In this document: positions 1-64,000 of the stretch, piece by piece | Numbering within the stretch: position 1 is the stretch's first letter | How the letters are laid out: each line of letters begins with the position of its first letter | NCBI GenBank assembly: GCA_017441205.1 | Contig: JAFRYG010000024.1 | Span: 6,046-70,045 of the forward strand | Length of the DNA: 64,000 nucleotides | Source of the DNA: Pseudomonadota bacterium | GTDB lineage: Bacteria > Myxococcota_A > Bradymonadia > UBA4248 | Direction: 5' to 3' | The notes under the pieces: generated by a model | Told to the model about the DNA's origin: nothing | The model's database searches: none | The model's input: only the letters and a program-made list of their open reading frames with translations | Position numbers and translations under genes: made by a program

Positions 1-23
1 CAGACATCGGCGTAGACCCGTCC

Positions 24-335
24 ATGTTTAAACATTTATGTATTACCCTTTCGAACCAAATTGTTCATTACGAAGAAGCGCACGGTATAATCGATATTGC
101 AGGAACACCTTCGGCAAAGACCCCATTGAGCCCATCCTACGATCGAAAGGACCTCATCTCCTACCAATTTGATTTTACAAGTGGTGAGTTTATATTTACT
201 CTGAAGATTAAATCTTTTATGTCATCCGAAGACTATGTTTTAAAAATCGATCCAGCCATAGCAAAATGGTTTGTAGTCGAGTGTGTCAACGCAATCGTTC
301 AGTACGAAGAGTCCTATGGCACCATAGCACTTTAA
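24..335 (+). CDS. Small hypothetical protein with an internal duplication (NQIVHYEEAHGIIDI / NAIVQYEESYGTIAL).
   Basis: Intact 103-aa ORF. The two halves share a repeated motif. No recognisable family. Confidence 0.3.
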   Translation: MFKHLCITLSNQIVHYEEAHGIIDIAGTPSAKTPLSPSYDRKDLISYQFDFTSGEFIFTLKIKSFMSSEDYVLKIDPAIAKWFVVECVNAIVQYEESYGTIAL

Positions 336-374
336 TATGTATTAATGATTTAATCAGACCGCACAAATAAATAC

Positions 375-1271
375 ATGCAAAACCAATTTTCACGCACGCA
401 ATTATTAGTTGGCAAACCGGCCATCGAAACGCTGATGGGATCGCGCGTTGCCGTATTTGGCATCGGCGGCGTAGGCGGCTACGTCGTCGAAGTCCTCGCT
501 CGAAGCGGCATTGGTGCACTCGATATCATCGATGATGATAAAATCTGCATGACCAATATCAATCGCCAGATCTATGCGCTCCTCTCTACCGTTGGTCAAT
601 ACAAAGTCGATGTTGCCGAAAAGCGCATTCTCGATATCAATCCGAAGTGCATCGTTCGAAAATATCAGACTTTTTATCTCCCAGAGACTGCATCGCAATT
701 TGATTTTGCTCAATACGACTACGTCGTCGACTGCATCGATACCGTCACGGCCAAACTCGATATTATTAAAAGATGCCATGAGCTCAATATTCCCATTATG
801 AGCAGCATGGGCGCAGCCAATAAGCTCGATCCGACGGCCTTCAAAGTCGCTGACATTTATAAAACGCGCATGGATCCGCTGGCTCGCGTCATGCGCCGTG
901 AACTCAAGAAACTGGGCATTCCCAAACTGAAATGCGTCTATAGCGAGGAAGAAGCTATCCAGCCTATCGAAGATGATACTCTTGCCGAACCTCTCCCAGA
1001 AGGGAGCAAACGACGTGTTATTCCGGCGAGTAATGCGTTTGTGCCGCCCGCAGCCGGACTGATTATCGGCGGCGAGGTGATTAAAGACCTCATTCATAAA
1101 CATCAAACCATGCGCATTGAACCTAAGGATGCAGCAACGAATGCGAATGCTGTCCATGCGCATGAACGTGCGCAGCGCATGCTCGATCTGTATAAGGCGC
1201 AGGCAAAAAATATAAAGGATAGTCAGCCAGAAACCATATTGCTCAAAGATATGATTCGCAAGCCAGATTAA
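375..1271 (+). CDS. tcdA: tRNA threonylcarbamoyladenosine dehydratase (ThiF/MoeB E1-like, TcdA/CsdL).
   Basis: GIGGVGG Rossmann motif. The stretch 'VAVFGIGGVGGYVVEVLARSGIGALDIIDDDKICMTNINRQIYAL...INP.C...VDCIDTV..K' aligns closely to E. coli TcdA as I recall it. Confidence 0.85.
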   Translation: MQNQFSRTQLLVGKPAIETLMGSRVAVFGIGGVGGYVVEVLARSGIGALDIIDDDKICMTNINRQIYALLSTVGQYKVDVAEKRILDINPKCIVRKYQTFYLPETASQFDFAQYDYVVDCIDTVTAKLDIIKRCHELNIPIMSSMGAANKLDPTAFKVADIYKTRMDPLARVMRRELKKLGIPKLKCVYSEEEAIQPIEDDTLAEPLPEGSKRRVIPASNAFVPPAAGLIIGGEVIKDLIHKHQTMRIEPKDAATNANAVHAHERAQRMLDLYKAQAKNIKDSQPETILLKDMIRKPD

Positions 1272-1608
1272 AATGGTTGTAATTATGGGACGCGGCTGTC
1301 TGCGATACGCCGCGTCAGCGACGTGTCAGGTCACGTCGCAGCTCGCCTATAGCCGTGTTATAAACGCGGCTATACTCCTGCCATGTAAAACAAGTTATGC
1401 ATTTATTCAATTTAATCATTATGTTACAATTTTTGTCAATCAAACCGCATTTTTCTGACGATTCTGGCATGAAAATATTTCATCAATCAAATCAGAGTTC
1501 TGTGTTTTTTAGCCAAAGTGCGGGTTGACTTAATTATTTGCATTCGGTAACCAATGATTTGGTTGTGCTAAAATATTGCTTTTTTTATTTTCTTTTTTAA
1601 GTGGAGGT

Positions 1609-1719
1609 ATGAAGATGAGAGTGCATTCGTTATTTTGGAAAATGAGTTTTATCTGTCTGATATTGGGGACAATCCAGGGATGCGATTCTGAGGAACTTAA
1701 TTTGAACCAACAGACTTAG
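1609..1719 (+). CDS. 36-aa unlisted ORF after a GGAGG Shine-Dalgarno. It encodes a lipoprotein-signal-like peptide (MKMRVHSLFWKMSFICLILGTIQGC...) that resembles the N-terminus of the downstream serpin.
   Basis: RBS ggagg lies 2 nt upstream of the ATG. The lipobox-like ILGTIQGC is followed by DSEELNLNQQT, comparable to serpin residues GCSDNKTDANGLNQQ. It may be a duplicated 5' fragment or a leader peptide. Confidence 0.25.
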   Translation: MKMRVHSLFWKMSFICLILGTIQGCDSEELNLNQQT

Positions 1720-1810
1720 AAACCACATCGGAAGCAATCATTAACCAAGCATTGGACCAGGCTGGGAATATGGCATTTGCAGAATATTATTATTAATCAT
1801 AGGCTATTTT

Positions 1811-3082
1811 ATGAATCAACATACGCGAACAATCCTATTATTCATTCTATGCATCATATTTCTGAGTGGCTGCTCAGATAATAAAACCGACGCCAATGGC
1901 CTGAATCAACAAGCCATGGTACATGTAGATCTCAATCCGCTGCCAGTTCCAAATGTTACCTCAGCTGAGGTACAGCCTGACCTCGGTTCACAGTTTAACG
2001 CACTCGCTTTCGAACTCGGTAAGCGAATGGAAACAGAACGCAACTTTGTCTACTCCCCATTTTCATTGCACAACCTGTTGACTGCATTGTCACTGGGGGC
2101 CAATGCAGACACCCAAAAACAACTGATGTCGACGCTTAAACTCCCTGAAACAGATACGCAATATCGCGCCTACAGTACCTGGCTGACTCATATTCTGGCA
2201 GATGGTTCCGGCGAGGATACTCAATTCCATCATGCATCGGCGATTTGGACTGATGCAAAGTTCAACTTAAATGAATCATTTGTTACAGCTCTCAAAGAGC
2301 AATTTCATACACAAAATCAGGTCGTCGACTTTGTTCATTATGCAGCGGATGTCGTCGATATCATTAACGAATGGTCAAACCTGAATACAAATGAAATGAT
2401 CAATAACATTGTTTCACAGAATGATATATCCCAAAACACATCCATGTTGCTTACCTGTGCAGACTCTTTTAATGGCAGATGGGCCACTCATTTCTATCCA
2501 GTCCAAATGACATTTTATAAACCAGGCAGTATAATACAATCGCTTGATGCGATTCACTATGTTCCCAGGACTGGCTATTATTACTCAAATGATTTACATT
2601 ACAGCGTAGCACAACTTTCTTTTCTTAACAACAAGTTTTCAATGCTATTCATTTTACCTCATGAAGTTGGCGGTCTGAACACACTCATATCAAAATTCAC
2701 CACACAGGAATTTGAAAAATTGATTGAAGGACTTGAGTTACAAAATATTAACATTACTATCCCTAAATTTAAAATTGATTACAAAGTCGCACATATTAAA
2801 AATCTATTTAATCAAATTGGATTATCCAACACCTTCAGTACCAGCTCCGATTATTCTTCCTTATCGGATAATTCGGTAATCATTGACCCTATTCTCACCA
2901 AAGCATCCATTGAAATTGGTCGGGAAGGAACCTTCTCCTCAGTTCCCATCGACATATGGCAAATTGAAGAAGGGGAACCCAGCAATCAAGTATCTTTTCT
3001 AGCAGATCATCCCTTTGCCTTTGCCATTATTCATAATCCAACCAAATCCATCCTGTTTTATGGACATTATTATGGTGAGTAG
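1811..3082 (+). CDS. Serpin-family lipoprotein (serpin 1) with a non-canonical hinge.
   Basis: Lipoprotein signal (LSGCS). Serpin N-terminal core 'FAFELGKRM...VYSPFSLHNLLTALSLGANADTQKQL' and the C-terminal serpin signature 'FLADHPFAFAIIHNPTKSILFYGHYY'. The hinge EIGREGTFSS has Arg at predicted P14. Confidence 0.8.
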   Translation: MNQHTRTILLFILCIIFLSGCSDNKTDANGLNQQAMVHVDLNPLPVPNVTSAEVQPDLGSQFNALAFELGKRMETERNFVYSPFSLHNLLTALSLGANADTQKQLMSTLKLPETDTQYRAYSTWLTHILADGSGEDTQFHHASAIWTDAKFNLNESFVTALKEQFHTQNQVVDFVHYAADVVDIINEWSNLNTNEMINNIVSQNDISQNTSMLLTCADSFNGRWATHFYPVQMTFYKPGSIIQSLDAIHYVPRTGYYYSNDLHYSVAQLSFLNNKFSMLFILPHEVGGLNTLISKFTTQEFEKLIEGLELQNINITIPKFKIDYKVAHIKNLFNQIGLSNTFSTSSDYSSLSDNSVIIDPILTKASIEIGREGTFSSVPIDIWQIEEGEPSNQVSFLADHPFAFAIIHNPTKSILFYGHYYGE

Positions 3083-3100
3083 AGGGAAGCTGCGATAATA

Positions 3101-3130
3101 GTCTTTGCCGCCGAATCCGGCGGCAAAACA
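3101..3130. terminator. Putative bidirectional hairpin terminator between the convergent serpin and transglutaminase-like genes.
   Basis: Inverted repeat TTTGCCGCCGAATCCGGCGGCAAA immediately after the serpin stop. Confidence 0.45.
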
Positions 3131-3144
3131 ATCCATTCCAGCTA

Positions 3145-4422
3145 TCACCGAATGAACTGACCATGCTGGATATAAATATATACATCGTTCGCGACATCGG
3201 AATACGCTGTGTACTCCTTGCGGTAGGAATAGCCCTTGAATTTGGTGGATAAAATATAATTGATATATCGCTCTTCGGCAGCTTCCTTGCTGATATTGTT
3301 AATCAGATTGAGCAATGTCTCGCCGACCACGAATGCATAAACATGAAGCGTCTCGCCCTTGAGCGCTTTCATCTCGCGCTTCATCAGCTGATTGAAATCC
3401 TCCATGCTGCGGACGACATTCGATCGCGTTACCGGCAAAATTACCCCCATCGCATCCAAAAATATATCGAGTCCAATCACCTCCATCGACGAATCCGTCG
3501 CATTGCATTCCGGCAGGCGCACGACATCCGTGCTGTAGCTGCTGGTGCGCCGGTAATTCATGGCTTCGAATTCAGCATCCGTGCGATTGAAGTATTTATA
3601 AATGGGAATCTGGATGGTTTTGTTCGACGCATTCCTGACGTCAAGCTTGTCGTTGGTCACATCGACATTATAATATTGACCGCGAATATTGATGATATTC
3701 CACGCATGCTCAGTCACCAGCTTTCCGGTCACGACCATCGTCGGAATACCAAGCCGGTTCATTAAAAACTGAAATGCTTTTGCATACCCCGTGCAAACGG
3801 CTTCGTGATTGACGATCGCACTGAATGCAGACTGCCGGGAATCGGCTTTCAGATTGTAATTCACTTTTGAAGCAATCTGGTTGTGTACATAGAGTTCTTT
3901 TTCTTCGACGGAATTCAGGGTTCTGGCAACCGAAAGAATCTTTTCGGCTTCGGCCTCGAACTGTGCGATCTTTTCATCCAGATTCCAGGCCAGTGACGTA
4001 TAATCGAAAGTCATCACAGCCTTATATGTACCATTGCCGTAGTCGGTAATGGTGCATTCGAATCCATCCGTAATCCAGAACAACTCAGGATGATCGTAAT
4101 AAACCCCATTAAAAATGCGCCGATAGACATTATCCTGGTAATTGCCTGTCAATTCGACCGATTTTTTTACCGCCAGGATGGCTTCATAAATGATTTTGTA
4201 CAGCTTCTTCTCTTCGGCATTGAGGCGATGATAGTAAGCCCAGAACTGTTCGTTCTGGCTGCTCGCTGACTGCATGTTCCGCGACTGATAATTCTGCATG
4301 ACCGATTTGCTCGGTGCGTGAGCACAGCCCGATGCGGCGATCATCCATCCGAATGACAGGCATAGAATAAGATAGGGTATTATTTTTTTCATATTATTTC
4401 GAGTCTCTCTCTTCGCCACCAT
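3145..4422 (-). CDS. Secreted transglutaminase-like domain protein (papain-like Cys-His-Asp fold).
   Basis: N-terminal signal/TM. Core motif 'HEAVCTGYAKAFQFLMNRLGIPTMVVTG...HAWNIINIRGQYYNVDVTND' matches the transglutaminase-like C..H..D arrangement. Confidence 0.7.
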   Translation of the reverse strand: MVAKRETRNNMKKIIPYLILCLSFGWMIAASGCAHAPSKSVMQNYQSRNMQSASSQNEQFWAYYHRLNAEEKKLYKIIYEAILAVKKSVELTGNYQDNVYRRIFNGVYYDHPELFWITDGFECTITDYGNGTYKAVMTFDYTSLAWNLDEKIAQFEAEAEKILSVARTLNSVEEKELYVHNQIASKVNYNLKADSRQSAFSAIVNHEAVCTGYAKAFQFLMNRLGIPTMVVTGKLVTEHAWNIINIRGQYYNVDVTNDKLDVRNASNKTIQIPIYKYFNRTDAEFEAMNYRRTSSYSTDVVRLPECNATDSSMEVIGLDIFLDAMGVILPVTRSNVVRSMEDFNQLMKREMKALKGETLHVYAFVVGETLLNLINNISKEAAEERYINYILSTKFKGYSYRKEYTAYSDVANDVYIYIQHGQFIR

Positions 4423-4510
4423 TCAACCTCACCTATCTCTCCATGGCCGTTGCCATCAATTATTATGTTTCGTCCATCCTTTTTTGCCCCATCCCCCTAA
4501 ATTCTCCTTC

Positions 4511-4783
4511 CCCCGTTGGGGCTGAGGAAAGAACATTTTGGAATACTTGAAACAATAAAGCCCGTAGGGCTTTTCGTTCAATAGCCCCTGGTTAAGGGCA
4601 TCGTCCTTACCAGGGGATCCGGATGATTACATAATGACATAACCCCGTAGGGGTTGTCGATAATACAACAAACGGATATGAATCATGGGTAACCCCTATG
4701 GGGTTGACAATGGAAATGCATCATTATTCCCCGGTAGCCGCTACGCGCCAACCGGGGGCTACTAAACGGTAAGTCCTACGGAC
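4511..4783. repeat. Array of at least six REP-like GC-rich palindromic units (CCCCGTTGGGG, GCCCGTAGGGC, CCCCTGGTAAGG..CCTTACCAGGGG, CCCCGTAGGGG, CCCCTATGGGG, GTCCTACGGAC).
   Basis: The palindromes can be read directly in the intergenic spacer between two minus-strand genes. Confidence 0.7.
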
Positions 4784-4923
4784 TTCTTCGCATTACCTCA
4801 TTTAATAGTTTTTTTCCCTTCCTCACCCATTGGAAAGTGGGAATTTGATTGGTGAGATACCGTTTTCCTGGAGTTTTACCCCAGACTGTACTCTTTTCGC
4901 CCTTACAGGGCTCATTCATAACA

Positions 4924-6228
4924 TTATTCGACAGGTACATACTCAAAGTCACGGATGACGGCCATGTGCTGCATCTTATGTGCCTCGGAATCATCCGCTT
5001 TCATCGGGGCAATATCGGCAAGTTCTCCGTGTTTTTTATAAACGCGTGAATCGACGACATGCCCTTTGGGATAAGATCTCTTCCCGACGACAGTCGGGGT
5101 TTCGAGGGCACAGAAATCCGGATTGCAAAGCAGATAATCGATCTGTTTATGCCGCGTTGCATTCGTCTTGACCATGCCGTCCTGATCGGCCGGCCAGTCC
5201 GCATATTTCTGTCCGACTTCGAACATTTGTCCGAAATGTCTGCGGATGGGTTCCCAGTCGGGCTGATTGAAATCGCCGCCGAGAATGACGTAATAATCTT
5301 TTTTATCCGCAGCGATTTTCTTTTCGATTTGTTTTTGCAGCGGCTCCATTTCGGCTTCGCTGTCCTGTGTGTACAGATGTACGCTCACGGCGAGCAGGTC
5401 GCGTTTGCCGGGAATATCGATGACGGCCCAGTTCCACTGGCGATCGGAGACTTTGTTGGACTTCCAGGAACCATGTTCGAGAATGGGATATTTCGATATT
5501 ATGCCGTTGGGAATACCGCCAGTACCGCGTACAAAAGTATATTCTTTCCCGAAGGTACTCGTTACAAAACTTTTGATACTATTCTTAAAGTAGTTGAATT
5601 CCTGAATCAGGACGATATCGGGTTTCATGGCTTTGAAGATGCGGATGCCTTCGCCATTGTCGTAGGATTGATCTTCGCCGGTCGTCGTATTTGCCGTCAT
5701 GATGCGCAGTTTGACTTTTTTGGAAGCCGGCGTGCCGTTGGCAGCCATATTGGCGACGAGTTCATTGATCGACGCGGGTTTGGTATCGGGAGCTTCGTCA
5801 TCCAGGCATTCGAACGTCAATTTTTGTGACGGAACGGATTTATATTTGGCATCTTTTGTATATTTGACGGCGATTTCGACCTGAAAGCTGCGATCGCCGT
5901 CGGGGACGTTGTCATCGACACCGGTCACCGTCACGACTTGAGGAACGTTCCAGTTTTCGCGCAAAAACGTGATTTCCTGGATATCGATCTTTCCTTCGGT
6001 CACATCGTTGGACGTCAGACTGAGAATGACTTTGGATTCGGGAGGCGCAGCCAGCGACACCGAGAATTTCTGGGCATCACCGAGCTCGGTCACCATGTAT
6101 TCGGCAGGCGGCGTAAATACGATTGCCGGCGAAGTTTTGGGAGGTTCGGCCTGAGCCTGATTGAAGCTCATGCCGGAAAGGAGAATGCCGAAGCCAAAGG
6201 CGAGTATTTTTATGGTGCGTTTCATCAT
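4924..6228 (-). CDS. Secreted endonuclease/exonuclease/phosphatase (EEP) family protein with an N-terminal beta-rich domain.
   Basis: Signal peptide MMKRTIKILAFGFGILLSG. EEP motifs 'KPDIVLIQEF' and 'ILGGDFN'. The listed ORF extends upstream to 6468 only by reading through the REP region, so the start was re-set to MMKRT. Confidence 0.7.
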   Translation of the reverse strand: MMKRTIKILAFGFGILLSGMSFNQAQAEPPKTSPAIVFTPPAEYMVTELGDAQKFSVSLAAPPESKVILSLTSNDVTEGKIDIQEITFLRENWNVPQVVTVTGVDDNVPDGDRSFQVEIAVKYTKDAKYKSVPSQKLTFECLDDEAPDTKPASINELVANMAANGTPASKKVKLRIMTANTTTGEDQSYDNGEGIRIFKAMKPDIVLIQEFNYFKNSIKSFVTSTFGKEYTFVRGTGGIPNGIISKYPILEHGSWKSNKVSDRQWNWAVIDIPGKRDLLAVSVHLYTQDSEAEMEPLQKQIEKKIAADKKDYYVILGGDFNQPDWEPIRRHFGQMFEVGQKYADWPADQDGMVKTNATRHKQIDYLLCNPDFCALETPTVVGKRSYPKGHVVDSRVYKKHGELADIAPMKADDSEAHKMQHMAVIRDFEYVPVE

Positions 6229-6257
6229 GAGTGGTGGGGGGGTAGAGGTTAGAGTCA

Positions 6258-6440
6258 GAGACGTTCCATGGAACGTCTGTATATAATCAGATCGCCCGCA
6301 GTGCGAATCATCAGCGCCCTGCAGGGGCGCCGGCACACAGTGTAATCCGGGGGAAAGCCAACATATATGGGCACGTATGCCGCAGGCATAGTGCCCATGT
6401 GCGGCCGTATGGAATAGGCCGCACGGTTTGTGCGCAGCGA
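6258..6440. repeat. Composite palindromic element: a GACGTTCCATGGAACGTC hairpin followed by GC-rich CGTATG-core palindromes (GGGCACGTATGCCGCAGGCATAGTGCCC; GCGGCCGTATGGAATAGGCCGCA).
   Basis: Direct reading. The same ACGTTCCATGGAACGT palindrome recurs at 36.8 kb. Confidence 0.65.
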
Positions 6441-6529
6441 CGCTGCGGCGGCGCAAGCCAAACCACAAATTACCCTAAAAAAAGGCGAAAAAAAAGAGCT
6501 CCGAAGAGCTCTTCTTTATAATGAATGCC

Positions 6530-8029
6530 TCAGGCAACCTGATCGATGGGTTTCTTTTTGGAAAAGAATCCGGAACGACCGAGGAAGGTTCCGAGCCCGA
6601 CATATAAATAACCTGAGCAGAACAGGCACATGAAAGGCACGGAGGCGTATGCGCCCATCATATAAGCATGGATGATGCCGACGACGAAATAAATGCCGAT
6701 CAGCGTTTCGACCCAGGGCTGCCAGTTGAGTTTGAAGCCGTATTTGACGTTTTTCCAATTGTCGCTGGCCCGAACAACGCCGTATTTGGGCGTGCGGACG
6801 AATCCGGTTTTGTAATTGAAGAGGGCCTCGAGGACGGCGCGGCAGTTGTTGACACTCAGACCGATGCCGAGGCTCATGACGACGGGCAGATACAGCAAGC
6901 GGCATCCCAGGGACTGTTTTCGGGCTTCTTTTTGGGCGAGCAAATAGAACATCATGACGGAGAAAGACGCGCAGATGAACATGAGCAAATCGACCCAAAG
7001 GCTAGTCATCCAGGAGTTGCGAACGCGGAACTCGACTGTCAGCGGCATCATGAGTGAGAGGATGACCATGAGAATATAGGAAACATTGCTCGTGAGGTGC
7101 ATCCAGGCTTCGAGTTTAATTTTGAACGGCAGGCGGCTTTTGAGGAGTCCGGGGAGGACTTTTTTGGCGACCTGTATGGAACCTTTTGCCCAACGGTGCT
7201 GCTGGGATTTGAAGGCGATCATTTCGACCGGAACTTCGGCAGGGGCAGTGGCTTCGTTCAGATAGATGAACTGCCATCCTTTGGACTGAGCGCGATAGGA
7301 GAGGTCGAGATCTTCTGTAATGGTATCGTGCTGCCATCCGCCGGCGTCAGCTATCGTCGATTTTCGCCAGATTCCTGCGGTTCCGTTAAAGTTGAAGAAA
7401 CGTCCGGAGCGGTTGCGTGCCGTATGTTCGATGACGAAATGGCCGTCGAGCAGAATGGACTGTGCCCGGGTCAGCGTGCTGAATTCGCGGTTGATATGTT
7501 CCCAGCGCACCTGAACCATACCGATTTTTTCGTTGGTGAAGAAATGAATCGTTCGTTCGAGGAAGTCTGGCTGCGGAATGAAGTCAGCGTCGAAGACGGC
7601 GACGAACTCGCCTGTAGCGGTTTTGAGTCCCTGTTCGAGAGCGCCGGCCTTGTAGCCGCTGCGATCATCGCGATGCAGATAGACGATATTGTAGCCTTCG
7701 GCGGCCTTGCGTTCGACGGCTTCGCGGGCTATTTGCTGCGATTCGTCCGTGGAATCATCGAGCACCTGGATCTGAAGTTTTTCGCGGGGGTAACGAATGC
7801 CTGTTACCGCATCGATCAGGCGCTCAATGACATATTTTTCGTTGAACATCGGCAGCTGAATCGTCACATTCGGGAGTGATTCGAACTGCCGTTCGGGATG
7901 TGGAATGTCCTTTTTGTGAATTCTGTAAAGAGTAGCCATGACGAACCGATGGACGCCATAGATACTCAGAATACAGAGCAAGATGAAGTACAGAAGGACA
8001 AAAAAGAAATCAAACGAAAGCATGATCAA
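6530..8029 (-). CDS. Processive family-2 glycosyltransferase (CesA/Csl-like beta-glycan synthase), polytopic membrane protein.
   Basis: D, DxD and QxxRW motifs (QQHRWAKG). The stretch 'VTIQLPMFNEKYVI...VLDDSTDE...AVFDADF' is typical of processive GT2 synthases. There are N- and C-terminal TM helices and no PilZ domain. Confidence 0.75.
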   Translation of the reverse strand: MIMLSFDFFFVLLYFILLCILSIYGVHRFVMATLYRIHKKDIPHPERQFESLPNVTIQLPMFNEKYVIERLIDAVTGIRYPREKLQIQVLDDSTDESQQIAREAVERKAAEGYNIVYLHRDDRSGYKAGALEQGLKTATGEFVAVFDADFIPQPDFLERTIHFFTNEKIGMVQVRWEHINREFSTLTRAQSILLDGHFVIEHTARNRSGRFFNFNGTAGIWRKSTIADAGGWQHDTITEDLDLSYRAQSKGWQFIYLNEATAPAEVPVEMIAFKSQQHRWAKGSIQVAKKVLPGLLKSRLPFKIKLEAWMHLTSNVSYILMVILSLMMPLTVEFRVRNSWMTSLWVDLLMFICASFSVMMFYLLAQKEARKQSLGCRLLYLPVVMSLGIGLSVNNCRAVLEALFNYKTGFVRTPKYGVVRASDNWKNVKYGFKLNWQPWVETLIGIYFVVGIIHAYMMGAYASVPFMCLFCSGYLYVGLGTFLGRSGFFSKKKPIDQVA

Positions 8030-8038
8030 GCCAAACTC

Positions 8039-8959
8039 TTACTTGCGGATTGTGCTTGTATCAAAGACATTCGCTGCCGAACCGATGCCGTATTTATCGG
8101 TGGGTTTAGCAGGCCCGCCAGACGGACGCCGAGTGCCGCTTGGTTTTTTGACAGGAGCTTTCTGTTTGACCTCATTGAAAGCCACTTCAACTGTGGAAGA
8201 CGTCGGGATATCGGTTCTCATCGTCAGAGATTTCGTAGGATATTCGGTCATCAACACGTACTGCATGGCATGTTTGTGGACGGAGTGAGCCGTATAGGCG
8301 AGGACTGCGATAACGACAGCCGCGGCTGCAGCCAGAATAATCATTGCATTTCTGGTCAGTTTGATTTTCTGCTTTTTGCTTGCTTCGGCCTGTTCTTCGG
8401 CAGCTTTATTAGCCTTCATAATGCGGATCTGCTCGGCCAATTCTTCGTTTGAGGACTGGAGCATCGCTGCTTCGGCTTCTTCGCGGGCTTTTTCGGCAGC
8501 TTTGCGTGCAGCTTCAGCTTCAGCTTCGGCGCGTTTTCTGGCTTCTTCTTCCTCGTCGATTTCGCCGGCTTCTTCTCTTCGTTTTTTCTCGATTGCTGCG
8601 AGCATCATCGTTCGGCGCTCGCCTTTTTCTTCGAGTTTTCGCTTTTCTTCCTCAAGTTTTTTCCGGGCTTCCTCAAGTTTTCTGGCCTCTTCAGCTTCCT
8701 GTTCTGCACGGAGCCGTTCTTCAGCTTCGCGGGCTCTGCGTTCTTTTTCGGCCTTTTCGGCTTCGATTTCAGCATTGGATTCGTCGAGCAGTCCGGACAA
8801 CAGATTTCCGACGCAATCCCCCGTCTGGCGCGCATGTTCTGTTACACCAGCGCGAGCTTTGCGGACGCGGGCTACTTCCTCGATTTCTTCACCGCCATCA
8901 ATTTCGGAAACTTCAGATAATTTGCTTAATGCCTGATTCAGAAGGAGATCGTCACTCAT
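8039..8959 (-). CDS. Single-pass membrane protein with a long E/K/R/A-rich coiled coil (low complexity).
   Basis: A ~150-aa charged heptad-like tract (EEARKRAEAEAEAARK...) is followed by a TM helix (AMIILAAAAAVVIAVLAY) and an S/T/P-rich tail. Plus-strand ORFs over the same DNA are S/A/R-rich junk. Confidence 0.4.
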   Translation of the reverse strand: MSDDLLLNQALSKLSEVSEIDGGEEIEEVARVRKARAGVTEHARQTGDCVGNLLSGLLDESNAEIEAEKAEKERRAREAEERLRAEQEAEEARKLEEARKKLEEEKRKLEEKGERRTMMLAAIEKKRREEAGEIDEEEEARKRAEAEAEAARKAAEKAREEAEAAMLQSSNEELAEQIRIMKANKAAEEQAEASKKQKIKLTRNAMIILAAAAAVVIAVLAYTAHSVHKHAMQYVLMTEYPTKSLTMRTDIPTSSTVEVAFNEVKQKAPVKKPSGTRRPSGGPAKPTDKYGIGSAANVFDTSTIRK

Positions 8960-9164
8960 GAGTTTTTCTCCATTGTATTGTTTTGTTTAAAAAAATGTGC
9001 CGCAGTCATTTTACCATCACCACGACATTCTTGTCCGACTACTACAGCAAATCAGGAGATGTGGCAAGCCAAAGGGTTTGACATGTGCTCAATGTCGGTT
9101 AAAGTATGAATATCCAATAGTCTTAAGCTATTGGTTTAACTGTTACCATATTTGGTGAGTATTT

Positions 9165-9644
9165 ATGCTTAAATTCACGCAATTTTCTTCACATATCAAA
9201 GTATCGGAACGGCGCGTCTTATCTATCTGGAGCGGACATGCTGATCATCTGAATCTGAATTCTGCCCCGGATTTTTCCGGAACAGTTCTCGTCGCGGCCA
9301 TTTTTTCTCTCACCGCCAGAATGCAGTACTACGTTCTTTTTTATTCCGGGGATCAGAATGTCATTGAAAACTGGAGAGTCGAACCCAGTGACATTCCGAT
9401 TTCGATGATCGAGACTTACGAAACGGAACTCATCAATCTGCTCAAATCCATGAATATCCAAATGAACCGCATTACGCCGGAAAACCCGAATCATAGCCGG
9501 CTGCTGCGCCGCCTGCCGCTTGAATTCAGTTCAAGTGAGGATTCAGCTCAGGCTGACTTCGACATATTTAATGATAATGTGACACATTCTTCATTGGATG
9601 AAGCCGATCTGAACACGCTCAAAAAGTTCTGCATCCATTTTTAA
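9165..9644 (+). CDS. Hypothetical protein.
   Basis: Intact 159-aa ORF with no recognisable motif. Confidence 0.25.
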   Translation: MLKFTQFSSHIKVSERRVLSIWSGHADHLNLNSAPDFSGTVLVAAIFSLTARMQYYVLFYSGDQNVIENWRVEPSDIPISMIETYETELINLLKSMNIQMNRITPENPNHSRLLRRLPLEFSSSEDSAQADFDIFNDNVTHSSLDEADLNTLKKFCIHF

Positions 9645-9706
9645 CCAGAATATTTTTTAGCCAATAATATCGATATTCAAGCTTTTGCGGACATCCACAG
9701 ACCCAA

Positions 9707-10483
9707 ATGGCAAACAACATGTCTCATACGATTGCAAAATTACTCATTGTTATGCTCTCCATCTGTCTTCTGACCTCGTGTGCTGAATCCAAAAAGAAAA
9801 CGGAAACAGCCAAACAGGTCGACACCGATTACCAGATGGCTCTGGGTTACTATGAGAACGGCAAAACGCCGGAGGCCATACGTTCTCTGGCGCTCGTTCT
9901 GGCCAATGATCCCAATCATGCCGAAGCCAATCACCTGATGGGCTTCATCCGTCTGGGACGCGGGCAATACGACGAAGCCATCCGGCATTTCAAAAAAGCC
10001 CTCGAAACCAAACCCGACATGCTGACATGCAAGAACAACCTCGGTGCTGCCTATCTCCACCAGGAAGAATACGAACAGGCCGCCGTCATCTTTAAGGAAC
10101 TGTCCCAATCTCCGCTCTATACCTCACCCTGGCTGGCATTCGGCAATCTCGGCTGGGCATACTACAATATGGGGATGACACAGGAAGCCATCGATGAAAC
10201 CGAAATGGCAGTTTCCCTGAATCCGGACTTCTGCCTTGGATTCAACAATCTTGGAATCTATTATCATGCGGTTGCCAGAGATGAAGAAGCCCTCAGCAAT
10301 CTCAATGAAGCCGCAAAACTCTGCACCAATTACGCGGAACCCCATCTCCATCTGGGAGTTATATACGATGCACAGGGTTCCACCGACCAGGCCTATACGC
10401 ACTTTAAACGCTGTGCCGAAATCACGCCCAAAAGTGACCTGGGCAAACGATGCGCCCAGAATGCCCGGATCATCCGGAATTAA
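9707..10483 (+). CDS. TPR-repeat lipoprotein.
   Basis: Lipoprotein signal (LLTSCAES). Repeated TPR consensus such as 'AIRSLALVLANDPNHAEANHLMGFIRLGRGQYDEAIRHFKKALETKPD'. Confidence 0.65.
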   Translation: MANNMSHTIAKLLIVMLSICLLTSCAESKKKTETAKQVDTDYQMALGYYENGKTPEAIRSLALVLANDPNHAEANHLMGFIRLGRGQYDEAIRHFKKALETKPDMLTCKNNLGAAYLHQEEYEQAAVIFKELSQSPLYTSPWLAFGNLGWAYYNMGMTQEAIDETEMAVSLNPDFCLGFNNLGIYYHAVARDEEALSNLNEAAKLCTNYAEPHLHLGVIYDAQGSTDQAYTHFKRCAEITPKSDLGKRCAQNARIIRN

Positions 10484-11088
10484 TGCCGCCAGACAGCTCC
10501 TTTGTGATTGACGAACGAGAACTCACCTTCGACAGACCCAATGGGAGCTGATTTTTCAAATGTTTCCGTCGTGCTCTGAACGGTTTCGACATGTTCGATC
10601 GTTCCCTGAATGGTTCCCGATATGCGCTTTCCGCGCTTGAGTGAATACTCCGTCAGTTTCAGTGTTCCCTTCAGCCGTGCCGTAATCTCACTGCTGCACG
10701 CGTTGATCTGAACCGCTGCACGGACACAGCCGTTTGCACTCACTTCAATTTCCTGCCCGACGAGGGTGTCCGGCTCCGGACACGTTTCGAGCGTTTCCGC
10801 ATTCGTCTGTTCGAAGCTGATAAACAGATAATTCTCCCACAAACTCTCCGATACCATTCGATACATGCGAATTCTGGAGTATCCGTCAAAGGGCGAATCT
10901 GCATCAAAATCATAAAATTTTAGCGGAAACTGTTTAACCACACATTCGAGTTTATCCGAAAGCGAGGCCTCCGATGCGGTAAGATCCAAAGTACCGCTGC
11001 TTTCTCCATTTCCGACATCATCGATCCACGCACATGCCGTCGACGACACGGCCAGACATCCCAGACTGAGCAATAAAAAACGTTTCAT
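10480..11088 (-). CDS. Secreted hypothetical protein.
   Basis: Start re-set to MKRFLLLSLGCLAVSSTACAW (signal peptide). The rest is hypothetical. Confidence 0.35.
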   Translation of the reverse strand: MKRFLLLSLGCLAVSSTACAWIDDVGNGESSGTLDLTASEASLSDKLECVVKQFPLKFYDFDADSPFDGYSRIRMYRMVSESLWENYLFISFEQTNAETLETCPEPDTLVGQEIEVSANGCVRAAVQINACSSEITARLKGTLKLTEYSLKRGKRISGTIQGTIEHVETVQSTTETFEKSAPIGSVEGEFSFVNHKGAVWRH

Positions 11089-11239
11089 AACAGCAAGAAT
11101 CCACTCATTGACGAATGCCAGCGCACGCCTGCATCCGATTCTGCAATATATTAATGATATGCTCCCTTCAGGGAAAGTCCGAAACAGCATTATTTCAAAT
11201 ATATCGGGATTGTTTTGGAGGGGGCAGCGCCCCCTGCGG

Positions 11240-11261
11240 TGCTATTGGCTGCGCCAATACG
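11240..11261. repeat. REP unit GCTATTGGCTGCGCCAATACGC, the reverse complement of the duplicated unit at 39.06 kb with one mismatch.
   Basis: Direct comparison of the two loci. Flanked by the GGGGGCAGCGCCCCC palindrome. Confidence 0.6.
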
Positions 11262-11561
11262 CACCTACCCCCTGTGCGGGAGTGCCCGCAACGCCCCGCA
11301 AACCTGAATCCCAACAATTTGCCTCAGTTCGCAAAAAGTCTGTTCACTTCACCTCCCAAATCTGATATTCATAAAAAGTATTCTCCGTCAAAACAAATAC
11401 ATGAACTCGCCATTACGCAATTATTTTGTTATGTTGCATAATGTATGGAAGTGAAGAAACGCAGTCTCTGCGCTTCATCGGACATAAACAGTCCATTTTT
11501 GGCGTTTGGTATTGTATCTGCGCCATGTTTGACGCATCACCTCAAGTACATCCGTATTCCC

Positions 11562-14500
11562 ATGTTACGAAAGCTATCCCTGTCCATTGCCCTGTTCCTC
11601 GCAATTTGTTCCCCAGCCCAGGCCGAAACGCCTGCATCGGGGCAAGCTCAAAAACTCGCCGCGCTCATGCAGCAAACGGCGATTGCGGATTCCCTGGGTG
11701 CAGAAGATGCCAATCTGAGTGAAATCGTTAAAATTCAGTCAGATGATCCCATACTTTCGCGCTATCTGGAATGGTCGAGACAATACTATTCACAAAAGTA
11801 TCAGGTTAGTCCCAAGGATTCGCCGCTGCCCGGAGCGGTAACCCAATTTTTCGTCTCATTTCCTTTTGCCAGCACCTCGATGTTTGATTTCGCACGTCCC
11901 TTTTCGCCCGAATCGGGATATGACACATCGAAATCACAGGAAGGTGCCATGTATCCGGCACTAAACTGGATGAAATACGAATCCACCGGAAACTACAGTG
12001 CTGTCCTTGCCCAGGAATGCATTGACAATTCCGGCTTTGTTACGATGTTCCTTGCGACTCGCATACGCATCGATGAGGCCAAGGGAATCGATGCATATCT
12101 CGAAATTCCATCATCCACGCCGGTCGTTGCCTGGATGAACGGCAAAAGAGTACTCGAAAACATCGAAAAAGGCCCGACACCTGCCCCAAAATACGGAGAA
12201 CGATGGCCAATACACCTCAATGACGGAGAAAACATCCTCACCATTAAGGTTGCAGCCCTCGAAACACAGCCGGCATTCTACGTTTTTCTGACGGATCGCA
12301 AGACGGGCAATCCGATTCCCTTCAAAATCGATTTGGAGCAACCCATCGTTTCAGGGCCGCTGGATGACTCGCGCCCGGAAACATCCGAACCGTCCGTTCT
12401 ATTATCCCTGTATAAGGATCAAAGCAATTCACCTGCCCTGCGATCCTATATCGCACGCGAAATCTTTTCCGAAGAAGAAGCCGATCGCCTCGTCAACGAT
12501 CTGCTGTTTACCGATGTTGAAGCGACATCCAATCTGCCGCCCGACGATTTGGAACTGGCAATTCTGGCACTCAACAACCATCCCAAAAGTCTGCAGTTTA
12601 TGGTCCGGGCAATGAAAAAACATGCCAATGATCCGCGCATGCAGCTTCTCTATGCCCGCCAGATGATTCTGGCATCCGAAGATCAGGGGGATACCGGCGT
12701 CCGCTTTGTCGATGAATGGCCGCAAATCCACCAAAACCTCGTTTCGATGACCGCACCCGTCGTCAATGGCATCTCCTACGAACCTCTCAGACGCAAACTC
12801 ATTGCTCTGTCGGAACTCAATGCCCAGCAGACGCTGACTGCCATCCGCGAAATTTCAAAAGATCCGCAAAAATGCCCCGAATGCGAACGATATCTGATTC
12901 CAAATATGATGGGATCATTGACGGATCGTTACCTGGTTGCAGAACATCTCGACTATCTCGAAAAACAGCTCGAGCATGACAGGAATTCATCGGCGCTGCT
13001 CGTCGATATCATGGACGGAAAACTCCGTCGTGCCGTGCTGCGCAATGATGAGTCGGAATTGGCCAAAACACTCGCCGAAATCCAGCAGTCGAGCGAATCA
13101 TTTTTCAAAATTCATCCTTACGACGACTATTTCTGGTCATTCTGGCTCAACGTGGTTTCTGAATATGGACTGGATTCCGAGCGCGTTAAAGCCTCACCGG
13201 AACTTGCGCAAAAGCTCTCTGATGCCGGTTTTTCGGCAGATGCAGACACATGGTTCATGCTTTACCTGTCCCAGAGAGTCAATGATCCCAAACGATGGCA
13301 AAGATATGCAGAGCATTGCCTGAAAACGGGACAAACCGCCGAAGTCATATCTGCCTACGAGATGGCCTCACGCCTTCAGCCCCAGGATACATCACTTTCG
13401 GAACGTTCCGAAATGATGAAAAAGATCGCAAACCATCCGGAAACAGAAAAAGCTGCAGCCAGTTCGGAACCGTCGTTCGAAACGCCGTATATCATCCGCG
13501 AAATTCCTGATAACCGGGATGCCAATGCAACAGGCCTGGTTTCACTGCTCGACAATCGGGTCGTCAAAATCCACGAAAATGGCCTTTCTTCCACGTACAA
13601 CCAAATCGCATTTCAAATTCTCGACGAACAGGGGCTCAAGGCTGTCCGTATGATGCCGATCAACTACTCGCCGACGGACGAAAAGCTGGAAATCATCTCG
13701 GTCACAACGATGAAAAAAGACGGTTCTGTACGTCGTCTGTACGAAACGACCGAGTACAATACTGCCGACGAATCCGTAAAAATGTACTACGATCAGCGGC
13801 AAGTCGTCATTGAAGTTCCTGGACTCGCCGTTGGCGATCGCATCGAATACCAATTCAGGCGAACGCAGATTCAGCGAGCAGCGAGCAGTGTTTCATTTTT
13901 CAGCGACATCTATCAGCTTCAATCCTGGTTCAATCGCCAATGGTCCAGATACACGATCATTGCTCCGGAATCGACGAATGTCACTCTGCTTCGCCACACG
14001 CCGGCGGGGAATCCGACTCAGGTCGGCACGAGCAAAAAGGAAGGCGGCAATATTGTCATTACCTACGAAGAAAAGGATACCCCAAGACTTCTTGCCGAAC
14101 CCCAGATGCCTGGTGCCACAGAAGTCATGCCATTCCTGCTCGTATCGACATTCAGGACCTGGCAGGAACTGACTGACTGGTTTATCGATCTGGCCTCCCC
14201 GCAATGGAAAGCGGATGACGCGATTCGCGCCAAAGTTCAGGAGCTGACCAAAGGCATCGATGATCCCTTCGAAAAGCTCAAACGAATTCATAGTTTTGTC
14301 GTCAAGTCGACGCGATACGTTGCGCTCGAATTCGGCATTCATGGGCATAAACCCTATCCGGCAGCTCAGATTTTTGAACGCCGGTTCGGCGACTGCAAGG
14401 ACAAAGCCAGTCTTCTCAAGGTCATGCTCAGGGAAGCCGGCATTGAGTCAGAATTTGTTTTGGCCAGAACGCGCCAGAATGGCGATGTTACCCTCGATCT

Positions 14501-15323
14501 TCCCAATCCCTATCTGTTTGATCATGCCATACTGTACGTACCGCAGTTTGATCTGTTCCTGGATGGAACGGCGGAATTCAGCGGTACAAGGGAACTTCCT
14601 GCGATGGATCAGGATGCACAGGTACTCGTTCTGAGTGACGCATCCACCTACAAACTGCAAAAGATACCGGTTTCCAAACCATCCGACAATCACGTCCAGC
14701 AAACCTGGGAATTTGATCTGACCCAGGGACAGGATGTCTCATTTGCCTACCATGCAGACTATAGCGGTTACATGGCCCCGAGTTATCGTGAGCGCTACCA
14801 GATTGATTCGCTGCAGCGCGAGCGTCTCGAATCAGAAATTGCCTATAATATCCACGGTTCACAGCTTAAATCCTTCGAATTTTCAGATCTTTCCGATCTC
14901 GAAAAAGACGTTTCACTCAACTATACGGCAACGACGACGCTGAGTGACATCGTCAAGTCGGACGGCAGTCTGTGGCTGGTTACCCCCATGGTCATGCCGA
15001 GCCAGATGGCCAAGAGCTTTGCCTCATCCGCCAAGCGCCGAACACCCATTGTTCAGGCCGTCCCGTTTGTCATCGATAAAACGATTACGCTCATCCTGCC
15101 GCCCGGAGCCAAAGTGACATTGCCGGAAGCAGTCAGTGAATCCGGAAAGTTTGGTTCCTACACGATCACCTCGTCCCTTGCGGATAACCGTCTGACGACC
15201 CAGATTCAGCTTACGCTGACCCAGGTCAAGATTCAGCCCGACGACTATCCTGGGTACCTGGACTTTTTACAAAGCTATGATCGCCGTCTGAACACTCAGT
15301 TCCAAATCAATCTGTCCAAATAA
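11562..15323 (+). CDS. Large secreted protein (~1,250 aa) with a C-proximal transglutaminase-like catalytic domain (DUF3857/transglutaminase-type architecture).
   Basis: Signal peptide MLRKLSLSIALFLAICSPAQA. The catalytic triad context 'RRFGDCKDKASLLKVMLREAGIESEFVLART...LFDHAILYVPQFDLFLDGT' (Cys, His, Asp) can be read directly. The DUF name is from memory of domain architectures. Confidence 0.6.
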   Translation: MLRKLSLSIALFLAICSPAQAETPASGQAQKLAALMQQTAIADSLGAEDANLSEIVKIQSDDPILSRYLEWSRQYYSQKYQVSPKDSPLPGAVTQFFVSFPFASTSMFDFARPFSPESGYDTSKSQEGAMYPALNWMKYESTGNYSAVLAQECIDNSGFVTMFLATRIRIDEAKGIDAYLEIPSSTPVVAWMNGKRVLENIEKGPTPAPKYGERWPIHLNDGENILTIKVAALETQPAFYVFLTDRKTGNPIPFKIDLEQPIVSGPLDDSRPETSEPSVLLSLYKDQSNSPALRSYIAREIFSEEEADRLVNDLLFTDVEATSNLPPDDLELAILALNNHPKSLQFMVRAMKKHANDPRMQLLYARQMILASEDQGDTGVRFVDEWPQIHQNLVSMTAPVVNGISYEPLRRKLIALSELNAQQTLTAIREISKDPQKCPECERYLIPNMMGSLTDRYLVAEHLDYLEKQLEHDRNSSALLVDIMDGKLRRAVLRNDESELAKTLAEIQQSSESFFKIHPYDDYFWSFWLNVVSEYGLDSERVKASPELAQKLSDAGFSADADTWFMLYLSQRVNDPKRWQRYAEHCLKTGQTAEVISAYEMASRLQPQDTSLSERSEMMKKIANHPETEKAAASSEPSFETPYIIREIPDNRDANATGLVSLLDNRVVKIHENGLSSTYNQIAFQILDEQGLKAVRMMPINYSPTDEKLEIISVTTMKKDGSVRRLYETTEYNTADESVKMYYDQRQVVIEVPGLAVGDRIEYQFRRTQIQRAASSVSFFSDIYQLQSWFNRQWSRYTIIAPESTNVTLLRHTPAGNPTQVGTSKKEGGNIVITYEEKDTPRLLAEPQMPGATEVMPFLLVSTFRTWQELTDWFIDLASPQWKADDAIRAKVQELTKGIDDPFEKLKRIHSFVVKSTRYVALEFGIHGHKPYPAAQIFERRFGDCKDKASLLKVMLREAGIESEFVLARTRQNGDVTLDLPNPYLFDHAILYVPQFDLFLDGTAEFSGTRELPAMDQDAQVLVLSDASTYKLQKIPVSKPSDNHVQQTWEFDLTQGQDVSFAYHADYSGYMAPSYRERYQIDSLQRERLESEIAYNIHGSQLKSFEFSDLSDLEKDVSLNYTATTTLSDIVKSDGSLWLVTPMVMPSQMAKSFASSAKRRTPIVQAVPFVIDKTITLILPPGAKVTLPEAVSESGKFGSYTITSSLADNRLTTQIQLTLTQVKIQPDDYPGYLDFLQSYDRRLNTQFQINLSK

Positions 15324-15356
15324 ATTCTGTTCCCAACTCCAACATAAGCTGAAGAT

Positions 15357-18300
15357 ATGCGCAAAATAGCCTTTGTATTGGCCCTTTCCCTTACTGTTCT
15401 GTCATACGGCTGTGCGACGACATCCCAGTCACGCCAGGGCACATGGTCTGCATGGCCCTCGCAAGCCTCGATGTCCGATACGCTGAAATCCTCGATTGCC
15501 GACATGAAATCGGGCGATCTGCAGGCTGCCGATGCCAGATTGACGCCTGACGTCAGATCCGCCGATCCTGCAGCCAGTTACCTGCATGCAGAGATTACTG
15601 CCCTGCGCGGACAGACGGCTGCTGCCGCAGATTTGATGACGGATTTTATCGCACAAAACCCACAGAATCCGCTCGTTTCTGCAGCGCTCGTCAGGCTTCT
15701 CTCCCTGAGCAATACCTCCAGTTCTCCGCTCAACTGGGAAAAGGTATCCCAGCTGAAAGTCAACGATCCCTATGCCGCTGCGCGCCTCGTCATTCTTCAA
15801 AACCGGGCACTCAGGGAAACCCATCATCCCGACCTGAAGCATCCGACAGCCCTGCCCCTGGTAAAATGGCAATGGGTTGGACCATTTACCCCTTATATTT
15901 ACACGGGATTCGAATCTGAACAGCCATTTGACGGCGATCCCATCCTCGGCGAAAGCTACGAATTGGACGGCAAACGACTCGAACGCTTTCAATACCCTGC
16001 GGACAGTTCAACGCCCATGGCATCCTCCATGTCGGGCGTTTATGCCGCAGAAACCCGCATTCAGGTCGATCGTGAAATGCCGGTTCAAATCATCGTTCAG
16101 GGCGCGCAGCTCTATACGATATTTGTCGACGGCAATCCCGTACTCTCGCGCGATTTCTCGCAATTCGGCAAGGAATCCGTACTTGCTTCGCGCTTCGTTC
16201 TTCCCCAGGGAGAACATATCATTCGACTGCGTCTTGGATTGAATGCAGCCACCGCTTCCAATCACCACGTTGCCCTTTGGATTGCGCCGTCGGATTTCAC
16301 CAGCAAAACAGACGATCTCAGTGCCCTCAGGGAACTTGACGATTTGTCCGGCAAATTGCCGGATAAAACAGAAATCAAAAAACTCGAACGCATCGACCTG
16401 ACGCATATTCTCGGCAGCACGACAGAACCAGCTGCTGATGAAACCATGCGTTCGTGGATCGGTGCATCCATGGCAGTTCTGACCGGAAGACCCCAAATCG
16501 CCGAAACCCTGATTCAGGGAGCTCTTCAGAAAGATCCCGACGATATCATTGCCCAGTATTGGAAAGCCATGCGATATCGGGCAGACGCCGATCTTGATCC
16601 TTCGCTCAGATCAGAAAATACCATCCATATTCTCAAGGATATTGCAAAAAAAGCGCCGCAGCTCGCAGCGGTTCAGCAGCTGCTCATTTCGGAATTTCTC
16701 AAACAGCAGCAGCCCAAACAGGCACTCGAAATCTGGGAAAAACATAAGAATACCCTGCCCGATACTGCAGAAATGAATTCCCTGCTGAGCGAGCTGTCCA
16801 AAACACTCGAATGGTATGACATTTCGAAGGAATATGCCCTCAAAGCCATGCAGAAGGCACCGAATTCCTGTTCGCTCGCAGTCAATGCATTTAACATCCA
16901 GACGCAGCGCAATGCCTATACATCGTTCGAGCAGCTGTCTCCGCGAATCCAGTCCTGTCCATCCATCGTTCGCGCCTATTCAAAGCTGGAAGGCAATGAT
17001 GCCGCTGAAAAATCGCGCTGGTTCAATGCGCTCGATCAGCTCGCCAAAGACAATCCCAACGACAGCTCAATCCGCCTGGAAGCCATTCTGGCCAAATCTC
17101 CGACGGCCCCAGAAAGTGCTGCGCGCGAATTTCTCGAACTCCTCGATGCCGTGTCAAAAGGCTATTATCCCAATATTTCGACAGAATCGGCGCTGGTATT
17201 GATAGATAATCTGCGCGCCGCCGGACACGAAAAGGAAGCCGAAAACGTTTTGGCAAAGATTCTCGAGCTCTATCCTGTCGCAGAAGTTTTCAGAAATATG
17301 GAATGGCAGCACCACCAGGATCGTCCTTTGAGTGAACTGCGCATTGACGGCATGAATACCATCAAAGAATATCTCGCACAGAACCGAGACGATGCCGGCA
17401 GCTCCGTCATGCTCCTGGATTATGCAGCCACCCGGATTTTCCCCACGGGTGCAAAACTGGGACTGACGCATCAGATTTCGCGCGTTCTGAGCAAAGAAGG
17501 CAAAAATGAGGTCGGCGAAATCTATCTTCCCTCCCACGCATCAGTTCTCAGAATCCGTACGATAAAAGATGGAACATTCGAAATCGTCGAACCGGAAACC
17601 ATCGATTTTAAAGATTCTGTCACTGCCCCCAACCTCGAAGTCGGCGACTATGTTGAAGTCGAATATCTGACATTCGAACCAGCGGCTTCGCGCTACATTC
17701 CCCGAGTTGCAACCGATACATTTTTCTATGGTTCCAACCAGAGCCCGCTCGTCCGCTCGGAGTATGTGTTTGAATACCCCAAAGACTGGCATGTCGAGAT
17801 CGTGGAATCCGGCCCCCGGAATCAGATTCAGCAATCCTGTGCACCGGTTGGCGAATTCATGCGTTGCTCGGCAAAACGAGAAAACATCCCGGTATTCATT
17901 CCTGAACCGCGTGCGGCCTCTCCTATCGATCTGATACCCAATATCCAGGTTTATTATCATTACGACTGGGATTACATCCGCCAGGGACTCCATGAATCCA
18001 TTACACGCCAAACGCGCGTAACCCCATACGTTCAGAGATTTTACGATAAACTTGCCGTTCCCGAAGGCGATTCGGTCTGGGAACATGCGAGAGCCATCTA
18101 CGATCAAGTCGTTGAAAGCATCGACGAAAGTGAAACGATGCGCACCAATGATGACGAAACCGCGACGAATTCCATCACGCGTGGAACCGGTTCGCGATTC
18201 ATTACCCTGAAATCGCTCTACGATATTGCCGACATTCCGAATTATTTTGCGCTCGTACACTCCATCCTGGCACCGGAAAACAGCGAACAGCTGCCTTCCA

Positions 18301-19130
18301 TGTACGAAAATGCCTATGTCACCCTGCTCGTCGTCGAAACCGAAAAGGGACCGGCATATCTTCAGCCGACAGAAGATTATATCCCCTTTGACTACTTATC
18401 GGCAGATCTTCAGGGACAGACGGTCATTCCCGTCGATCCCGCCTACGAAAGATTCATTTCGCGCCAGGAGAATCCGGAACTGCAGAGAGCAACGATCGCT
18501 ATTCAATACGAAATTTCTGAAGACGGCACAGCCAAAGCAAAATCGACTGAAGTCATGAGAGGCTCCCGGGCTCTCGTCATGCGCAACTTTCTCAATACGG
18601 TCAAAAACGATAATGACAAAGCCCAGCAGGTCGTTCAGAACAGCCTTGCCAATAACTATGGCCGCATCGAACTGACGCGCCTGGAGCACGAACAGCTCGA
18701 CGACAAGAATAAGCCCCTGACACTGCACTACGATTTCGATATCGCGAGTTTTGCCGCAGCATCAGATGGTAAGCTGGATATTATTTCGCGCATATTCGCA
18801 TATAATCTCGTCAATCAGTTTGCCCAGCTTCCGCCTTCCCAAAGGAAATATCCTGTACTCATCGATTCCGACATGCTTTCGGAACGAACGCTCACGTTCC
18901 ATGCTCCTGCCGGTTATACCTGGGATACGACGACACTGCAGGACATCAGTCTGGAGACAAAATTCGGCAAATTCAGCCGTCATACCCAACTCAACGCCGA
19001 GACCCTCGAAGTCAAAGAATCCATACAAATCCGTCCTCAGCGCATCCAGCTTGATCAGTATGCGGAATTCAGGGAATTCTGCCTCGCGGTGGATGAAGCC
19101 CAGAGAACTGTGATTTCGGCCAAAAAGTAG
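15357..19130 (+). CDS. Paralog of the preceding large protein: a lipoprotein of similar size and architecture whose equivalent triad positions appear substituted (likely inactive).
   Basis: Lipoprotein signal (LSYGCATTS). The segment 'RGTGSRFITLKSLYDIADIPNYFALVHS...YENAYVTLLV...YLQPT' aligns by eye to the active-site region of 11562..15323 with C>S, H>N and D>Q. Confidence 0.5.
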   Translation: MRKIAFVLALSLTVLSYGCATTSQSRQGTWSAWPSQASMSDTLKSSIADMKSGDLQAADARLTPDVRSADPAASYLHAEITALRGQTAAAADLMTDFIAQNPQNPLVSAALVRLLSLSNTSSSPLNWEKVSQLKVNDPYAAARLVILQNRALRETHHPDLKHPTALPLVKWQWVGPFTPYIYTGFESEQPFDGDPILGESYELDGKRLERFQYPADSSTPMASSMSGVYAAETRIQVDREMPVQIIVQGAQLYTIFVDGNPVLSRDFSQFGKESVLASRFVLPQGEHIIRLRLGLNAATASNHHVALWIAPSDFTSKTDDLSALRELDDLSGKLPDKTEIKKLERIDLTHILGSTTEPAADETMRSWIGASMAVLTGRPQIAETLIQGALQKDPDDIIAQYWKAMRYRADADLDPSLRSENTIHILKDIAKKAPQLAAVQQLLISEFLKQQQPKQALEIWEKHKNTLPDTAEMNSLLSELSKTLEWYDISKEYALKAMQKAPNSCSLAVNAFNIQTQRNAYTSFEQLSPRIQSCPSIVRAYSKLEGNDAAEKSRWFNALDQLAKDNPNDSSIRLEAILAKSPTAPESAAREFLELLDAVSKGYYPNISTESALVLIDNLRAAGHEKEAENVLAKILELYPVAEVFRNMEWQHHQDRPLSELRIDGMNTIKEYLAQNRDDAGSSVMLLDYAATRIFPTGAKLGLTHQISRVLSKEGKNEVGEIYLPSHASVLRIRTIKDGTFEIVEPETIDFKDSVTAPNLEVGDYVEVEYLTFEPAASRYIPRVATDTFFYGSNQSPLVRSEYVFEYPKDWHVEIVESGPRNQIQQSCAPVGEFMRCSAKRENIPVFIPEPRAASPIDLIPNIQVYYHYDWDYIRQGLHESITRQTRVTPYVQRFYDKLAVPEGDSVWEHARAIYDQVVESIDESETMRTNDDETATNSITRGTGSRFITLKSLYDIADIPNYFALVHSILAPENSEQLPSMYENAYVTLLVVETEKGPAYLQPTEDYIPFDYLSADLQGQTVIPVDPAYERFISRQENPELQRATIAIQYEISEDGTAKAKSTEVMRGSRALVMRNFLNTVKNDNDKAQQVVQNSLANNYGRIELTRLEHEQLDDKNKPLTLHYDFDIASFAAASDGKLDIISRIFAYNLVNQFAQLPPSQRKYPVLIDSDMLSERTLTFHAPAGYTWDTTTLQDISLETKFGKFSRHTQLNAETLEVKESIQIRPQRIQLDQYAEFREFCLAVDEAQRTVISAKK

Positions 19131-19167
19131 TTTTGCTTTTTTCCGGGAACACCTCACCAATAAAAAA

Positions 19168-19268
19168 GAGGCGCCGCGTATGGGGAAGGCTTGAAAAGCC
19201 ATTTCCCATAGCGGCGCCCAGGGCGAGCCGTATGGGCGTCTGCCATTTGCAGCGCCCATAGGCGAGTG
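19168..19268. repeat. REP-like GC-rich palindromes (GGCGCCGCGTATGGG...CCCATAGCGGCGCC; GAGCCGTATGGGCGTCTGCC...GCGCCCATAGGCGAG).
   Basis: Direct reading. Lies between convergent genes. Confidence 0.6.
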
Positions 19269-19273
19269 CCAGA

Positions 19274-20602
19274 TTAAATTTTATTGACGCGCCCCATGAA
19301 GAGAGCGGTATTGGTATCGGTTTCCATCAGGAAGAACAAGAAGGGGTGATCGACGACAATTTCGATCGGATTCGAGGGAGGCGGAAGCATTGCCTTTGTC
19401 CGCATAACCACTGCGGTTGCGGCAGCAGCTTCGGCACCTTTTTCGTTCACATCGATGTAAGCTTTTTGAAGCACCTCGGAAATCATGAGTTCGTCGGAAT
19501 CAGACATGCGCGAGAAATCTGCATCGTGTGTAAAAGCCGTCGTCATGCCGAGAGAATTCAGCATCTGCCTGAGGGAAAGGCTCGTTTCGATGCGGAATTT
19601 CGGCATTTTCAGCTTCACCATGCGACTCGACATTGCTTCGCGCATTTTGCGAATCTCTTCTGCGGTCAAAGTCGCGGTAACCTTATTCAGGGCTTCGTCG
19701 ACATCGACGCCATCGGCAACTTTCGGCAGGATGACAAACAGCGAATAACCGCCGATGAATGACAAATCCACTGCGATAAAAGCTTCATTATCCAGATAGA
19801 CGCGATGCTTTTTGTTATGCTGCATCATATCGACCTGGATGACGCCGTCGTGCGTTTTAAAATCGGCCTTTTGCGTTGCCGATTCACTGAACGAATCAAA
19901 CCATGGGGCCTTAAAATAGATGGCATTGGTCAAAACGACGCGCGTCAGTGAGCTGAGAATACCCGGAGGCAGAATATCCTGGATTTTGCCCTGAGTGGAT
20001 TCTGCAACGTCAGCATTGATGGTTTTGCGGGCATTTTCCGTATCGCCGATGAAATCGAGCTGACGCGGCTTAACGTCGTAGGCTGCAGATACACGCTCCA
20101 TATAATCAGGCAAAAGATTGCTCGTTTTTTCAACCCAGATGCGATTGTCTATCGTGACCGTAACATTTTCGTCAGAGGCAGACTCAGCCATTGCCTTCTC
20201 GACATCTTTACCCATTTCGCTCAAATTCTTTGCATCCGGCAGCCCAAGAGCCTTTCTCATCTCGGAAATTGTGGTTCCGCATGCACCTTCGTAGACCATT
20301 CCCAAAGCTCTCTGTGCCGAGAAAGGAGAAACGACAGCCGAACCTTCCTGCATATTTCTGAGCATATTCAGACCGAAATTGTTATTGGCATCGCTCCATG
20401 CAGCCATTTCGATTGCCGCATCAGAACTCACGACACACTCTTTTGGGGCAGCTTTGGGAGCCGGAACGTTGGCATTATCGGAATTTTCCGCAGTCTGGTT
20501 CTCGGAAACAGCGGTTTCGACGTTTTCGGGAGTTTGCTTTTTGGAGCATCCCACGAGACACATTGCGGCAATGATACCTGTAATTATCAGAGATTTTTTC
20601 AT
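19274..20602 (-). CDS. Serpin-family lipoprotein (serpin 2) with a canonical inhibitory hinge.
   Basis: Start re-set to MKKSLIITGIIAAMCLVGCSKK (lipobox). The core 'VVSPFSAQRALGMVYEGACGTTISEM' and the hinge 'EKGAEAAAATAVVMRTKAML' match the inhibitory E-x-G-T/A-E-A-A-A-A-T consensus. C-terminal 'VDHPFLFFLMETDTNTALFMGRV'. Confidence 0.8.
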   Translation of the reverse strand: MKKSLIITGIIAAMCLVGCSKKQTPENVETAVSENQTAENSDNANVPAPKAAPKECVVSSDAAIEMAAWSDANNNFGLNMLRNMQEGSAVVSPFSAQRALGMVYEGACGTTISEMRKALGLPDAKNLSEMGKDVEKAMAESASDENVTVTIDNRIWVEKTSNLLPDYMERVSAAYDVKPRQLDFIGDTENARKTINADVAESTQGKIQDILPPGILSSLTRVVLTNAIYFKAPWFDSFSESATQKADFKTHDGVIQVDMMQHNKKHRVYLDNEAFIAVDLSFIGGYSLFVILPKVADGVDVDEALNKVTATLTAEEIRKMREAMSSRMVKLKMPKFRIETSLSLRQMLNSLGMTTAFTHDADFSRMSDSDELMISEVLQKAYIDVNEKGAEAAAATAVVMRTKAMLPPPSNPIEIVVDHPFLFFLMETDTNTALFMGRVNKI

Positions 20603-20907
20603 AACAATCCTGGAGCAACAATCAAACATCAAAACGAATGCCCGTTTCGAAATCATCCGTCCTGTAAATGGAAATCGTGGAACTGACAAAACCGGAAAAC
20701 CGGGATTCATCCGAATATCCGGAATTTCCGATCACTGTATGGTAATACTAACGATAAATGCGATGTTTTAGAAAGAAAAAATTGAGCAAACATCTTCCGG
20801 AATACGGTCTTTATACTTTACCCTAAAACGTGGATATAATATGATATAATCAGTTCGATATGCCAAAGACTGTCCTCCGCAAGGAAGGCGTGTCTTGAGT
20901 CTGCTCA

Positions 20908-22686
20908 TTGCAGATCAGCAAAATACGGGAAAGCAATATGCGTCTAAGAGAACTCAAAAACGGTGTTCAAATCTGTCCGGAAATCACACTTGATTCGCTG
21001 CTTTATACCCATAACAGCATTGCACTCTACCTGGCATCCGACACTGACAGTGGGCATACACTGGTTCATCTTTTGCCGGATATTGAGGATGCCTCCCTCG
21101 AAGTTCTGCAAAAAGTCGTTGAGTTCTATAAAGATAACCTCAAGCTCGAAACGCGCTGCGGTCGTTTTGAAGAGTTTTTATATTTTTCAGAGCCATTTCC
21201 ATTGGGTGAATACATGTTTGAGTGGCTTGAACGCCGGGAACGCGTAGCCCTTCCCGAAGCCCTCAAACGCATCATCTCTTTGCTCAAGATACTGCAGCAG
21301 GCGCACGAAAAGGACATTTACAATGGCCGCATTACGCCTCAGTCCGTTCTTCTTGAGCGTTCGGGAGTTGCCTTTGGTCTGAGAATGATGGGACTCGGCG
21401 TAGCCCAGGCTTTGCCCCCCTCGCTCAGATACGATATCGACTGGTTCGACTATACGTTCGACCTGGAAGGCATGAGCCCTGCTGCCGTTGATATCTATGG
21501 TATTGCCATCATTCTGATGGGATTGGTCAGCGGTGAATCCGGAATCGACAGCTTCGAAGCCACCGGTCTGCTGCCGCAATCCCTGCGCGGCGGCATTCTT
21601 CAACAGGCCATGGAACGCGCACTCGCACTCAGAATCGACGCATACCCAACCATCCTTGCGTTCAGCCTCGATCTCGAAGCTGCGCTGCTCGAAATTGACG
21701 ACCGTCAGGGCGAAGTCTACGTCGGCGACCTCGTCGGTTTTGAATCTGCCATAAAAAGCATCTCAAGTATTCATGAGGAAAAGCCCGAAAACTCAGGCGT
21801 CTGGAGTTCGATGTTCGAGACGCTCGAACAGAATGAACGCTCGAGCCTTTTGTGCTCCCTGACATCCCTGACCGCAATCCCTGCCCTCGGCCCCGAAGAT
21901 GACGATGATATTACCAAAGTAACCACATTGCCTCAGGCCCTCGTCGGCATGCAGCGTATCAAATCCGCACATCAGCACGAGGACGAATGCAAAACCGATA
22001 TCCTCGCAGCTCCAATGGCTCTGCAGGACGAGGTAGACAATTCATCCGCCGAGGCCGCAGAGGTAGACAATTCATCCGCCGAGGCCGCACCCGAGGAACA
22101 GGCACCTGCGCAGCCGGATAAACCCGAAGACAAATTCGCCAGTATCAAAAATCTCGAAGCCGAACTGCAGAGCGATGACGAGGAAGATGATGCTCCAACG
22201 CGCGTCATGATGCGTCCGAATTATGCCACCATCAGTTTTGGGCAAACCGGACAGGGCGTCAACTCTTCCATCGAAGAAGTCATTAAGAATTCTTCATCCG
22301 AACGGGCAACCGTCACGACCATGCTGGATCGCATCCAGCAGGCAACCGTTATCGAATTCGAGTGCGAACTCAAACACGACATCCAGTATGATCCCAATGA
22401 TCCTGTTGCATTTCCACCGGAAGACGAATCCCAGGACAGCCAGTCTGACGATTCACCGAATTCTTCTCTCGTCAGGAATGCAGCAGAAGCCAAGTCAAAA
22501 ACCAAAACCGGCAAATCACCAAATATCAATGCCCCGCAAAAAGCTGATGTCGTCGCCCACACATCCACGCACTTCAAGGCACCCAGCAAATTCAGCAAGG
22601 GCCAGAAGTTCCTCCTGATATTCCTCATCATCGTTGTCATTGCTCTGGGAATCGCGATGGCCATGCATTATTACCATTTAATATAA
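20908..22686 (+). CDS. C-terminally membrane-anchored pseudokinase (degenerate Hanks-type kinase fold).
   Basis: Kinase-like subdomains are present, but the catalytic loop reads 'NGRITPQSVLL' where HRDLKPENILL is expected (Asp lost) and DFG reads 'MGLG'. Subdomain IX-like 'DIYGIAIILMGLVSG'. Acidic repeat DNSSAEAAEV x2. C-terminal TM 'FLLIFLIIVVIALGIAMAM'. Confidence 0.45.
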   Translation: MQISKIRESNMRLRELKNGVQICPEITLDSLLYTHNSIALYLASDTDSGHTLVHLLPDIEDASLEVLQKVVEFYKDNLKLETRCGRFEEFLYFSEPFPLGEYMFEWLERRERVALPEALKRIISLLKILQQAHEKDIYNGRITPQSVLLERSGVAFGLRMMGLGVAQALPPSLRYDIDWFDYTFDLEGMSPAAVDIYGIAIILMGLVSGESGIDSFEATGLLPQSLRGGILQQAMERALALRIDAYPTILAFSLDLEAALLEIDDRQGEVYVGDLVGFESAIKSISSIHEEKPENSGVWSSMFETLEQNERSSLLCSLTSLTAIPALGPEDDDDITKVTTLPQALVGMQRIKSAHQHEDECKTDILAAPMALQDEVDNSSAEAAEVDNSSAEAAPEEQAPAQPDKPEDKFASIKNLEAELQSDDEEDDAPTRVMMRPNYATISFGQTGQGVNSSIEEVIKNSSSERATVTTMLDRIQQATVIEFECELKHDIQYDPNDPVAFPPEDESQDSQSDDSPNSSLVRNAAEAKSKTKTGKSPNINAPQKADVVAHTSTHFKAPSKFSKGQKFLLIFLIIVVIALGIAMAMHYYHLI

Positions 22687-22689
22687 TGA

Positions 22690-23685
22690 ATGGTTCGTGA
22701 ACCTTTGCACATCATCCGCAATGCATTCATCCTCATTCCACTCGCCATAACGGGAATCCTCTTTTGGAATCCCAATGTGGCCCAGGGAACCGAGTGGCCG
22801 GATTGTCAGTTGTCCAATTCGGCATACTGCAGCAACTCCTGGCAGGGTGGATATGCATTCGCACATTGGATAAATCAACAATCACCACAAACGCTTTACC
22901 AGGATGAAGGCAGCATTGAACAAATCCATGCCAATCCTGCGCACCTCCTGATATGGCCGAATCCCCCAGCCGTCTCACTTCAGACAGTCCTCGATATTCT
23001 GGCTTCGGGATCCAGTATCCTCGTATTTGATGAGTCTGATACGACGCTCGAATGGTATCGGAATCTGTTCGATAAACGTGCCATAACCATCGATTCCCCG
23101 GCAATTCAGCAGGCATCACATATCAATGGAAGCCAGGCGCTCCCCGTCATTCCTCCAACCAGGGATTTCATCCGGGATCTTGAGTTTGCCGGCGATACCT
23201 CGCAATGGCAGATCGCATTCAATCATCCCTCCCCCATCGTCGTACATGAACAGGGACATACGAGTTTTCACCTTGTCTTTGCTTTCCGAAATCCTCATAC
23301 TGAAAATTCCGGAACCGCCGTCATCATCCGAGACGAAAGTACATGGACAGAACTCATGATGAATACGCTCGACAATTCAAAATTCCTCCATGCCATTCTG
23401 GACTCCATGTGTCCGGCAAAACAAGCATGCACGATTCACTTGTATGAACCGGCATTCCAGTGGTCCGCCCCCGTCATTTCCGATGAACCCGAATCCCCTG
23501 AATGGCAGGAAACCATTCAAAAAAGCATTGAACAGTCGCGCCAAAAATGGACGGACTGGATGGATTCCAACGAACCCCTGTTCAAACAAATTCCCTGGAA
23601 AGAAATTCTCATTTCCATCCTTTTGCTTTGGACAATCATCGCTGTCATCGCCATATTTCCTCTGACAAGGACAAAATCAGGTTGA
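22690..23685 (+). CDS. Hypothetical membrane protein with N- and C-terminal TM helices.
   Basis: The start lies 3 nt after the previous stop. Hydrophobic segments at both termini. The topology resembles DUF4350-type proteins (memory only, not asserted). Confidence 0.3.
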   Translation: MVREPLHIIRNAFILIPLAITGILFWNPNVAQGTEWPDCQLSNSAYCSNSWQGGYAFAHWINQQSPQTLYQDEGSIEQIHANPAHLLIWPNPPAVSLQTVLDILASGSSILVFDESDTTLEWYRNLFDKRAITIDSPAIQQASHINGSQALPVIPPTRDFIRDLEFAGDTSQWQIAFNHPSPIVVHEQGHTSFHLVFAFRNPHTENSGTAVIIRDESTWTELMMNTLDNSKFLHAILDSMCPAKQACTIHLYEPAFQWSAPVISDEPESPEWQETIQKSIEQSRQKWTDWMDSNEPLFKQIPWKEILISILLLWTIIAVIAIFPLTRTKSG

Positions 23686-23692
23686 GGATGTC

Positions 23693-25834
23693 ATGTTCAT
23701 TTTGCTCATTCTCCCCCTGCTTGCCCCCATTTCGATAATGCAATTTGTCCAGCAGCTGGAAGCGACCAGTCTGCCCGCGCTCATTCGCTGGCATCCGGGA
23801 GTCTGTTTCCGCCCGACAGAACAAACAGCAGCGCTCTCCAAAGATCAGGAAATTACCTGCGTTCTGGCACACGCCGGACAGTACCCGCCATCACGTTCCC
23901 AATTCAATCATATTCAGAATCAGTGTTGCTTCTTCGAGCCTGCGGAGAATGGTATTTTCTGGGCCATCGGAGAATCCGTGATGTCACAGGTCATCCCGGT
24001 TTCCAAAGAAAATCTGGAAGCGACCAATGTTTTCGGCTGCTCGCACGAAGAATTTGAACTCCACGCCGCAGAACTCCAGGATATACTCGCACTGGATACG
24101 ACCAACGATGAACCCATTCCGGATGTCCGAATCACCCTTTCGGATGATTCCGTCCACCTGATTTCCTACACAAAAGTCACGGATGATGACGGCTACGCCG
24201 TATTTCCCGTCATCCCCGGTGAAAACTACGTCATCACCATGCGCGCAGATGGATATCTTCCGGCTGCGCCGCAAAAAATTACTGGCACAGCTGATACCCG
24301 GCAGGAATACGTCGTCGAACTCGATCCCGGCCTGTCCCTGTCCGGCACGGTTTTGTCCCCGCAATCTGCTCCCATCAATAATGCACACCTCCACGTCGAA
24401 ATCGAACGCCCCGATGGCAGTCTCTGGAGCTCCGACATCGATCAGCCCCGCAACATATCCGGCATAGCAAGGCATTCCCAGGACGAGTGGTCTTCCTCGC
24501 GAAGTTCCTGGTCGACCTCCGAAAACGGCAGATTTCGCGTTACCCCCCTTCCTCCCGGCAAGATCCGCATATTCGCAGAACACAGCAGCTATGCTCCTTC
24601 TGCATGGCTGTCCCTGGATGCCGTCAATACCAGAGATCTCCCGGAAGTCACCCTCACGACGAAGCCCCCGAAACACGCCTGGATCCGGGTAGAATCTCAG
24701 GAACACGTTGCCATTTCCGCAGATCTGACCATTCTGGATGCAGAAACCGGTTATGAAGTTTCGTCCATCAAAACACCCAAAACCGGATCCCTCGAACTTA
24801 AAACGCTCCCGGAAAAAGTCGTTTTCTTTGCATTTTCAGACAGTTACGCCCCACTCCGCGTCGAACGCTCCATACAGGATCACGACGAAATCATCCTCAC
24901 GCTCGATCAGGCCGTTTCGGATTCCATCACCATCTCACTCTTCAACCGGGATAATGTCCCACTCCAGAATGCCACACTGAGCCTGGCCTCTTCCGAACAG
25001 CAAAAGTCCCACCCACTTTGTCTTGCCAAAACAGATTCCCAGGGAAAGGCAACCCTCGAATTCTGCCCCAAATCTTTCTGGATCGATGTTTTTCATCCCG
25101 ATTATACCCATCACCGCCAGTTTATCACGCTCGACAAGCCTGCTGCCGAAATCTATCTGTCCACTGGTCAGGACATTCAAATTGCGATGATCGACGAACA
25201 AACCGGTGAACCCGTTTCCGACGTCACATGCACGCTGAATTCGACTTTCACTGAATCCGGTTCATCCTCCGTCCTCAGCGAAACGATTCAGGTCACCGAT
25301 GGACACCTCGTCGCACGACATCAGGCCGACGTCCCCCACAAAATCCAGTGTACGGCATCGCCCCAGCGAACGATTACACAGGAATTTCAGCTTTCGGAAG
25401 TGCCCGAATCCCTGAAATTCCCCCATGTTATTACACGTTCATGCGTCGTTCTGGACGCATTCGGTGCAGCCATTCCCTACGCCCGCATCGACATGGGCAA
25501 TCAACAGTTAGAAACGGACGAAACCGGCCGCATTCATCTGACTGCCATTCCCAATACGACACTCCATGTCTACCACTGGCAGCACGGACACACGCAAATG
25601 CACTTTTCGGAAGGCACGTCCGAACTCGAACTTCGCCTCCCCGATACCCCCATGCCCGGACTCGCCGACTGCCTCACAGCCCATCAAATGCCGCATATTC
25701 AGGACAGTGCTGCCATCCAGCTCGATTCTTCGAACAAAAAATATGGTACGCAGCGCGGCGATTATGCAGAATCCTGCACCGACTCACAACTCGTCATCGT
25801 TCGCGATGGCAATCGCATTCGTATTCGCTGGTAA
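23693..25834 (+). CDS. Large secreted protein with repeated carboxypeptidase-regulatory-like (beta-sandwich) domains.
   Basis: The start lies 7 nt after the previous stop. Recurrent 'D..G.a.l......Y.l...a.GY' units (DDDGYAVFPVIPGENYVITMRADGY; KTDSQGKATLEF; ETDETGRIHLTAIPNTTLHV). Confidence 0.35.
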   Translation: MFILLILPLLAPISIMQFVQQLEATSLPALIRWHPGVCFRPTEQTAALSKDQEITCVLAHAGQYPPSRSQFNHIQNQCCFFEPAENGIFWAIGESVMSQVIPVSKENLEATNVFGCSHEEFELHAAELQDILALDTTNDEPIPDVRITLSDDSVHLISYTKVTDDDGYAVFPVIPGENYVITMRADGYLPAAPQKITGTADTRQEYVVELDPGLSLSGTVLSPQSAPINNAHLHVEIERPDGSLWSSDIDQPRNISGIARHSQDEWSSSRSSWSTSENGRFRVTPLPPGKIRIFAEHSSYAPSAWLSLDAVNTRDLPEVTLTTKPPKHAWIRVESQEHVAISADLTILDAETGYEVSSIKTPKTGSLELKTLPEKVVFFAFSDSYAPLRVERSIQDHDEIILTLDQAVSDSITISLFNRDNVPLQNATLSLASSEQQKSHPLCLAKTDSQGKATLEFCPKSFWIDVFHPDYTHHRQFITLDKPAAEIYLSTGQDIQIAMIDEQTGEPVSDVTCTLNSTFTESGSSSVLSETIQVTDGHLVARHQADVPHKIQCTASPQRTITQEFQLSEVPESLKFPHVITRSCVVLDAFGAAIPYARIDMGNQQLETDETGRIHLTAIPNTTLHVYHWQHGHTQMHFSEGTSELELRLPDTPMPGLADCLTAHQMPHIQDSAAIQLDSSNKKYGTQRGDYAESCTDSQLVIVRDGNRIRIRW

Positions 25835-25917
25835 TTCTTTGGCGGGGCAGCCTTTCGCGCAGATGCGCGATACGGCCTGCCCGTCTGCGCTATGCCTGCG
25901 GCATACGCGCAGACACT

Positions 25918-26781
25918 TTATGCTTTGCCGCCACGTCGTTTCAAAGCACTCTCGAGCGTCTGTTCCATCAGACTGATCACGGTCATGGGCCCAACGCCGC
26001 CGGGAACCGGCGTAATATAGCTCGCCACTTCAGACGCCGGGCCAAAATCCACATCGCCGTGAATTACGCCGTCCGGCGTTTTCGTAAACCCGCAGTCCAC
26101 AACGATCGCGCCCGGCTTAATCCAGTCTCCTTTGACGAGTTCCGGAGAACCTGCCGCAACGACGATCAAATCCGCGCGACGCACATGGGATGCAAGATCC
26201 TTCGTACGGGTATGACACATCGTCACCGTCGCATTGCGCCGCTGAAGCATCAGACTCATGGGTTTTCCAACGATATTGCTCCGGCCGATAACCACGGCAT
26301 CCAATCCTGTCAAATCCAGATGATACGCATCCAGAAGACGAATGATCCCGCGCGGCGTACACGGCTCAAACGCATTCGATTCCCCGAGCAGCAGTGCCCC
26401 CATCGCCGCCCGCGTCAGTCCATCGGCATCCTTATCGGCCCGAACGCGGTTCGGCAATGCAACCGCATCCAGATGCTTCGGCAGCGGAAGCTGAACAAAT
26501 ACAGCATCACATTCCGGATCCGCATTGCAGGCATCTATCCGCTCCTCCACTTCAGCGGAGCTCACATCTTCATCAAAATGAAATACTTCGTGACGAAATC
26601 CAAGCTTCTCCGCCATTTTGCACTTCGTGCGAACATAACTCGCACTTGCCGGATTCTCACCCACCAGAATGACACACAGTCTGGGCGCCGTTTCCGGCGA
26701 AAAATGAGATAAAACTTTTTCACGAATATCGTTCTGAATTGAAAGCGAAACCGCTTTTCCATCGAGAATTGTCGCCGTCAT
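25918..26781 (-). CDS. folD: Bifunctional 5,10-methylene-tetrahydrofolate dehydrogenase/cyclohydrolase.
   Basis: Full-length match to the FolD family by eye (ILDGK...YVRTK...PLPKH..D.DG...NIVGKP...TV..CHSRT...ADIVV.A.G.P..V...W...GA.V.DVG). Confidence 0.9.
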   Translation of the reverse strand: MTATILDGKAVSLSIQNDIREKVLSHFSPETAPRLCVILVGENPASASYVRTKCKMAEKLGFRHEVFHFDEDVSSAEVEERIDACNADPECDAVFVQLPLPKHLDAVALPNRVRADKDADGLTRAAMGALLLGESNAFEPCTPRGIIRLLDAYHLDLTGLDAVVIGRSNIVGKPMSLMLQRRNATVTMCHTRTKDLASHVRRADLIVVAAGSPELVKGDWIKPGAIVVDCGFTKTPDGVIHGDVDFGPASEVASYITPVPGGVGPMTVISLMEQTLESALKRRGGKA

Positions 26782-26786
26782 TTGGA

Positions 26787-27314
26787 TCATGCCTCCCGAA
26801 GTATCTTCAATATTTCAGTAATATCCAGCCCATCCCGATTCCACGGGCGCTTGAGCGAAAGCAGCCGCCCACCGCGGGATTCCCAGCGCGGACCATAACC
26901 CGCGCGATCATCGATCAGCCATGTTCCGGGTTGAGCACAGATTTCCTTGGGTTGACCAATTAATACATTTTTCGTGTGCAGGTTCTCATAAACCCATTGC
27001 CACTTGCCATACGAACTCTCAGGAAAAGGAGCCGGTGTCGTCAGAACCACGCAGGTCGCACCGGTTTTCTGTGCCGTTTCCCACAGCTCATCCGTCCACG
27101 GAAGCTTGGGCAGATTCAGCCACCACTGAATTCCCTGTGAACGCACTTTTCCCCAAAAATCTCCCTTGGGTATCGACAATCCCCACTCTCCGACTTCCGC
27201 CCACTGGGCTTCCGTATAACTTGCAGGATCGTCCCCAAACAACTTCACCAGGCCATAGTGCATATCGACCAGTACACCATCCAAATCAATACAGATGACC
27301 TTTGGTTTTTCCAT
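26787..27314 (-). CDS. HAD-superfamily 5'(3')-deoxyribonucleotidase-like protein (NT5C family).
   Basis: HAD motif I 'ICIDLDGVLVDM' at the N-terminus. Small (~175 aa) and Trp-rich like the NT5C family. Confidence 0.55.
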   Translation of the reverse strand: MEKPKVICIDLDGVLVDMHYGLVKLFGDDPASYTEAQWAEVGEWGLSIPKGDFWGKVRSQGIQWWLNLPKLPWTDELWETAQKTGATCVVLTTPAPFPESSYGKWQWVYENLHTKNVLIGQPKEICAQPGTWLIDDRAGYGPRWESRGGRLLSLKRPWNRDGLDITEILKILREA

Positions 27315-27407
27315 ACTATCCTCCTCCCGTTCAGTTGCACGACAACCCCAATCCCCCCGGAAACACGCAGTCCCTCATCAAAGCACTGCACGGTTTCCTG
27401 CCAGATA

Positions 27408-29396
27408 TCAGCCCATCCTGCCCAGACCATCCAGAACGACGCGCATCGAAGCCGGTCTGTCATAGGGATTCGGCGAAAGGCAGGATTCGACCAGCTGGGC
27501 TATCGAAACCGGAACCATGGGATTAATCTGACGAATCGGTTCAAAAATGCCCGACATCTGAGCCGTATAAATTGCAACTGCATTCGAACCATTATAAGGC
27601 AGACGCTGAGTAAAACACTCATAACATACGACGCCGAACGAAAACACATCCGCCTGAACCGTAATCGGCTCACCACGGGACTGTTCCGGAGCCATATAAA
27701 ATGGCGTCCCAATCCCCTGGCCAGGAATATTTGCACACGGCATATCCATCGTACTCGCGATGCCGAAGTCCATCAGATACGGATGAAACGAATCCGCTTC
27801 TATCATGATATTCGCGGGTTTTAAATCGCGATGGATGACGCCCCTGTCATGTGCAGCCACAAGTGCTTCTGCAACCTGTATCAACAGCCTCAGGCTCATC
27901 ATCAGCGGCAGCGGTGATTCCTTCAGATGCTGACTCAGATTCTTGCCGTTGATGTAGCGCATCGTAAAGAAATACAATCCTTCGAGCTGCTCCAGATGAT
28001 AAGCAGGAAGAATATAGGCATGCTCCAGATCCCGCGTAATTTTCAATTCGCGTTTAAAACGCTGAAGCCAGGCCGCATCCGAAACAAGCTCCGGACGAAG
28101 CACCTTGAGCGCAAGAATCTCCGTCAGAATCGTATCCAGAACCTTATAGACCGTCCCGGTTCCGCCAGACCCCAGCTCATCCAGAATCTGATAGCGCGAA
28201 CGCGCCAGAACCTCTGCCGGAGAAATCGTCACAGCAGTCCTCAGACCCGAATTGATCGTCCAGAAACTGTTGGAACTGCGATGGACAACGCGCGTTTCAA
28301 AGCCTTCAATGGCCGGAGATGTCAGCGTGTCTTCAAAAACGATATCCCCGCCCGACGACCGCTCAACCGGCGTTTCTGATGATTCCGGCCCTCTGGCATG
28401 CAGCGATCTGTTGCGGTCACTCGATGGCACTTCCACTGAAATACAGGCTTCATCTCCCGTAATGAGATTGATGACGTCACTCCGAAATTCCACACTCTCC
28501 GTTGTCAGCACCGGCGGAAAATCATCAAAATGCCCCCGCATGATATCCATGCGGACTTCCGGCGGCTGATAAGTCCCAAACGCCAGGATAATCTCCTCAA
28601 GTGCCTGCGCAAGCTGACGATAGGATCCAAAACGCTGCTGCGGACGCTCCGCAAGTGTATGGTGGAAAAACTCTATCGCAATCTTCAGTGACTCACCGGG
28701 AATATTCGACCGGTTCAGCACATCCATCATCCCCATCCAGCGAGGTTCCCATTCATCCGGCTGAAATTCACTTGTAATGCATTGATAAAGCAGAGCACCA
28801 ACCGAATAGACATCGCTTTCAACGCTCACTGCTTCGTGGCGTCTCCATTCGGGCGTGTCGAACTTTTCATTCATTTCCGAGTCAAAGCGGAATCGACGAC
28901 GCATCTCAGCCTCGACGAATCCCTTCACATAGACTTCACCCGTCTGCGACATCAAAATATACGGCGGTATCAGCGAAAAATGAGTCAGCTGCCTCTGATA
29001 GGCTTCGTCCAGAACATTGACGGCATCTCTGAGCACCGACGCAAAAAATGCCGGACTCAGTGTATTGCCGCCCTTGCCGGCCAGCTGCGACATCTCACCA
29101 ATCGACAGATGCGCCCACTCATAGGGATAAACCGCATACGCCCCCTGCGAACGGCTCAGCCCAAGTTCGCAGAGCGGAATAAGCCCCGGCATCTGAATAT
29201 GCGAATAACGGCGACAGGCATCCTGGAAACAAAGCCGAAGCTCCGCAGTCCCGCACAATTCCTTGCTCAACGCAATGATATTGTACCAACGACTGCTATC
29301 CTCCTCGGCTGTCGCAAGATAGTACTCATAGTAACGCGGCGAATCCAGCGTCTCTCGCACAACGTAACCAGGAAATTGTCCAACCCGTTGAAACAT
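27408..29396 (-). CDS. Tandem kinase protein: an N-terminal pseudokinase domain plus a C-terminal active Hanks-type Ser/Thr protein kinase.
   Basis: The C-terminal domain carries GSGGTGTVYK, ALK, HRDLKPANIMI, DFGIAS and TPFYMAPE. The N-terminal domain keeps the kinase fold (subdomain IX 'SDVYSVGALLYQCIT') but has HFSLIPPYIL for HRDLKPENIL and KGF for DFG, and lacks the Gly loop. Confidence 0.75.
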   Translation of the reverse strand: MFQRVGQFPGYVVRETLDSPRYYEYYLATAEEDSSRWYNIIALSKELCGTAELRLCFQDACRRYSHIQMPGLIPLCELGLSRSQGAYAVYPYEWAHLSIGEMSQLAGKGGNTLSPAFFASVLRDAVNVLDEAYQRQLTHFSLIPPYILMSQTGEVYVKGFVEAEMRRRFRFDSEMNEKFDTPEWRRHEAVSVESDVYSVGALLYQCITSEFQPDEWEPRWMGMMDVLNRSNIPGESLKIAIEFFHHTLAERPQQRFGSYRQLAQALEEIILAFGTYQPPEVRMDIMRGHFDDFPPVLTTESVEFRSDVINLITGDEACISVEVPSSDRNRSLHARGPESSETPVERSSGGDIVFEDTLTSPAIEGFETRVVHRSSNSFWTINSGLRTAVTISPAEVLARSRYQILDELGSGGTGTVYKVLDTILTEILALKVLRPELVSDAAWLQRFKRELKITRDLEHAYILPAYHLEQLEGLYFFTMRYINGKNLSQHLKESPLPLMMSLRLLIQVAEALVAAHDRGVIHRDLKPANIMIEADSFHPYLMDFGIASTMDMPCANIPGQGIGTPFYMAPEQSRGEPITVQADVFSFGVVCYECFTQRLPYNGSNAVAIYTAQMSGIFEPIRQINPMVPVSIAQLVESCLSPNPYDRPASMRVVLDGLGRMG

Positions 29397-29519
29397 TCAG
29401 AAATAAACCCACAAGACCAGAACACCACACACAAAACTCAGCCATCTTTACACCAACACTGCCGAAATTACCAGCCATCAATCACACATCTAATTTGCTA
29501 TTTTTCAATCTATTATTGT

Positions 29520-29600
29520 CTTTTGGGCGCACACTATCGCCGCCTCCGCGCGGCGATACGTCGTGCGCGGCGGCACTATGCTCATTGGCATACGTGCCGC
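29520..29600. repeat. REP-like palindromic element (GCGCACACTATCGCCGCC...GGCGATACGTCGTGCGCGGCGGCACTATGC).
   Basis: Direct reading. Located upstream of the 1,306-aa gene. Confidence 0.5.
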
Positions 29601-29731
29601 CTTTTTATTTCACACTGACACACAAAAGGATTAAAACCACCACATATTGCTGGCATCCCCCGGCAGTCATTCATACATCACAACAGCGCAGATAAAGACA
29701 TACAATAACTCTGACGCTGCCCAGCCTATAG

Positions 29732-32700
29732 TTGCAATCCATGGAATCTTTTGAACTGCTCGACAAATGGTTTGTTCGCTCCACCCGAAGACTCATCAGT
29801 ATGACAGAATCCCTCATTTGTCAGGCAGGAGCTCGCCCTTCCATTGCTGAAGCCGAAGGCTTTTCCATCCTCAATCAGAGATCTGCCGCTCTCCTCAGTC
29901 AGGACATTCCGGATCTTTCGCTGCCGGCAACGTCATCCACGCTGGTCTGCCACCGCGAACGACATCTCTTGGATGCTCTCGAACTCAAAATGCCGTTCGA
30001 ACTCCAGGCCGCATCCGCCCAGGAAGCCGTCTATCACTGCCTCATCGCCCATGATATCGCAGCAAAACTCAATATCCCGGGGCTCTGCTCTGTCGATGAC
30101 ACACTCGCTCAGCGCCTCGAAGGCGCCAGAATGCCAACGCGCGAAATGATCGATATGATCACCCCAATCGGTCAGACATCCTTCCCGAATTTCATCGACG
30201 AAAATGCCATTATCTCGATTATACGGAACAGTTTCGAACGGTTTAATCCACTCTTTTCCATCGACCTCAATATCTTCGAAGCTGAATCCATACAGGATGA
30301 CGGCATTTGCTTCGTCACAACCGGACGGTATCGGGAACATGCAGATATTTTGTGCAAAAAACTCAACGAAATCGGGTTTTCTGCCGGATACCTCATTCTA
30401 AAACTCATCAAGCCATTCCCGGAACACGAGATTACCGGACTCCTGCACAATCAAAAGCATATCATTGTCCTCGGCGAGGACGATATCTCCGAACAATCCT
30501 TCATTCTGTCCGGTTTGCATGAAATACAGACGTCGTTCAGCGTCAGCTGGCAGCTTCTGTACATCCCCATGCAAAAAGAATCGCGTTTCGAAAAACTCGC
30601 TTCAATCCTGAATATCGCCCCCGGAGACCTCGAATCTGCCTTCGATAATGATTCCGTTTCTTCCGGTTTTGTGATCGGGGCTGCCCCCGGTGGCCAGATG
30701 AGCCGCGGACTGCTGTTCGATCTGGCAGCTGAACTCTCCAAAATGAACGGATATTCAGCGTTTCCCACCAAAAGTACTCACCCCCTCATCAACTCGATCG
30801 GCATCGAAAAAACGCGATCAAAACACCAGGGAACAGAAAAAAGACTCATTGATCTCCTTTTCCTGTCCCATCCCGGACTTATCGACATTCAGGATATACT
30901 CAATGATGTCGCCCCACATGGCATCATTCTCGTCCTCGGCAGAAGCGTCGAAGAAGCATCCATCTGGCCGCTCTTCAGTTTCGACATGAAAAATACGATA
31001 GAGAAAAAAGATATCTCCGTCTATTTTCTCCCGGGATCGCTACTTAACGAATACCAGATGATCGACAAATACGGTTCGTACGTCGTTCACGGAGCTCTGC
31101 TCGGGCTTTTTGCCAAGCGCGCACAGGAGAATCTCGATTTTCAGGCACTTCCGAAGAACCGCATCCTTTCCGGCGAAGCATTCAACCGCCTCATGATCGG
31201 TTCAACTTCGTTTTCTGAAGTCGATCGTTCCGTTAAACAAAGCGACCGATTCGATCCCTATTTTGCGCCGCAAATCAATCTGCCGAGGATGCTGCCAAGT
31301 GTCCGGAATCGTACAAATTCCGCTGACTGGCGTTCAAGCGTCCGAAATTTCTTCGTCCGCGGGCAGTCTACAGACGCCCATCATCACCCGCTTCCCGGCC
31401 TTTCCATCCGTCCGGCAGCCCTTAACCCGTACCTCGAATCCCTCGAAAGAGAACACTTCTATCCGCTGATCGTTACGCGAATAACCGGAAATCCCAAACT
31501 TCAGACGCAGCGGCTGGATGAAACCCTGCGGTCAAAATTCGGCGATCTTTCTGATCGCCCGCAGGCTGCGCAATCGCTGACACAATACATCGCCTGTGCC
31601 GAAAAAATTGCCGATGCCTCATTGCATATCACTCCGGCCAAAACACTGCTCAACGAAGCTCTCGAATCCGTGCACAGGCTTTATCCGGACTTCGATACCT
31701 TCATTTTCTCGGGAATACGGGAATTCATCGCCGGCCTGGATTCGGAATGTCACCTCGTCGGTCTGAATCCTCATACGCTGCTCGATTTGTACGTTCTTTC
31801 GGTTCGTGCTGCGCGCCGCAGCCGCATGCATGACGTCGGTGCAGAAATCCGAACACTGGTCACTCAGCTGCGCGAAAAGCTCCGCGTCGATGATGCTTAC
31901 GGGCCCTTCGGTATGTCTGAATCGGTGCTCAAAGATGCATTTGGTCCAGACGCCACAGAATTGCTCGACACAAACGAAATAGCGCATGATCTGCAGCACC
32001 GTCACTGCGGCCACAAACAGCACGATCCCGAGCGGCTCACGCGGATGTTCGATACCCTTAAAACCCTCGAATCCTTCCTCAAATCCATCGAATCATCCGA
32101 CGATCTCATCTTCACCTATCCCCCCGAAATTCAGGTCAAAACGACTTACGACCGGGTTCGCACGGTCTGTCACAATGAACCCATCGCTGTCGCAAACGGG
32201 CTGTTCGATGCCATCAGCCAAAAACATATCGAGGCATTCAAAGCCATGAGAATTGCCCGCCTCGATATCGACAACGCGTTTGATCCCAACTATCACGGCG
32301 ATATTCTTGAACATTTTACCTGGCAGGATCTCTCCGAAGATGAGCTGCGGCTGCTGCCTGTCATTTGTATCGCCGAAACCACCGCCCATCTCTACGCACA
32401 GCTATCCCCGTTGTCACGTCTGATTCGTGCCGGAAAGCCGCTCGATGTCCTCGTCTTTGAATCGACTTCCAAAGCGATGAGCACGGATCCCGTTACCAGC
32501 CAGCCCAGTTACGACCCGGGATTCAGTTATCTTGCCACCGCATTCCGCGAAGCATTCGTCGCTCAGTCCACGCTTGCAAGACCCGATCATCTCGTGGCCA
32601 ATCTCGCCCGCATGAACCAGTACCTCAGGCCCGCAATCACAGTCGTTGCCTGCCCCACATGGTCTTGGCGTCTGCCTGCCAGAGTACAGCTCGAAGCAGC

Positions 32701-33652
32701 CCATTACGGACGCACTGCGCCCATGTTCCAGTACACCCCCAACATCGATAAATACCATTCCGAACGCTTCAACATTAACGGCAACCCACAGCCCGATCTC
32801 ATCTGGCCCACATGTTCCTTCTCGTACATCGACGAAGATGGAAACATCCGGCAAATGGAAGGCACATTCACTTTTGCCCACGCGCTTGCACTGGAACCCG
32901 GTTACCACAAATACTTCCGCATTCTTCCCAATGAAGCATGGAATGATGAATTGATCGAAATCGGTGAATTCCTCAAAAATCCGTCTTTCGACAAACCGCA
33001 AATTCCATACATCTGGGGCGTCGTCGATTCTCAGCTTCGCAAATGCATCATGACGAGAGATGTCGCCAACGCCTGCATCGACAGGATGCAGCGCTGGAAA
33101 GCCCTCAAGGAACTCTCGCGCGTCACCCCCGTTCAAAACGACGCATTGTCACAGCATGCCTTCGATGATGTTTCCGAAAAACTCGAAGCATCCCGGCAAG
33201 CCTTCAGCGATGTTTCTGAAAAGCTCGAAACATCGCAGAATGTTCTGCGCAATACGGCCAATGTACTTACGCAATGTCTGCGCGAAATACACATCCAGAT
33301 CGAGAATTCCCCCGAGGAATCCTACGATCTCAACGAAGCCATGCGCGAAGAATCTGCATACATCGAAGGACTCGCTGAAGATTACAAGGACACACCTCAG
33401 GAAACATCAAAAGAAGAAATGACTGCAGCCCCGCAGGATACCCCCCCGGTCGCAGAGCAGCCGCAGCAGCCGGCACTTCCCTATATCGAAACGAACAGAT
33501 GCCTGAGCTGCGGTGCATGTGTCAGCATCAATGACAAAATCTTTGGCTTCAATGAAAACGAACAGGCCATTCTCATCAAACAGGATGCTACATGCGATGA
33601 ATGCCGCGAAGCCGCCGAAACATGCCCGGCTGAATGCATCCATGTTTCATAG
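29732..33652 (+). CDS. Large (1,306-aa) hypothetical cytoplasmic protein ending in a single-cluster [4Fe-4S] ferredoxin-like domain.
   Basis: The C-terminal ~55 aa read 'CLSCGACVSINDKIFGFNENEQAILIKQDATCDECREAAETCPAEC', a Cys pattern typical of ferredoxin (CxxCxxC...CP). The ~1,200-aa body has no motif I can name. The true start could be M at 29801. Confidence 0.45.
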   Translation: MQSMESFELLDKWFVRSTRRLISMTESLICQAGARPSIAEAEGFSILNQRSAALLSQDIPDLSLPATSSTLVCHRERHLLDALELKMPFELQAASAQEAVYHCLIAHDIAAKLNIPGLCSVDDTLAQRLEGARMPTREMIDMITPIGQTSFPNFIDENAIISIIRNSFERFNPLFSIDLNIFEAESIQDDGICFVTTGRYREHADILCKKLNEIGFSAGYLILKLIKPFPEHEITGLLHNQKHIIVLGEDDISEQSFILSGLHEIQTSFSVSWQLLYIPMQKESRFEKLASILNIAPGDLESAFDNDSVSSGFVIGAAPGGQMSRGLLFDLAAELSKMNGYSAFPTKSTHPLINSIGIEKTRSKHQGTEKRLIDLLFLSHPGLIDIQDILNDVAPHGIILVLGRSVEEASIWPLFSFDMKNTIEKKDISVYFLPGSLLNEYQMIDKYGSYVVHGALLGLFAKRAQENLDFQALPKNRILSGEAFNRLMIGSTSFSEVDRSVKQSDRFDPYFAPQINLPRMLPSVRNRTNSADWRSSVRNFFVRGQSTDAHHHPLPGLSIRPAALNPYLESLEREHFYPLIVTRITGNPKLQTQRLDETLRSKFGDLSDRPQAAQSLTQYIACAEKIADASLHITPAKTLLNEALESVHRLYPDFDTFIFSGIREFIAGLDSECHLVGLNPHTLLDLYVLSVRAARRSRMHDVGAEIRTLVTQLREKLRVDDAYGPFGMSESVLKDAFGPDATELLDTNEIAHDLQHRHCGHKQHDPERLTRMFDTLKTLESFLKSIESSDDLIFTYPPEIQVKTTYDRVRTVCHNEPIAVANGLFDAISQKHIEAFKAMRIARLDIDNAFDPNYHGDILEHFTWQDLSEDELRLLPVICIAETTAHLYAQLSPLSRLIRAGKPLDVLVFESTSKAMSTDPVTSQPSYDPGFSYLATAFREAFVAQSTLARPDHLVANLARMNQYLRPAITVVACPTWSWRLPARVQLEAAHYGRTAPMFQYTPNIDKYHSERFNINGNPQPDLIWPTCSFSYIDEDGNIRQMEGTFTFAHALALEPGYHKYFRILPNEAWNDELIEIGEFLKNPSFDKPQIPYIWGVVDSQLRKCIMTRDVANACIDRMQRWKALKELSRVTPVQNDALSQHAFDDVSEKLEASRQAFSDVSEKLETSQNVLRNTANVLTQCLREIHIQIENSPEESYDLNEAMREESAYIEGLAEDYKDTPQETSKEEMTAAPQDTPPVAEQPQQPALPYIETNRCLSCGACVSINDKIFGFNENEQAILIKQDATCDECREAAETCPAECIHVS

Positions 33653-33677
33653 AATCCCATTTCCCTATTCCGTATCC

Positions 33678-35861
33678 ATGACATCCCTTTTTGATCGCCC
33701 GACCAGAAAAGAAACGACTGAACACCTCAACGAACCGCTGGCAGCACGCATGCGGCCGCGGACACTCGATGAATTCTGGGGACAGGAACATATCCTTGCA
33801 AAAGGAAGATTGCTGCGCAGAGCTATCGAAGCAGATCAGCTCTCGAGCGTCATCTTTTACGGTCCGCCAGGTACAGGAAAAACGACACTCGCCAGAATCA
33901 TCGCCAACACGACTAAATCCAAATTTCTGTCCATCAATGCCGTGCTCGCCGGCGTCAAAGACATTCGGGATGCCATAGATTCTGCCAAACAGAACTTTGG
34001 ACTTATCGGCCGAAAAAGCATCCTCTTTGTCGACGAAGTTCATCGCTTTAACAAGAGCCAGCAGGATGCATTGCTGCCGTGGGTCGAAAACGGAACCATC
34101 ACGCTTATCGGCGCAACCACCGAGAATCCGTATTTCGAAGTCAACAAGGCTCTCGTCAGTCGTTCGCGCATTTTTCAGCTTCTTTCGCTGACCGAAACCG
34201 ACTTGCGCGGCATTGTCATGCAGGCTCTGCGGGATCCTGACCGCGGATACGGCCTGCTCAATGTTACGATGCGGGAAGAAGCACTCGCACATCTCGTCAA
34301 CGTGGCCAATGGCGATGCCCGGGCACTGCTGAATGCCCTCGAACTTGCAGTCACGACGACTCCGATGGACGAAAACGGTCAAATTGAGATCACCCTTGCC
34401 GTCGCTGAAGAATCCATCCAACAGCGAGCCATTTTGTACGACAAGGAAGGCGACGCTCACTTCGATACGATCAGTGCTTTTATCAAGAGCATTCGGGGAA
34501 GCGATCCTGATGCAGCCCTGTACTGGCTCGCACGCATGGTCCAGGCCGGCGAATCTCCGAATTTTATCTTTCGCAGACTCCTGATCAGCGCCTGCGAAGA
34601 TATCGGTCTGGCTGACCCGCAAGCCGTCAGTGTCGTCGAATCCTGTGCCCAGGCATTCGATCGCATCGGATTGCCAGAGGGCAGATATCATCTGGCGCAT
34701 GCCACGCTCTATCTGGCTACTGCCCCCAAATCCAATTCCTCCATGGCTTTCTTCGACGCCCTGTCAGTCGTTCAGAAAGAATCTTCCTACGAAGTTCCCA
34801 ATCCCCTCAAGGACGCATCCCGCGATAAGGATGGATTGGGGCACGGACAAGGATATCTGTATCCCCATGCCTACCGCGATCACTGGGTTGCACAGCAGTA
34901 TTTGCCCGATGGCCTGCAGGGAAGGATCTTCTATCATCCGACAAACATGGGGTACGAAGCCACCATCGCAGAAAAAGTCATACAAAACCGTGAAGCCCAG
35001 CTCGCTCTCACCGAGGAACGTCGCGACGATGACACATCGACCTCGGAAGAGAGATGGATCGGAAGAACTTTTGACGGAGGAGCCGCAAGGGCGCAGGCCA
35101 TTCGGGAAGAAATCTTCCAGGCCGCCCGGCTTTCCCCAAACGCCCGAGTCCTCGATATCAACGCCGCATCCGGCCTTCTGACCTTCGAAGCGCTCAGACA
35201 ATGCCCGGATGGCGGTGTATTCAGTCTCGTCACCCCATCACAAACTGCCGAGAACTTCCGAAAACTCATGGAACAAAAACCGGAAATCGAACGTGCGGTC
35301 ATCCGGTCTGTCGACGATTTTTCGCCGCAGTCCATCCTAGCATTCGAAGATATCGCATTCGATGCCATCATCGGAAGAAATTTCCTGCATCTGACGGACG
35401 ATTTGCCGGATCTGCTCTGCGCAGTTCAAAAAATGCTCAGCCCCGACGGACACGCCGCCTTCACCAATATTCTGCCCGGTTCCATGCCCAGAATTTCTGC
35501 ACTCATCGACAGTTCAAAGCACCTCGATTCCAATCTGACACAGGCATGGAAAAATGCCGAAGAACAGCTTCTGCGCTCAGAACAGGGAAGTCAGTTTACG
35601 TTCACATCACTCGAAAATGCAGCCAAAATCGCGCATCTCAATGCCCGTCTCCGACGCCTGGAATTCGACGGAACCATGACGATTACGCCCTCGGTTTTCA
35701 GTCACTGGTTTTCGCATAACGCTTCAAAACCGAGTTATATCGACAAGCTCGAATTGCATTTATCAAAAGAATCATGTGATTCCATCACACAATGGGCACA
35801 CTTGTTCCTGCGCAATCAAACCGTCGCATGGCCTTCTGTGATTGCCATGATTGCATGGTAA
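33678..35861 (+). CDS. rarA: Replication-associated recombination protein A (AAA+; RarA/MgsA) fused to a ~300-aa C-terminal Rossmann-like extension.
   Basis: The first ~430 aa align to E. coli RarA (Walker [12 protein letters not shown]; '[31 protein letters not shown]'; '[11 protein letters not shown]'; '[14 protein letters not shown]'). The extension carries '[15 protein letters not shown]', a weak class-I methyltransferase motif-I-like segment. Start re-set to MTSLFDRP at 33678. Confidence 0.75.
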
Positions 35862-35864
35862 ATA

Positions 35865-35893
35865 AAAAAAGCGGAATGATTCCATTCCGCTTT
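35865..35893. terminator. Bidirectional rho-independent terminator.
   Basis: A-run, then the hairpin AAAGCGGAATGATTCCATTCCGCTTT, then T-rich sequence. It sits between the convergent rarA-fusion and infC genes. Confidence 0.65.
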
Positions 35894-35900
35894 CCGGTGA

Positions 35901-36509
35901 TCAATCCTCACTCGCAGCTGGTGCCGGTTCCGGCTTATCCGAGGATTTATCGGATTTATCCTTGTCGCTGCTGTTGAGCGGTTCTATCGTCGCCGTAATC
36001 ATCTTGCCTTCGATCCTGGCCGGCTGAGCAGCCTGCGCACAATCACTGAAGAGCGCCATGATCTCTTCCATTTTGGTCAGCCACAGCTCTGCGTGCGACT
36101 GTTCACGACCGCGCAGACGCATGACCAGACGAACGCGATCTCCATGCGCAATAAAGCCTTTCGCTTTGCGCACCATCGTTTCCATATCATGATCATCTGT
36201 TTTCGGACGAAGACGAAGTTCTTTCAGATCCACTTTTGCCGCTTTTGAACTCGCTGCTTTCTTGGCCTGTTCGTAACGGAACTTGCCAAAATCCATGATC
36301 CTGCAGACGGGCGGTTTGGCATTGGGAGCCACTTCCACCAAATCAAGTCCATGATCCGAAGCAATTGCACGTGCCTCATCAGGACTCATAATACCAAGCT
36401 TATCTCCTTCCGGACCAATAACCAGAATTTGAGCTATGCGGATTTGGTGATTGATTCTGTACTGATTCTCATCTCCCGGAGCTCCGGGCCCTGTCTGACG
36501 CCGCTTCAT
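35901..36509 (-). CDS. infC: Translation initiation factor IF-3.
   Basis: Aligns to E. coli IF3 ('VRLI...G..LG......A...A...GLDLVE..PNA.PPVCRIMDFGKF.YE', 'LVMRLRGRE'). The 5' end is uncertain because IF-3 often uses a non-ATG start. Confidence 0.85.
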   Translation of the reverse strand: MKRRQTGPGAPGDENQYRINHQIRIAQILVIGPEGDKLGIMSPDEARAIASDHGLDLVEVAPNAKPPVCRIMDFGKFRYEQAKKAASSKAAKVDLKELRLRPKTDDHDMETMVRKAKGFIAHGDRVRLVMRLRGREQSHAELWLTKMEEIMALFSDCAQAAQPARIEGKMITATIEPLNSSDKDKSDKSSDKPEPAPAASED

Positions 36510-36725
36510 GAACCTAAAAACTTCCTTTATGCAAAAACAAAAAAAAAATCCGGACTATTCCGGTAACAAACCAATTTTTTTCAATATCAAATTATACATT
36601 TGTGCGCAATATTATTGTTTTTGGGCAATACAAGCTCCACGGTGAATCATTTTGCCAACCAATACTCATTATTCCCTATTTCCCGGGGTTACACTGCGCT
36701 CACCCCAATTTGCTGAATCCAAACA

Positions 36726-36839
36726 TCACATACCGTGGGTTTCACTCAGGCGCCCCTACAGGGCGCTTCTGATGTGATGCCCCTACGGGGCGTGCCTGAT
36801 TTTATTATGTACAGACATTCCATGGAACGTCTCTTCTAA
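36726..36839. repeat. Composite palindromic element: GCCCCTACAGGGCGC and GCCCCTACGGGGCGTGCC units followed by an ACAGACATTCCATGGAACGTCTCTTCTAA hairpin.
   Basis: Direct reading. It shares the CCATGGAACGTCT palindrome with 6.26 kb and the '...ACGTCTCTTCTAA' tail with the 48.5-kb units. Confidence 0.6.
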
Positions 36840-36969
36840 CAACCAACCATTACGCATTGCGCATTACAAACTAACCGCCAACCACTAAAAAAAACTCTTT
36901 CCCCTTCGCGCCATTCGTTACATAACAGTGCATGGGGCTCAAAATACAGCCAGGAGTACGGATCATACA

Positions 36970-38799
36970 ATGAAAGACAACATCATTTATGAAATTCAGC
37001 CACAAAAGGTGTACGCATTCCTGGCCAAACACAATGTCTGGGCCGTTTCCGATTCCGATGATTCGGGGCTGAACAAGGCAATGCTCGATATCCGGGCGGA
37101 TACGCAGATCAAACCCGTTCCCGGAAAACCCAAAACTGTACACAAAATATGGCTCGTTCCCAACGACAGCTTCCAGAATATCAAGCCCCTGCTGGATACC
37201 CTCGGATATGCCATTTTCAGCGCGCCCCCTGCCCCTTCGGCATCCTTTCAGGTCCCGGCATCCGGCAAAACCGCGCAGCCATCTCCCGTTCCCTGTGTGG
37301 AACATACCTATTCCATTGCCGAACTGAGCAAAGAGATCAAGGGAACCATCAATGCCGCCTTTTGTCAGAAAATATGGGTCAGAGGCGAAATCTGCGGTCT
37401 CAAATCCCCCAATCCCCATCTGTATTTTGACCTCATAGACAGTACTTCCCATGCCAAATCCCCCGACAAGCTCAAAGCCATTATCTGGGCCGATACATGG
37501 AGGATGATTGCGCAGAAAATCCAGGAAAATCGGATTCCAAAACTCGCGGAAGGCATGGAAATCCGGGTCGCCGGAACGCTCAATTACTATGCCCCCGGAA
37601 GTCAGGTTTCCTTCTGCATCCAGGATATCGACGAGCAATTTGCCGAGGGAGAATTTTATCGCCGAAAAGCCGAAATTGAAGCCAAACTCAGGGAACTGGG
37701 CATTCACGACAAAAACGCCGCGATCCCGATGCCGGTTTTTCCAGGCCGTCTCGCGGTTTTTTCGAACCAGACGGCAGCAGGCTGGCGAGATTTTGTCACT
37801 GAATTACAGAAAGAGGGATTTCCGTTTCGGATTACGCTGTTTCAGGTCGGCCTGCAAGGCAACCACCTGGAACCCTCATTTCTCAATGCATTCAAAGCGT
37901 TAAGCCATATCGGATTCGATCAGTTCGATCTGGGCATCATCATACGGGGCGGCGGCGGCGTCACGGAACTCGGGGGCTTCAACAGTTTTCCGATTGCCGA
38001 ATTCATTGCAAACTGTCCGCTCAAATTCGTCATCGGCGTCGGACACGAAGAGGACAGGACTGTTCTGGATGAAATTGCGCTTCGGCACAAGACTCCGACA
38101 GCCGTTGCCCAGGCGCTCAACGAGATCATGAACTCGCACGACCTTTTTCTGCACACCGCCAGCCAGTCACTCCATACCGAAACGGCCAGAATCCTCACCG
38201 AAACTCAGAACGCGCTCCAGCAGCACGCCATGAAATGCGCCAATGCGCTCAAAGACAAACATATACAGGCCAACAAAACGCTCTCCGCCCTTAAGAATGC
38301 GCTCAAATCCGCATCACTCCAACGATGTCATGAAGCCGATATCGACATCCGCAATTATCAGGCCGACATCAGACTCGCGGTACACCGCAAGACCGAAGAA
38401 AAACTCACTTATCTGCGCATGCTGCAAAACCAGATTGCACAAAATGCGCAAGCGGTCTGTGCCAATGAACGCCAGCATCTGGATTCACTCAAATCCGGCA
38501 TCAAAACAGCTTCTGATTTGCGCATTCATACAGAAAATGCCGGGCTGAGGCAAAATGCAGCCATTCTGCGGGAACGCACAAACAATGCGCAAAACAATAT
38601 TAAAATGCATCTGGATATACTAAAAGACAAACTTGCCCTGCTCGATCCGCGAAAACAGTTCGAGCGAGGATTTGTTGTGCTCACGGGAAAAAGCGGAAAA
38701 AGCATTTCGAAAATTCAGGATGTTTCTCTTCATGATAAGCTGACCGTCCGACTCATCGATGGCCACGTCGATGTCACCGTCGATTCGATCCGGGATTAG
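36970..38799 (+). CDS. xseA: Exodeoxyribonuclease VII large subunit.
   Basis: The OB-fold region 'IWVRGEICGLK.....HLYFDL.D' and the catalytic core 'IIRGGGGVTELGGFNSFPIAEFIANCPLKFVIGVGHEEDRTVLD' match XseA. Start re-set to MKDNIIYE. Confidence 0.85.
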   Translation: MKDNIIYEIQPQKVYAFLAKHNVWAVSDSDDSGLNKAMLDIRADTQIKPVPGKPKTVHKIWLVPNDSFQNIKPLLDTLGYAIFSAPPAPSASFQVPASGKTAQPSPVPCVEHTYSIAELSKEIKGTINAAFCQKIWVRGEICGLKSPNPHLYFDLIDSTSHAKSPDKLKAIIWADTWRMIAQKIQENRIPKLAEGMEIRVAGTLNYYAPGSQVSFCIQDIDEQFAEGEFYRRKAEIEAKLRELGIHDKNAAIPMPVFPGRLAVFSNQTAAGWRDFVTELQKEGFPFRITLFQVGLQGNHLEPSFLNAFKALSHIGFDQFDLGIIIRGGGGVTELGGFNSFPIAEFIANCPLKFVIGVGHEEDRTVLDEIALRHKTPTAVAQALNEIMNSHDLFLHTASQSLHTETARILTETQNALQQHAMKCANALKDKHIQANKTLSALKNALKSASLQRCHEADIDIRNYQADIRLAVHRKTEEKLTYLRMLQNQIAQNAQAVCANERQHLDSLKSGIKTASDLRIHTENAGLRQNAAILRERTNNAQNNIKMHLDILKDKLALLDPRKQFERGFVVLTGKSGKSISKIQDVSLHDKLTVRLIDGHVDVTVDSIRD

Positions 38800-38820
38800 T
38801 TTTTATACAGGAATAAGACC

Positions 38821-39051
38821 ATGGCCGCGCAAGAAAACAAAACGCCCCCAGCATCCACCTACGCGCAGGATATACAGCGCATTCAGACGATCGTCGATCT
38901 GCTCAGCCAGAAGGACTGCGATATCGACGATATGCTCAAATACGTCAACGAAGCGACAGAGCTCATCGAGCGATGCCAGGACAAACTCGCACGAACCGGA
39001 ATCCAAATCAACGAAGCGCTCGAACGGCTCGATGCGGCCAAAGACACATAA
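38821..39051 (+). CDS. xseB: Exodeoxyribonuclease VII small subunit.
   Basis: A 76-aa helical protein immediately after xseA, with the XseB-like segment 'IVDLLSQKDCDIDDMLKYVNEATELIERCQDKL'. Confidence 0.8.
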   Translation: MAAQENKTPPASTYAQDIQRIQTIVDLLSQKDCDIDDMLKYVNEATELIERCQDKLARTGIQINEALERLDAAKDT

Positions 39052-39060
39052 GAAGCGCAG

Positions 39061-39129
39061 GCGTATTGGCACAGCCAATAGCCGGCGCCCGTGCGGTGCG
39101 TATTGGCACAGCCAATAGCACCGTTCCAA
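39061..39129. repeat. Two direct copies (period 47 bp) of the hairpin unit GCGTATTGGCACAGCCAATAGC (REP family).
   Basis: Direct reading. One copy also occurs in inverse orientation at 11.24 kb. Confidence 0.7.
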
Positions 39130-39158
39130 TCCCAATCCAGTCATAAGGATAATTCACG

Positions 39159-40535
39159 ATGAAACTATCAACACTCATGCTCAGCTTCGCAGCGGCAATC
39201 TGTCTGGCGATGGGTTCACCTGCTGCCGCCGAGGAGGTCAATATGGCTCAGCAAACACAGGAAAATGTCAAAATTCCGTTCGAACAGTTCACGCTAGATA
39301 ACGGTCTGCGCGTATTTTTGCTGCGCGACAACTCCCTTCCCATCATCACCGTCAATCTGTGGTTCGACGTCGGCTCGAAGGACGAGCAGCCGGGCAGAAC
39401 CGGATTTGCGCATCTGTTCGAGCATCTGATGTTCATGGGAACAGAAAAAGTCCCCAACATCGATATTCTGCTCGAGAGCGGCGGCGGTTCGAACAATGCA
39501 TCCACGCGCGAGGATGTGACGAATTATTACACGGTAGCCCCCGAAAATATGCTCGAAACCGTGTTGTTCATTGAGGCCGACCGCTTTGCGCATCTGGCGG
39601 ATGCGATGACCCAGGAAAAACTCGATAAACAGCGGGATGTCGTGCTGAACGAACGCAGACAATCCTACGAAAATCAGCCCTATGGCAAACTGTGGCTCGA
39701 TTTGCCCACCGTCCTCTATCCCGAGGGCCATCCCTATGCCCATCCGGTCATCGGTTCCGTTCAGGATATCAAAAACGCAACGATCCAGGATGTCACTGAC
39801 TTTTTCAATACTTACTACGTCCCGGCCAATGCCTCGCTCGTCGTCGGAGGCGATTTCGATTCCGAACGAGCCAAGTCGCTCATCACCAAATATTTCGGTG
39901 CCATTCCCAAACGTCCAAAACCTGTCACCGCTGCAATTCCTCAGGTCACAGCACCGGTCAAAACCAGACATACCATTCAGGACGACGTCCAGGTGCCCAA
40001 ACTTACCCTTATCTGGCACTCCCCGGCGTTCATGGCCAAAGGCGATGCCGAACTCGATATTCTCTCCAATATTCTTTGCAAAGGCCAGACTTCGCGCCTC
40101 ATCAACCGCCTCGTCTACGAAAAGCAGCTGGCATCCAACGTTTCGTGCGGCCAGATCTCGGGACTTGCATCCGTGTTCATGATCGATGCCATGCCGCTGC
40201 CCGGCGTTTCGGTCGAAACGCTCGAAGCCGAAATTCTGGATGAACTCTCAAAGATTACCAGGGACGGCGTTTCCGAAGAGGAATTTGCCCGCACCAAAAA
40301 CGGCATCGAAACCGCATTTGTCAAGCAGCTCCAGTCCATCGGTTCGAGGGCCGACAGCTTCAACAGCTACGCATTCTACACCCACGATACGGACTTTCCC
40401 GCAGGTGATCTCAGACGTTACCGCCAGGCAACGACCGCGACGCTCATGGAAGTCATCAAACTCATCTTCAGCGATGATTCCCGCAGAAGCGCCCTCATTG
40501 TTACCCCCCGCACACCATCCGGAGAACAGCAATGA
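39159..40535 (+). CDS. Secreted M16-family zinc peptidase, active subunit (HxxEH).
   Basis: Signal peptide present. The inverted zinc motif 'HLFEHLMFMGTEK' and downstream Glu-containing region are typical of pitrilysin-family enzymes. Confidence 0.8.
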   Translation: MKLSTLMLSFAAAICLAMGSPAAAEEVNMAQQTQENVKIPFEQFTLDNGLRVFLLRDNSLPIITVNLWFDVGSKDEQPGRTGFAHLFEHLMFMGTEKVPNIDILLESGGGSNNASTREDVTNYYTVAPENMLETVLFIEADRFAHLADAMTQEKLDKQRDVVLNERRQSYENQPYGKLWLDLPTVLYPEGHPYAHPVIGSVQDIKNATIQDVTDFFNTYYVPANASLVVGGDFDSERAKSLITKYFGAIPKRPKPVTAAIPQVTAPVKTRHTIQDDVQVPKLTLIWHSPAFMAKGDAELDILSNILCKGQTSRLINRLVYEKQLASNVSCGQISGLASVFMIDAMPLPGVSVETLEAEILDELSKITRDGVSEEEFARTKNGIETAFVKQLQSIGSRADSFNSYAFYTHDTDFPAGDLRRYRQATTATLMEVIKLIFSDDSRRSALIVTPRTPSGEQQ

Positions 40536-42016
40536 AACCAGCCCATTGTCTCACTCTGATAATTGCAGCCGCATCGCTGTCGCTGAATGCATGTCAGTCC
40601 ACTTCTTCCGGCGAACAAACGCCCGTTTCCGCAGTGCAAAACACCATGAATACCGATTTCAGTCTTCCAGAAATTCCCCCCGCAAAACTCTTCCAGCATG
40701 CAACACCGGAAATCTTCAAACTCGATAACGGCATGGATGTCTGGTACGTACACAACCCGCTCATTCCGCTCATGAGCCTGAAAGTCGTATTCACCCAGGG
40801 CGCATCCATCGATCCTGCCGACAAATCCGGTCGTTCCTCCATGACCGCCATCCTGCTCAAGGAAGGTGCGAACGGAAAATCCGCGCAGCAGATATCCAAC
40901 GAAATTGAGTTCATCGGTGCCACGCTTTCCCCGGCCATCACTCAGGATGCCGCATCCATCACGCTCCAGTCCATGACCCAGTTCTTCGAACAGGGACTCG
41001 ATATTCTCGCCGATATCTGGCTCAAACCATCTTTTGAACAGAGCGCATTCGACCGCATCCAAAAAATCGTACTCAATGGCCTCAAACAACGCGAAGATGC
41101 GCCGACCGCCATCGCAAAGCTCGCCTCTAATCGGGACTATTTCGGCGAGGACCATCCCTACGCCAGATCCGCCGACGGCTACATCGACACCATCTCCGGC
41201 ATGTCCCTCAAAGACATTCAGGAAGCCTATCAGCAGATATTCACACCATCGCGCGCAGCATTTATCGCAGTCGGCAACATTCCGGCCGATGAACTCAAAA
41301 AAATGCTCAACAGCCGGTTCGGTTCCCTGAATATCACGCCGGTTGCCGACGAAATGCCCAAGCCAGAAGTCCCCGCGCCCGTCCGACGTCTCACCATCGT
41401 CGACAAACCCAACGCCCCGCAGACGGTCATCCGCATCTATCAGCCAGCCATCGTAGCCACCTCGCTCAAAACCCTCCCCTGGCAATTCATCAACATCCCG
41501 TTCGGCGGCAGCTTCACGAGCAGGCTCATGCAGAATATCCGCGAGGACAAAGGCTATTCCTACGGCGCAAATGCCGTCGTCGCGTCGCAGAAATTCGCAG
41601 GCGTCCTGCTCTCGACCTCGCAGGTCGCCACCGAAGTCACTGGCGCAGCGCTCAAGGAATTCCTCTATGAACTCGATCGCCTCCCCAAAGGAGACTTCAC
41701 GCAGGAAGAATTCGAACGCGCCCGCGAAACCTGGAAATCCGAACTCGTTCAGTCGTTCGAAACACAATCCGGAGTACTCGCAACCATCTCCAGCCTGTAT
41801 CTCAATCAAAAGCCCGTCGATGCCATCAATGCCTTCGCTCGAAGCCTCGACAGCTTTACGCTCGAACAGTTCAACGAAATCGCACGCGAATTCCCAACCA
41901 TCGATCAGATCAGCATCACGCTGGTCGGCGACAAAAACACCATCCTTGAACAAATTAAGGATATGGCTCTTCCGCAACCGACCTTCAGGGATCTCGAAGG
42001 CAAAATCATTCCGTAG
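40532..42016 (+). CDS. M16-family peptidase, non-catalytic partner subunit (lacks HxxEH).
   Basis: Overlaps the upstream gene by 4 nt. M16 fold-like with signal peptide, but no HxxEH motif. Confidence 0.7.
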   Translation: MKPAHCLTLIIAAASLSLNACQSTSSGEQTPVSAVQNTMNTDFSLPEIPPAKLFQHATPEIFKLDNGMDVWYVHNPLIPLMSLKVVFTQGASIDPADKSGRSSMTAILLKEGANGKSAQQISNEIEFIGATLSPAITQDAASITLQSMTQFFEQGLDILADIWLKPSFEQSAFDRIQKIVLNGLKQREDAPTAIAKLASNRDYFGEDHPYARSADGYIDTISGMSLKDIQEAYQQIFTPSRAAFIAVGNIPADELKKMLNSRFGSLNITPVADEMPKPEVPAPVRRLTIVDKPNAPQTVIRIYQPAIVATSLKTLPWQFINIPFGGSFTSRLMQNIREDKGYSYGANAVVASQKFAGVLLSTSQVATEVTGAALKEFLYELDRLPKGDFTQEEFERARETWKSELVQSFETQSGVLATISSLYLNQKPVDAINAFARSLDSFTLEQFNEIAREFPTIDQISITLVGDKNTILEQIKDMALPQPTFRDLEGKIIP

Positions 42017-42160
42017 TTATGAGTTGGGAGTTATGAGTTGGGAGTTATGAGTTGGGAGTTATGAGTTAAGCAATCGCAAAGTTCCTCGCCAATGAATCAG
42101 GTAAGTAAAGTACCAAGACTTCCAACTAAACTCCCCACACCCAACACCCAACTCCCCACT
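42017..42160. repeat. A tandem 14-bp repeat (TTATGAGTTGGGAG x3.6) plus a nearby partial inverse copy (CCCAACTCCCC). This is the left arm of an inverted-repeat pair whose partner is at 57.03 kb.
   Basis: Direct reading. The reverse complement of 57028..57060 shares an exact 22-mer, GAGTTGGGAGTTATGAGTTGGG, with 42021..42042. Confidence 0.75.
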
Positions 42161-42164
42161 CAAT

Positions 42165-45100
42165 ATGCCGCTATTTAACGATTCTTTGCCGCTGCACACC
42201 GAACACATTCTCGGGAAACGCTGCGAAATTCTCCAGAATTACGCACCCAATAACCAGTTCTTTCTCGAAACGCTCCAGATCGAAGCCCCCAAAAACAAAT
42301 CAAGACGGCTCAAAAAACTGCATGCGGCCTGTACGACAGACTTTATTTCCCAGATTTTCAGCCCGCTTCAGTCCGGCAATGAAATCAATTCTGAGCTGAT
42401 TGCGTTCGATTTTGATGAACAAAATGCCCTCTGGCTGCACACCTTCTATCCGGCAGCACAGTCCACGCTATCCATGCGGCTGAGCGCGCTTCCCATCTAC
42501 TCCACCGCGCTCATTCTCAGACTCGAACGCATATTTACCATCGGAATCCACACGAAATCTCCCGTCGATCTGTGTTTTGATTTCCTCGAAACAGCCGTTC
42601 ACCTCCTCGAAAATTCTCCGAACGCACCGTCCGATCTGGCTTTCGATGCGACCACGGCATCGATCTCTTTCAGCCCCATACAGGGTCTCATCGATATTCT
42701 CAACCTCGACTGTGAATACGATCCCGGACATACAAAAGTCTGGATCGACAAGCATCTGCTCCATATCCAGTACGAAGAGGACACGCTGATCCTCCCTCCA
42801 TCCAAACCTCAGCTGCCGCAAACCATCGAAGTTACTCGCTTTTTTGATACCAATCCAACCGAATCCCTCGACGAAAATCTGTCCGATATTCAGGCATTTG
42901 ATTTCGAAGATCCCAGTCTCGAAGTCCAGGATATCTCCAAAAGCGAAGAACTCTCGATGTTCAAGCTGATTCGGGAATTCGGAAAATCCCCCAACGACAA
43001 GCGCCAGAATTGGCTGATGTCCGAAGATTCCGATGTCATTCCCACTGCTGCGCTCACCACAAACACGCCACCGCCCTTCAATGTAAAAAATATTGATTTG
43101 GACTGTCCGACATTAATGGCCATCCATATGGCCATTCATTCCGGCGAGGGAATATCTCCGGAAGCAGCGAAACTCGTTCTCGAAGAAGCCCAGCAACATC
43201 TCCCCCCTGTGCTCAGGCCGGCACTTCTCTACATGCTCCACTTCTGGGCACCTTCCCTGGATGAAGAGATCAAGCTCGAAGCCCTCAATGACTCCGCTGC
43301 GCCATCGCCATCCCCTCTGATCATCAGTATTCTCAAGGATATTTATCGCACCCAGAACAGCGACACGATGCTGATCGCCCTTCTGCAGCGACAGATCAAT
43401 GCCTGTACGTTCAACATCCATCAGACCATTGCGCTCGAACTCGAAAGCATCGGAATTCTGGCTTCAAAGCTCGAGATGCATACCGTTGCCCTCAAACGGC
43501 TCGAAGCGCTCAAATCCACAGTTCTGCAGCATGGCAATCCACAGGAACGCATTCGGTTTGCACTCTGTTACCACCACTCCCAGTATACCGGAATGGCCAT
43601 ACAATATCTCAGACTATGGATGAACCAGGCCGAAGATCCCCAGACGACTGCACTCTATGGCTATCAGCTCGCCAATGTAATGTTCGAACACAATGAACCC
43701 ATGCAGTCGATCATCACAGTCTGCAACCAAATCCTCGATGCCATTCCGCAGCACATCGAAACGCTGGAACTGCTCGCCAGGTGTCTGGAATCCACGAATC
43801 GATTCAGAGATGCATCCGATGCATGGATGCAGTGTTTTGAACGATTTGTCCGTCTTTGGGAAACCGCTCAGCTGCAGTACCAGATGATGCCCTCCAGCGA
43901 CAATGAACTCTGGCTCCATACCTGCCAATCGAGAGCCATCCATGCCGCAGAAATGATCGAAAAATCGATGGATGATCCCCAGGATGCGTCCATCCGGATT
44001 CTCGTTCTCAATGATCATCTGCGTCTGGAACCAGGATCTGTTCGCGTCGTTGCGCGTTTGCTCAAAGATCTCGAAGCAACGCACGCTTTTCACGAAATGG
44101 CACACACCTGCCTCAGTTTTTTAAAGCACAACAAAGGCACCATTTCACCCAAGGATGAAATTGCCATCCGGCTTACCCTGCACAATATCTACGATCGGGA
44201 ACTGGATCGCCCCTACGATGCCATCGAACAGCTCAACAAAGCCCGGGCGCTGTCTGCATTCGATCCCAGAGTCATCTATACAGAAATTGAACGATGCAGA
44301 AAATCCGGACAAAAAAAGGAACAAATCAGTCTGCGCCTCGCCCTCATCGATGCGCTGCCCCCGGCCGAAGCCGTCGAACAAACCCTCGAGCTCGTCAACA
44401 TCTACGAATCCCTCGACACACCGCCGGAGCAGATTGTCGACATTCTGCGAAAAACGAATGCCAGATCCCCAAACAACCCGCAGATCCTGCTCGAACTCCG
44501 TCTGTACCTCAGAAAAATCGGTCAGAACTTCGAACTGGCAACCGTACTGGAAAAGCTGGCAAGAGTTACGCAGGATCTCCAAATGCGTAAGAATATTCTG
44601 CTCGAAGCCAGCGAAGTAAACGAAAAGCTCGGCAATATTCAGATCGCACAGTCGCAGTACCACGAAGCACAGCTGTGCAGTCCCATTGACCCCGACAATA
44701 ACGACGGCTTTATGCCGCAGAGTATTCACGGGGATTTCATGGCAGACGGCCCTCAGTATCAGGCATCATCGCCGCTTTCCTCCATGATGCTGACCTCCCG
44801 ATCCCTGTCCATCGTCGAAGATATTTCGGGACTTCTCTCAGATCCATCCATATCCAACGTCGATCAAATCCTCGACGATACCACGACTCCACCGGGAACC
44901 CCTTCCTCCCAGAACACGCCCATATCGAATATCCTGCAGAACACGCCCCCGAATGCCCAGAGCGAACCTTCGCCGAACGAAGTATCTCACTCAGGATTTG
45001 ACAACATGCTCGCGGATGATGCCCCGCTCGAAGACCAAATCGTCGAAGCCCGTATCCGGGGCAATACCCAGGCGCTTCTCGAACGGCTGCTGCTCTCCAT

Positions 45101-46346
45101 CCAATCCATTCCCGAAGCCGAACAACCGCCCAGAGTTCTGCAGGAAATCGCATGCATTTATCTGTATGATCGCCATGATCCACAAACGGCGCGCCAGTTC
45201 CTCGAAAGAGCGTCTGCTTTGAATCACGATATCGCGTTCGGCGAGCAGACGCTCAATGCCCTCGAGATAATCTATCAATCCATGAAGATGTATAAGGAAC
45301 TCGCCGAAGTCTATGAGAAGAAATGCGAGATCCTGACCATCGCAGATGAACGAAGAAAGTACGAAATGCGACTCGCACAGATTCGCTATGAGCATCTGGG
45401 ACAGACAGATCTCGCCATCGAAACACTCAATAATCTGCTCCAGCGCATGCCGAAGAACGAAACCGCCCTCCAACTGCTGGCACAAATTTACATCGATACG
45501 CAGAATCCCACCAAAGCCATCGAAACACTCAAAATCATCACGCCGCTGCTGAAACCGGATTCCAAACCGATGGCGCAGCATCTTCTGCGCCTGATTTCGC
45601 TGCATATTCAAAACGACAATATCAATGAAGCCAAAAAACTCATGCATGCGCTGCTCGACCACAATAACTACGTCGATAAACTGGCTGTCATTGAACTCTA
45701 TAAACGAACCTGCCGCGAACACGACGAATGGAACGAACTGCTCGATATTCTCCTGGACGAACTCGCGTTTTATCTTCGCATTCCCAGACAGGAGCTCAAT
45801 CTGTTTGAACTCATCCGGACCAACCAGATGAATACGCTCTCTGCCGGCGTCCATACACTTCGTGAATATGCCGATGTCCTCTATCTGAAACTTCACAGAA
45901 TTGACGAAGCCACCGAAATTTACCAATTCCTGACCAAGCTGCTTCCGGATGATGACTATCCCAAAAATATTCTGTTCGAAATTGCCGAACAGCATCCCGA
46001 AAATGAGTCCGTCATTTCCAGAATAGTGGAGCTCAGTGCACCCCATAAGATGGCATCCATGGCGAGCACATCGGGAACCGCGCTTTTGAGCGATAACAAG
46101 GATACAAGCGCCATTTATGAGGAAATTGAAGCTGCATTCAAGTATATCCAGACCGGTTCCTCCGATTCAGCCAGCCAAAAGCTGACCCAAATCGAAAGTC
46201 AGACCGACGCCATGAAGAGAAAAAAGTACTATGCACCAATTATTTTTGCACTAAGACAGCATTTATATGCTAAGATAGAATCGGGTGCATCTAATCAGAC
46301 GATGGATGAAGGGGAAACGATCCCGCCCGCAGATAATGATTCCTAA
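42165..46346 (+). CDS. Very large (1,393-aa) cytoplasmic TPR/helical-repeat protein.
   Basis: Long arrays of amphipathic helix pairs with TPR-like spacing throughout. No enzymatic motif seen. Confidence 0.45.
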   Translation: MPLFNDSLPLHTEHILGKRCEILQNYAPNNQFFLETLQIEAPKNKSRRLKKLHAACTTDFISQIFSPLQSGNEINSELIAFDFDEQNALWLHTFYPAAQSTLSMRLSALPIYSTALILRLERIFTIGIHTKSPVDLCFDFLETAVHLLENSPNAPSDLAFDATTASISFSPIQGLIDILNLDCEYDPGHTKVWIDKHLLHIQYEEDTLILPPSKPQLPQTIEVTRFFDTNPTESLDENLSDIQAFDFEDPSLEVQDISKSEELSMFKLIREFGKSPNDKRQNWLMSEDSDVIPTAALTTNTPPPFNVKNIDLDCPTLMAIHMAIHSGEGISPEAAKLVLEEAQQHLPPVLRPALLYMLHFWAPSLDEEIKLEALNDSAAPSPSPLIISILKDIYRTQNSDTMLIALLQRQINACTFNIHQTIALELESIGILASKLEMHTVALKRLEALKSTVLQHGNPQERIRFALCYHHSQYTGMAIQYLRLWMNQAEDPQTTALYGYQLANVMFEHNEPMQSIITVCNQILDAIPQHIETLELLARCLESTNRFRDASDAWMQCFERFVRLWETAQLQYQMMPSSDNELWLHTCQSRAIHAAEMIEKSMDDPQDASIRILVLNDHLRLEPGSVRVVARLLKDLEATHAFHEMAHTCLSFLKHNKGTISPKDEIAIRLTLHNIYDRELDRPYDAIEQLNKARALSAFDPRVIYTEIERCRKSGQKKEQISLRLALIDALPPAEAVEQTLELVNIYESLDTPPEQIVDILRKTNARSPNNPQILLELRLYLRKIGQNFELATVLEKLARVTQDLQMRKNILLEASEVNEKLGNIQIAQSQYHEAQLCSPIDPDNNDGFMPQSIHGDFMADGPQYQASSPLSSMMLTSRSLSIVEDISGLLSDPSISNVDQILDDTTTPPGTPSSQNTPISNILQNTPPNAQSEPSPNEVSHSGFDNMLADDAPLEDQIVEARIRGNTQALLERLLLSIQSIPEAEQPPRVLQEIACIYLYDRHDPQTARQFLERASALNHDIAFGEQTLNALEIIYQSMKMYKELAEVYEKKCEILTIADERRKYEMRLAQIRYEHLGQTDLAIETLNNLLQRMPKNETALQLLAQIYIDTQNPTKAIETLKIITPLLKPDSKPMAQHLLRLISLHIQNDNINEAKKLMHALLDHNNYVDKLAVIELYKRTCREHDEWNELLDILLDELAFYLRIPRQELNLFELIRTNQMNTLSAGVHTLREYADVLYLKLHRIDEATEIYQFLTKLLPDDDYPKNILFEIAEQHPENESVISRIVELSAPHKMASMASTSGTALLSDNKDTSAIYEEIEAAFKYIQTGSSDSASQKLTQIESQTDAMKRKKYYAPIIFALRQHLYAKIESGASNQTMDEGETIPPADNDS

Positions 46347-46389
46347 GTATTGTGTGCCTTTTGATAACATTTTAGCCCAGAGTAAGACG

Positions 46390-48435
46390 ATGAAAGTAAA
46401 CAAATTAATTTTGGCGATATCGACTTTAAGTACGTGTACTTTCTTTGCCTGCGCTGACAGTGTGGATAATCCGCAGTCAGTTGCATGTGATCCCAATTCG
46501 ACCCTCTGCGCAGATAATGATTATCAATTGTCATGCGACGCAGCCGGTTCGGATTACAGCGTTCAGGTATGCGAGCACGGATGCAATTCAGAAACGAACA
46601 CATGCAATCCGGCTCCCGCCGACACGAATACGCATACGCCGCAAAATGCCCCCGGCATCGAAGTAAAGCCGGAATGCCAGGAAGACGATGCTTACTGCTC
46701 CAGCGAGGAAGTGTTAAAAAAATGCCTGGATGGCCGCTATTATGACTTCGAATGCACGGAAGACATGGTTTGTGATCCGGAGAGCCAGGCATGCGTGTTG
46801 GTGTCAGAACTCCCCGACAGCGCATGTGATTCCGATACATTTGAGCCTTCCTGCGATGGAAACATGCTCACAATTTGCCTGGACGATGTCATTGTGCGTC
46901 AGGCATGTGATTCCGCTGATTTGTGTGATGCCGAGCATTCCAGATGCCTGCTTCCCGAACCTCCTTCGTGCGGCGACTGCGCCGACGATGAATTCTGTGA
47001 CGAAAAATCACAGACCTGCATGCCGAAAGAATGTGATCTCGATGATGCGCCCAAATGCGTCAATGGACTCGCCTATAAGTCCTGCGATAACTGGCAGTAT
47101 AAAATCCATTCCTGCGGCGACGGATTAAAATGCAAATACGGTCAATGCTACGATCCCAATGGCGCTGAACCTCAGCCACAGCCAGATCCAGACCCTCAGC
47201 CTCCGGTCACGCCTCAACCCGATCCCGATGAGACTGGCACCAATGCCGGATATAATTGTCCTGCCGGACAGATCACCGTCTCCGACAGTGAACTGAAAAC
47301 ATTCTGCGTTCTGGATCCCAATGAACCTCTGGGTGAAGTCAAAGGAAAATCACAGTATTACTGCACGCCCGGTGCCATCGAAGGCCGCTACTGCCGCACT
47401 GTTCCCGCCGAGAATCCAGACTCCAGAGTTTCTATGAAACCTGGACAGAAATGTACCGAAGAACAGCTCAATCCCGCAAGCAACACGCTCAGAGTCCATA
47501 TCATCGACGTCGGACAGGGCGATTCCATCTGGATTCAGACCCCAACCGGACAGAATGTCCTCATCGACGGCGGCGATACCGGTGCCTTCGGAACCGCCGG
47601 CGGACCAATCGTCCACGATTATCTCACATTCCACGGCTTCCCCGCCGGCAGTGAATTCGACGCCGTATTCCTCACCCATCCGCACGCCGATCACTACGGC
47701 GGTCTGGCCAATATCTTCAATAAAGATAAGGATACGAAAAAAGTTAAATACGCCCACGGGATGAAAAATTACATCGATCCCATGGAACCTCAGACCACAG
47801 AAGCTGTCCCGACCGGATATATTAACTGGATTAAGAAAGTTCATAAATATCTGGACAGCAGCCACATCTATATGCCGGCTGAGGATATGTTCAGCACGAC
47901 CACGCCGATGCCCGAAGAGTTCTTTGGTCCCGAGGCCAAGGCCTACTTCATCAGAAGCACCAAAAAGCTTACAAACGCCGCAGGAAAAGCTGCGAATAAC
48001 AATCGCGCATCCATCATGTTCCAGCTCACGTATGCCGGACGTTCGTTCATGTTCACCGGTGATGCCGAAGTAGAACAGGAAGCAGAAGCTATCAGCAAAT
48101 CCCCGGATCATATCGCATCGAACTTCCTCAAGGTCTGCCATCACGGGTCGCCTACATCTTCGAGCGTAAAATTCCTCGATGCCGTTTGGAATTCTATCCC
48201 CAAGGCTGACCGGTATGCTCTGATTTCCAGCGGTCGCGGAAAATTCAGCGGCACATATATTCCCGCCGTCCCAATCCTCGACAGACTCATGTCATACCTG
48301 GAACCGGATCACCTCTACAGCACTTCCGTCGGTGACGACGATAAAACCGAGTCCGAAGCCTATCGCGATGACAACATCCTCATCGTCGTCAAACCCGATG
48401 GCGATTATTACGCCTGCTACGCAGGAACCAATTAA
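46390..48435 (+). CDS. Secreted lipoprotein: N-terminal Cys-rich repeat modules, a Pro-rich linker, and a C-terminal metallo-beta-lactamase fold (ComEC/Rec2-like).
   Basis: Start re-set to MKVNKLILAISTLSTCTFFACADS. At least four Cys-rich modules (e.g. 'CDPESQACV', 'CDEKSQTCMPKEC'). Linker PQPQPDPDPQPPVTPQPDPDE. MBL motifs 'IIDVGQGDSIWIQTPTGQNVLIDGG' and 'VFLTHPHADHYGG'. Confidence 0.65.
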   Translation: MKVNKLILAISTLSTCTFFACADSVDNPQSVACDPNSTLCADNDYQLSCDAAGSDYSVQVCEHGCNSETNTCNPAPADTNTHTPQNAPGIEVKPECQEDDAYCSSEEVLKKCLDGRYYDFECTEDMVCDPESQACVLVSELPDSACDSDTFEPSCDGNMLTICLDDVIVRQACDSADLCDAEHSRCLLPEPPSCGDCADDEFCDEKSQTCMPKECDLDDAPKCVNGLAYKSCDNWQYKIHSCGDGLKCKYGQCYDPNGAEPQPQPDPDPQPPVTPQPDPDETGTNAGYNCPAGQITVSDSELKTFCVLDPNEPLGEVKGKSQYYCTPGAIEGRYCRTVPAENPDSRVSMKPGQKCTEEQLNPASNTLRVHIIDVGQGDSIWIQTPTGQNVLIDGGDTGAFGTAGGPIVHDYLTFHGFPAGSEFDAVFLTHPHADHYGGLANIFNKDKDTKKVKYAHGMKNYIDPMEPQTTEAVPTGYINWIKKVHKYLDSSHIYMPAEDMFSTTTPMPEEFFGPEAKAYFIRSTKKLTNAAGKAANNNRASIMFQLTYAGRSFMFTGDAEVEQEAEAISKSPDHIASNFLKVCHHGSPTSSSVKFLDAVWNSIPKADRYALISSGRGKFSGTYIPAVPILDRLMSYLEPDHLYSTSVGDDDKTESEAYRDDNILIVVKPDGDYYACYAGTN

Positions 48436-48465
48436 TATATAACAAAATAATATATAACAATACGC

Positions 48466-48513
48466 AGCCCCTGTGGATATGACTTGTTCATATCCACAGG
48501 GGCTAAAATTTTG
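48466..48513. terminator. Rho-independent terminator.
   Basis: Hairpin AGCCCCTGTGGATATGA..TCATATCCACAGGGGCT followed by AAAATTTTG. Confidence 0.6.
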
Positions 48514-48514
48514 T

Positions 48515-48668
48515 ACAGACGTGCGAACCACACGTCTCTTCTAAAAATGAATATGCCACGCGCCTTCAGGGCGTGGCTGATTTTTTATATATTAACCCGG
48601 TAATAATCGCGAATCGCACGTTGCTTCTAAAATATACAGACGTGTCGCGACATGTTTCTTATAAAATC
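48515..48668. repeat. Array of four hairpin units of the 'AGACGT..ACGTCT-CTTCTAAAA' family, plus GCCACGCGCCTTCAGGGCGTGGC.
   Basis: Direct reading. The units are ACAGACGTGCGAACCACACGTCTCTTCTAAAAA, CGCGAATCGCACGTTGCTTCTAAAATA and ACAGACGTGTCGCGACATGTTTCTTATAAAATCG. Confidence 0.6.
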
Positions 48669-48676
48669 GAAAACCA

Positions 48677-48973
48677 TCATTTGCGTTTTGGATTGCAGGG
48701 ATACCACCCTCGCTCCACGCGTTTTTTCTGATGATAAAGCTCAACGATGCACCAGAAAAATGTGCATCCCAGAATGCCAAGAATCCCCGAAAGTACCGTC
48801 GACTGAGCAAATAGCGCAAATCCCAGTGTGATACATCCCAAAACAGCAAAGAGCGGCCAACATTTTGTACCCCAGTAATACTCAGCCTTGATCACAATCG
48901 GATGAAATACGCCAATAATAACAAATGATACAATTGCTATCACAATACCGCTAAAATTCAGCTCTTCGAACAT
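48677..48973 (-). CDS. Small (98-aa) integral membrane protein.
   Basis: Three predicted TM helices. Hypothetical. Confidence 0.35.
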   Translation of the reverse strand: MFEELNFSGIVIAIVSFVIIGVFHPIVIKAEYYWGTKCWPLFAVLGCITLGFALFAQSTVLSGILGILGCTFFWCIVELYHQKKRVERGWYPCNPKRK

Positions 48974-48993
48974 AAAACTCCACTAAAACATTT

Positions 48994-49124
48994 TGTCTGC
49001 CGTATTCGCCCCGCGAATAGGCAGACACAGGCCGTGTGTGAAACAGCGGCCAACTGCAAAAAGCGCTGTCTGCCGTATTCGCCCCGCGAATAGGCAGACA
49101 CAGGCCGCGTGTGAAACAGCGGCC
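48994..49124. repeat. Two direct copies (58 bp each, period 73 bp, one mismatch) of a double-hairpin unit (GTCTGCCGTATTCGCCCCGCGAATAGGCAGAC + GGCCG.GTGTGAAACAGCGGCC).
   Basis: Direct reading. Confidence 0.8.
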
Positions 49125-49141
49125 TGCTCATAAAATATCTA

Positions 49142-49912
49142 TTATCCCGGTCCGTAACTGCGTACGAAATTCGGGCGTTCCTCTGCCGGAGCATCTTTTT
49201 CCTTGCGAGGTTTGTAGGCTTTCATGCCGACCTGAGTCATGCCCTTTTCGGTAAAGATGAACAGCGTATTCTTTCTCGAAAGCAGGTCCGCAGTAAGTTT
49301 CGCCGTCGAATTTTTAATATGCCACGGGCTGTCTTCGGTCGGTTCCGATTTCGTAATCTGATCCCAGGGACACAAATAGAATATTTCCTCGAGGAAATTC
49401 CTGAAATCGTTGACAAAATTGACGCTCTGAACATCGATGAATTCAATATTGCCAATATGAGTCTGGCGCATTTCGTCGATCATATCGGTTGCTTCCGTGA
49501 GCGGCAAATCCGCCACATCGAAATTCAAATCGCGCTCCAAGTCGTAATAACGCTCAATCTTCGGGATATTGCGCAAAATGAATTGCGGCGTGCATTCGAC
49601 GACCTGATCATCGACGTCGTTGGGACGTTCGATTTTTGAAGGTTCTGCCGACGATTCGAGCTCCATGCGATGAAGTTCAAAAACATGATTCGCAAAAACG
49701 CTGTAGTCCTGACATATTGGCTTTTCGATATGTACGGATTTCGGCAGCTGACGCACCGAAAGCGCCATATTTTCATCAGCAAAAGCCCATCTCCAGAATC
49801 CGCATTCCGGGCGATGATGGCGACTGGCGAGGTCTTCCGGTCCGAGATCTGCAAAAACTATCGTCATATCGACAGACGACGAATCGGGTGTTTTTACGGT
49901 ATCTTCGGACAT
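49142..49912 (-). CDS. Hypothetical acidic cytoplasmic protein (256 aa).
   Basis: Intact ORF. No recognisable motif. Confidence 0.3.
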   Translation of the reverse strand: MSEDTVKTPDSSSVDMTIVFADLGPEDLASRHHRPECGFWRWAFADENMALSVRQLPKSVHIEKPICQDYSVFANHVFELHRMELESSAEPSKIERPNDVDDQVVECTPQFILRNIPKIERYYDLERDLNFDVADLPLTEATDMIDEMRQTHIGNIEFIDVQSVNFVNDFRNFLEEIFYLCPWDQITKSEPTEDSPWHIKNSTAKLTADLLSRKNTLFIFTEKGMTQVGMKAYKPRKEKDAPAEERPNFVRSYGPG

Positions 49913-50039
49913 GATATGCCTTTTCGATTATTAACTGGCTCTGTCCCCCGAGCGCAGCCATATACTCTCATCTTTTTATTGCTCATGATTACGAATAACC
50001 ATGATTGGCATTCATTGTAATCACTACGGCGCCATGGAT

Positions 50040-50205
50040 GGCGGCGAGAGGCGAGGGAGGCATGTCCAGGGATGGACATTCGACCCGCAACTACGATTGC
50101 ACTGAAAAGCGTGCGGGGGATGTAGGGGGTGTTCACAACCGAACACCCCCTGCCGCGTAAGCGTAAAAAATCAAGCACCCGCGCTGCAAAGCGCGAATGC
50201 AAAAT
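50040..50205. repeat. GC-rich REP-like palindromic cluster (GGCGCCATGGATGGCGGCG; GGGGGTGTTCACAACCGAACACCCCC; GCACCCGCGCTGCAAAGCGCGAATGC).
   Basis: Direct reading. Confidence 0.5.
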
Positions 50206-50220
50206 ATATAAAGTTATATA

Positions 50221-50436
50221 TTATTTATCGCCGTCCGACCCGACGCTGACGCTCGTATGGACTTCTTCTTCCTGCTGATAATATTCACTTGTATAATTGC
50301 ATGTGCGGACGATACCGAGAGCTTCCTCGATCTCCTTTGTCACTTCCATGCATTTTTTTCCCTTAAAACCAACGGGATGAATTTCGACAGAACCATCCGG
50401 ATTGATGGAAAACTCAATTGACTGTTTTGTTGCCAT
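50221..50436 (-). CDS. DUF2997-family small protein.
   Basis: The 71-aa sequence 'MATKQSIEFSINPDGSVEIHPVGFKGKKCMEVTKEIEEALGIV...TSEYYQQE' matches my recollection of DUF2997 consensus (small, conserved Cys, C-terminal acidic tail). Confidence 0.55.
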   Translation of the reverse strand: MATKQSIEFSINPDGSVEIHPVGFKGKKCMEVTKEIEEALGIVRTCNYTSEYYQQEEEVHTSVSVGSDGDK

Positions 50437-50468
50437 CTTATGTTCCTCTCTTCGCGATTAATTCTATT

Positions 50469-50864
50469 CTAGCCCCAGCGCGTTGCCGTCAGTTTGATGA
50501 CGTTCGTCACTTTGTCTTCTTCCATATCCAGGGTGTAGTGCTTCTTCTTCAGTTCCTTGACGACCTTGTGATAAGCATATCGCTGCTGGAGCTGATTGAC
50601 GAACTGCTGCTCATTGACGCCGCGGGTTGCTTCGACGCCCCACCAGTCGGCGAGAAGTTCACATCCATTTTCATTGATGCGCAAACCGACATCATATTTG
50701 CCGCTCACTTTGATAGAAATATCGGCTTTTTCGAGCTGCTGATTGTAACCACGAACATTGACGCCTTCTTCCGAATGTACGCACTCGTAGCCGAGATCTT
50801 TAATTGCCTCGAGGATACATTCAAGATCTTTCATCTTGGATTCAACGGTTGAAAAATGACTCAT
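50469..50864 (-). CDS. DUF1257-family protein (Ycf35-like).
   Basis: 'MSHFS..........L..L..A..DLG' at the N-terminus and 'QRYAYHKVV' near the C-terminus are characteristic of DUF1257/Ycf35 as I recall it. Lies 32 bp upstream of the DUF2997 gene. Confidence 0.55.
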   Translation of the reverse strand: MSHFSTVESKMKDLECILEAIKDLGYECVHSEEGVNVRGYNQQLEKADISIKVSGKYDVGLRINENGCELLADWWGVEATRGVNEQQFVNQLQQRYAYHKVVKELKKKHYTLDMEEDKVTNVIKLTATRWG

Positions 50865-50920
50865 ACTATTCCCTCAACTTAAATCAGTAAAAGTCCCGGC
50901 ATTTTGCCGGGACTGCTCAA

Positions 50921-52474
50921 CTACATCTCAAGATGGCGAATTTGCTTGTCTTCGCTGCTGCTGCCCTCTTCGTCCAGGCTTGCGCGGCGTGCACGGCTCT
51001 TGGCCCAGTCGCGCATGTAATCGATGCGTTCTTTCATCTGATAGGAAAGCGGAATGATTTCGTTGCAGCTGCGAACGACGCTGTCGGTATCGATATCCTT
51101 CTTGGCTTCATACGCATCGAACAGAGAAGAAACGATTGCCTGTTCAATTTCGGATCCCGAAAATCCCTGCGTTGCAGCGACGATGCGCGGAATATCAAAA
51201 TCCGCGACCTTTCGGTTCTTCTTGATGATGTGGATCTCAATGATCGTCTTGCGTTCTGCGGGGCTCGGAAGATCGACGAAGAAGATTTCGTCAAAACGGC
51301 CTTTACGAAGCAATTCCGGCGGAAGCATCGAAACATCGTTCGCCGTAGCGATGACGAATACCGGGCTCGTCTTTTCCTGAAGCCACGTAATAAAGGAACC
51401 GAAAACGCGTGCGCCCGTGCCGCCGTCCGTCGATCCGGACGACTTCGTTCCAGAAAATCCCTTCTCCAACTCATCCATCCACAGAATACACGGCGCGACG
51501 GCTTCTGCCGTTGCGATGGCTTTGCGCATGTTCTCTTCCGAAGAACCGACGAGGGATGAAAACACCTTGCCGACATCCAGACGAAGCAGCGGCATCTTCC
51601 ACAATGCACCGACGGATTTTGCAGTCAGTGACTTTCCGCAGCCCGGCAATCCGAGCAGCAGAATGCCCTTCGGCAATGGAAGTCCGAACTCACGGGCCTT
51701 CGAACTGAAGGCAAGATTACGCGTCTTGAGCCAGCTCTTCAGAATCTCGAGACCACCGATATCGCGAAGCTTCAAATCGGATTGATAGAACTCGAGCAGA
51801 CCATTCTTGCGGATGAGGTTTTTCTTTTCATCGACGATCGTCTCGATATCGAAATCGTGTTTGATGATCAGGCTCTTCGAGAACACGTTCGAGGCTTCGA
51901 CTGCCGTCAGACCGAGAGCTGCTTCGACGACTTTTTCGCGGAAATACGGATCATTGCGTACCTGCTGGCAGAGATCATCCGGAACGCTCTTGAGTACCTG
52001 GAGAACCAGCTCATTGATAACGGTTCGGTTCGGGAGATCATAATCGATCACGCTGACTTCCTTTTCGAGTTCCGCAGGAAGTTTGAATGTCGGGCTCAGA
52101 AGCAGCACGTGCTTCTTGTAGCGACTCGTTTTGAACTCGCGGCTCAGATCACGAAGTCGGCGCGTAACCTGAGGATCCGACAAATACGGATGAAAATCCC
52201 TTAGCACGAACACGGCATCATTTTCGTAACGGAAAATATGCTCCATTGCGCGCTGTGGATCGCGGATATCGTTAAATGTATCGCCATCGCCCCCCTGGAA
52301 CCCTTCCGTACACGACCAGGTCACAAAACGACGATTACGGCGTTCACAAATTTTGCGAAGATTATTTTCAACACGCTCTTCTTCCGTACTCGTGACATAT
52401 AAAAGAGGATACCTTGCACGAATCAGATACTCAATTTCCTCTTCTGAAGAAACATTCGCTCGAATTCCTTCCAT
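50921..52474 (-). CDS. AAA+ ATPase with an ~270-aa N-terminal domain (Ycf46-like).
   Basis: Walker A 'LLLGLPGCGKSLTAKSV'; Walker B 'ILWMDELEK'; sensor/Arg-finger region 'VIATANDVSMLPPELLRKGRFDEIFFVDLP'. A single AAA module at the C-terminus. Confidence 0.85.
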   Translation of the reverse strand: MEGIRANVSSEEEIEYLIRARYPLLYVTSTEEERVENNLRKICERRNRRFVTWSCTEGFQGGDGDTFNDIRDPQRAMEHIFRYENDAVFVLRDFHPYLSDPQVTRRLRDLSREFKTSRYKKHVLLLSPTFKLPAELEKEVSVIDYDLPNRTVINELVLQVLKSVPDDLCQQVRNDPYFREKVVEAALGLTAVEASNVFSKSLIIKHDFDIETIVDEKKNLIRKNGLLEFYQSDLKLRDIGGLEILKSWLKTRNLAFSSKAREFGLPLPKGILLLGLPGCGKSLTAKSVGALWKMPLLRLDVGKVFSSLVGSSEENMRKAIATAEAVAPCILWMDELEKGFSGTKSSGSTDGGTGARVFGSFITWLQEKTSPVFVIATANDVSMLPPELLRKGRFDEIFFVDLPSPAERKTIIEIHIIKKNRKVADFDIPRIVAATQGFSGSEIEQAIVSSLFDAYEAKKDIDTDSVVRSCNEIIPLSYQMKERIDYMRDWAKSRARRASLDEEGSSSEDKQIRHLEM

Positions 52475-52584
52475 TGACGTCTGCTCCTGGCTGCTGGTGA
52501 ATCAAACATGACCAAAAGTCATGCTAAAATCTGTTTTCGTTTATTAATCAGCCGAATCCGTGCGTTCACAGACCAGCTCAATTC

Positions 52585-54618
52585 CTACATCTGCAGTACG
52601 CTGCGCATATCCTTAAGCTTGTCCTTGATCTCCGCAAGCGAGTTCTGACCGGAATCCAGTGAACTGGCGATATCCTCAAAAATAATTTTGGGATCGTAAT
52701 CCTTCAGAACGTTCTCGAGGCGCGTTTTTTCCTGGCCCACGAGCTTAGAAACATCGATCTTCACATAAGCCACGAACACGCGCTGAAGATCCGTAATGCT
52801 TGCATCGAGCATCTCCAAATCGCTGCGCCACTGGCTCACGACATCATTGATGTCGGAATACAGCCCCTTGACGCGTTCAAGCAGGCCACTGTCTGCGCCG
52901 CCCGCCGACTCGCGAAGCGAGGCAATTTGTGCTTCAGCATCGCGAAGCGATTTTTCAAGTGCGGCCACGCGTTCACTGCTGTCGCCGGACTGCATGGATT
53001 CCAGCTCGTGAATGCGATCCCTGAGCCGCTGCACATCCTCATCCGAAGCACTTTCTGCAGCGCTCAGCTGTTTCTGCAGCAACTCCGCCTCACTCGTCTT
53101 GCGGTTCAGACTTTCCCTCACCTGTGCAAGTTCCTGGAGCAATGCTGCACTGTCTCCGCCGCCTTTTGAACGCAGTGAATCCTGCAGCTGCCGAATCTCG
53201 CGGGCGCGATCATTCAGATTACCCTTGAGCTCGCTGAACATGACCTCATGCTGTTCGACGACCTTCTTCATATCGCGGTTCCGGCGCTGGCTCTCTTCGA
53301 GAGATGCATTCAGCGTATCGACATTTTCTTTCAGGCGCTCGACATTCTCGCGCTCTTCCTTGCACGAAAACTGAGCAATATCGAGTTCGCGCTGCAGCTC
53401 TTCCAGGAGGTGATTCTTCTTCGTCAGCTGAACCTTCAAATCCGCTATCGCTGTCTCCGCATTCGATGTCGCCATCCCCTTCGATTCCAGCGTTTCCTTC
53501 AGCGTCTGAAGCTCCATCTTCAGGGATTCCGCCTCATCCTGCGATGTAACGAGATCGCGGCGGCACTCCTGGTACTGCTCTTTCTGGTGATCGAGCTGTT
53601 CCTTGAGCTTGTCGATCATATCCTTCAGACCGGTCACGACCGTTTCATGATATTCATTCCGACGCTCATAATCCGTCAGAATCTGATCGCGCTCATCCAG
53701 CTTTTCCTGAAGTTCCTTGATCACATCGCCATTGCCGGCGCCGGCGCGAGCTTCCTCAAGATCGTGCTTCAGCTTGGCATTCTCTTCCTGAAGTCTGCTG
53801 ACTTCATCCGATGCCGCACCGGAATTATAGGGTGCCCGGGATCGCTGCTGCCCCGATACCGGTTGCTGCGATGACATCGGCTGCTGCATACCCATCGGCT
53901 GCTGCATACCCATTGGCTGCTGCTGGGGTGACATCGGCTGCTGCATACCCATTGGCTGCTGCTGGGGCGACATCGGCTGCTGCATACCCATCGGCTGCTG
54001 CATGCCCATCGGCTGCTGAGCAGCCATCGCCTGCTGGGATGCCATCGGCTGCTGCATACCCATCGGCTGCTGCATACCCATCGGCTGCTGGGGTGACATC
54101 GGCTGCTGCATACCCATTGCGCCCTGCTGAACCGGCCTGCCCATCGGACTGCGATTGTCCTGCTGGTAATTGCCGCGGTTCGAAACCGGGGCCGCCGAAT
54201 AGCCACCGCGATTGTACTGCTGCTGGTACATCGCCGGATTCTGCATCATTCCTGGTGCCATCGGAATCTGATCTGCCATCCGGGGAACATTATCCGCACC
54301 GCCGTCTCCAACGACGCGTATCGAAAAATTCCCGCACAACAGCTCACTGCCCACGAACAGCTCAAGCACCTCTCCCGGCTGAAGCCGCATTCCGTCTACT
54401 TTCGTGCCATTCGTCGGCCTGCTGTTCGGCGGATCCTGTACAAAAAGTTTCCCATCCCGCCAGGTCACCATCGCATGAACTCGGGATACCGACGCGTTCG
54501 TCGTCTGAACACCGCAATCCGGATTGCGGCCTATCATAACGACATTCTTGCGCTCATTGAGCTCTACAGCTTTCTCCCAACCATTTTGATCGTTGTATAC
54601 TAACTTTACCAAGGACAC
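52585..54618 (-). CDS. FHA-domain protein with a Q/M/P-rich low-complexity tract and a ~350-aa coiled coil.
   Basis: The N-terminal ~105 aa form an FHA domain ('VMIGRNPDCGVQTTNASVSRVHAMVTWRDGKLFVQDPPNSRPTNGTKVDG'). About 20 'QQPMGM' repeats follow. The C-terminal half is heptad-rich (LQEENAKLKHDLEE...). Confidence 0.75.
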   Translation of the reverse strand: MSLVKLVYNDQNGWEKAVELNERKNVVMIGRNPDCGVQTTNASVSRVHAMVTWRDGKLFVQDPPNSRPTNGTKVDGMRLQPGEVLELFVGSELLCGNFSIRVVGDGGADNVPRMADQIPMAPGMMQNPAMYQQQYNRGGYSAAPVSNRGNYQQDNRSPMGRPVQQGAMGMQQPMSPQQPMGMQQPMGMQQPMASQQAMAAQQPMGMQQPMGMQQPMSPQQQPMGMQQPMSPQQQPMGMQQPMGMQQPMSSQQPVSGQQRSRAPYNSGAASDEVSRLQEENAKLKHDLEEARAGAGNGDVIKELQEKLDERDQILTDYERRNEYHETVVTGLKDMIDKLKEQLDHQKEQYQECRRDLVTSQDEAESLKMELQTLKETLESKGMATSNAETAIADLKVQLTKKNHLLEELQRELDIAQFSCKEERENVERLKENVDTLNASLEESQRRNRDMKKVVEQHEVMFSELKGNLNDRAREIRQLQDSLRSKGGGDSAALLQELAQVRESLNRKTSEAELLQKQLSAAESASDEDVQRLRDRIHELESMQSGDSSERVAALEKSLRDAEAQIASLRESAGGADSGLLERVKGLYSDINDVVSQWRSDLEMLDASITDLQRVFVAYVKIDVSKLVGQEKTRLENVLKDYDPKIIFEDIASSLDSGQNSLAEIKDKLKDMRSVLQM

Positions 54619-54721
54619 TTCTCCTTCTTAAAGCGCAAAAGGAAACTACCTCTGTTTTAATGCATTCTCCCCTCTTTTGTCCACACTCCGTTCAAAAATC
54701 CAACGACCATTTGGTAAATCT

Positions 54722-54822
54722 CATTTTTTTGTCACGGGCGCGGCTATCCCGGCTCCGCCGGAATACGCCCGCGCTCGGGCCGGCTATGCGCCTCACGGCG
54801 CATACGCCCGCCCCTATTATTT
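54722..54822. repeat. REP-like GC-rich palindromes with CGTATG/CATACG cores (GGAATACGCCCGCGCTCGGGCCGGCTATGCGCC; CGGCGCATACGCCCGCCCC).
   Basis: Direct reading. Confidence 0.55.
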
Positions 54823-54823
54823 C

Positions 54824-56707
54824 TTATTCAATCGCATAGCGAATCGTCAGCTCAAACGTCTCCGGCGTCGTCCCCAGATCTATCCCCAAATGAAAATTGC
54901 GCTCCGGATCCGCGTCCTGCCACGTAAGCCCGCGCTCACTCACATCCAGATGAAGCAACGATGATCCGCTCTCGAGATCCTTGCCTTTGACTTCCCCCAG
55001 AAGGGATTTGTCCGAAGCCACCAAAACCTCATCTTTTGTGACCTCAAGCTCCGCCCCGTAATCCACATCGTCATCCGCTATCTCCAGATCCGCATCGCTG
55101 TAGTCCGGTGCTTCCTCCGGATTGTCTGCAGCCTTCTTCACTGGCTGATTCCCGAATTCACGCTCAAGACGCTCGTCCGCACTCTCCGAAGAAATCACAT
55201 CCGTCAGAATCGCCAAATCCGCGGCTCGTTCCCCGCGATACAAAGCCGCATATTTTCTGGGATCACCAATATTCCCTTCGTACAGCGCTGCTCCGATATA
55301 ATGTCCTCCATGCGCGATGCGCCTCAGTTTCCCGATATCCGCATCATCCTGTGCAAAAATGTGATTCAGCGCCTCCAGTTCCGGACACTTAAACGGATCC
55401 TGCTTTACCGCATCGCGGTACGAATCCATCCCCGCAATGATCTGCTCTGCAGGTACAGACAGCCAGGCCTCCGCAAGCGGCTTATCCCCTGACGCCGAAA
55501 ACTCCAGTTTCTGCGCCTGCCAGTTCAGTAACCCCCAAATCCACGGCGAAACCTTGGGAACGAAACTCACAACCGTATCAAATCCCAGTACACTCCCCCC
55601 CGAAACCGGCTTTACCTGAAACGTTATCTTCGGAATATTCGATGCAATCCGGCGAAGATCCTTTACACACGCCATTTCCAGTGCCGCACCCCCGTCACTG
55701 CTGAACTTCTTCGCCGTCTCCTGAATTGCAACGAGCTGATTCAGCGCACCGTTAATATCAAACATCCCCACGATACACGTCGAATCCGAAATGCCAAGTC
55801 CGCTCAGCTGCGCACGCGCCGTCTGCCCCTGCGCAGGAACTGCCAGAAGCTCCGGCAAAAGCTGACTCGCGTGCTCATCATCACTCACAACCGTGACGAT
55901 GACATGATCCTTGCCCCAATAAAATGCAAGTTCCCCCTTCTTTCCCGGCGATATCTCCACGAGCGACCAGTGCGAGGTATTCTTGTCCATCTCGCGCATC
56001 TTCACTAGATTCTGCGTCCAGTACGACTCCACGATCTTCCGGAACTTGGGCACATCCTCGAGCGATACCTTCAGTACCGGCGTCTGACGCACAAAATACA
56101 AGACAAAATGCGACATCTGCCTGCCCATAATCCCAATTGACTTCAGCTTCGCCGGCGAAAATGAACGAAATACCCCCTTCAAAAAACCACGAACCGAGGT
56201 TTCAAAGGCCGATCCGGAATCCGGTACTGCCTTCAGATTTCCCATCACGAGGTTTGATGCATGCTTCATGAAATCTTCAACATCCGCTCGCTCAAGATCA
56301 AAATCTCCTGCAGATGCCACCAGCAAAAAACTTCCCCCGGGAACCGTATCCAGCAGCGGATTCATTGCAATTCCCGCCTTTTTCGCAAATACAGGACGAT
56401 AATTGCTTACACCGTACACTCGCTTTTCCTGCACGCCGGAATCTGCTGCCCCCTGCGACTCCGCAGCAGCTTCATCCAGAATCTTCAGCGAATCCTCTGC
56501 CGGAACATCTCCCTGAACATCCGCGTCAGCCTGAATCGCCGCAGGATTCTCTTCCGATTTGGCGACCTCATCCCTGACGGCATCATCCGTTTTCTTGCTG
56601 CACGAAAAACTGAACAAACACAATAAAATGCAAAAAATGCCGCCTGCAATATGAATCGATCGCATTGACTTATCTCTTCTCATCCGCATGTTTTCCAAAA
56701 ATGACAC
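54824..56707 (-). CDS. Hypothetical lipoprotein (~610 aa).
   Basis: The N-terminal hydrophobic segment ends in 'FSFSCSKK' (lipobox-like). The body has no recognisable family. The start may be M at 56665. Confidence 0.35.
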   Translation of the reverse strand: MSFLENMRMRRDKSMRSIHIAGGIFCILLCLFSFSCSKKTDDAVRDEVAKSEENPAAIQADADVQGDVPAEDSLKILDEAAAESQGAADSGVQEKRVYGVSNYRPVFAKKAGIAMNPLLDTVPGGSFLLVASAGDFDLERADVEDFMKHASNLVMGNLKAVPDSGSAFETSVRGFLKGVFRSFSPAKLKSIGIMGRQMSHFVLYFVRQTPVLKVSLEDVPKFRKIVESYWTQNLVKMREMDKNTSHWSLVEISPGKKGELAFYWGKDHVIVTVVSDDEHASQLLPELLAVPAQGQTARAQLSGLGISDSTCIVGMFDINGALNQLVAIQETAKKFSSDGGAALEMACVKDLRRIASNIPKITFQVKPVSGGSVLGFDTVVSFVPKVSPWIWGLLNWQAQKLEFSASGDKPLAEAWLSVPAEQIIAGMDSYRDAVKQDPFKCPELEALNHIFAQDDADIGKLRRIAHGGHYIGAALYEGNIGDPRKYAALYRGERAADLAILTDVISSESADERLEREFGNQPVKKAADNPEEAPDYSDADLEIADDDVDYGAELEVTKDEVLVASDKSLLGEVKGKDLESGSSLLHLDVSERGLTWQDADPERNFHLGIDLGTTPETFELTIRYAIE

Positions 56708-56834
56708 ACCTTCACTACGGGCTCTCTATTACAGGCAACCGCACCGCAGATGTCCAGAAAAATCACTCGTTTTTCTTCGACAAAATCAAATGCTCTTATA
56801 ACAAGAGAGTCGATAACCTCAAAGCCGCTTTGTT

Positions 56835-57066
56835 GTTCGTAGCTTTGAGTTTTGAGTTTTGAGAGGTGAATGAATGACCTGAGAATGAGAATTGGACTGA
56901 GAACAAGAAGACGACTGATGTTAGTGAATAGTGAATAGTGAGTAGTGAATAGTGATGAGAATTTATAGCTTATAGAGAGGGTCGATGTTATCTGTACTTT
57001 AGCAAAAGTCTCGGTGATTGCTTTACGCCCAACTCATAACTCCCAACTCCCAACTCATGATGAGCC
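56835..57066. repeat. Simple-sequence block (TTTGAGTTTTGAGTTTTGAG; GTGAATAGTGAATAGTGAGTAGTGAATAGTGA) ending in CCCAACTCATAACTCCCAACTCCCAACTCATGA. This is the right arm of the inverted-repeat pair with 42.02 kb.
   Basis: Direct reading. A 22-bp exact reverse-complement match to 42021..42042. Confidence 0.75.
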
Positions 57067-57121
57067 ATAAAAAAAAGAGCACCCTTCCGGGTGCTCTCTG
57101 CAATTTCAAAGAACTTATGGA

Positions 57122-59026
57122 TTAAAATCCAATATCAAAGTCTCCGCCAAAATCCATCCAATCTGGAATTTTGGTACACGTATCCCAGTCAATATTATCA
57201 AGTCTATCTAATACAGTTAAGATATCAGCGCCAAGATCTTCAGCCCACTCCTCTACACATTCCTCTCCGAGATCATCATAGTCTTCCGCATTTCCACCTT
57301 CACTGACAAATATACCTATGAGTTTTGAGTCACCCGACTCTAAGTCAGCACAGGTCTTAAAGGTTTTCATTACATTCAGGAATTCCGCCTTGGTTTGCGG
57401 ATAATTATCACATATATTGCCGGAAACTTGTTTCGGCACGCAGGCGCCAGACTGCGGATCGCACGCTTGGTTTTCATTGCATATCGAAGGATCCTGAACG
57501 CACGACGAGGAAACTTGTTTCGGCACGCAGGCGCCAGACTGCGGATCGCACGCTTCGTCGCTCTTGCAAATCGAAGGATCCTGAATGCAGGTAACATTTC
57601 CGACGCCCCCTTTCGGCACGCAGGCGCCAGACTGCTGATCGCACACTTCGTCGCTCTTGCAAATCGAAGGATCCTGAATGCAGGTAACATTTCCGACGCC
57701 CCCTTTCGGCACGCAGACGCCAAACACCTTGTTGCATTCCTCATCGGCACCGCATTGACTGCTATCCGAACATGCCTTGCCCTCGCCGATCACGACATCT
57801 TCAAATACGCCATCGAAGTACTCGCACTTAAACACGTTAAATGCATTCGGATCGCCTTCAATATTAATCGAAATCCCTTCTATCCACTTATCGCCGCAGG
57901 CATCCTGGATGGCATCCCAATTACTCTCATTGATACCCTCGCTCGCCGCAATAGGTAAAATGGCATCCAGCTTGTTATCGAGATCCTGGCATGATGATGC
58001 ATTAAGAATCGCATTCACCAGTGCTTCCTTGGTCTTGGGATAAGCATTACAGTCAATACTTGCAGGCTGCTGACTTGCCTGACACTGGCCATTCACGCAC
58101 TGACCGCCATTGCAAATCGAAGGATCCTCTGTGCAGGTTTTGGCCGGCTGTTCCGGATTATTGGGAATACAGAATCCCTTGCTGCATGTCGCATCGGCAC
58201 CACAGTTCAGAACAGAACATGCGTCCACACACTCACCACTTGAGCAGAACTCGCCGACATTACATACCTTCTTCGCGCAGGGATCCAGATTCATTCCATA
58301 AATGCACTTTACTTTGATTTCTTCAAGCTTGAGTTCAAAAGCCGCACGATCTGCCTCAGGTACATTCTTGAACCGCCACTCTTCGACACATTCATCAAAT
58401 GAACATGGTACGTCGCTTGCGTCAGGACATGTACTTTCCATCAAATCGAGATACTGACTCTCTATGGGATAGCGTGCATTGATCTCCCCCAGACTCTTCG
58501 ATAATGATTCGCACTCCACCTCAGATGCCATGACGACTCTATACACTTCGTCATATAATTCCTGAATCTTCAAACCACTCGGAATGGAACATTCGGTGCC
58601 GACTTCTTTTACCGCTTCTTCTTTTCCTTCCTTGTACCAGTCAAAACTCGTAACCTCCTGATTGCTCTCGCATTTGGAAATATTCTGCTGCAGAATTGCA
58701 ATCTGTGCCTTCAGATTGGGATCATTATAATTGTCGCCAGACAACAGCAAACCATTCGATTTTTTCAAAACCTCTGCAACAATATCACACCATGCTTTGC
58801 TGCCGGGTTCCGCTGTTGCGCCTGCTTTTGCAACAGCAACCGACACTTCCGACACCATTGCCGCAGCCTCCGATTCCGATGGAGCAGACGTGAGCTTCTT
58901 ACCGACATCCTTGGGGCTGGCAGTTCCACCCGAACCACCACCACCTTCGTTCACTTCCGTCTCAGAGACATCACACGAAAACATGCAAAGTGACAACAAA
59001 ATCGACAATATGGTTAACTTCTTCAT
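57122..59026 (-). CDS. Cys-rich repeat lipoprotein with tandem near-identical ~30-aa modules.
   Basis: Lipoprotein signal (LSLCMFSCDVSE). The modules read 'CVPKGGVGNVTCIQDPSICKSDE(V/A)CD(Q/P)QSGA' x2, followed by two diverged copies. Many further Cys pairs. The module is shared with the 46390..48435 protein. Confidence 0.6.
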   Translation of the reverse strand: MKKLTILSILLSLCMFSCDVSETEVNEGGGGSGGTASPKDVGKKLTSAPSESEAAAMVSEVSVAVAKAGATAEPGSKAWCDIVAEVLKKSNGLLLSGDNYNDPNLKAQIAILQQNISKCESNQEVTSFDWYKEGKEEAVKEVGTECSIPSGLKIQELYDEVYRVVMASEVECESLSKSLGEINARYPIESQYLDLMESTCPDASDVPCSFDECVEEWRFKNVPEADRAAFELKLEEIKVKCIYGMNLDPCAKKVCNVGEFCSSGECVDACSVLNCGADATCSKGFCIPNNPEQPAKTCTEDPSICNGGQCVNGQCQASQQPASIDCNAYPKTKEALVNAILNASSCQDLDNKLDAILPIAASEGINESNWDAIQDACGDKWIEGISINIEGDPNAFNVFKCEYFDGVFEDVVIGEGKACSDSSQCGADEECNKVFGVCVPKGGVGNVTCIQDPSICKSDEVCDQQSGACVPKGGVGNVTCIQDPSICKSDEACDPQSGACVPKQVSSSCVQDPSICNENQACDPQSGACVPKQVSGNICDNYPQTKAEFLNVMKTFKTCADLESGDSKLIGIFVSEGGNAEDYDDLGEECVEEWAEDLGADILTVLDRLDNIDWDTCTKIPDWMDFGGDFDIGF

Positions 59027-59584
59027 TCTCTATCTCCAAATCTGCTCACGAAACCCCAAACGCCACCCATGACAATTTTGTTTCATGAAAAATAATAACA
59101 AAAACATTGCCGTTCAAAGCACGGCATGGGAGTAATCAGCATTATCCGTGCCATCGTCAAATTTTTTAAAATCGGCATTTTCACGCTCCCGGATATGCTT
59201 TCCTGATGCTCCGATCTATGGCTTAATGCCTGGACTTCATGAATATAACGACAACTTCCGGAACAAAAAAGTGTGCTCAAGCTCAAACTTTCTCACCGTA
59301 TCACATAAGCGGCAAGCTGTAACTATTCAGCCTAACGTCTGACTGTTTTACGGATTTGCTCAGGCCTAATGGTCTCGCTGTTTTTTTAATCGTGAGCAAC
59401 GTTAGTTGCGAACAAATCCGTTTGTTAAAAATGACAAACACACCATGGCTGAACAGTTACGGCAAGCCTTCTCAAAACTGAATAACGCCTTTGCATTTCA
59501 ACACTTTTTGACTTACGATAGGCGTAGCAGATCTTGCAGTATGACGCTGTGTATTTTTCGCATTATGACAAAAGGATCATAATC

Positions 59585-59995
59585 ATGATAAAAGACTTCC
59601 TGCTGACCATCGCAAAATCCATAAAAAAACCTGCCATGCTCATTGGCGTCACCGGCTTCAGTACGACTGTCGCCGCATGCTACGGACCTCCGCCGGCACC
59701 GCCTGAGTCCGAACTCAATGCCGCTTCCGAAAGAATGCTGATTCAATGCGTCGATGGTACAAAAACCGACAAAGACTGCCAGTACGGATGCAAAAATAGC
59801 ACATGCCTCCAGAAATTCGGCAATGCCGGCGATCCCTGCGACGCAAACCTCTATGTCGAAACATGCGTCAATGATGCACAATCCGAACAAACCGCAAATA
59901 CAAAACGCGCATGCGTCGACGGACATATCGCAGAAGTCCCGTGCCCGAATTGCACGAACAATCAGGATCAGATCTCCTGCCAGACTTCAGAATAA
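59585..59995 (+). CDS. Small Cys-rich secreted protein or lipoprotein.
   Basis: Start re-set to MIKDFLL...VAACYG. Twelve Cys in ~110 mature residues. Confidence 0.4.
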   Translation: MIKDFLLTIAKSIKKPAMLIGVTGFSTTVAACYGPPPAPPESELNAASERMLIQCVDGTKTDKDCQYGCKNSTCLQKFGNAGDPCDANLYVETCVNDAQSEQTANTKRACVDGHIAEVPCPNCTNNQDQISCQTSE

Positions 59996-60030
59996 AAAAA
60001 TCCCCCGGCCCAACGGACCGGGGGAAAATC
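59993..60030. terminator. Bidirectional rho-independent terminator.
   Basis: AAAAAAA-TCCCCCGGCCCAACGGACCGGGGGA-AAATC between convergent genes. Confidence 0.65.
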
Positions 60031-60039
60031 ACTGCAGAA

Positions 60040-62175
60040 TTACAACCCCTTCAGCCGCCTCACCAAAGCCACAAACTCTGCACGATATTCATCGCTGTCG
60101 AGCGAAGATATCCCCTTGAGCTGCCCAAGAATGCTGTCGTATGTCGCCGTCCCCTTGAACGGTGAATTATTCAGTATCATGGCCGTCGCAGCAACCGCCG
60201 ATGCAAAATTCATATTGTTGCTCATGGTACTGCGGACCGATGATGCATTCACAGGCCAACTCAGCTCCGTGCTCACATCGCCATCCGGCTTCTTATAACG
60301 AAGCTTCACTGTCGCATATTCGTCGCTCTTGACGGCCTCGACTTTCTGGTACTTCGAAGATGGTTCCGGCACTTCTACGGCTGAACCCGTTTCTACAATT
60401 TCATACAGAATTGTAACCTGATGCCCGGCACCGACCTCGCCGCCGTCTTTCTTATCGTCCGCAAAATCCTCGGCATTCAGCTTGCGCGTCTCATACCCAA
60501 TCTGACGATACCCCTTGATCTTGCCGGGGTTAAAGTCGACCTGGAATTTCACGTCTTTGGCCGCAACAAATACCGTCGACATAAACTCATCCACGAGCAC
60601 TCGGCGCCCTTCGCGCAATGTATCTATATAATGATAACTGCCATTGCCGTAGTCCGCCAGCGCTTCCAAACGGTTGTCCTTGTAATTCCCCATGCCGACG
60701 CCCAAAACCGACAGGAAAATCCCGCTTGCGCGCTTCTTTTCTATCAATGACTTCAGCTCATTCGTATTCGAAATACCGACGTTCAGGTCGCCGTCCGTTC
60801 CCATGATGATTCTGTTGTTGCCGCCTTTGATATAGTTCTTTTTGGCAACCGCATACGCCATCTTGATGCCGGCTTCGCCGTTCGTCACGCCGTCCGCATC
60901 AAACAGCGTCAGAGCCTTCATGATCGTCGCATGATGATCCCCGGGCACGCCATCGATAATGAATCGCTCGGCTCCGGAATAGGTCACAATCGAAATCCTG
61001 TCCTGCGCCGTCAGCTTCGGCAGCATCGATATGATCGACGCCTTGATCAGCGCCAGTCTGTCGTGACCGCGCATCGATCCCGATATGTCCAGCAAAAATA
61101 CAATATTCGATGCCGGACGTTCCTCCATATTCAGTTCGCGGGTTTTCGCACCCACCAGCATCAGCTTTGTATCCTTGTTCCACGGACACCCCGCGATCTC
61201 TGTCGTGACCGAAAATGGCTCGCCGGCTTTCGGATTCGGATAATCGTACTTAAAGTAATTGATCATCTCCTCGACGCGCAGTCCCTGATTCCTCGGTGCC
61301 CTGCCTTCGTTGATCGCCCGACGGAAAACACCATAGGACGCCGTATCCACATCCGCCCCAAACGTCGACAACGGATTCGCCGCTGTATTGATAAACCGGT
61401 TCGGATCATACTGGCTGTACTCGTCCGTATTCATTGCAGTCGGCGGCAAATCTGCTTCTGCTATCCCGCCGGTAGCAAACACATTACCCCTGCCTATGTT
61501 ATACTTTTCTGCGGCCTTAGGGGCTGCAGCCTTCATAGCAGGAGCTTCTGCGGATGCATCCATCATCATCATAGGCGCCGATTTTGCCTCAGTGCTGCGC
61601 CCACCTGACGGCTTGGATACTTTTTTGACCTTGACATTCCCCCTCCTGGCCCCAGACTGGTCATACATACGGTTGCTGGTATGACCTTCCAGAAAATCCA
61701 GGTCGCCGGCTTCGATATCGGCCAGTGCTTTGGCGAGCTTCTTCTCCACTTCCTTGGTACGTTCGGCCTTGGGATCGCCCGGCTTAAGCTCAACTTCAGG
61801 CAATTTGATATCCCATTTGTCGTCCGTAAGCGGCGCATACTCCGGCTGCTTCACATCCGATGCCTTCAGATCCGGTTCCACCGGTGCATTCGGGTCAGTC
61901 ACGGGCGTCGGTTCGGGCTTCGCCTCCGGCTGCACATCCCGGGCTGCAATCAGCTCACCATCCTTGCCATTCTCCACGACTTCCGGCGCCGGCAACGCAA
62001 CGTCGGAATCCTCACCTCCCGCCTGCTCCCCAGCCGTCCCAGGTTCCGATGAAGGTGCAGTCTCTGCTGCAGGCTCCTGCGGAACGGACGACGGGGAATT
62101 CACATCCTTCACACAACCTGTGGCAAACGCACATACAACAGATACCAATACAGCAATACCAGGTTTCGTATTCAT
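60040..62175 (-). CDS. von Willebrand factor A domain lipoprotein (YfbK-like architecture).
   Basis: Lipoprotein signal (FATGCVKD). MIDAS 'LLDISGSM' plus 'TDGDLN'. The C-terminal region is typical of YfbK-type vWA proteins. A Pro/Glu/Ala-rich N-terminal linker. Confidence 0.75.
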   Translation of the reverse strand: MNTKPGIAVLVSVVCAFATGCVKDVNSPSSVPQEPAAETAPSSEPGTAGEQAGGEDSDVALPAPEVVENGKDGELIAARDVQPEAKPEPTPVTDPNAPVEPDLKASDVKQPEYAPLTDDKWDIKLPEVELKPGDPKAERTKEVEKKLAKALADIEAGDLDFLEGHTSNRMYDQSGARRGNVKVKKVSKPSGGRSTEAKSAPMMMMDASAEAPAMKAAAPKAAEKYNIGRGNVFATGGIAEADLPPTAMNTDEYSQYDPNRFINTAANPLSTFGADVDTASYGVFRRAINEGRAPRNQGLRVEEMINYFKYDYPNPKAGEPFSVTTEIAGCPWNKDTKLMLVGAKTRELNMEERPASNIVFLLDISGSMRGHDRLALIKASIISMLPKLTAQDRISIVTYSGAERFIIDGVPGDHHATIMKALTLFDADGVTNGEAGIKMAYAVAKKNYIKGGNNRIIMGTDGDLNVGISNTNELKSLIEKKRASGIFLSVLGVGMGNYKDNRLEALADYGNGSYHYIDTLREGRRVLVDEFMSTVFVAAKDVKFQVDFNPGKIKGYRQIGYETRKLNAEDFADDKKDGGEVGAGHQVTILYEIVETGSAVEVPEPSSKYQKVEAVKSDEYATVKLRYKKPDGDVSTELSWPVNASSVRSTMSNNMNFASAVAATAMILNNSPFKGTATYDSILGQLKGISSLDSDEYRAEFVALVRRLKGL

Positions 62176-62461
62176 AAATCCTCCTTCGTTTTGTCGGCAA
62201 AATGCCTGCCATACACACCATATATATATAAATTAATCATACAGGTGTCTACTATTTTTCATTTTTGTGCAGCGGCTATCGGCTCGCCGCCGATACGCCG
62301 CATGCAGCCGGCCTTTTCCCTGCGGGAATACGGCCGGCTATTTATCTTTATATATAATTTCAACATCGCCGCACAGTTAATGCGCCATATTGCATTCCGG
62401 CAACAGGCACACAGGCGATTTGAAGAGACGTTCGTCAAAACGTCTCACCACGGACACTTCA

Positions 62462-63151
62462 TTAGAATCTCAACCGGAAATGAAGACCCGGTTTCAGAAA
62501 ATGAACGACATTGTTCATCCTGATTTTCCTTATTTTTCCATTATCAATTTCTTCTTCGTACTTCATTTTGTTCAGACCGACGGTATAGTCCACGCCGATC
62601 CCCATGCCGAAAATGTCGGTAAAATATCCGGTCAGACTCGCCGATGCCTTGAATGACAATGCCGCCGAAGCCTTGCCATCATCATTGACGATAATCGGAG
62701 TGCGCATATCGGGAACCAAATCATCCCCGTTGGAATACATCACCCCTGCGCCAAACCCCAAATCCAGCTCAAACCTATCCGTTATCGGGGGGGATACCCG
62801 GGCAACCAGATACGTTCCGCCGAGAAAATACCACTTCTCATCATCAAATTGATATCCAATACACCAACAGTAATCGGCTGGCTTAATGGCATAAAGATCC
62901 TGATCAATATAAAGGCCGGCGTAGCGCCACTTATAGCCAATCGATACGCTGCCGCCAAAGCCGCGCATATCCTTATCCAAATCAGCCCCCATTGACATCG
63001 GATCGTACACGCTCTGCTCATAGTAAAAACGCGCATAATTCACCGAAATCCGAAGGTCCACGCCTTCGCTCGACGCCTGAGCAAATGCCATCGCCGGAAT
63101 CAGCAGAAAAACAAGTGCAAGAATTGCAGAAAACCATTTCCCAGTTCCCAT
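62462..63151 (-). CDS. Small outer-membrane beta-barrel protein.
   Basis: Signal peptide present. Alternating hydrophobic beta-strand pattern and a C-terminal aromatic residue (...LHFRLRF). Confidence 0.55.
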   Translation of the reverse strand: MGTGKWFSAILALVFLLIPAMAFAQASSEGVDLRISVNYARFYYEQSVYDPMSMGADLDKDMRGFGGSVSIGYKWRYAGLYIDQDLYAIKPADYCWCIGYQFDDEKWYFLGGTYLVARVSPPITDRFELDLGFGAGVMYSNGDDLVPDMRTPIIVNDDGKASAALSFKASASLTGYFTDIFGMGIGVDYTVGLNKMKYEEEIDNGKIRKIRMNNVVHFLKPGLHFRLRF

Positions 63152-63815
63152 AAAACACCACCTTTAAATGATCTGAAGTCTCCGCGCCCCAAACGCGAAG
63201 ACACAACAATGATGGGTAATTCTACATTGTCCGATCATTAAAAATCAACATATAATTCATCCACTTACGGATGATTCGTAGCAAATCAGCCCTGTTCAAA
63301 AGCTAGAGCTTTCATATTTGCAGCCCCCGGTTGCGTTATTGTTATGGACATGGTTAATGAGCATATCAAAAGAAGTCCGTTAGAGGCTTCTGGCGAGTAG
63401 CCCACGGTTGGAGCGCAGCGACCACCGTGGGACAAATGAGATACACCAAAATCAATCCCCGTAGGGGATGCCCCAGGAAAAGGAAAATCGTATATTGTTG
63501 TCATTATCTATGGCCAGTACAAAAGGGCCTATTGATCAGTTGCTCCTTAAGCTTCAAGCACGGAACTGCAAATATTCACGAACAAAATATCCACATTCGT
63601 ATAACAGAGCTATATTATTTGTATGTGGATATAATATTCAAATCATACTATTCACCGCCGCACATTCCAAACAATCAGCAGGCGGCGGCGTATCCGGCTC
63701 TTGGCGGATAGCCGCCGCAGGCAGGCCGTATGCGCCATCGGCGCATAGGACGCCTCCCCCAAATATCATCACAAATATCGTTCCCGGTCTTCAGGACAGG
63801 AAGCATATTCCACGG

Positions 63816-64000
63816 TTAGAACCTGAACCGGAAGTGCAGACCCGGCCTCAAATAATGAATATAATTGCGAACATATACTTTATAGGTATCGGATGCTTCA
63901 ATCTCGGCTCTGTTAAAGCCAATGGTATAATCAAAATCGAGTCCCATCCCGAAAACATCTGTAAAATACACTGTAAAGCTGGCTGATGCCTTGAGTGAAA
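63816..64000 (-). CDS. Paralogous outer-membrane beta-barrel protein. Only the C-terminal part lies in the window.
   Basis: The 3' end is highly similar in DNA and protein to the 3' end of 62462..63151 (…GLHFR.RF*). Confidence 0.45.
   Translation of the reverse strand, partial: SLKASASFTVYFTDVFGMGLDFDYTIGFNRAEIEASDTYKVYVRNYIHYLRPGLHFRFRF

Follow-up and report, generated by a model that had tools for sequence, protein, structure and literature searches.

The two lipoprotein serpins encoded in the 64,000-nucleotide stretch of DNA analysed here (the window) are, on the reading that we moderately favour, unrelated to each other, with serpin 2 a working inhibitor and serpin 1 a decaying copy of its family, and the transglutaminase-like (TG) genes that adjoin them have no functional link to either. 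The original prediction of two serpin genes is borne out by strong matches to the Pfam Serpin profile, with no failure for either gene: serpin 1 (positions 1811–3082, forward strand; 423 residues) matches with an E-value of 1.3e-70 and serpin 2 (19274–20602, reverse strand; 442 residues from an internal ATG, the start taken in that prediction) with 1.1e-99. Both also carry the expected lipoprotein signals, FLSGC21 in serpin 1 and CLVGC19 in serpin 2, and both are already labelled 'serpin family protein' in GenBank (MBQ9816144.1 and MBQ9816154.1). The AlphaFold models are confident serpin folds (mean pLDDT of 83.5 for serpin 1 and 82 for serpin 2), dozens of solved serpin structures are matched by both proteins, and the serpin 2 model aligns with native serpins with a target-normalised TM of up to 0.92 (Foldseek). 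The two share only about 23% identity and are assigned to separate serpin families. The rarity of serpins in bacteria had been overstated, as a scan returned 27,310 serpin cluster representatives from all kingdoms at E ≤ 0.001, and at least 547 stretches of GTDB species genomes are confirmed as serpin-encoding.

Serpin 2, a 'family A' lipoprotein serpin, has 26 orthologues at 43–54% identity and belongs, by sequence comparison, to the core gene set of an uncultured lineage. The cysteine of its signal peptide and lipobox (LVG-C19; 20546–20602, reverse strand) is invariant across the 27 sequences, and Lys21 is conserved in at least 90% of them; the lipobox contains the classical L-V-G-C, and it is the Cys at −4 that keeps it from matching the strict PROSITE pattern. 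Behind the anchor lies an Ala/Glu/Thr-rich tether that ends at about residue 53–65 (39–73 residues long across the clade), and residues 1–53 have a pLDDT below 50 in the AlphaFold model. The hinge and reactive-centre loop (19379–19444, reverse strand) run from E387 (P17) to M-R-T-K403 (P1) and A404 (P1'), the hinge GAEAAAATA conforming to a clade pattern of G-A/T/V-E-A-A-A-A-T/S-A; besides C19, the residues E387-G389-E391-A392-A393-A394-A395-A397 are invariant in all 27. P1 is Lys or Arg in 26 of the 27 sequences, Lys here and Arg in many orthologues, although this position was placed by counting from the hinge and could be off because the primed side of the loop is, we presume, about six residues longer than that of alpha-1-antitrypsin. 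Loop residues 393–405 have low pLDDT, as expected of an exposed loop, and there are zero non-synonymous differences between strains. Taken as a whole, these features suggest that serpin 2 is a suicide inhibitor of trypsin type, held on a tether and similar to miropin.

Miropin from Tannerella forsythia (PDB 5NCS) is surface-exposed, has a Val-Lys-Thr loop site and inhibits trypsin, plasmin, elastase, papain and the gingipain Kgp (bioRxiv 10.1101/2025.09.05.674453). It is an abundant surface serpin of an animal-associated anaerobe with a Lys loop site like that of serpin 2, whose model aligns with it with a target-normalised TM of 0.84 at a sequence identity of only 27% (Foldseek). Miropin comes from a different phylum, however; its loop has several sites and its specificity is broad, both established by experiment, and serpin 2 differs further in its long low-complexity tether. 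To our knowledge, no cognate protease gene adjoins that of miropin. The serpins of gut commensals, the siropins of Eubacterium siraeum and the serpin of Bifidobacterium longum, act on host digestive or inflammatory serine proteases (PMC5127057, PMC8201313). Serpin 2 is unlike these in its P1 Lys/Arg and its lipobox. The commensal serpins mainly inhibit elastase-type enzymes, and we know of no report that they are lipid-anchored. Ecotin, which is periplasmic in Enterobacteria, guards the envelope of gut bacteria against exogenous trypsin-fold proteases (PMC9904509) and so shares the job that we propose for serpin 2, but its fold is unrelated, its mechanism is reversible and it is not a lipoprotein.

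A rather unlikely alternative, though one that deserves consideration, is that serpin 2 curbs Arg/Lys-specific serine proteases that the cell itself secretes or keeps in its periplasm, as might suit a proteolytic or predatory lifestyle. A lipid-anchored inhibitor on a tether would suit the guarding of its own envelope, and the window encodes many exported TPR proteins, Ser/Thr kinases, FHA domains and M16 peptidases, a set that we take to be characteristic of Myxococcota-type genomes; the top GTDB serpin match, among the matches listed, is likewise a 'Myxococcales' MAG, at only 37% identity. Yet the conserved surroundings of serpin 2 include no protease gene, no serine protease gene lies alongside it or its orthologues (0/5 neighbourhoods), and it is foreign proteases that the characterised gut and oral bacterial serpins target.

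Serpin 1 is placed, from its sequence, in a second family of lipoprotein serpins, 'family B', as a degenerate member; its closest relatives are only 28–33% identical over the full length. Its signal peptide and lipobox (FLSG-C21; 1811–1873, forward strand) pass a PROSITE-type lipobox rule, and the G-C of the lipobox is invariant throughout the family. The hinge and reactive-centre loop (2921–2986, forward strand), with a nominal P1 of Glu387, are non-canonical. The residues P17 Arg, P13 Phe, P10 Val, P9 Pro, P8 Ile and P7 Asp are all off-consensus at positions that are invariant or nearly so in 123 comparison serpins, every one of which has Glu at P17 and P13 and Ala at P12 and P10, with Ala also at P11 in 122 and at P9 in 121. 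Family-B relatives retain an E-x-G-T-K-A-A-A-A-T hinge, the nearest relative of serpin 1 (in L123) keeps the canonical hinge, and serpin 1 has lost the LVNA and HKA shutter motifs that family B conserves. Residues 376–390 of its loop have low pLDDT in the AlphaFold model. The GC content of the gene is 0.397 against 0.45–0.54 in adjacent genes, and its between-strain dN of 0.039 is about 4–10 times that of its neighbours (0–0.011), with a dN/dS of 0.26. Five assemblies hold serpin 1 remnants of 205 residues that lack the N-terminus and with it the signal, one of them directly after ThiF and with the gene in the TG1 position retained. These data suggest that serpin 1 has diverged, is probably non-inhibitory and is decaying. 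The proposal that the serpins protect against external or host proteases is tenable for serpin 2, as judged from its invariant hinge, P1 Lys/Arg (26/27), anchor and tether, and fails for serpin 1 on account of the degenerate hinge.

The neighbouring TG-like proteins differ in their catalytic equipment, Cys-His-Asp being kept in two of the three (TG1 and TG2a). TG1 (3145–4392, reverse strand; 415 residues) had been called a secreted transglutaminase-like protein, and the likeness holds (Transglut_core, E 1.5e-9), with a Cys200-His229-Asp244 triad assigned by inspection, a partial match to the MAG6410-family TG-related lipoprotein model (E 2.9e-27) and a match to PDB 9crn (E 1.2e-13); since TG1, like TG2b, carries a lipobox, it is probably a lipoprotein rather than a plainly secreted protein. 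TG2a (11562–15323, forward strand; 1253 residues, secreted) contains TPRs, DUF3857 (E 1.2e-21) and Transglut_core (E 9e-11) with the triad Cys945-His988-Asp1001 and the motifs GDCKDKA, F(D/N/G)HAI and LDGTAEF, in which the Cys, His and Asp are invariant in 11 family members; its 21 orthologues are 43–62% identical, the next level of identity falling to 23%. TG2b (15357–19130, forward strand; 1257 residues, a predicted lipoprotein) gives sub-threshold DUF3857/DUF3858 matches only and no Transglut_core match in the Pfam profile search. The two had been described as transglutaminase-like paralogues, and hhalign of TG2b against the TG2a family supports the homology (probability 98.4%, E 5e-15, 605 columns), although they are only about 17% identical and the triad does not extend to TG2b, in which the Cys segment is deleted and the His and Asp are replaced in 4/4 orthologues. 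TG2b is accordingly annotated as a putative catalytically dead paralogue of TG2a. The tandem is conserved in L001, L008, L093, L094 and a contig of GCA_016648615.1. Among DUF3857/transglutaminase-core/DUF3858 proteins (PF12969, PF01841, PF12970), TG2a shares DUF3857 and Transglut_core with Cys-His-Asp, and TG2b the weak DUF3857 and DUF3858 matches; they differ in that both are about 1250 residues long, have an N-terminal half (about 600 residues, TPRs included) that is specific to the lineage, and occur as a fixed tandem of a predicted active and an inactive copy.

As originally described, serpin 1 is convergent with TG1, across a 62-bp gap, and serpin 2 with the TG pair, its immediate neighbour TG2b lying at a 143-bp gap. 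The first gap contains a GC-rich hairpin (3083–3144; UUUGCCGCCG-AAUC-CGGCGGCAAA) that has no U-tract and may serve as a terminator (folding of 3070–3160, −33.6 kcal/mol, z −4.2), and folding of the second (19131–19273) gives two long GC-rich hairpins (19128–19276, −73.1 kcal/mol, z −6.1). Because the genes converge and strong hairpins lie between them, the serpins and their TG neighbours are not expected to be co-transcribed. If TG-like genes are rare in the genome, two independent serpin-TG adjacencies within 19 kb would be an unlikely product of chance alone. On its other side, serpin 2 is divergent from a block (20908–25834, forward strand) encoding a 592-residue degenerate kinase-like membrane protein, a 331-residue protein and a 713-residue CarboxypepD_reg-domain protein. 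This block, the sole serpin 2 neighbour to recur in relatives, adjoins the orthologue in L008 and L092 and is absent from L007 and L010.

Comparison with four other relatives (L007, L008, L010 and L092, the serpins of L007 and L010 being putative orthologues) revealed no serpin 2 orthologue that adjoins a TG gene (0/4), so the adjacency seen here recurs in none of them. In L008 and L092, the TG pair lies 5.6 or 9.6 kb from the orthologue; three or four called genes separate the two, and the side of the serpin on which the pair is found differs between these relatives. The spacing suggests a loose association of serpin 2 with TG genes in part of the lineage; in L007 and L010 there is no TG gene within 10 kb of the putative orthologue. 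Three further TG-pair loci (including L094 and P0172) have no serpin in the available sequence, which in one case ends about 0.3 kb downstream of the pair, and 160 diverse serpin loci (1.85 Mb) gave zero matches to TG1, TG2a or TG2b. As part of our best explanation, the serpin-TG adjacency is more plausibly a species-specific gene order, a local accident, than a conserved inhibitor-enzyme pairing.

That each serpin inhibits the adjacent TG-like cysteine enzyme cross-class and thereby shields the cell envelope, the cognate pairing of the original prediction, now appears very improbable. Both serpins do directly adjoin TG-like genes, TG1 and TG2a retain Cys-His-Asp, all partners are predicted from sequence signals to be exported, the blocking of papain, Kgp and Tpr by miropin indicates that papain-fold inhibition is possible for serpins, and L008 and L092 keep the TG pair within 10 kb. 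Set against these points, the genes are convergent with intervening hairpins, adjacency is absent from the relatives compared and linkage from the stretches compared in L007, L010, L094 and the P0172 locus, serpin 2 directly adjoins TG2b, which lacks the triad, the hinge of serpin 1 is degenerate and its gene is cut down in some strains while the TG1-position gene stays, and none of the 160 other serpin loci has a TG-like neighbour. Known bacterial inhibitor-protease pairs are moreover encoded on the same strand, as with the potempins of T. forsythia, lipoprotein inhibitors whose genes lie immediately upstream of those for exported KLIKK peptidases and for which co-production is reported (PMC9890683). 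The cognate-pair idea resembles this potempin/KLIKK model, but the serpin-TG loci do not, being convergent and of unconserved linkage, with one 'enzyme' (TG2b) apparently catalytically dead. Staphostatin and staphopain form a similar inhibitor-peptidase pair. We give next to no credence to the idea that the serpins are substrates of the TG-like enzymes, their Gln/Lys-rich N-terminal tethers being cross-linked to proteins of the envelope much as alpha-2-antiplasmin is cross-linked by factor XIIIa. In its favour are the abundance of Gln, Glu and Lys in the tether of serpin 2 and the adjacency of the genes in this genome; against it stand the unconserved linkage and the general expectation that bacterial TG-like proteins of this superfamily act as hydrolases.

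If, as we prefer, serpin 2 is a working inhibitor that merely lies beside the TG genes, TG2a and TG2b would constitute an independent conserved module of active enzyme and pseudoenzyme. Serpin 2 itself would be exported, lipid-anchored at Cys19 and kept off the membrane by a probably flexible tether of about 50 residues, displaying a reactive-centre loop with Lys at P1; an Arg/Lys-specific protease that cuts P1-P1' would be trapped covalently as the loop enters sheet A. We infer this inhibitory activity and cellular location, as well as the class of target, likely a serine protease of trypsin type, with a gingipain-like cysteine protease as a further possibility, and its gut origin. In an animal gut, the habitat suggested only by sample labels, the most likely targets of serpin 2 would be proteases of the host pancreas or of other microbes rather than the TG-like proteins encoded next to it.

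The serpin and transglutaminase-like (TG) genes of the window lie where the original prediction had placed them, as the ORF listing and Pfam scans bear out. Serpin 1 (1811-3082, forward strand, 423 aa; Pfam Serpin E 1.3e-70) is convergent with TG1 (3145-4392, reverse strand; Transglut_core E 1.5e-9) across a 62-bp gap. Further along, TG2a (11562-15323, forward strand; DUF3857 plus Transglut_core E 9e-11) stands in tandem with TG2b (15357-19130, forward strand), which is separated by 143 bp from the convergent serpin 2 (19274-20602, reverse strand, 442 aa; Pfam Serpin E 1.1e-99). The serpin matches span about 365 of the 370 PF00079 profile positions, both proteins have PDB matches and AlphaFold serpin folds, and GenBank already annotates them (MBQ9816144.1 and MBQ9816154.1, respectively) as 'serpin family protein'. 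Serpin 1, TG1 and TG2b pass a PROSITE-type lipobox rule and are predicted lipoproteins; serpin 2 fails the strict PROSITE pattern at position -4 and has a classical L-V-G-C lipobox. Between serpin 1/TG1 and TG2a are encoded an exported endonuclease/phosphatase-family protein, a family-2 glycosyltransferase, a coiled-coil protein, a TPR lipoprotein and small lipoproteins, among which Pfam and other profile matches gave no link to proteolysis. The remainder of the window is ordinary chromosome (folD, infC, xseA, an MgsA-type ATPase, M16 peptidases, Ser/Thr kinases and FHA proteins). An Rfam scan of the window gave no match, a repeat search returned nothing bearing on the serpins or TG genes, and a promoter/terminator consensus scan gave counts equal to chance.

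The orthologues retrieved in a database search with serpin 2 form a tight group, 43-54% identical to it, and the next matches are generic serpins with less than 40% identity. Across the 27-member alignment of this clade the lipobox cysteine, Cys19, is invariant and Lys21 nearly so, and the lipobox is followed by an Ala/Glu/Thr-rich tether of 39-73 residues. The hinge consensus of inhibitory serpins comprises Glu at P17, Gly at P15, Thr, Ser or Ala at P14 and small residues (Ala, Gly or Ser) from P12 to P9; serpin 2 conforms to it with E-K-G-A-E-A-A-A-A-T-A, and the clade retains E-x-G-(A/T/V)-E-A-A-A-A-(T/S)-A with Glu387, Gly389, Glu391 and the alanine run invariant. P1 falls at Lys403 when 17 positions are counted off from the Glu of the hinge; this column is occupied by Lys or Arg in 26 of the 27 orthologues and is followed in nearly all of them by a small P1' residue. 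Two strains differ in serpin 2 by four synonymous and no non-synonymous substitutions. In the AlphaFold model the serpin body is predicted with confidence: some two-thirds of all residues reach pLDDT ≥90, whereas residues 1-53 and the loop 393-405 score low. In Foldseek the model matches native serpins including MENT, PAI-2, antithrombin, serpin B1 and miropin (E 1e-34). By established hinge rules, we infer from these features that serpin 2 is a functional inhibitor of trypsin-type (Arg/Lys) specificity.

Membrane-anchored prokaryotic serpins are a recognized category (PMC8233489), and the characterized example, miropin of Tannerella forsythia, suggests how serpin 2, seen here as a sequence and a model, could act. 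After export, the protein would carry its lipid on Cys19 and sit on its tether, which is probably flexible. A protease that cut after Lys403 would become locked in place as an acyl-enzyme once the loop inserted into sheet A. The likeness is one of mode of action, as serpin 2 shares only 27% identity with miropin and comes from a different lineage. Miropin acts on foreign proteases (bioRxiv 10.1101/2025.09.05.674453), as do the siropins of gut bacteria (PMC5127057). Because known gut and oral bacterial serpins behave in this way, and because comparison of the serpin 2 neighborhoods revealed no conserved protease-gene neighbor, we consider exogenous proteases of the habitat, of trypsin type or with Arg/Lys specificity, to be the most likely targets; the same two points weigh against the main rival explanation, that serpin 2 controls the organism's own proteases. 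As to what that habitat is, the same serpin 2 is present in several ENA metagenome assemblies whose sample labels (TONG22 and XIEF21) we take to denote ruminant gastrointestinal studies. Literature searches for the sample and assembly accessions gave no matches, so a ruminant-gut origin is put forward from these labels.

The sole recurring neighbor of serpin 2 is a divergently oriented block (window 20908-25834) found also beside two relatives' serpin 2 genes (locus L008, 4722-9633; locus L092, 4765-9629). Its products are a degenerate kinase-like membrane protein, one protein of 331 aa, and one of 713 aa that has CarboxypepD_reg/Ig-like domains and a sub-threshold match to the MG3 domain of bacterial alpha-2-macroglobulin. 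The kinase-like gene of the window contains two perfect tandem copies of a 30-bp segment (22030-22089) and so encodes EVDNSSAEAA twice.

The proximity of serpins and TG genes had been read as a possible sign of cognate inhibitor-enzyme pairs, and comparison with related genomes did not support this reading. Serpin and TG genes are adjacent in none of the seven relatives' loci, and in two of the seven the distance between serpin and TG pair is 5.6 or 9.6 kb. In L008 (serpin 2 at 47% identity) the 5.6-kb interval contains four called genes, for a 99-aa ORF, Dus, an aldo-keto reductase and a ferredoxin-domain protein; in L092 (48%) the TG pair is 9.6 kb away on the opposite side of the serpin, beyond the ferredoxin-domain gene, the aldo-keto reductase gene and the kinase-like block. 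The other five loci show no linkage in the sequence present. No TG gene occurs within 10 kb of the serpins of L007 (53%) and L010 (46%), both taken to be orthologues of serpin 2; one of these serpins has glutamate dehydrogenase and NifS/NifU as neighbors, and the other has a metallo-beta-lactamase-fold protein and YjbR. Conversely, no serpin is found within 10 kb of the TG pair in L094 or at the P0172 locus, nor within 10 kb upstream of the pair in L093, where the contig stops about 0.3 kb past the pair. The arrangement seen in the window looks like the outcome of loss or relocation of the Dus/aldo-keto reductase/ferredoxin segment in a loosely syntenic region.

A scan of GTDB genomes with the serpin 2 clade alignment gave only generic serpins of at most 41% identity, and no orthologous loci, among the matches listed; the loci of these serpins were reused as background. 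At 160 diverse prokaryotic serpin loci (1.85 Mb) no relatives of TG1, TG2a or TG2b were detected, with limited sensitivity to distant TG families; a home-made TG-core HMM and phmmer applied to the background loci likewise gave nothing, the weak candidates being DeoC, an amino-acid kinase, DnaG and DUF2112. Nor did we find literature tying prokaryotic serpins to transglutaminase-like genes. Within the window, the same-strand, co-transcribed arrangement of a cognate pair is absent: both pairs are convergent, and hairpins of very high predicted stability form in the gaps between them (z -4.2 for serpin 1/TG1 and -6.1 for TG2b/serpin 2). This is consistent with the serpins and TG genes being separate transcription units, although a U-tract is missing from both hairpins. 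Two long GC-rich palindromic hairpins built on UAUGGG...CCCAUA lie between TG2b and serpin 2 (within 19170-19270), and positions 6371-6394 and 25887-25910 carry a similar palindrome, of the TATGCC..GGCATA type (92% complementary); these palindromes may be REP-like elements or terminators without a U-tract. A serpin/transglutaminase-like link is not supported by the present data. That local rearrangements in this one species reflect recruitment of each serpin to the exported TG-like cysteine enzyme now next to it, as a cross-class inhibitor or a cross-linking substrate, strikes us as very improbable; if true, it would be the first bacterial serpin/transglutaminase-fold partnership known.

The TG-like proteins themselves differ from the description of three papain-fold proteins. 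TG1 and TG2a stand as plausible enzymes, whereas TG2b has lost its triad, leaving two candidate enzymes and one pseudoenzyme. The TG1 triad, Cys200/His229/Asp244, was assigned by inspection inside the Transglut_core (PF01841) match, and the protein, in addition to its lipobox, partially matches a Mycoplasma TG-related lipoprotein family and matches PDB entry 9crn. In TG2a the triad, Cys945/His988/Asp1001, likewise lies in a PF01841 core; the three residues are invariant in 11 family members and are set in the motifs GDCKDKA, F(D/N/G)HAI and LDGTAEF. This family is lineage-restricted, with 21 orthologues at 43-62% identity before a drop to 23%, and a PDB sequence search with TG2a gave no match. 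TG2b is only about 17% identical to TG2a, and hhalign aligns the two as homologues across the whole C-terminal half (98.4% probability, E 5e-15). The Pfam scan gave no Transglut_core match in TG2b, and in four of four orthologues the Cys segment is deleted and the His and Asp are substituted; TG2b is, judged by these losses, a pseudoenzyme, and it is this triad-less member that touches serpin 2. The tandem of ~1250-aa proteins is kept wherever it could be checked, namely in the window (11562-19130), L093 (10001-17639), L094 (10001-17774), L008 (16971-21356), L001 and the P0172 locus. L094 also carries a TG1-like transglutaminase-core gene (22166-23401, 27% identity to TG1) 8 kb downstream of its pair, with no serpin beside it; as TG1 in the window lies 7 kb upstream of the pair, TG-like genes tend to cluster in this lineage.

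Serpin 1 is a different case. It is about 23% identical to serpin 2, which rules out recent paralogy of the two. A word-indexed search with it found nothing above 28% identity except variants from the same species, and a full HMMER scan recovered a small family of lipoprotein serpins (P0179, P0192, P0199, P0218 and P0234; family B) at 26-33% identity to serpin 1 and 40-46% to P0179. P0179 itself is encoded on a contig of just 1.4 kb. Among the top HMMER matches (within P0176-P0250) are many 740-1050-aa proteins with two tandem serpin domains. Family B and serpin 1 have in common an N-terminal segment and the C-terminal motif ADHPFAF...LF.GQY.G. All family B members keep a canonical hinge, E-x-G-T-K-A-A-A-A-T, and the motifs LVNA and HKA; serpin 1 has instead R-E-G-T-F-S-S-V-P-I-D, LTCA and TKA. 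Its hinge departs from the inhibitory consensus, with Arg at P17, Phe at P13, Val at P10 and Pro at P9, and therefore it should not be filed as an inhibitor. All of 123 comparison serpins have Glu at P17 and P13 and Ala at P12, where serpin 1 has Ser, and at P10; 121 of them have Ala at P9. Antithrombin Cambridge I is an example of how proline in the strand-forming hinge segment turns an inhibitor into a substrate. A JGI metagenome scan with the family B serpins gave mostly generic serpins, L123 alone being informative. This locus holds the closest relative of serpin 1 overall, 40% identical over the C-terminal 265 residues, with a canonical hinge and its N-terminal half missing. It adjoins (L123, 5856-10786) a 1255-aa lipoprotein with a Cys-rich repeated N terminus (CTCNEDTGEWENC repeats) and no Pfam match.

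Composition and variability further mark the gene as unstable. Serpin 1 has the lowest GC content among 16 genes measured (0.397; others 0.45-0.54) and the highest between-strain divergence (dN 0.039 versus 0-0.011; dS 0.149; dN/dS 0.26). Its AlphaFold models nonetheless take a serpin fold, with pLDDT 83.5 in the best and 73-77 in the other four. The 90% cluster of serpin 1 holds five 205-aa versions from different assemblies (P0131-P0135). In GCA_016648615.1 (an 8.3-kb contig) such a remnant begins 14 bp past ThiF, so that the upstream region, signal peptide and N-terminal 218 residues are gone, implying a deletion of about 1.2 kb that would have removed the upstream region, signal peptide and N-terminal half; the region compared in the window is 1272-3082, and the C-terminal 205-aa remnant occurs in at least five other assemblies. 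A gene in the position of TG1 is retained downstream of the truncated serpin. The low GC content had raised the possibility of a horizontally acquired serpin 1-TG1 cassette, which is ruled out by the GC content of TG1 (0.46), its low divergence and the persistence of a gene in its position in remnant strains; serpin 1 and TG1 do not act as one unit. The reading that fits best is that serpin 1 is an accessory gene, either non-inhibitory or in decay, whose product probably no longer inhibits anything.

None of these findings overturns current knowledge. They illustrate that even when a striking adjacency turns up twice in the same window, it may have arisen by accident through local gene order. 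Serpin 1 would represent a serpin partway through the loss of its inhibitory machinery, with hinge and shutter motifs gone, variable between strains and truncated in some. The tandem of a putatively active TG2a and a dead lipoprotein TG2b appears to be an uncharacterized, lineage-specific envelope module of enzyme and pseudoenzyme. That an uncultured, apparently animal-associated lineage has two separate lipid-anchored serpin families, one with a fixed Lys/Arg P1, is of modest novelty. Together, serpin 2 and the 26 orthologues make up a clean and conserved clade of predicted lipid-anchored serpins from bacteria in which that P1 is fixed, and may offer a non-Bacteroidota source of miropin-like inhibitors of trypsin-type or gingipain-type proteases.

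Follow-up and report, generated by a model that had tools for sequence, protein, structure and literature searches.

Soil and gut bacteria commonly encode transglutaminase-like proteins with DUF3857 and DUF3858 domains, for none of which a function is known; the literature that we searched mentions these proteins only in passing. The structure underlying both Pfam families, PDB 3KD4, is that of BDI_1141 from Parabacteroides distasonis, which is annotated as a 'putative protease' and lacks the nucleophile. The bacterial transglutaminase-like cysteine proteases (PF01841, for example PDB 3ISR and the BTLCP LapG) share the same fold; LapG is a single-domain, calcium-dependent protease of about 200 aa, with LapA as its substrate and LapD as its regulator. 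Our survey of the literature on DUF3857, DUF3858, 3KD4, transglutaminase-like pseudoenzymes and Myxococcus transglutaminase-domain proteins retrieved neither a description of the gene pair reported here nor a characterised homologue of either member.

In this report, we analyzed two adjacent genes, designated A and B, within a DNA stretch of 64,000 nucleotides (the window). Our main finding is that a predicted transglutaminase-fold enzyme is encoded directly upstream of a homologue that has kept the fold and lost the catalytic triad, an arrangement that recurs in two phyla. We consider it probable, though well short of certain, that the two are whole-gene duplicates that are co-expressed and act in the cell envelope as an A-B heteromer.

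Gene A (positions 11562 to 15323, + strand, as for all features below) is predicted to encode an exported enzyme of 1,253 aa. Its reading frame is open upstream as far as 11445, and the Met at 11562 is favoured as the start because of the N-termini of orthologues and the presence of a signal peptide. The latter, MLRKLSLSIALFLAICSPAQA (11562 to 11624), was recognized by reading the sequence rather than by a dedicated predictor; it is followed by ETP, with a predicted type I (Sec) cleavage behind AQA. Next comes a beta-rich domain (residues ~90-260; 11829 to 12341) that had no match in a Pfam search; it is kept in both A and B, and its motifs, W-x-NG-x-R-V and G-E-N-I-L-x-I-K, presumably resemble those of galactose-binding-like jelly rolls. 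A helical region that matches TPR weakly (residues ~270-640; 12369 to 13481) leads to a DUF3857 beta domain recognized by Pfam (E 1.1e-21) and in the structure model (residues 673-841; 13578 to 14084), to the transglutaminase-like core (residues 890-1010; 14229 to 14591) and to a C-terminal DUF3858-like domain (14592 to 15320; weak Pfam match, E 0.012). The core, flanked by DUF3857 on its N-terminal and DUF3858 on its C-terminal side as in the 3KD4-type module, matched Transglut_core PF01841 with 42.5 bits for a Pfam cut-off of 23 (E 8.8e-11). The original prediction that A has an intact triad holds: the motifs GDCKDKA (Cys945; codon 14394-14396), FDHAILY (His988; 14523-14525) and FLDGT (Asp1001; 14562-14564) are all present. 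The predicted model of A (pLDDT 91.6) matches 3KD4 across the full length (TM 0.85), and places Cys945 at the N-terminus of helix 945-958, the His at the opening of strand 988-993 and the Asp after strand 998-1000. Judged from these secondary-structure positions, the modelled triad appears to adopt the canonical Cys-His-Asp layout of PF01841 and clan CA.

Gene B (15357 to 19130) encodes 1,257 aa with the same domain order, and reads as a dead paralog of A. Its leader, MRKIAFVLALSLTVLSYGC (15357 to 15413), is lipoprotein-like: Cys19 is at the lipobox position and lines up with the canonical lipobox Cys of orthologues, in keeping with the signal and lipoprotein leaders anticipated for the pair. 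A DUF3857-like beta domain (residues 705-818; 17469 to 17810), a degenerate transglutaminase-fold core (residues 885-1012; 18009 to 18392) and a DUF3858 domain (residues 1161-1247; 18837 to 19097) can be delineated; the Pfam search detected DUF3857 and DUF3858, both below threshold, and no Transglut_core in B. The model of a fragment of B was built on a nine-sequence alignment (pLDDT 83.7), with low confidence at residues 270-290 as numbered within that fragment. An NCBIfam search assigned no family to A or B; identity of B with the PEP-CTERM protein PrsT (TIGR02917) was rejected, as it scored 27 bits for a cut-off of 312, which reflects generic TPR similarity.

The two genes had been proposed to be tandem paralogs of ~1,270 aa; they are indeed adjacent and homologous, with lengths of ~1,255 aa. 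Plain BLASTP aligns only the flanking domains (22% identity), and comparison of the family profiles extends homology to the full length of the proteins, over ~1,100 columns (hhalign 99.9%, E 2.5e-32). The core domain by itself aligns with hhalign 98.8% and E 7.6e-17, and together with the structure model this rigorous comparison establishes that B is homologous to A across the catalytic region. The core of B retains the fold, and it lacks the Cys-His-Asp triad. The Cys position of A corresponds to a 3-residue deletion, next to which G945-S946-R947 (18189-18197) stands at the helix N-terminus where A has G-D-C-K-D-K. All alignments agree in pairing Asp1001 of A with Gln1003 of B (18363-18365). 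The residue opposite His988 shifts with the register, being Asn985 when aligned by eye and either Tyr987 or Val988 as computed. The motifs first singled out in B, GSRFITL (residues 945-951), YENAYVT (a strand, residues 983-989; 18303-18323) and YLQPT, are present and the triad is lost, but the His equivalence then assumed is 2-3 residues off. No triad was found elsewhere in the region or nearby: the window's B has no His in residues 969-1110 and no Cys in 838-1241, which makes an alternative triad impossible in its core domain.

A B-type gene lies directly downstream of the A-type gene, on the same strand, at 49 of the 64 loci from Myxococcota and Acidobacteriota that had sufficient downstream DNA to be counted. 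Overlaps of 4 nt between stop and start codons, the usual signature of translational coupling, were found at 31 of 44 junctions, and 34 of the 44 have no gap. Counting against an A-B heteromer, the genes of the window do not overlap and are separated by 33 nt (15324 to 15356), where other lineages mostly have the 4-nt overlap; a scan of this spacer found no terminator-like hairpin, and a promoter and terminator scan gave no more signals than expected by chance. We infer that A and B are partners in a physical complex from their conserved adjacency and their overlapping stop and start codons. It could also be that B stands on its own and binds without catalysing, for example as a receptor or adhesin of the cell surface working through its TPR, DUF3857 and DUF3858 domains, that it makes no contact with A, and that the two genes are neighbours simply because they arose by tandem duplication and are regulated together. 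That B's flanking domains are conserved as well as A's agrees with such a role, as does the one relative of solved structure: 3KD4 is a lone protein of a Bacteroidetes species and is itself Cys-less. Moreover, A-type genes lack an adjacent B at 15 of the 64 loci, 14 of which form one Myxococcaceae/Archangium-like clade and one of which is an independent loss in Terriglobia; A is therefore apparently able to work alone, unless B has relocated in these genomes. However, adjacency, order and strand have been kept over two phyla at ~20-30% identity, and 70% of the junctions are 4-nt overlaps. Turnover of the genes on either side is complete: an all-against-all BLAST of flanking ORFs from ~80 loci revealed only lineage-specific synteny and no third conserved gene, those flanking-ORF clusters that were run against Pfam showed no informative domains, and no neighbour other than B is conserved across lineages. 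Adjacency of A and B thus exceeds what a mere legacy would leave, and we regard an independent B as unlikely, without its being far-fetched. The lipoprotein of the serpin type encoded at 19274-20710 was rejected as a further partner, as it does not neighbour the pair elsewhere.

The loss of the triad is family-wide, which supports the reading of the pair as an enzyme and a pseudoenzyme. Cys, His and Asp are kept in 84 of 84 A-type modules (the triad is also invariant in 21 orthologues of A), and all 49 adjacent B-type modules share a 3-residue deletion that removes the Cys site. A search of a 1.84-billion-protein library yielded at least 263 B-type clusters (50% identity) matching at E<=1e-30; the best 150 cluster representatives all score as B-type, most having G-x-R and one a Cys. 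In a neighbor joining tree computed with Poisson distances, A-types and B-types form a clean bipartition, which speaks for a single origin of the split. The core is the most conserved domain of A (57% mean identity) and among the least conserved of B (25%): identity among B-types compared to that among A-types is 0.35 versus 0.34 for DUF3857, and 0.25 versus 0.57 for the core. The core of B has lost its catalytic constraint, and selection continues on the remainder of the protein.

Could B still be an enzyme, with another nucleophile or mechanism, for instance Ser946 of its G-S-R or residues from another domain? The window's B does have this Ser beside the deleted Cys, about half of the B-types retain Asp in the Asp column, and strong conservation of G-x-R at the start of the helix indicates that selection still acts on the former active-site pocket. 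Yet the x of G-x-R is variable (Ser, Asn, Asp, Glu or His), so that B has no conserved nucleophile; the His column is not conserved across B-types, and the window's B is free of His over residues 969-1110; and the core is, together with DUF3858, among the fastest-evolving domains of B. A catalytic B is accordingly very improbable. That B is a functionless duplicate decaying towards a pseudogene, as its lost triad and faster-evolving core might suggest, has next to no chance and is effectively refuted by intact B-type ORFs of ~1,200-1,300 aa at 49 loci in two phyla, by the number of clusters, and by B's own conserved motifs and retained export signals.

The heteromer of catalytic and non-catalytic subunits thus remains the preferred explanation. 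The sequences suggest that A and B are ancient duplicates forming a two-subunit unit of the cell envelope, in which A most likely provides catalysis and B serves as a scaffold or anchor with no activity of its own. An ancient whole-gene duplication would have produced both, which would be co-expressed as a two-gene cassette and exported. A would be soluble, periplasmic or secreted, and with its intact papain/transglutaminase-type Cys-His-Asp site may act on a protein substrate, either as a cysteine protease or as a transamidase/deamidase. B, which keeps every domain and the transglutaminase fold with the nucleophile position deleted, most likely binds A or the substrate of A, in a non-catalytic role as scaffold, anchor or regulator. 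Leaders of A-types are type I signals and those of B-types in Myxococcota are lipoboxes, so a myxococcotal B, the window's included, may be held at the membrane by an N-terminal lipid anchor; B-types of Acidobacteriota have an ordinary signal peptide and no lipobox, and membrane anchoring is therefore not a universal role of B. The functional unit would be the A-B heteromer of the cell envelope. More tentatively, and on balance doubtfully, this may be a hitherto unrecognised heterodimeric envelope machine of Myxococcota and Acidobacteriota, in which the dead B positions and gates A, its G-x-R pocket serving as a binding site for a substrate or partner, and which cross-links or processes surface or matrix proteins. 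If true, such a gated heterodimer would provide the first example in bacteria of a complex between a transglutaminase-fold enzyme and a pseudoenzyme, and DUF3857 and DUF3858 would gain a function.

The enzyme and pseudoenzyme theme is already familiar, and the pair touches no long-standing open question. What this study offers is, in two phyla, an active/dead pair of ~2 x 1,250 residues, apparently translationally coupled, that provides a testable model of a catalytic subunit and its scaffold; a family-wide marker of the dead subunit, the G-x-R motif with the 3-residue deletion; natural controls in the lineages without B; and a defined pseudoenzyme family in place of ~260 or more clusters labelled 'hypothetical' or 'TPR protein'.

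Among known systems, the BTLCPs are relatives at the level of the fold only. A LapG-type identity for A or B was rejected, as no family of this type matched in Pfam or NCBIfam; A and B are six times the size of LapG and have extra domains, and no LapD- or LapA-like neighbours were seen among the genes scanned. Eukaryotic pseudoenzymes of the transglutaminase fold (erythrocyte protein 4.2/EPB42, XPC/Rad4 and menin) are related to B no more closely than by the common fold; they have no adjacent active paralog and, unlike B, are not exported bacterial proteins. Direct PDB sequence searches with A or B retrieved nothing relevant, and 3KD4 was reached only by family profiles. With ~505 aa, 3KD4 has neither the N-terminal beta-rich domain nor the TPR half of A and B and, unlike them, was not seen here as a member of a pair; its Cys helix, YGTPLEIAQLL, has Pro at the Cys of A and does not have the 3-residue deletion, so that it became Cys-less differently from B. 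As paralogous, putatively active and inactive subunits encoded together, A and B fit the enzyme-pseudoenzyme concept, and their layout is analogous to that of the M16B peptidase heterodimers, in which a subunit with an active HxxEH motif is paired with an inactive one. One such pair is encoded in the same window (39159-42016): HLFEH occurs in the first gene, which also has a signal peptide, and the second, which overlaps the first by 4 nt, lacks the motif and has a lipoprotein-like leader. M16B peptidases are zinc metalloproteases, unrelated to A and B in fold and chemistry, and the likeness is one of analogy only.

The two genes of interest are long ORFs arranged head to tail on the forward strand: gene A (11562-15323, +, 1253 aa) and gene B (15357-19130, +, 1257 aa), separated by a 33 nt spacer in which no terminator-like hairpin was found. 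The ORF of A is open from 11445, and Met at 11562 was taken as its start because orthologues start at the signal peptide. The original prediction assigned signal or lipoprotein leaders to both proteins. Indeed, A begins with a signal peptide (MLRKLSLSIALFLAICSPAQA|ETP, putative cleavage at the bar) and B with a lipoprotein-like leader (MRKIAFVLALSLTVLSYGC), whose Cys19 lines up with the canonical lipobox Cys of orthologues; the motifs it quoted were likewise all found where it had placed them. Pfam matches in A are DUF3857 (residues 673-841, E 1e-21), Transglut_core (residues 890-974, E 9e-11) and, weakly, DUF3858 and TPR; B has TPR matches, DUF3857 and DUF3858 slightly under the Pfam cut-offs, and no Pfam match to Transglut_core. 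NCBIfam has no family for A or B. Tested against the transglutaminase-like clan, A qualifies as a member, and B has the fold without the triad.

BLASTP aligns A and B at about 22% identity, confined to the DUF3857 and DUF3858 parts. When family alignments were compared by hhalign (21 A orthologues, 7 B orthologues), about 1,100 columns were aligned (99.9%, E 2.5e-32); the duplication therefore took in the entire gene. The transglutaminase cores alone, taken from 84 A-type and 49 B-type relatives at related loci, align over 122 columns (98.8%, E 7.6e-17), and predicted AlphaFold structures of the C-terminal modules, which span all three domains (pLDDT 91.6 for A, 83.7 for B), agree with the profile alignments on homology. 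Both approaches thus bear out homology over the catalytic region.

In the model of A, Cys945 starts helix 945-958, strand 988-993 starts with His988, and Asp1001 comes after strand 998-1000, a predicted placement that is the canonical one; none of the three residues varies across 84 A-type modules. The matching helix of B (944-957) starts T-G-S-R, every alignment puts a 3-residue deletion in B at the D-C-K or C-K-D position, and Asp1001 pairs with Gln1003 in all of them. The partner of His988 depends on register, being Tyr987 in the full-length hhalign alignment and Val988 in MAFFT and the core hhalign alignment; the Asn985 proposed by eye was not recovered, although the loss of His that it implied is real. 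A sequence scan found no His within 969-1110 of B and no Cys within 838-1241, which excludes a relocated triad. All 49 B-types carry the deletion and none has Cys at the site. The original reading of an intact triad in A, substituted in B, thus holds, with Cys deleted, Gln for Asp and no His; and with homology, a retained fold and a dead site throughout the B-types, so does that of an enzyme with a pseudo-enzyme paralog.

In a full HMMER search of 1.84 billion cluster representatives, the B C-terminal module hit at least 263 proteins at E ≤ 1e-30. The top 150 of them, mostly of about 1,250 aa, were all B-type (their scores against the B module profile exceeded those against the A profile), and their former Cys site is mostly G-x-R (GSR 47, GNR 40, GDR 16, GER 15, GHR 8), with Cys in 1 of the 150. 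This representative reads G-C-R, its Cys adjoining the deletion site, and could reflect reversion or a chance substitution.

The A-B cassette is conserved and is not a local accident: the A-then-B order is kept in close orthologues and in a 22%-identity relative, among unrelated neighbours. When 185,579 species genomes were scanned with the A family, 80 loci came up, in Myxococcota (Bradymonadales, Polyangiales, Nannocystales, Haliangiales, Myxococcaceae) and Acidobacteriota (Terriglobales, Ca. Angelobacter, Holophagae, Thermoanaerobaculia). ORFs were sorted as A-type or B-type by HMMs of both C-terminal modules, and of the 64 A-type genes whose downstream sequence extends to 3.9 kb or more, 49 have a B-type gene directly downstream on the same strand. 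There is no gap at 34 of 44 junctions, and at 31 the B start codon overlaps the A stop by 4 nt, the usual sign of translational coupling. A neighbor joining tree cleanly bipartitions A and B, without a single mixed nearest neighbour; duplication and inactivation therefore occurred once, before the lineages split or before any transfer between them. No third gene conserved with the pair was found among the flanking genes. One MAG, CAKZKQ01, carries two separate pairs on different contigs (L008, L021), so the cassette can occur in more than one copy.

At 15 A-type loci there is no B within 6 kb, and B is therefore not indispensable everywhere. Fourteen of them, from the Myxococcus, Pyxidicoccus, Corallococcus and Archangium group (L016, L024, L028, L029, L031, L033, L036, L046, L066, L079 and others), are mutually nearest relatives, which argues for one loss or one relocation. 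At L030 (Terriglobia), the flanking genes of paired relatives are kept and B is missing. L028 (BNCN01000002.1) is recorded under the title 'Comamonas sp. KCTC 72670', yet its A-type module shares 95% identity with the one from Myxococcus sp. Y35 (L029); judging from this sequence, the assembly is probably mislabelled or in fact from a myxobacterium.

Elsewhere in the window, a tandem of M16 peptidase genes overlapping by 4 nt is a second enzyme/pseudo-enzyme pair: the first (39159-40535, +) has a signal peptide and the zinc motif HLFEH, and the second (40532-42016, +) lacks HxxEH and has a lipoprotein-like leader (LSLNAC). As in A/B, an active soluble member accompanies an inactive lipoprotein. 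A serpin gene (19274-20710, -; Pfam E 1e-99; lipoprotein-like leader MCLVGC) is convergent with gene B; since no serpin was found beside the pair at the other loci, a connection with the pair is unlikely. Just downstream of it lies a 592-aa ORF (20908-22686, +) without a Pfam match. A 662-aa Ser/Thr protein kinase is encoded at 27408-29396 (-), and kinases adjoin the pair on two other contigs as well. Kinase neighbours are typical of Myxococcota genomes, and we claim no specific linkage.

Constraint was measured on 46 paired loci as mean pairwise identity; A compared with the B of its own locus gives about 0.20. A-A and B-B values are 0.34 and 0.35 for DUF3857, 0.57 and 0.25 for the core, and 0.30 and 0.25 for the DUF3858 region: the core is the most constrained domain of A and among the least constrained of B. 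Purifying selection clearly acts on B as a whole, and the pattern looks like that of a pseudoenzyme with a retained non-catalytic role, not of a decaying gene. A-types have ordinary type I signal peptides; B-type leaders have lipoboxes in Myxococcota and are ordinary signal peptides in Acidobacteriota.

We consider it rather probable that the pair combines a catalytic A with a non-catalytic paralog that binds A or its substrate. In the envelope, A would act on a protein substrate, either as a cysteine protease or as a transamidase/deamidase; B, co-translated with it, would bind A or that substrate and, in Myxococcota, also tether the assembly to a membrane. The data establish the homology, the fold, the dead site, the linkage and coupling of the two genes and the export signals, whereas the interaction of A with B, the chemistry and the substrate are inferences. 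The main rival, in which B acts as a binding protein independent of A, is a weaker but serious contender. That B works by some hidden alternative catalytic mechanism is improbable, since neither the x of G-x-R nor the His column is conserved. Decay of B is effectively excluded by its constraint pattern and purifying selection.

Eukaryotes have scaffold-type pseudoenzymes of transglutaminase fold, namely EPB42, XPC and menin (PMC10318531). A literature search, with most subscription journals outside its reach, did not turn up any account of an enzyme/pseudoenzyme pair of the DUF3857 type in bacteria. The A-B pair is a widely conserved, previously undescribed instance of a familiar theme, and no major open question hangs on it. 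LapG-type BTLCPs and PrsT proteins were considered too, and neither A nor B belongs to either group. The nearest known counterpart is 3KD4 (BDI_1141), a structure from structural genomics on which DUF3857 and DUF3858 are defined and which carries the annotation 'putative protease'. Its three-domain module is the one seen in A and B, but it lacks their 650-residue N-terminal half. Within its residues ~270-300, YGTPLEIAQLL lies opposite FGDCKDKASLL of A, and it has YGTPLEIAQLLNVMLNAAGIP at the place where active relatives read G-D-C-K-D-K-A-S-L-L. Pro stands in place of the catalytic Cys, so the nucleophile is missing there too and the protease annotation is doubtful.

Follow-up and report, generated by a model that had tools for sequence, protein, structure and literature searches.

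A conserved gene trio in gut Myxococcota encoding a predicted tail-anchored pseudokinase, a divergent DUF4350/GIFT-fold protein and an exported beta-sandwich repeat protein

Related systems and layout of the locus

DUF4350 proteins (PF14258/arCOG01314) from MoxR-DUF58/vWA operons are GldG-like, have a signal peptide, an extracytoplasmic domain and a C-terminal TM helix, and were predicted by Makarova et al. to assemble with MoxR and vWA proteins into a complex for secretion or membrane remodelling (PMC5898192). Sugar binding has been suggested for GIFT domains, a proposal credited to Beatson and Ponting (cited in PMC7226087). Several pseudokinases are also attached to membranes (PMC12599244): EssB/YukC of the T7SSb has a cytoplasmic N-terminal kinase-like domain in which all three catalytic motifs are degraded, and one TM helix, and is a non-catalytic scaffold; in the GLW family GLW replaces HRD, beta3 contains poly-Leu (LLLL/W) and a TM segment lies C-terminal to the domain; and MviN (MurJ) of M. 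tuberculosis, from the ActPs3 family, has a pseudokinase that serves for docking, being phosphorylated by PknB and then bound by the FHA protein FhaA. Lastly, Myxo2 kinases combine a cytoplasmic Hanks domain with a TM helix on its C-terminal side and a Peptidase_M14NE-CP-C domain (bioRxiv 10.1101/2025.01.12.632604). The locus described here resembles each of these systems in part. It lies in a 64,000-nt stretch of DNA (the window) and consists of three genes in one direction, P1, P2 and P3, preceded by a promoter-like site and a divergent serpin gene:

19274..20710, minus strand: serpin with a lipoprotein-type signal (..AAMCLVGC..), PF00079 E 1e-99, divergent from P1
20817..20845, plus strand: putative promoter-like site upstream of P1, TTTACC, 17 nt spacer, TATGAT, from a consensus scan
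20938..22686, plus strand: P1, predicted tail-anchored Hanks-fold pseudokinase, 582 aa, from the ORF list, homologues and fold searches
22690..23685, plus strand: P2, predicted truncated DUF4350/GIFT-fold membrane protein, 331 aa
23693..25834, plus strand: P3, predicted exported multi-domain beta-sandwich protein, 713 aa

The initial annotation described three tightly packed genes, and this was confirmed: the intergenic gaps are exactly 3 and 7 nt, with TAA-tga-ATG at the P1/P2 junction (22684-22692) and TGA-ggatgtc-ATG at the P2/P3 junction (23683-23695), both read from the sequence. Spacing in relatives ranges from -4 to about 100 nt, and the view that the three genes behave as one unit is supported. 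The start of P1 had been placed at TTG 20908, which is probably 30 nt too far upstream; because every homologue begins MRLRELK, as does the called gene P0001 (582 aa, 100% identical), P1 most likely begins at ATG 20938. The promoter consensus scan returned an overall number of hits at chance level, and we regard the site upstream of P1 as putative; a block, CTTTACC...GATA..AT, is kept 5' of P1 in L007, L009 and L014, where the proteins are only 54-64% identical. A serpin 43-48% identical to that in the window adjoins the module in L005, L007, L009, L010 and L014, and none was found in the flanks of L001, L003/L011 or L008; the serpin is a recurrent neighbour of P1-P2-P3 and at most a candidate member of the module.

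Unlike canonical DUF4350 loci, this one has a pseudokinase gene upstream and no MoxR or DUF58/vWA gene nearby: neither MoxR nor DUF58 was found among 27 scanned window ORFs, and MoxR/DUF58-vWA partners were not found in the flanks of any P1/P2 locus read. Against the PADLOC defence models, P2, P3 and the serpin had no match, and P1 had weak generic kinase matches (E 2e-4 or worse). We tentatively propose that the trio encodes an inner-membrane complex in which a periplasmic binding platform is joined to a non-catalytic cytoplasmic adaptor.

The pseudokinase P1

The features of P1 are as follows:

20938..21705, plus strand: predicted pseudokinase domain, aa 1-256, from profile, Foldseek, hhalign and homologue alignment
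21322-21345, plus strand: catalytic-loop remnant NGRITPQS
21391-21399, plus strand: DFG remnant GLG
21706..22608, plus strand: acidic, mostly disordered linker, aa 257-557, from pLDDT, composition and alignment
22609..22665, plus strand: predicted C-terminal TM helix, aa 558-576, Kyte-Doolittle score 3.18, with only 6 residues after it

A Pfam search with the single P1 sequence found no significant family. A 12-member P1-family profile matched S. aureus Stk1/PknB in the PDB (9ymt, 4eqm) with E 1e-6 over residues 30-201. The AF2 model of P1, with pLDDT of about 80-94 across most of residues 1-200 and lower, patchier values to residue 256, matched Stk1 in Foldseek (E 1.4e-12, TM(target) 0.64, about 270 aligned columns), followed in rank by PknB, PknA and PknS. 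The hhalign program aligned the P1 domain with the active kinase domain of a neighbouring STK at 93% probability, and precomputed PF00069 matches are present in three P1 homologues. P1 is therefore predicted to have a Hanks-kinase (bilobal protein-kinase) fold, and the kinase-fold similarity expected of the first ORF is significant.

NGRITPQS stands where HRDLKPxN is expected, and GLG where DFG is expected. All 120 P1 homologues carry H or R where the HRD Asp would be, Thr instead of the catalytic-loop Lys and Gly instead of the DFG Asp; at the beta3 site 117 of them have His, three have Ser and none has Lys, and a GxGxxG motif (Gly-rich loop) was not found in the family alignment. Since the beta3 Lys, HRD Asp, loop Lys, DFG Asp and GxGxxG are missing, we classify P1 as a pseudokinase rather than a kinase, and predict that it is catalytically dead. 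The initial annotation had reported a dead kinase fold with NGR at the catalytic loop; the fold and the dead loop are borne out, but just 11 of the 120 homologues have NGR, and the motif of the family is HG[HR].

The linker has pLDDT below 50 over most of aa 257-557 of the AF2 model and is acidic, with 56 D+E vs 23 K+R in segment 257-550. It contains the conserved motifs EVYVGDLVGFESA; SGVWSSMF.TLEQ.ERSSLLCSLTSLTA; and DDAPTRVMMRPNY (22186-22224), and these motifs, together with T309, T326 and T421, are invariant in 120/120 homologues. A C-terminal TM helix had been assigned to the first product, consistent with the hydrophobicity of segment 558-576, with a helix at 554-581 in the model, and with a hydrophobic C-terminal tail in 12 of 12 aligned homologues, among which the TM sequence is poorly conserved. 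We conclude that P1 is a cytoplasmic Hanks-fold domain that is tethered to the membrane by its C-terminal TM helix, with the long disordered linker in between.

We rejected P1 as a member of two described families. EssB carries an extracellular C-terminal domain of some size and is encoded among Bacillota T7SS genes, whereas P1 ends 6 residues past its TM helix, has a 300-residue disordered cytoplasmic linker and gives PknB-type fold matches, and T7SS families are absent from the 27 scanned window ORFs. The GLW family, compared by its description, shares only the C-terminal TM segment, since in P1 homologues [HN]G[HR] stands where HRD would be and beta3 reads L-[LV]-H-[ILV]. MviN, a membrane-attached bacterial pseudokinase in an envelope setting, could serve as a model for the Thr motifs of P1; however, it is actinobacterial, its pseudokinase is fused to a flippase and an extracellular carbohydrate-binding domain, and its motifs are VALT / LSIDHPSR, whereas P1 is a separate tail-anchored protein. 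In the proposed inner-membrane complex, active Hanks kinases and FHA proteins would dock on, or phosphorylate, the pseudokinase domain and the invariant motifs of the linker, T421 in APT-R-[VI]-[MIV] among them, thereby coupling envelope status to phospho-signalling in the cytoplasm. Against this, phospho-Thr/FHA docking is suggested by motif resemblance only, and neither an active kinase gene nor an FHA gene is a conserved neighbour of the trio.

The extracytoplasmic proteins P2 and P3

P2 has the following features:

22690..22788, plus strand: N-terminal signal sequence, aa 1-33, hydrophobic over aa 8-30, probably cut after AQG
22807..23469, plus strand: predicted periplasmic GIFT/DUF4350 domain, aa ~40-260
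23605..23661, plus strand: predicted C-terminal TM helix, aa 306-324, followed by the 7-residue basic tail LTRTKSG

P2 had been described as a two-TM protein. Both terminal hydrophobic segments are present, but the N-terminal one ends in A-x-A/A-x-G in P2 and its homologues (AQG, AWA, VYA, AFA) and is probably a cleaved signal peptide, so P2 would be single-pass rather than two-TM. By itself, P2 matches PF14258 over positions 3-180 of 181 at a score under the Pfam cut-off (E 0.096, 13.4 bits vs 30.4 bits). Searching a library of 1.84 billion with a P2-family profile gave matches with E from 3e-8 to 1e-4; nine of these were scanned, and all nine are bona fide DUF4350 proteins, with Pfam E between 4e-13 and 3e-20. 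W51, G53, D114, N178-H179, D215, S217, M223 and N229 are common to the P2 family and to bona fide DUF4350 proteins, which are about 16-20% identical to each other overall; D114, N178-H179, D215, S217 and N229 are the invariant residues of the P2 domain, and the NHPSP and RDES motifs lie at 23221-23235 and 23329-23340, respectively. P2 also shares the GIFT/GldG-like fold predicted for arCOG01314 and the same domain order, a signal peptide followed by an extracytoplasmic part and a C-terminal TM helix (PMC5898192), but lacks the additional cytoplasmic extension, about 100-150 residues long, that follows this helix in canonical members. The combination of proteins had not been recognised in the initial annotation; P2 is in fact recognisable by profile, invariant residues and fold as a divergent DUF4350/GIFT-fold protein, predicted to be mostly extracytoplasmic and anchored by its C-terminal TM helix.

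The closest structural relatives of P2 are IFT52 and OST48/Wbp1, and identity to the GIFT scaffolds GldG, IFT52 and OST48/Wbp1 is as low as 10-13%. The GldA/GldF ABC transporter, the partner of GldG, is missing from this locus, and no glycosylation or gliding function is indicated. An alternative possibility is that P2 is an enzyme with a class I glutamine-amidotransferase-like fold and a hydrolytic site for a polymer or peptide of the envelope, with P3 as its substrate-binding or regulatory partner and P1 as its regulator. The polar residues shared without exception by the P2 family and bona fide DUF4350 proteins would fit a hydrolytic site, as would the recurrence of a serine-protease inhibitor as a neighbour, but IFT52 and OST48/Wbp1 are non-catalytic scaffolds and no activity is known for DUF4350 proteins; we consider an enzymatic role quite unlikely. 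In the proposed inner-membrane complex, P2 would instead form, with P3, the periplasmic platform that binds a ligand of the envelope, either a glycan or a protein. The sugar binding of GIFT domains, to which a glycan ligand would appeal, is itself no more than a proposal, which counts against this reading.

P3 has an N-terminal hydrophobic segment (residues 1-19) and three further regions:

23780..24022, plus strand: N-terminal Cys-rich domain, aa 30-110, with invariant C38, C56, C78 and C79
24095..25591, plus strand: predicted CarboxypepD_reg/transthyretin-like beta-sandwich array, aa 135-633
25640..25834, plus strand: C-terminal domain, aa 650-713, with an invariant RGD at 25754-25762

Whole P3 matches PF13620 with E 6e-26 (91.1 bits vs a 32.3-bit cut-off), and PF13620 is matched in all seven P3 orthologues. 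Individual sandwich units are significant at residues 135-209 and 215-322 (the second unit with E 3.5e-9) and weak at 415-482 and 585-633 (E 0.024 and 0.034), and their spacing suggests that the array holds about six beta-sandwiches. Neither aa 30-110 nor aa 650-713 matches any family. Together, the export signal and the PF13620 match show P3 to be a predicted exported protein with tandem CarboxypepD_reg beta-sandwiches, in agreement with the secreted beta-sandwich repeat protein first described. The conserved Cys pairs of P2 and the 12 Cys of P3 are compatible with an oxidising compartment.

P3 was rejected as a bacterial alpha-2-macroglobulin: its bMG3 match scores 23.8 bits vs a cut-off of 34.9, and it has no CxEQ thioester motif. 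Both observations also weigh against the possibility that the locus protects against gut proteases, with P3, whose array is weakly MG-like, acting as a shield or decoy alongside the lipoprotein serpin and held at the membrane by P2. This would suit gut or rumen organisms, the serpin adjacent to the trio in the window and five other species, and the weak bMG3 matches in four of seven P3 orthologues; however, it leaves the cytoplasmic pseudokinase unexplained and does not fit the loci whose flanks lack a serpin, and we consider it improbable.

Conservation of the trio and its possible function

Recurrence of the triplet as neighbours, which the initial annotation had named as a check, was found in seven species-level genomes, all gut or rumen Myxococcota MAGs: P1-P2-P3 are adjacent in the window, L003/L011, L005, L007, L008, L009 and L010. 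Gene order and orientation are identical in the seven species, in each of which the genes are closely spaced or overlap. The flanks that were scanned, those of L001 and L003, differ from one another and from those of the window. These patterns argue against the chance packing of three unrelated genes, as do single polypeptides that join P2 and P3 domain types. The trio is separated in L001, L012, L015, L021 and L023, as chance packing would allow, but we regard that explanation as already disfavoured and highly improbable. Recurrence in seven related species suggests that the three proteins would probably form one envelope-spanning complex.

P2-P3 is the more widely conserved pair. P2 and P3 occur without P1 in L015/16 (with a 4-nt overlap), L020 and L022, whereas P1-P2 lack an adjacent P3 in L001/L006, and P1 is alone in L012, the P2 of the same MAG being on another contig (L023). 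Some canonical DUF4350 proteins are fused to CarboxypepD_reg, the domain type of P3; P0161 and P0168 are such single polypeptides. Given that P2-P3 are found without P1 and that fusions exist, P2-P3 looks like the older core, with P1 a later, lineage-specific addition.

The one fusion locus read, that of P0161, adjoins MoxR and DUF58, and an alternative is that the trio is an assembly, secretion or membrane-remodelling device, in which P2-P3 would be the extracytoplasmic part and P1 a structural hub organising export or display of P3 or other cargo. The predicted MoxR-vWA complex of DUF4350 proteins is a precedent, and EssB/YukC-type membrane pseudokinases scaffold secretion, with like roles suggested for others (PMC12599244); the invariant RGD also means that P3 could be a displayed adhesin. 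Nonetheless, no ATPase, channel or other energy source was found in or beside the operon at any locus read, the function put forward by Makarova et al. is itself a prediction, and in the structure search P1 is closest to PknB-type kinases rather than to EssB. We consider such a device rather unlikely. An envelope signalling or assembly module, as initially annotated, is nevertheless a reasonable inference, and the data fit either.

For the inner-membrane complex with a periplasmic platform and a cytoplasmic adaptor, the evidence comprises operon spacing, conservation, the pseudokinase, topology, Cys content, P2 identity, the P2-P3 link, the missing cytoplasmic extension of P2, the lack of MoxR and DUF58 among the scanned window ORFs, and the precedents, which together make it a possibility that we put forward with caution. 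Against it, the trio is separable (L012/L023 in the same MAG, and L001/L006), and no more than about 6 residues of P1 are extracytoplasmic, so that any coupling must go through the TM helices; the TM sequence of P1, moreover, is poorly conserved. The TM helix of P1 would pair with that of P2, and P1 would stand in for the cytoplasmic tail and MoxR/DUF58 partners of canonical DUF4350 proteins. In function the complex might then be equivalent to the Myxo2 receptor kinases, only divided over several proteins and without catalysis; those kinases are from the same phylum and likewise link a Hanks domain across the membrane to a carboxypeptidase-regulatory-like beta-sandwich ectodomain. Myxo2, however, is one polypeptide with active motifs, whereas here the architecture is split, the kinase dead and a DUF4350 protein placed between; judged by architecture, the trio is at best an analogue. 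It is unlikely, but conceivable, that a new tail-anchored dead-kinase family has replaced the MoxR ATPase/vWA module of DUF4350 systems and is the cytoplasmic control hub of a periplasmic GIFT-plus-beta-sandwich platform. In that case, P1-P2-P3 would be an undescribed trans-membrane machine, and would provide a first functional handle on the widespread, uncharacterised DUF4350 systems.

Operon layout and the kinase-like product

The three ORFs of the operon run in one direction, the first with two possible starts (20908 and 20938):

20938-22686, +: P1, pseudokinase, 582 aa
22690-23685, +: P2, DUF4350/GIFT-fold protein, 331 aa
23693-25834, +: P3, CarboxypepD_reg beta-sandwich repeat protein, 713 aa

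The P1/P2 junction (TAA-tga-ATG) and the P2/P3 junction (TGA-ggatgtc-ATG) leave gaps of 3 and 7 nt, as initially annotated, and GAGGA lies directly 5' of the P3 start codon. The initial annotation had opened P1 at TTG 20908; because all P1 homologues and the identical called gene P0001 (582 aa) have MRLRELK as their N-terminus, the true start is most likely ATG 20938.

P1 had been described as a kinase fold with a dead catalytic loop and a C-terminal transmembrane helix, and both descriptions hold. As a single sequence it matched no Pfam family, giving sub-threshold matches only, and gave faint kinase matches in NCBIfam (PknB_PASTA_kin, E 1e-3); such scans were insufficient for P1 and P2, for which family profiles and structure prediction were needed. 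A profile of 12 P1 family members matched S. aureus Stk1/PknB (9ymt, 4eqm) at E 1e-6 over residues 30-201, with the aligned pairs (P1 profile / Stk1/PknB) HGRITPKSILLE / HRDIKPQNILID, LRLMGLGVAQAL / LKIFDFGIAKAL and DIYGVAIVLMGLVSGE / DIYSIGIVLYEMLVGE. The AF2 model, with pLDDT 80-94 over most of residues 1-200 and lower, patchier values to residue 256, matches Hanks kinases in Foldseek (E 1.4e-12, TM(target) ~0.64), and hhalign aligned P1 to the active kinase domain of a neighbouring Ser/Thr kinase with 93% probability, pairing the same catalytic-loop and DFG region. In all 120 P1 homologues, H or R stands in for the HRD Asp, Thr for the catalytic-loop Lys and Gly for the DFG Asp, and the beta3 position is His or Ser, with Lys in 0/120; these counts are redundant, since ~92 of the 120 come from one species-level cluster, and 12 diverse sequences give the same pattern. 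No Gly-rich loop was found in the family alignment. The NGR initially noted in place of HRD is present in the window, but it is a minority variant (11/120) and the family motif is HG[HR]. P1 has a Hanks fold and is not a kinase.

Past residue 256 lies an acidic linker of ~300 residues (56 D+E against 23 K+R over residues 257-550), mostly at pLDDT <50 in the AF2 model, which contains the invariant short motifs EVYVGDLVGFESA, SGVWSSMF.TLEQ.ERSSLLCSLTSLTA and DDAPTRVM.RPNY; T309, T326 and T421 are invariant in 120/120 homologues. T421 sits in APT-R-[VI]-[MIV], with a hydrophobic residue at +3. Bacterial FHA domains have a general preference for pT-x-x-hydrophobic, and the apparent fit of the T421 motif to this preference is a lead, not a result. 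The protein ends in a single strongly hydrophobic helix (558-576) followed by 6 residues; from this helix and the basic residues N-terminal to it, we infer that P1 is essentially all cytoplasmic. GLW, the sole described proteobacterial family in which membrane pseudokinases have a C-terminal transmembrane helix, is defined by a motif that P1 lacks, nor is P1 EssB-like in either architecture or context. Judged by sequence, the P1 family is without a Pfam match and is not GLW, the one of seven families in a recent bacterial kinase atlas from which it was set apart.

The membrane-anchored and exported products

P2 is a DUF4350 relative by profile, residues and fold, but its score falls below the Pfam threshold and it has neither the tail nor the partners typical of the family. 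Alone, it matches DUF4350 sub-threshold (E 0.096), with the match spanning the whole profile, and word-index searches returned 2-4 relatives only. HMMER with a 4-sequence P2 profile against 1.84 billion representatives returned 64 proteins only, ~30 of them close family members of 260-335 aa; those of the distant matches (E 3e-8 to 1e-4) that were scanned proved to be genuine DUF4350 proteins (Pfam E 4e-13 to 3e-20). W51, G53, D114, N178-H179, D215, S217, M223 and N229 are invariant and common to the P2 family and DUF4350 in a joint alignment. A metagenome scan with the P2 profile recovered the source contig and one known lineage only, and searching the PDB by sequence with P2 and P3 profiles turned up nothing beyond spurious or insignificant matches. 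Fold matches to the P2 AF2 model (mean pLDDT 87) agree with the link drawn by Makarova et al. (PMC5898192) between DUF4350 (arCOG01314) and GldG; the GIFT domain concept, which covers GldG, IFT52 and OST48/Wbp1, is summarised in PMC7226087. At lower scores the model also matched ThuA-like proteins, GH42-type trimerisation domains and class I amidotransferase folds. We consider it unlikely that P2 acts as an enzyme.

P2 had been annotated as a two-transmembrane protein. Its terminal hydrophobic segments are confirmed, but the N-terminal one terminates, in the window as in homologues, at A-x-A or A-x-G sites. The domain is flanked by two conserved Cys pairs, and past the C-terminal helix (306-324) there is only LTRTKSG, whereas most canonical DUF4350 proteins carry ~100-150 extra cytoplasmic residues at this position that the P2 family lacks. 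These sites, Cys pairs and short tail point to a type I topology as the most likely for P2, as in OST48/Wbp1 and arCOG01314, rather than one with two transmembrane helices. Two database proteins, P0152 (1656 aa) and P0176 (994 aa), match only P2-profile residues ~139-171 (HINGN..LPV), 14 and 7 times respectively, and this region may be a tandem repeat elsewhere.

The initial description of P3 as a large exported beta-sandwich repeat protein is supported by its match to PF13620 (CarboxypepD_reg, E 6e-26) and its N-terminal hydrophobic export signal. Segment scans identified a strong unit at 135-209, one at 215-322 (E 3.5e-9) and weak units at 415-482 and 585-633, a spacing that suggests about six tandem beta-sandwiches. 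The N-terminal Cys-rich region, in which C38, C56, C78 and C79 are invariant, matched no family, and neither did the ~65-residue C-terminal domain, whose RGD is invariant; P3 is an ordinary CarboxypepD_reg repeat protein with two terminal domains without family. The RGD (25754-25762, P3 residues 688-690) is kept in 7/7 orthologues, one of them only 30% identical, and could be an integrin-type adhesion motif in a host-associated bacterium or a structural turn. Identification of P3 as an alpha-2-macroglobulin was rejected because it has no thioester motif.

Conservation and genomic surroundings

A neighbourhood survey of one genome per GTDB species, together with contig look-ups, gave the following arrangements:

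P1-P2-P3, same order and strand: the window (L018), L003/L004/L011/L019, L005, L007, L008, L009 (P3 cut by contig end), L010
P1-P2, then cation ATPase: L001/L002/L006 (UBA4248)
P1 alone: L012, with P2 of the same MAG on another contig (L023)
Contig too short to show the arrangement: L013, L014

The triplet thus occurs in seven species, with intergenic distances of -4 to ~100 nt in the relatives. Its conservation is not simply residual synteny, since the flanks of L001, L003 and the window all differ from one another; we consider chance adjacency of the three genes very improbable. In distant relatives, P2 and P3 are adjacent without P1 (L015/16, 4-nt overlap; L022, 2-nt gap) or, in L020, convergent without P1. 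Genes 5' of P2 in such lineages (282 and 305 aa in L015, 275 aa in L020, 359 aa in L023) were rejected as cryptic pseudokinases after neither BLASTP nor HMM showed any similarity to P1; one of them has a BRCT domain. Two distant DUF4350 proteins, P0161 and P0168, combine CarboxypepD_reg and DUF4350 in one polypeptide, and P0161 has the classic DUF4350 context of MoxR then DUF58 downstream. We conclude that P2-P3 is the older functional pair, with its origin in the DUF4350 systems, and that P1 joined it within one clade of gut Myxococcota. In one distant lineage, L021 (1631-7909), the genes ahead of the P2 homologue encode, in place of P1 and P3, an active kinase-TPR protein (699 aa) and an FG-GAP repeat protein (948 aa), so that a kinase is again paired with a DUF4350 relative.

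A promoter-like block (CTTTACC, ~17 nt, TA..AT) 5' of P1 is conserved in four lineages, and a 5'-UTR hairpin lies 3' of it:

Window, 20811-20851 and 20866-20896
L007, 3620-3710
L014, 6915-7003

The L007 and L014 hairpins have perfect stems of 8-10 bp with a U-run and look terminator- or attenuator-like (L007 z -3.9); that of the window contains G-U pairs, lacks a clear U-run and falls short of significance (z -0.88). An Rfam scan of the 5' region matched no family, and the overall yield of promoter and terminator scans was what chance would give.

Other genes in the window are:

1811-3082, +: second serpin, 17 kb upstream
3145-4422, -: third transglutaminase-like protein, further upstream
11445-15323 and 15357-19130, +: adjacent giant proteins, 1292 and 1257 aa
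19274-20710, -: serpin with lipoprotein-type signal, divergent from P1
27408-29396, -: soluble Ser/Thr kinase, 662 aa, active C-terminal kinase domain (Pkinase E 2e-49)
29732-33652, +: 1306-aa protein, only Pfam match a C-terminal 4Fe-4S ferredoxin (Fer4_13)
50921-52474: AAA ATPase
52585-54618: FHA-domain protein
54824-56707 and 57122-59026, -: 627- and 634-aa ORFs downstream of both, no Pfam match at E 1e-4 or better

Bacterial serpins are uncommon, and one 43-48% identical to that beside P1 adjoins the module in L005, L007, L009, L010 and L014; its link to the module is unproven, and we regard serpin-linked protease protection as improbable. The giant proteins share partly overlapping sets of matches (TPR, DUF3857, transglutaminase core, DUF3858), the second beginning with a lipoprotein-type signal, and are not conserved beside the module in other loci. 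The N-terminal ~300 residues of the soluble kinase match Pkinase below cut-off (E 9e-4), with HFSLIPPYILM for HRDLKPxNIL, and look like a second, degenerate kinase domain in a putative tandem pseudokinase-kinase. The remaining ~1250 residues of the ferredoxin-containing protein have no Pfam match. Of the window's ORFs, 27 were scanned, and they include neither MoxR nor DUF58 nor T7SS genes. No defence-system model matched, and a defence-system reading was rejected.

A possible adaptor role in gut Myxococcota

The observations to be accounted for are the domain identities, catalytic-residue loss, hydrophobic segments, conserved gene order and domain fusions. Our tentative preference, held at rather less than even confidence, is for an adaptor or signalling role. 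P2 and P3 would together make a platform on the periplasmic side of the inner membrane, to which P1 would dock via contacts between transmembrane helices, acting as a non-catalytic adaptor that supplies the cytoplasmic part lost by the tail-less P2. The best precedents are the MviN pseudokinase, which is phosphorylated by PknB and then bound by FhaA (PMC12599244), the scaffolding membrane pseudokinase EssB/YukC (PMC12599244), and the Myxo2 receptor kinases of Myxococcota, in which an active kinase is joined via a transmembrane helix to a carboxypeptidase-regulatory-like ectodomain (bioRxiv 10.1101/2025.01.12.632604). That the operon encodes a device for secretion or assembly is a reading that we find somewhat doubtful.

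The window comes from an uncultured member of the Myxococcota living in the gut or rumen. Its relatives, all MAGs, carry the labels Myxococcota, Myxococcales or 'Proteobacteria bacterium' and were sampled from Hadza human gut, the omasum of roe deer and the rectum of water buffalo; the name of one contig presumably points to the pig gut catalogue. P1-P2-P3 thus occurs in a host-associated lineage known here from MAGs alone. Practical value is limited, given uncultured organisms, a narrow family and no known phenotype, and this narrow lineage-specific system is not tied to a long-standing open question. To our knowledge, bacterial pseudokinases have barely been studied, with roles known for only a handful (EssB/YukC, MviN, SidJ, SelO), and we know of no function for DUF4350 proteins, which occur in many bacteria and archaea. 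The parts of the operon are of known kinds and their combination is new; the presence of a DUF4350 relative, a dead kinase and a beta-sandwich protein in one operon suggests concrete partners, and a testable model, for the P1 and DUF4350 families alike.

Follow-up and report, generated by a model that had tools for sequence, protein, structure and literature searches.

Fusions of a pseudokinase to an active kinase are central to animal cytokine signalling, where they occur as the JAKs, and to cereal disease resistance, where they occur as tandem kinase proteins (TKPs), and there is still debate about how the inactive domain governs its active partner. In the JAKs (JH2 followed by JH1) and in GCN2 the pseudokinase lies N-terminal to the active kinase and is presumed to be regulatory; JH2 retains ATP binding. 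These are eukaryotic tyrosine or eIF2alpha kinases with FERM/SH2 or HisRS-like extra domains. The plant TKPs (WTK1/Yr15, RPG1, Sr62, WTK3 and WTK4) are soluble kinase and pseudokinase fusions of RLK/RLCK descent that act in effector-triggered immunity, with the kinase first in most of the cloned ones; they are polyphyletic and arose through fusion or duplication (PMC6170490, PMC8761531). JAK JH2-JH1 and the plant TKPs both provide known cases in which a pseudokinase joined to an active kinase has a regulatory or docking function (PMC8761531, PMC13519141).

Bacterial pseudokinases have been little explored experimentally (PMC12599244). Seven families have been catalogued (ActPs1-3, GLW, CP1, DYD and DLHK), and for none of them has a fusion with an active kinase been described (10.1101/2025.01.12.632604, PMC12599244). 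In the GLW pseudokinases HRD is replaced by GLW and the beta3 Lys by LLLL/W, and there is a C-terminal transmembrane (TM) segment; CP1 has a linked COG3899 ATPase, and DLHK has DEAD-like helicase/DNA2 domains together with the DLHK motif (PMC12599244). Tandem kinases go unmentioned in the bioRxiv version of the bSTK atlas (10.1101/2025.01.12.632604), and our literature searches found no description of a bacterial tandem kinase. A dead-plus-live kinase fusion seems to be undescribed for bacteria. Here we analyse a gene of this kind in the window, that is, the whole stretch of 64,000 nt of DNA under analysis.

Two kinase folds in one soluble protein

A sequence-only reading of the window had proposed that a single open reading frame encodes two kinase-like domains in one polypeptide, and this is borne out by profile searches, predicted structure and conservation across a family of homologues. 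The gene is divided as follows:

27408..29396, minus strand: whole gene, encoding a 662-aa soluble tandem pseudokinase-kinase (open reading frame, homologues, alignment); stop codon at 27408-27410
28527..29387, minus strand: pseudokinase domain (N-domain), residues 4-290, a bilobal fold without catalytic residues (family profile, AF2, Foldseek)
28212..28526, minus strand: linker, residues 291-395, predicted to be disordered (AF2, family lengths and sequences)
27411..28211, minus strand: Hanks-type Ser/Thr kinase domain (C-domain), residues 396-662 (Pfam Pkinase, family-invariant motifs)

The ATG start is backed by the N-terminus MFQRxGQFPGY, which is kept across homologues. No other Pfam partner domain was found, so that the two kinase-like domains are all that was detected in the 662-aa protein. 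Its sole hydrophobic peak (Kyte-Doolittle maximum 1.63) corresponds to the buried alphaE helix of a kinase fold and was dropped as a TM candidate; no TM segment was found in the protein, in agreement with the cytoplasmic location first suggested for it. Base composition is unremarkable, and a promoter and terminator scan gave nothing above chance.

The C-domain matches Pfam PF00069 (Pkinase) over residues 402-653 with E=2.2e-49 and 168.7 bits, against a gathering score of 31.7. The coordinates of its catalytic motifs were checked:

28155-28172, minus strand: Gly-rich loop, G409xGGxG414
28104-28106, minus strand: VAIK Lys, K431
28047-28049, minus strand: alphaC Glu, E450
27825-27833, minus strand: HRD, H522-R523-D524
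27810-27812, minus strand: catalytic Asn, N529
27762-27770, minus strand: DFG, D543-F544-G545
27684-27692, minus strand: APE, A569-P570-E571

All the Hanks motifs, including D583 and R647, are present and invariant among the 32 members of the family alignment. With this match and this invariant set the C-domain deserves its initial description as a complete Hanks kinase. Judged by these residues, all catalytic residues of the protein lie in this domain, which is its predicted phosphotransferase. The window copy lacks the activation-loop Thr that is usual in the family.

The N-terminal half is less easily recognized. By itself it gives a weak Pfam Pkinase match that covers the C-lobe alone (E=7e-4; 19.5 bits, below the gathering score of 31.7) and an E-value of 2.4e-5 against PknB. 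However, a profile built from 26 family N-domains (profile positions 12-268) aligned with the whole PknB kinase domain (residues 13-276) with E=2.3e-24. The AF2 model of the N-domain is confident (pLDDT 93, pTM 0.91), and Foldseek matched it to PknB, PknI and PknA with E~1e-13 and TM scores of 0.63-0.77. The sequence-only reading had asked for a kinase HMM scan of both halves and had staked itself on the N-terminal region scoring as a kinase-like fold. Since the family profile and the Foldseek matches identify it as one, that part of the proposal stands: the C-terminal half is strong on its own, the N-terminal half weak alone and strong as a family profile.

Three positions of the N-domain correspond to the catalytic triad:

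29268..29279, minus strand: beta3 equivalent I40-I41-A42-L43, with I41 at the position of the VAIK Lys (alignment to PknB K40)
28974..28982, minus strand: H139-F140-S141 at the HRD position (PknB alignment, family columns)
28914..28922, minus strand: G159-F160-V161 at the DFG position (PknB alignment, family columns)

Across the family, the position of the VAIK Lys is occupied by R, Q, E, T, K, S, I or W. At the HRD position the His is invariant and the catalytic Asp is absent from all 32 members, with S, T, G or A instead. The Phe of DFG is nearly invariant, and G or H replaces its Asp in 29 of the 32; next come E162, which is conserved, and an activation segment predicted to be helical. The Gly-rich loop is missing, with TLDSPRYYEY at its position. 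The missing loop and the HFS at the HRD position had thus been read correctly at the outset, while the KGF proposed for DFG had to be shifted by one residue, because DFG aligns to G159-F160-V161 and not to K158-G159-F160. The C-lobe scaffold is retained (HRD-His, DFG-Phe, APE, alphaF Asp and the Arg of alphaH-alphaI). Lacking the Gly-rich loop, the beta3 Lys, the catalytic Asp, the catalytic Asn and the metal-binding Asp, the N-domain is on sequence grounds a true pseudokinase that keeps the kinase fold and has lost the triad residues. It is predicted to be incapable of canonical phosphotransfer, and canonical ATP binding is very probably absent as well. In this it would differ from JH2.

The marginal Pfam match of the N-terminal half by itself might suggest that an error in sequencing or assembly joined two adjacent kinase genes, or that this half is a functionless, decaying relic. 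Both ideas are refuted, and we give them practically no weight. The same uninterrupted open reading frame recurs in independent assemblies (NCBI, ENA, JGI and Logan), in about 50 clusters altogether, which speaks against a merger, and 16 columns of the N-domain are invariant down to 26% identity, which together with the confident fold excludes a relic.

Constraint on the pseudokinase and the linker

We compared where selection acts in the two domains. The most constrained part of the pseudokinase is a single stretch:

28737..28856, minus strand: T181-P182-E183, alphaF (D195, Y197) and Q212-P-D-E-W-E-P-x-W220 (invariant columns, information content)

T181-P182-E183 is the APE equivalent of the N-domain, and Q212-P-D-E-W-E-P-x-W220 in the alphaF-alphaG region is a motif specific to the family. 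Across the N-domain, information content was 2.2 bits for beta1-beta3 and the catalytic loop versus 2.9-3.0 bits for APE-alphaF and alphaF-alphaG. The C-domain showed the opposite, with 3.85 bits for beta1-beta3 and the catalytic loop versus 2.4-2.75 bits for alphaF-alphaG and alphaH-alphaI. The pattern of constraint is therefore inverted, the N-domain having its peak at the APE-alphaF-alphaG docking surface and its minimum at the nucleotide pocket. As a whole, the N-domain diverges faster than the C-domain (26-62% versus 54-85% identity).

Several polar residues of the N-domain (E52, E77, H139, E162, K178 and R185) are invariant or nearly so, and SelO and SidJ, as cited in PMC13519141, are precedents for kinase folds with other chemistries. 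The N-domain might accordingly be imagined to carry a non-canonical activity such as AMPylation, glutamylation or flipped nucleotide binding. We consider this quite improbable, given that conservation is lowest in its nucleotide-binding strands and catalytic loop and that the triad positions vary freely; selection on an active site would be expected to leave a different pattern.

Since the constraint falls on the APE-alphaF-alphaG surface and not on the nucleotide pocket, we read the N-domain as a protein-binding module and infer a non-catalytic docking or allosteric role. It would act as a built-in partner of the kinase that recruits substrates or regulators; alternatively, it might dimerise with a kinase domain and so control the tethered active domain. 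In the soluble protein it would stand in for the sensor domains that membrane-bound Ser/Thr kinases of bacteria carry outside the cytoplasm.

The linker between the two domains ranges from 58 to 132 aa across the family and contains one conserved element:

28239..28298, minus strand: conserved linear motif, linker residues 367-386 (column counts, 32 members)

The family consensus is [ED]-T-R-phi-phi-H-R-S-S-x-S-phi-R-x-x-S-P-x-L-R (short form ETRxLHRSSxSFR), and the column counts are T368 24/32, R369 29/32, R379 31/32, P383 29/32 and R386 27/32. With its acidic-Thr-Arg-hydrophobic-hydrophobic and R-S-S-x-S parts, the motif is most simply taken for a site of docking or regulatory phosphorylation. 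In the window copy, ETRVVHRSSNSFWTINSGLR, the near-invariant R and P are replaced by W379 and S383. Because of these two substitutions and the missing activation-loop Thr, regulation of the window copy may differ from the family norm.

One specific form of allosteric control would be autoinhibition in cis as in the JAKs, the pseudokinase packing on the kinase of the same chain until a signal, for example phosphorylation of the linker motif, frees it. The domain order is that of JH2-JH1, for which the TYK2 JH2-JH1 structure (cited in PMC8761531) provides a precedent, the fusion appears obligate, and the conserved S/T-rich motif lies just upstream of the kinase domain. Against this, the full-length AF2 model, computed from a 32-sequence alignment, has a pTM of 0.49 and a pLDDT of ~27 at residues 298-389; it shows no confident packing between the two domains and does not dock the linker motif on either of them, which leaves an intramolecular JAK-like interface unsupported. 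A disordered linker of ~100 aa with variable length would suit a loose tether better than a fixed interface, and JAK and the window protein are non-homologous beyond the kinase fold. We regard cis-autoinhibition as an unlikely, although specific, version of the docking or allosteric role.

Origin and genomic setting of the family

About 50 full-length homologue clusters, 38-100% identical, share the same two-domain layout. They are of Bradymonadales/Myxococcota type and all derive from bacterial metagenome-assembled genomes. In a library of 1.84 billion proteins, the specific matches to the N-domain (E<=1e-108) were all two-domain proteins of 640-680 aa, except for a pair of short entries of 163 and 199 aa, presumably gene fragments; no complete stand-alone protein consisting of the pseudokinase N-domain was found among them. 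A scan of contigs with the peptides TPxYMAPEQ and PYLMDFGIA retrieved generic single-domain kinases from many phyla and gave neither taxonomy nor synteny of the family. The fusion is ancient and apparently obligate in a Bradymonadales/Myxococcota-like clade.

The N-domain profile scored 18-48 bits on the partner C-domains of the same proteins versus 56-94 bits on unrelated PknB-like kinases. A recent internal duplication was rejected on this basis, and the lower scores on the family's own C-domains argue that two different kinase lineages were fused.

Around the gene the chromosome carries ordinary housekeeping functions (infC, xseA, folD and mgsA). Immediately downstream are:

26787..27314, minus strand: HAD/NT5C-like hydrolase, 175 aa (Pfam match of relatives, weak structure match)
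25918..26790, minus strand: folD (Pfam THF_DHG_CYH E=1e-31, THF_DHG_CYH_C E=5e-65)

The NT5C-like gene starts 93 bp past the kinase stop codon and overlaps the start of folD by 4 bp. Its product has no Pfam match of its own; relatives carry PF06941 (NT5C), the structure of the 5'(3')-deoxyribonucleotidase 2jao is a weak match (E=0.019), and the products of the genes that follow the kinase at the related loci L081 and L087 are 72-79% identical to it. The adjacency noted in the sequence-only reading is thus real, but it amounts to lineage-level synteny and not to a conserved module: the arrangement of kinase, NT5C-like gene and folD is found in the window, L081 and L087 and is absent from L083, L084 and L086, and distant NT5C-like genes have no adjoining kinase. 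A functional operon as a general feature was rejected for this reason. The FHA gene at 52585-54618, suggested as a possible target of the kinase, is also real (Pfam FHA E=2.5e-11), but conserved linkage lends it no support, as no orthology links the FHA proteins encoded near family members, and it was rejected as a partner. Among the family loci compared, no conserved gene neighbour pointed to a pathway.

An immune role was considered as well. As in plant TKPs, the architecture of which is analogous (PMC6170490, PMC8761531), the dead kinase could be a sensor or decoy that mimics the target of an effector from a phage or a competitor, with the live kinase triggering defence. The faster evolution of the N-domain would fit such a role, and there were matches to kinase models of PADLOC, PD-T4-6, mad6 and MkoA among them. 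Yet these matches are confined to the generic catalytic domain, no partner genes of the defence systems PD-T4-6, MADS or BREX lie nearby, and the NCBIfam scores are far under the curated cutoffs (MAD6, 196 versus 460 bits; PglW, 83 versus 990 bits). The neighbourhood contains no defence genes, chromosomal synteny is stable among close relatives, no relatives occur on phages and plasmids carry only generic kinases; neither this nor the base composition favours a defence gene. Thus, PADLOC, NCBIfam and the phage and plasmid searches gave neither a defence-island context nor a specific defence-model match for the window gene. Moreover, the surface motif of the N-domain is strongly conserved throughout the family, unlike what arms-race diversification would produce. 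We find an immune decoy very improbable.

Relation to other kinases and significance

In sequence and predicted structure both domains are nearest to the PknB-type kinases (M. tuberculosis PknB, PknA and PknI; S. pneumoniae StkP). In contrast to these, the window protein has no TM helix, PASTA or other sensor domain (NCBIfam PknB_PASTA, 251 bits versus a cutoff of 450) and carries an extra dead kinase fold in front. With the JAKs and GCN2 it shares the domain order, and homology limited to the fold. Like the plant TKPs, it is a soluble polypeptide with two kinase-like domains, and the fusion origin of WTK1 parallels the one proposed here; however, its pseudokinase comes first, and the bacterial affinity of both domains and of all homologues does not fit RLK/RLCK descent. 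Calling it a "tandem kinase protein" draws an analogy of architecture with plant TKPs and implies neither homology nor shared function. Among the catalogued bacterial pseudokinases, ActPs1-3 and GLW resemble the N-domain in having all three triad positions degraded. The family differs from GLW in its H-[YF]-[ST] for HRD, its variable beta3 position and the lack of a TM segment, and from the catalogued families in general by the absence of a COG3899, helicase or PQQ partner and by a clade that is not actinobacterial.

Pseudokinase-kinase fusions had initially been called rare in bacteria. This holds against ordinary kinases, as none of 66 PknB-like kinases sampled had a second kinase domain, but not in a wider search. 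In a representative library, 444 clusters scored with the N-domain profile above the single-domain expectation, and 140 of the best 147 non-family matches had at least two near-complete kinase-like domains. Of these 147, 53 mixed intact and degraded triads and nine had the same pseudo-to-active order. At least 140 other clusters at 50% identity hold two or more kinase-like domains, and the layout is relatively uncommon rather than unique. The examples that could be placed were bacterial, mostly Chloroflexota/Anaerolineae. Like the window protein they have at least two Hanks-type domains per polypeptide (for example P0188 and P0232, pseudo-to-active; P0158 and P0162, active-to-pseudo), but they belong to unrelated families, and their scores add up generic kinase similarity from several domains. 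The degraded domain of the nine pseudo-to-active proteins usually keeps the beta3 Lys, and often the Asp of DFG as well, whereas in the N-domain described here all three residues of the triad and the Gly-rich loop are gone.

Taken together, these findings make it somewhat probable that the gene product is a cytoplasmic signalling kinase built of two Hanks-type kinase folds of fusion origin, in which the N-domain serves as a docking or allosteric module. More tentatively, and with distinctly less confidence, tandem pseudokinase-kinase modules may have arisen independently in predatory bacteria of Bradymonadales/Myxococcota type and in Chloroflexota; in the window family the fully dead domain would provide sensing or docking within a soluble signalling device made of a single protein. 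If true, this would provide a prokaryotic counterpart of JAK JH2-JH1 and the plant TKPs and a simple bacterial model of kinase control by pseudokinases. Without opening a new category of biology, the window family adds a conserved, apparently obligate pseudokinase-kinase fusion with inverted constraint to the bacterial kinase families, and indicates that proteins with several kinase domains are a recurrent and overlooked bacterial architecture. As a small, soluble two-domain protein, it may offer an easy model for pseudokinase regulation.

Fold and residues of the N-terminal domain

The gene on the minus strand at 27408..29396 is a real ORF encoding a 662-aa tandem pseudokinase-kinase protein. 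Its ATG at 29396 is backed by an N-terminus, MFQRxGQFPGY, that is conserved in homologues; in the NCBI record of the identical protein (P0001) the start lies 12 residues further in. The C-terminal half contains a strong Pkinase domain (Pfam, residues 402-653, E=2.2e-49). The isolated N-terminal 300 residues scored below threshold against Pfam Pkinase (E=7e-4, 19.5 bits, cutoff 31.7 bits), and a single-sequence search of PDB sequences with this half found PknB (E=2.4e-5), both matches covering only the C-lobe. From single-sequence evidence alone, the kinase claim for the N-terminal half was thus plausible but unproven.

Around 50 homologue clusters share this architecture at full length (38-100% identity). 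We aligned 32 of them (alignment A1) and excised the N-domains of 26 sequences (alignment A2). A kinase-like fold had been read in this half from the sequence, and profile comparison recovered it: positions 12-268 of the A2 profile aligned to PknB 13-276, that is, the whole catalytic domain (E=2.3e-24), with further matches to StkP, PknA, PknE and PknI. The AlphaFold2 model built on A2 (pLDDT 93, pTM 0.91) presented the canonical succession of five strands in the N-lobe, alphaC and a C-lobe of helices, and a Foldseek search of the PDB with this model retrieved PknB, PknI and PknA (E~1e-13, TM 0.63-0.77). By profile and model, the N-terminal half has the kinase fold in full.

Equivalents of the catalytic motifs in the N-domain (PknB alignment of the N-domain and family column counts)
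Gly-rich loop: TLDSPRYYEY, zero glycines; absent across the family
beta3 Lys: I41; R/Q/E/T/K/S/I/W in the family
HRD: H139-F140-S141; His invariant, Asp position S/T/G/A, with Asp in 0/32
Catalytic-loop Lys and Asn: I143 and Y146; variable in the family
DFG: G159-F160-V161; Asp position occupied by G in 21, H in 8, D in 2 and A in 1; Phe in 31/32

Judged from these residues, the N-terminal domain is predicted to be catalytically dead. Scaffold residues are kept, namely T181-P182-E183 (the APE equivalent), alphaF D195 and the alphaH-alphaI Arg, R255. In the C-terminal domain every Hanks motif is present and invariant in the family. The sequence-only reading, which had placed a pseudokinase ahead of an active-type Hanks kinase in one polypeptide, was largely right: profile, AlphaFold2, Foldseek and motif conservation confirm this predicted order, and HFS in place of HRD, the missing Gly loop and the complete C-terminal kinase all stand. 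Its assignment of KGF to DFG was off by one residue.

Constraint on the two domains and the linker

Information content in A1 followed an inverted pattern between the two domains.

Information content per region (A1)
beta1-beta3: N-domain 2.2 bits, C-domain 3.85 bits
Catalytic loop: N-domain 2.2 bits, C-domain 3.85 bits
APE-alphaF: N-domain 2.9 bits, C-domain 3.39 bits
alphaF-alphaG: N-domain 3.0 bits, C-domain 2.75 bits
alphaH-alphaI: N-domain 2.58 bits, C-domain 2.39 bits

Overall, the N-domain has diverged faster (26-62% identical to the window protein, versus 54-85% for the C-domain); A2 contains 16 invariant columns, and the alphaF-alphaG region of the N-domain includes a family-specific motif, QPDEWEPxW (residues 212-220). 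The APE-alphaF-alphaG surface of the C-lobe is the region with which kinases dock substrates and partners. On alignment evidence, the constraint pattern has the signature of a domain retained for its surface and not for its active site.

The full-length AlphaFold2 model (pTM 0.49) consisted of two confident domains joined by residues 298-389 at pLDDT ~27, and predicted no fixed inter-domain arrangement. Linker length in the family ranges from 58 to 132 aa, and the linker carries a conserved motif, [ED]-T368-R369-phi-phi-H-R-S-S-x-S-phi-R379-x-x-S-P383-x-L-R386 (T368 in 24/32, R369 in 29/32, R379 in 31/32 and P383 in 29/32). Mycobacterial STPKs favour phospho-acceptor sites similar to this one, in which an acidic residue precedes the Thr and hydrophobics occupy +2/+3, and FHA domains typically bind pT-x-x-[ILV]; by this likeness the motif is a reasonable candidate for a regulatory phosphosite or docking site. 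The window copy departs from the near-invariant R and P, with W379 and S383 (28239-28298), and lacks the activation-loop Thr of most members (CANIPGQG versus consensus LTxxGQG, 27693-27761).

Genomic neighbourhood

The window comes from a Gram-negative bacterium and is ordinary chromosomal DNA of unremarkable composition; it carries infC, xseA, mgsA and folD, and codes for M16 peptidases and a beta-barrel protein of the outer membrane. Other features are:

1811-3082 (+) and 19274-20710 (-): two serpin genes within 64 kb (Pfam Serpin, E=1e-70 and 1e-99)
3145-4422: transglutaminase-like gene
11445-15323 (+) and 15357-19130 (+): two giant proteins encoded side by side (1292 and 1257 aa), containing TPR, DUF3857 and DUF3858 or transglutaminase-core domains
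20908-22686 (+): 592-aa ORF, zero Pfam matches
26787-27314 (-): HAD/NT5C-like gene, 175 aa, starting 93 bp after the kinase
29732-33652 (+): 1306-aa protein, transcribed in the opposite direction away from the kinase; its recognisable parts are limited to a short PFOR domain-II-like stretch (residues 193-251) and a 4Fe-4S ferredoxin domain at the C-terminus, the remainder being unassigned
50921-54618 (-): 677-aa protein joining an FHA domain to a coiled coil of ~550 aa (52585-54618), adjoining an AAA+ ATPase (517 aa)
54824-59026: two 630-aa ORFs without recognisable domains, beside the FHA/AAA+ genes

Around residues 90-178 the 592-aa ORF weakly resembles kinases (PADLOC PD-T4-6, E=2e-4; PDB CIPK23, E=0.05), which may reflect a further kinase-like protein in a highly degraded state, or chance.

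The HAD/NT5C-like gene overlaps folD by 4 bp and is translationally coupled to it. The order kinase, NT5C-like, folD recurs at L081 (kinase 62% identical) and the order kinase, NT5C-like at L087 (Bradymonadales, ~46%), yet the adjacency is absent from the relatives' loci L083, L084 and L086, and more distant NT5C-like genes lie beside folD or elsewhere without the kinase. The adjacency is therefore synteny inherited within a subclade; the neighbourhood pointed out earlier is real, but a role tied to the metabolism of nucleotides or folate is not supported. In the same genome pairs the HAD/NT5C-like neighbour is 72-79% identical versus 46-62% for the kinase, and at L090 NT5C-like and folD are paired without the kinase. 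No promoter or terminator signal rose above chance. Likewise, the FHA protein proposed as a target exists, but the FHA protein close to the family member at L083 is not its orthologue, and a partnership is unsupported.

A defence role was also considered and is unsupported: PADLOC and NCBIfam gave only generic catalytic-domain matches to the kinase, all under curated cutoffs, and relatives of the pseudokinase were found on no phages, plasmids yielding generic kinase matches only.

Origin, distribution and possible role

The N-domain profile scored 18-48 bits on the family's own C-domains versus 56-94 bits on unrelated PknB-like kinases, which rules out a recent internal duplication. Fusion of two different kinase lineages followed by degeneration of one copy is, from these scores, more likely, a route also proposed for some plant tandem kinase proteins (PMC8761531).

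In a library of 1.84 billion representatives, the A2 profile recovered only three 50%-identity clusters of the family, each of 640-680 aa and with E between 1e-135 and 1e-108, and two short entries (163 and 199 aa) taken to be gene fragments; no complete stand-alone pseudokinase, or pseudokinase in another architecture, was seen there. Named members come from MAGs labelled "Proteobacteria bacterium", Bradymonadales and Myxococcota.

Tandem pseudokinase-kinase fusions had been called rare in bacteria. The term applies only in a relative sense. None of 66 ordinary PknB-like kinases in a similarity-ranked sample has a second kinase domain, but the 147 non-family proteins among the top 150 A2 matches gave an unexpected picture: in 140 of them at least two kinase-like domains are nearly complete (the maximum being 9-10 domains), in 53 intact triads (K, D, D) occur together with degraded ones, and nine show the exact pseudo-to-active order. 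Those multi-kinase-domain proteins with source names are all bacterial, from Chloroflexota and Anaerolineae (P0158, P0139/P0271, P0188, P0232, P0121), and another protein, P0162, is encoded on a 165-kb contig, with a ribosomal/rpoA operon of bacterial type on one side and a gene for a PP2C phosphatase on the other. Among P0121-P0267 are metagenomic and bacterial proteins that carry 3-10 Hanks-type kinase-like domains in a row (P0133, 2911 aa; P0127, 2573 aa; P0121, 1536 aa), often degraded domains with one or two intact at the end, the named ones being Chloroflexota; the searched literature held no description of such arrays.

The best single-domain score in a small sample was 94 bits (about E~6e-22 in the library), and 444 proteins reached E<=1e-30; most of them should be multi-domain if that ceiling holds. 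They amount to ~0.07% of 616,035 kinase-like clusters, a lower bound. Given this fraction and the 66 single-domain kinases, bacterial tandem kinase architectures are uncommon, yet recurrent and polyphyletic. The searchable literature, which covered the bacterial STK atlas in its bioRxiv version (10.1101/2025.01.12.632604), contained no description of them. The atlas and its companion review (PMC12599244) list seven families of bacterial pseudokinases; in none of these is the pseudokinase joined to an active kinase, and the term tandem occurs in neither text. "Rare" should rather read uncommon, polyphyletic and undescribed.

This soluble protein is a conserved, apparently obligate fusion of a fully degraded kinase fold with an intact Hanks kinase, with constraint inverted between the domains. 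The dead N-domain would provide the live C-domain with a docking or allosteric module, working in cis (JAK-like), in trans (as a dimer) or by substrate recruitment, and the linker motif may be a regulatory site.
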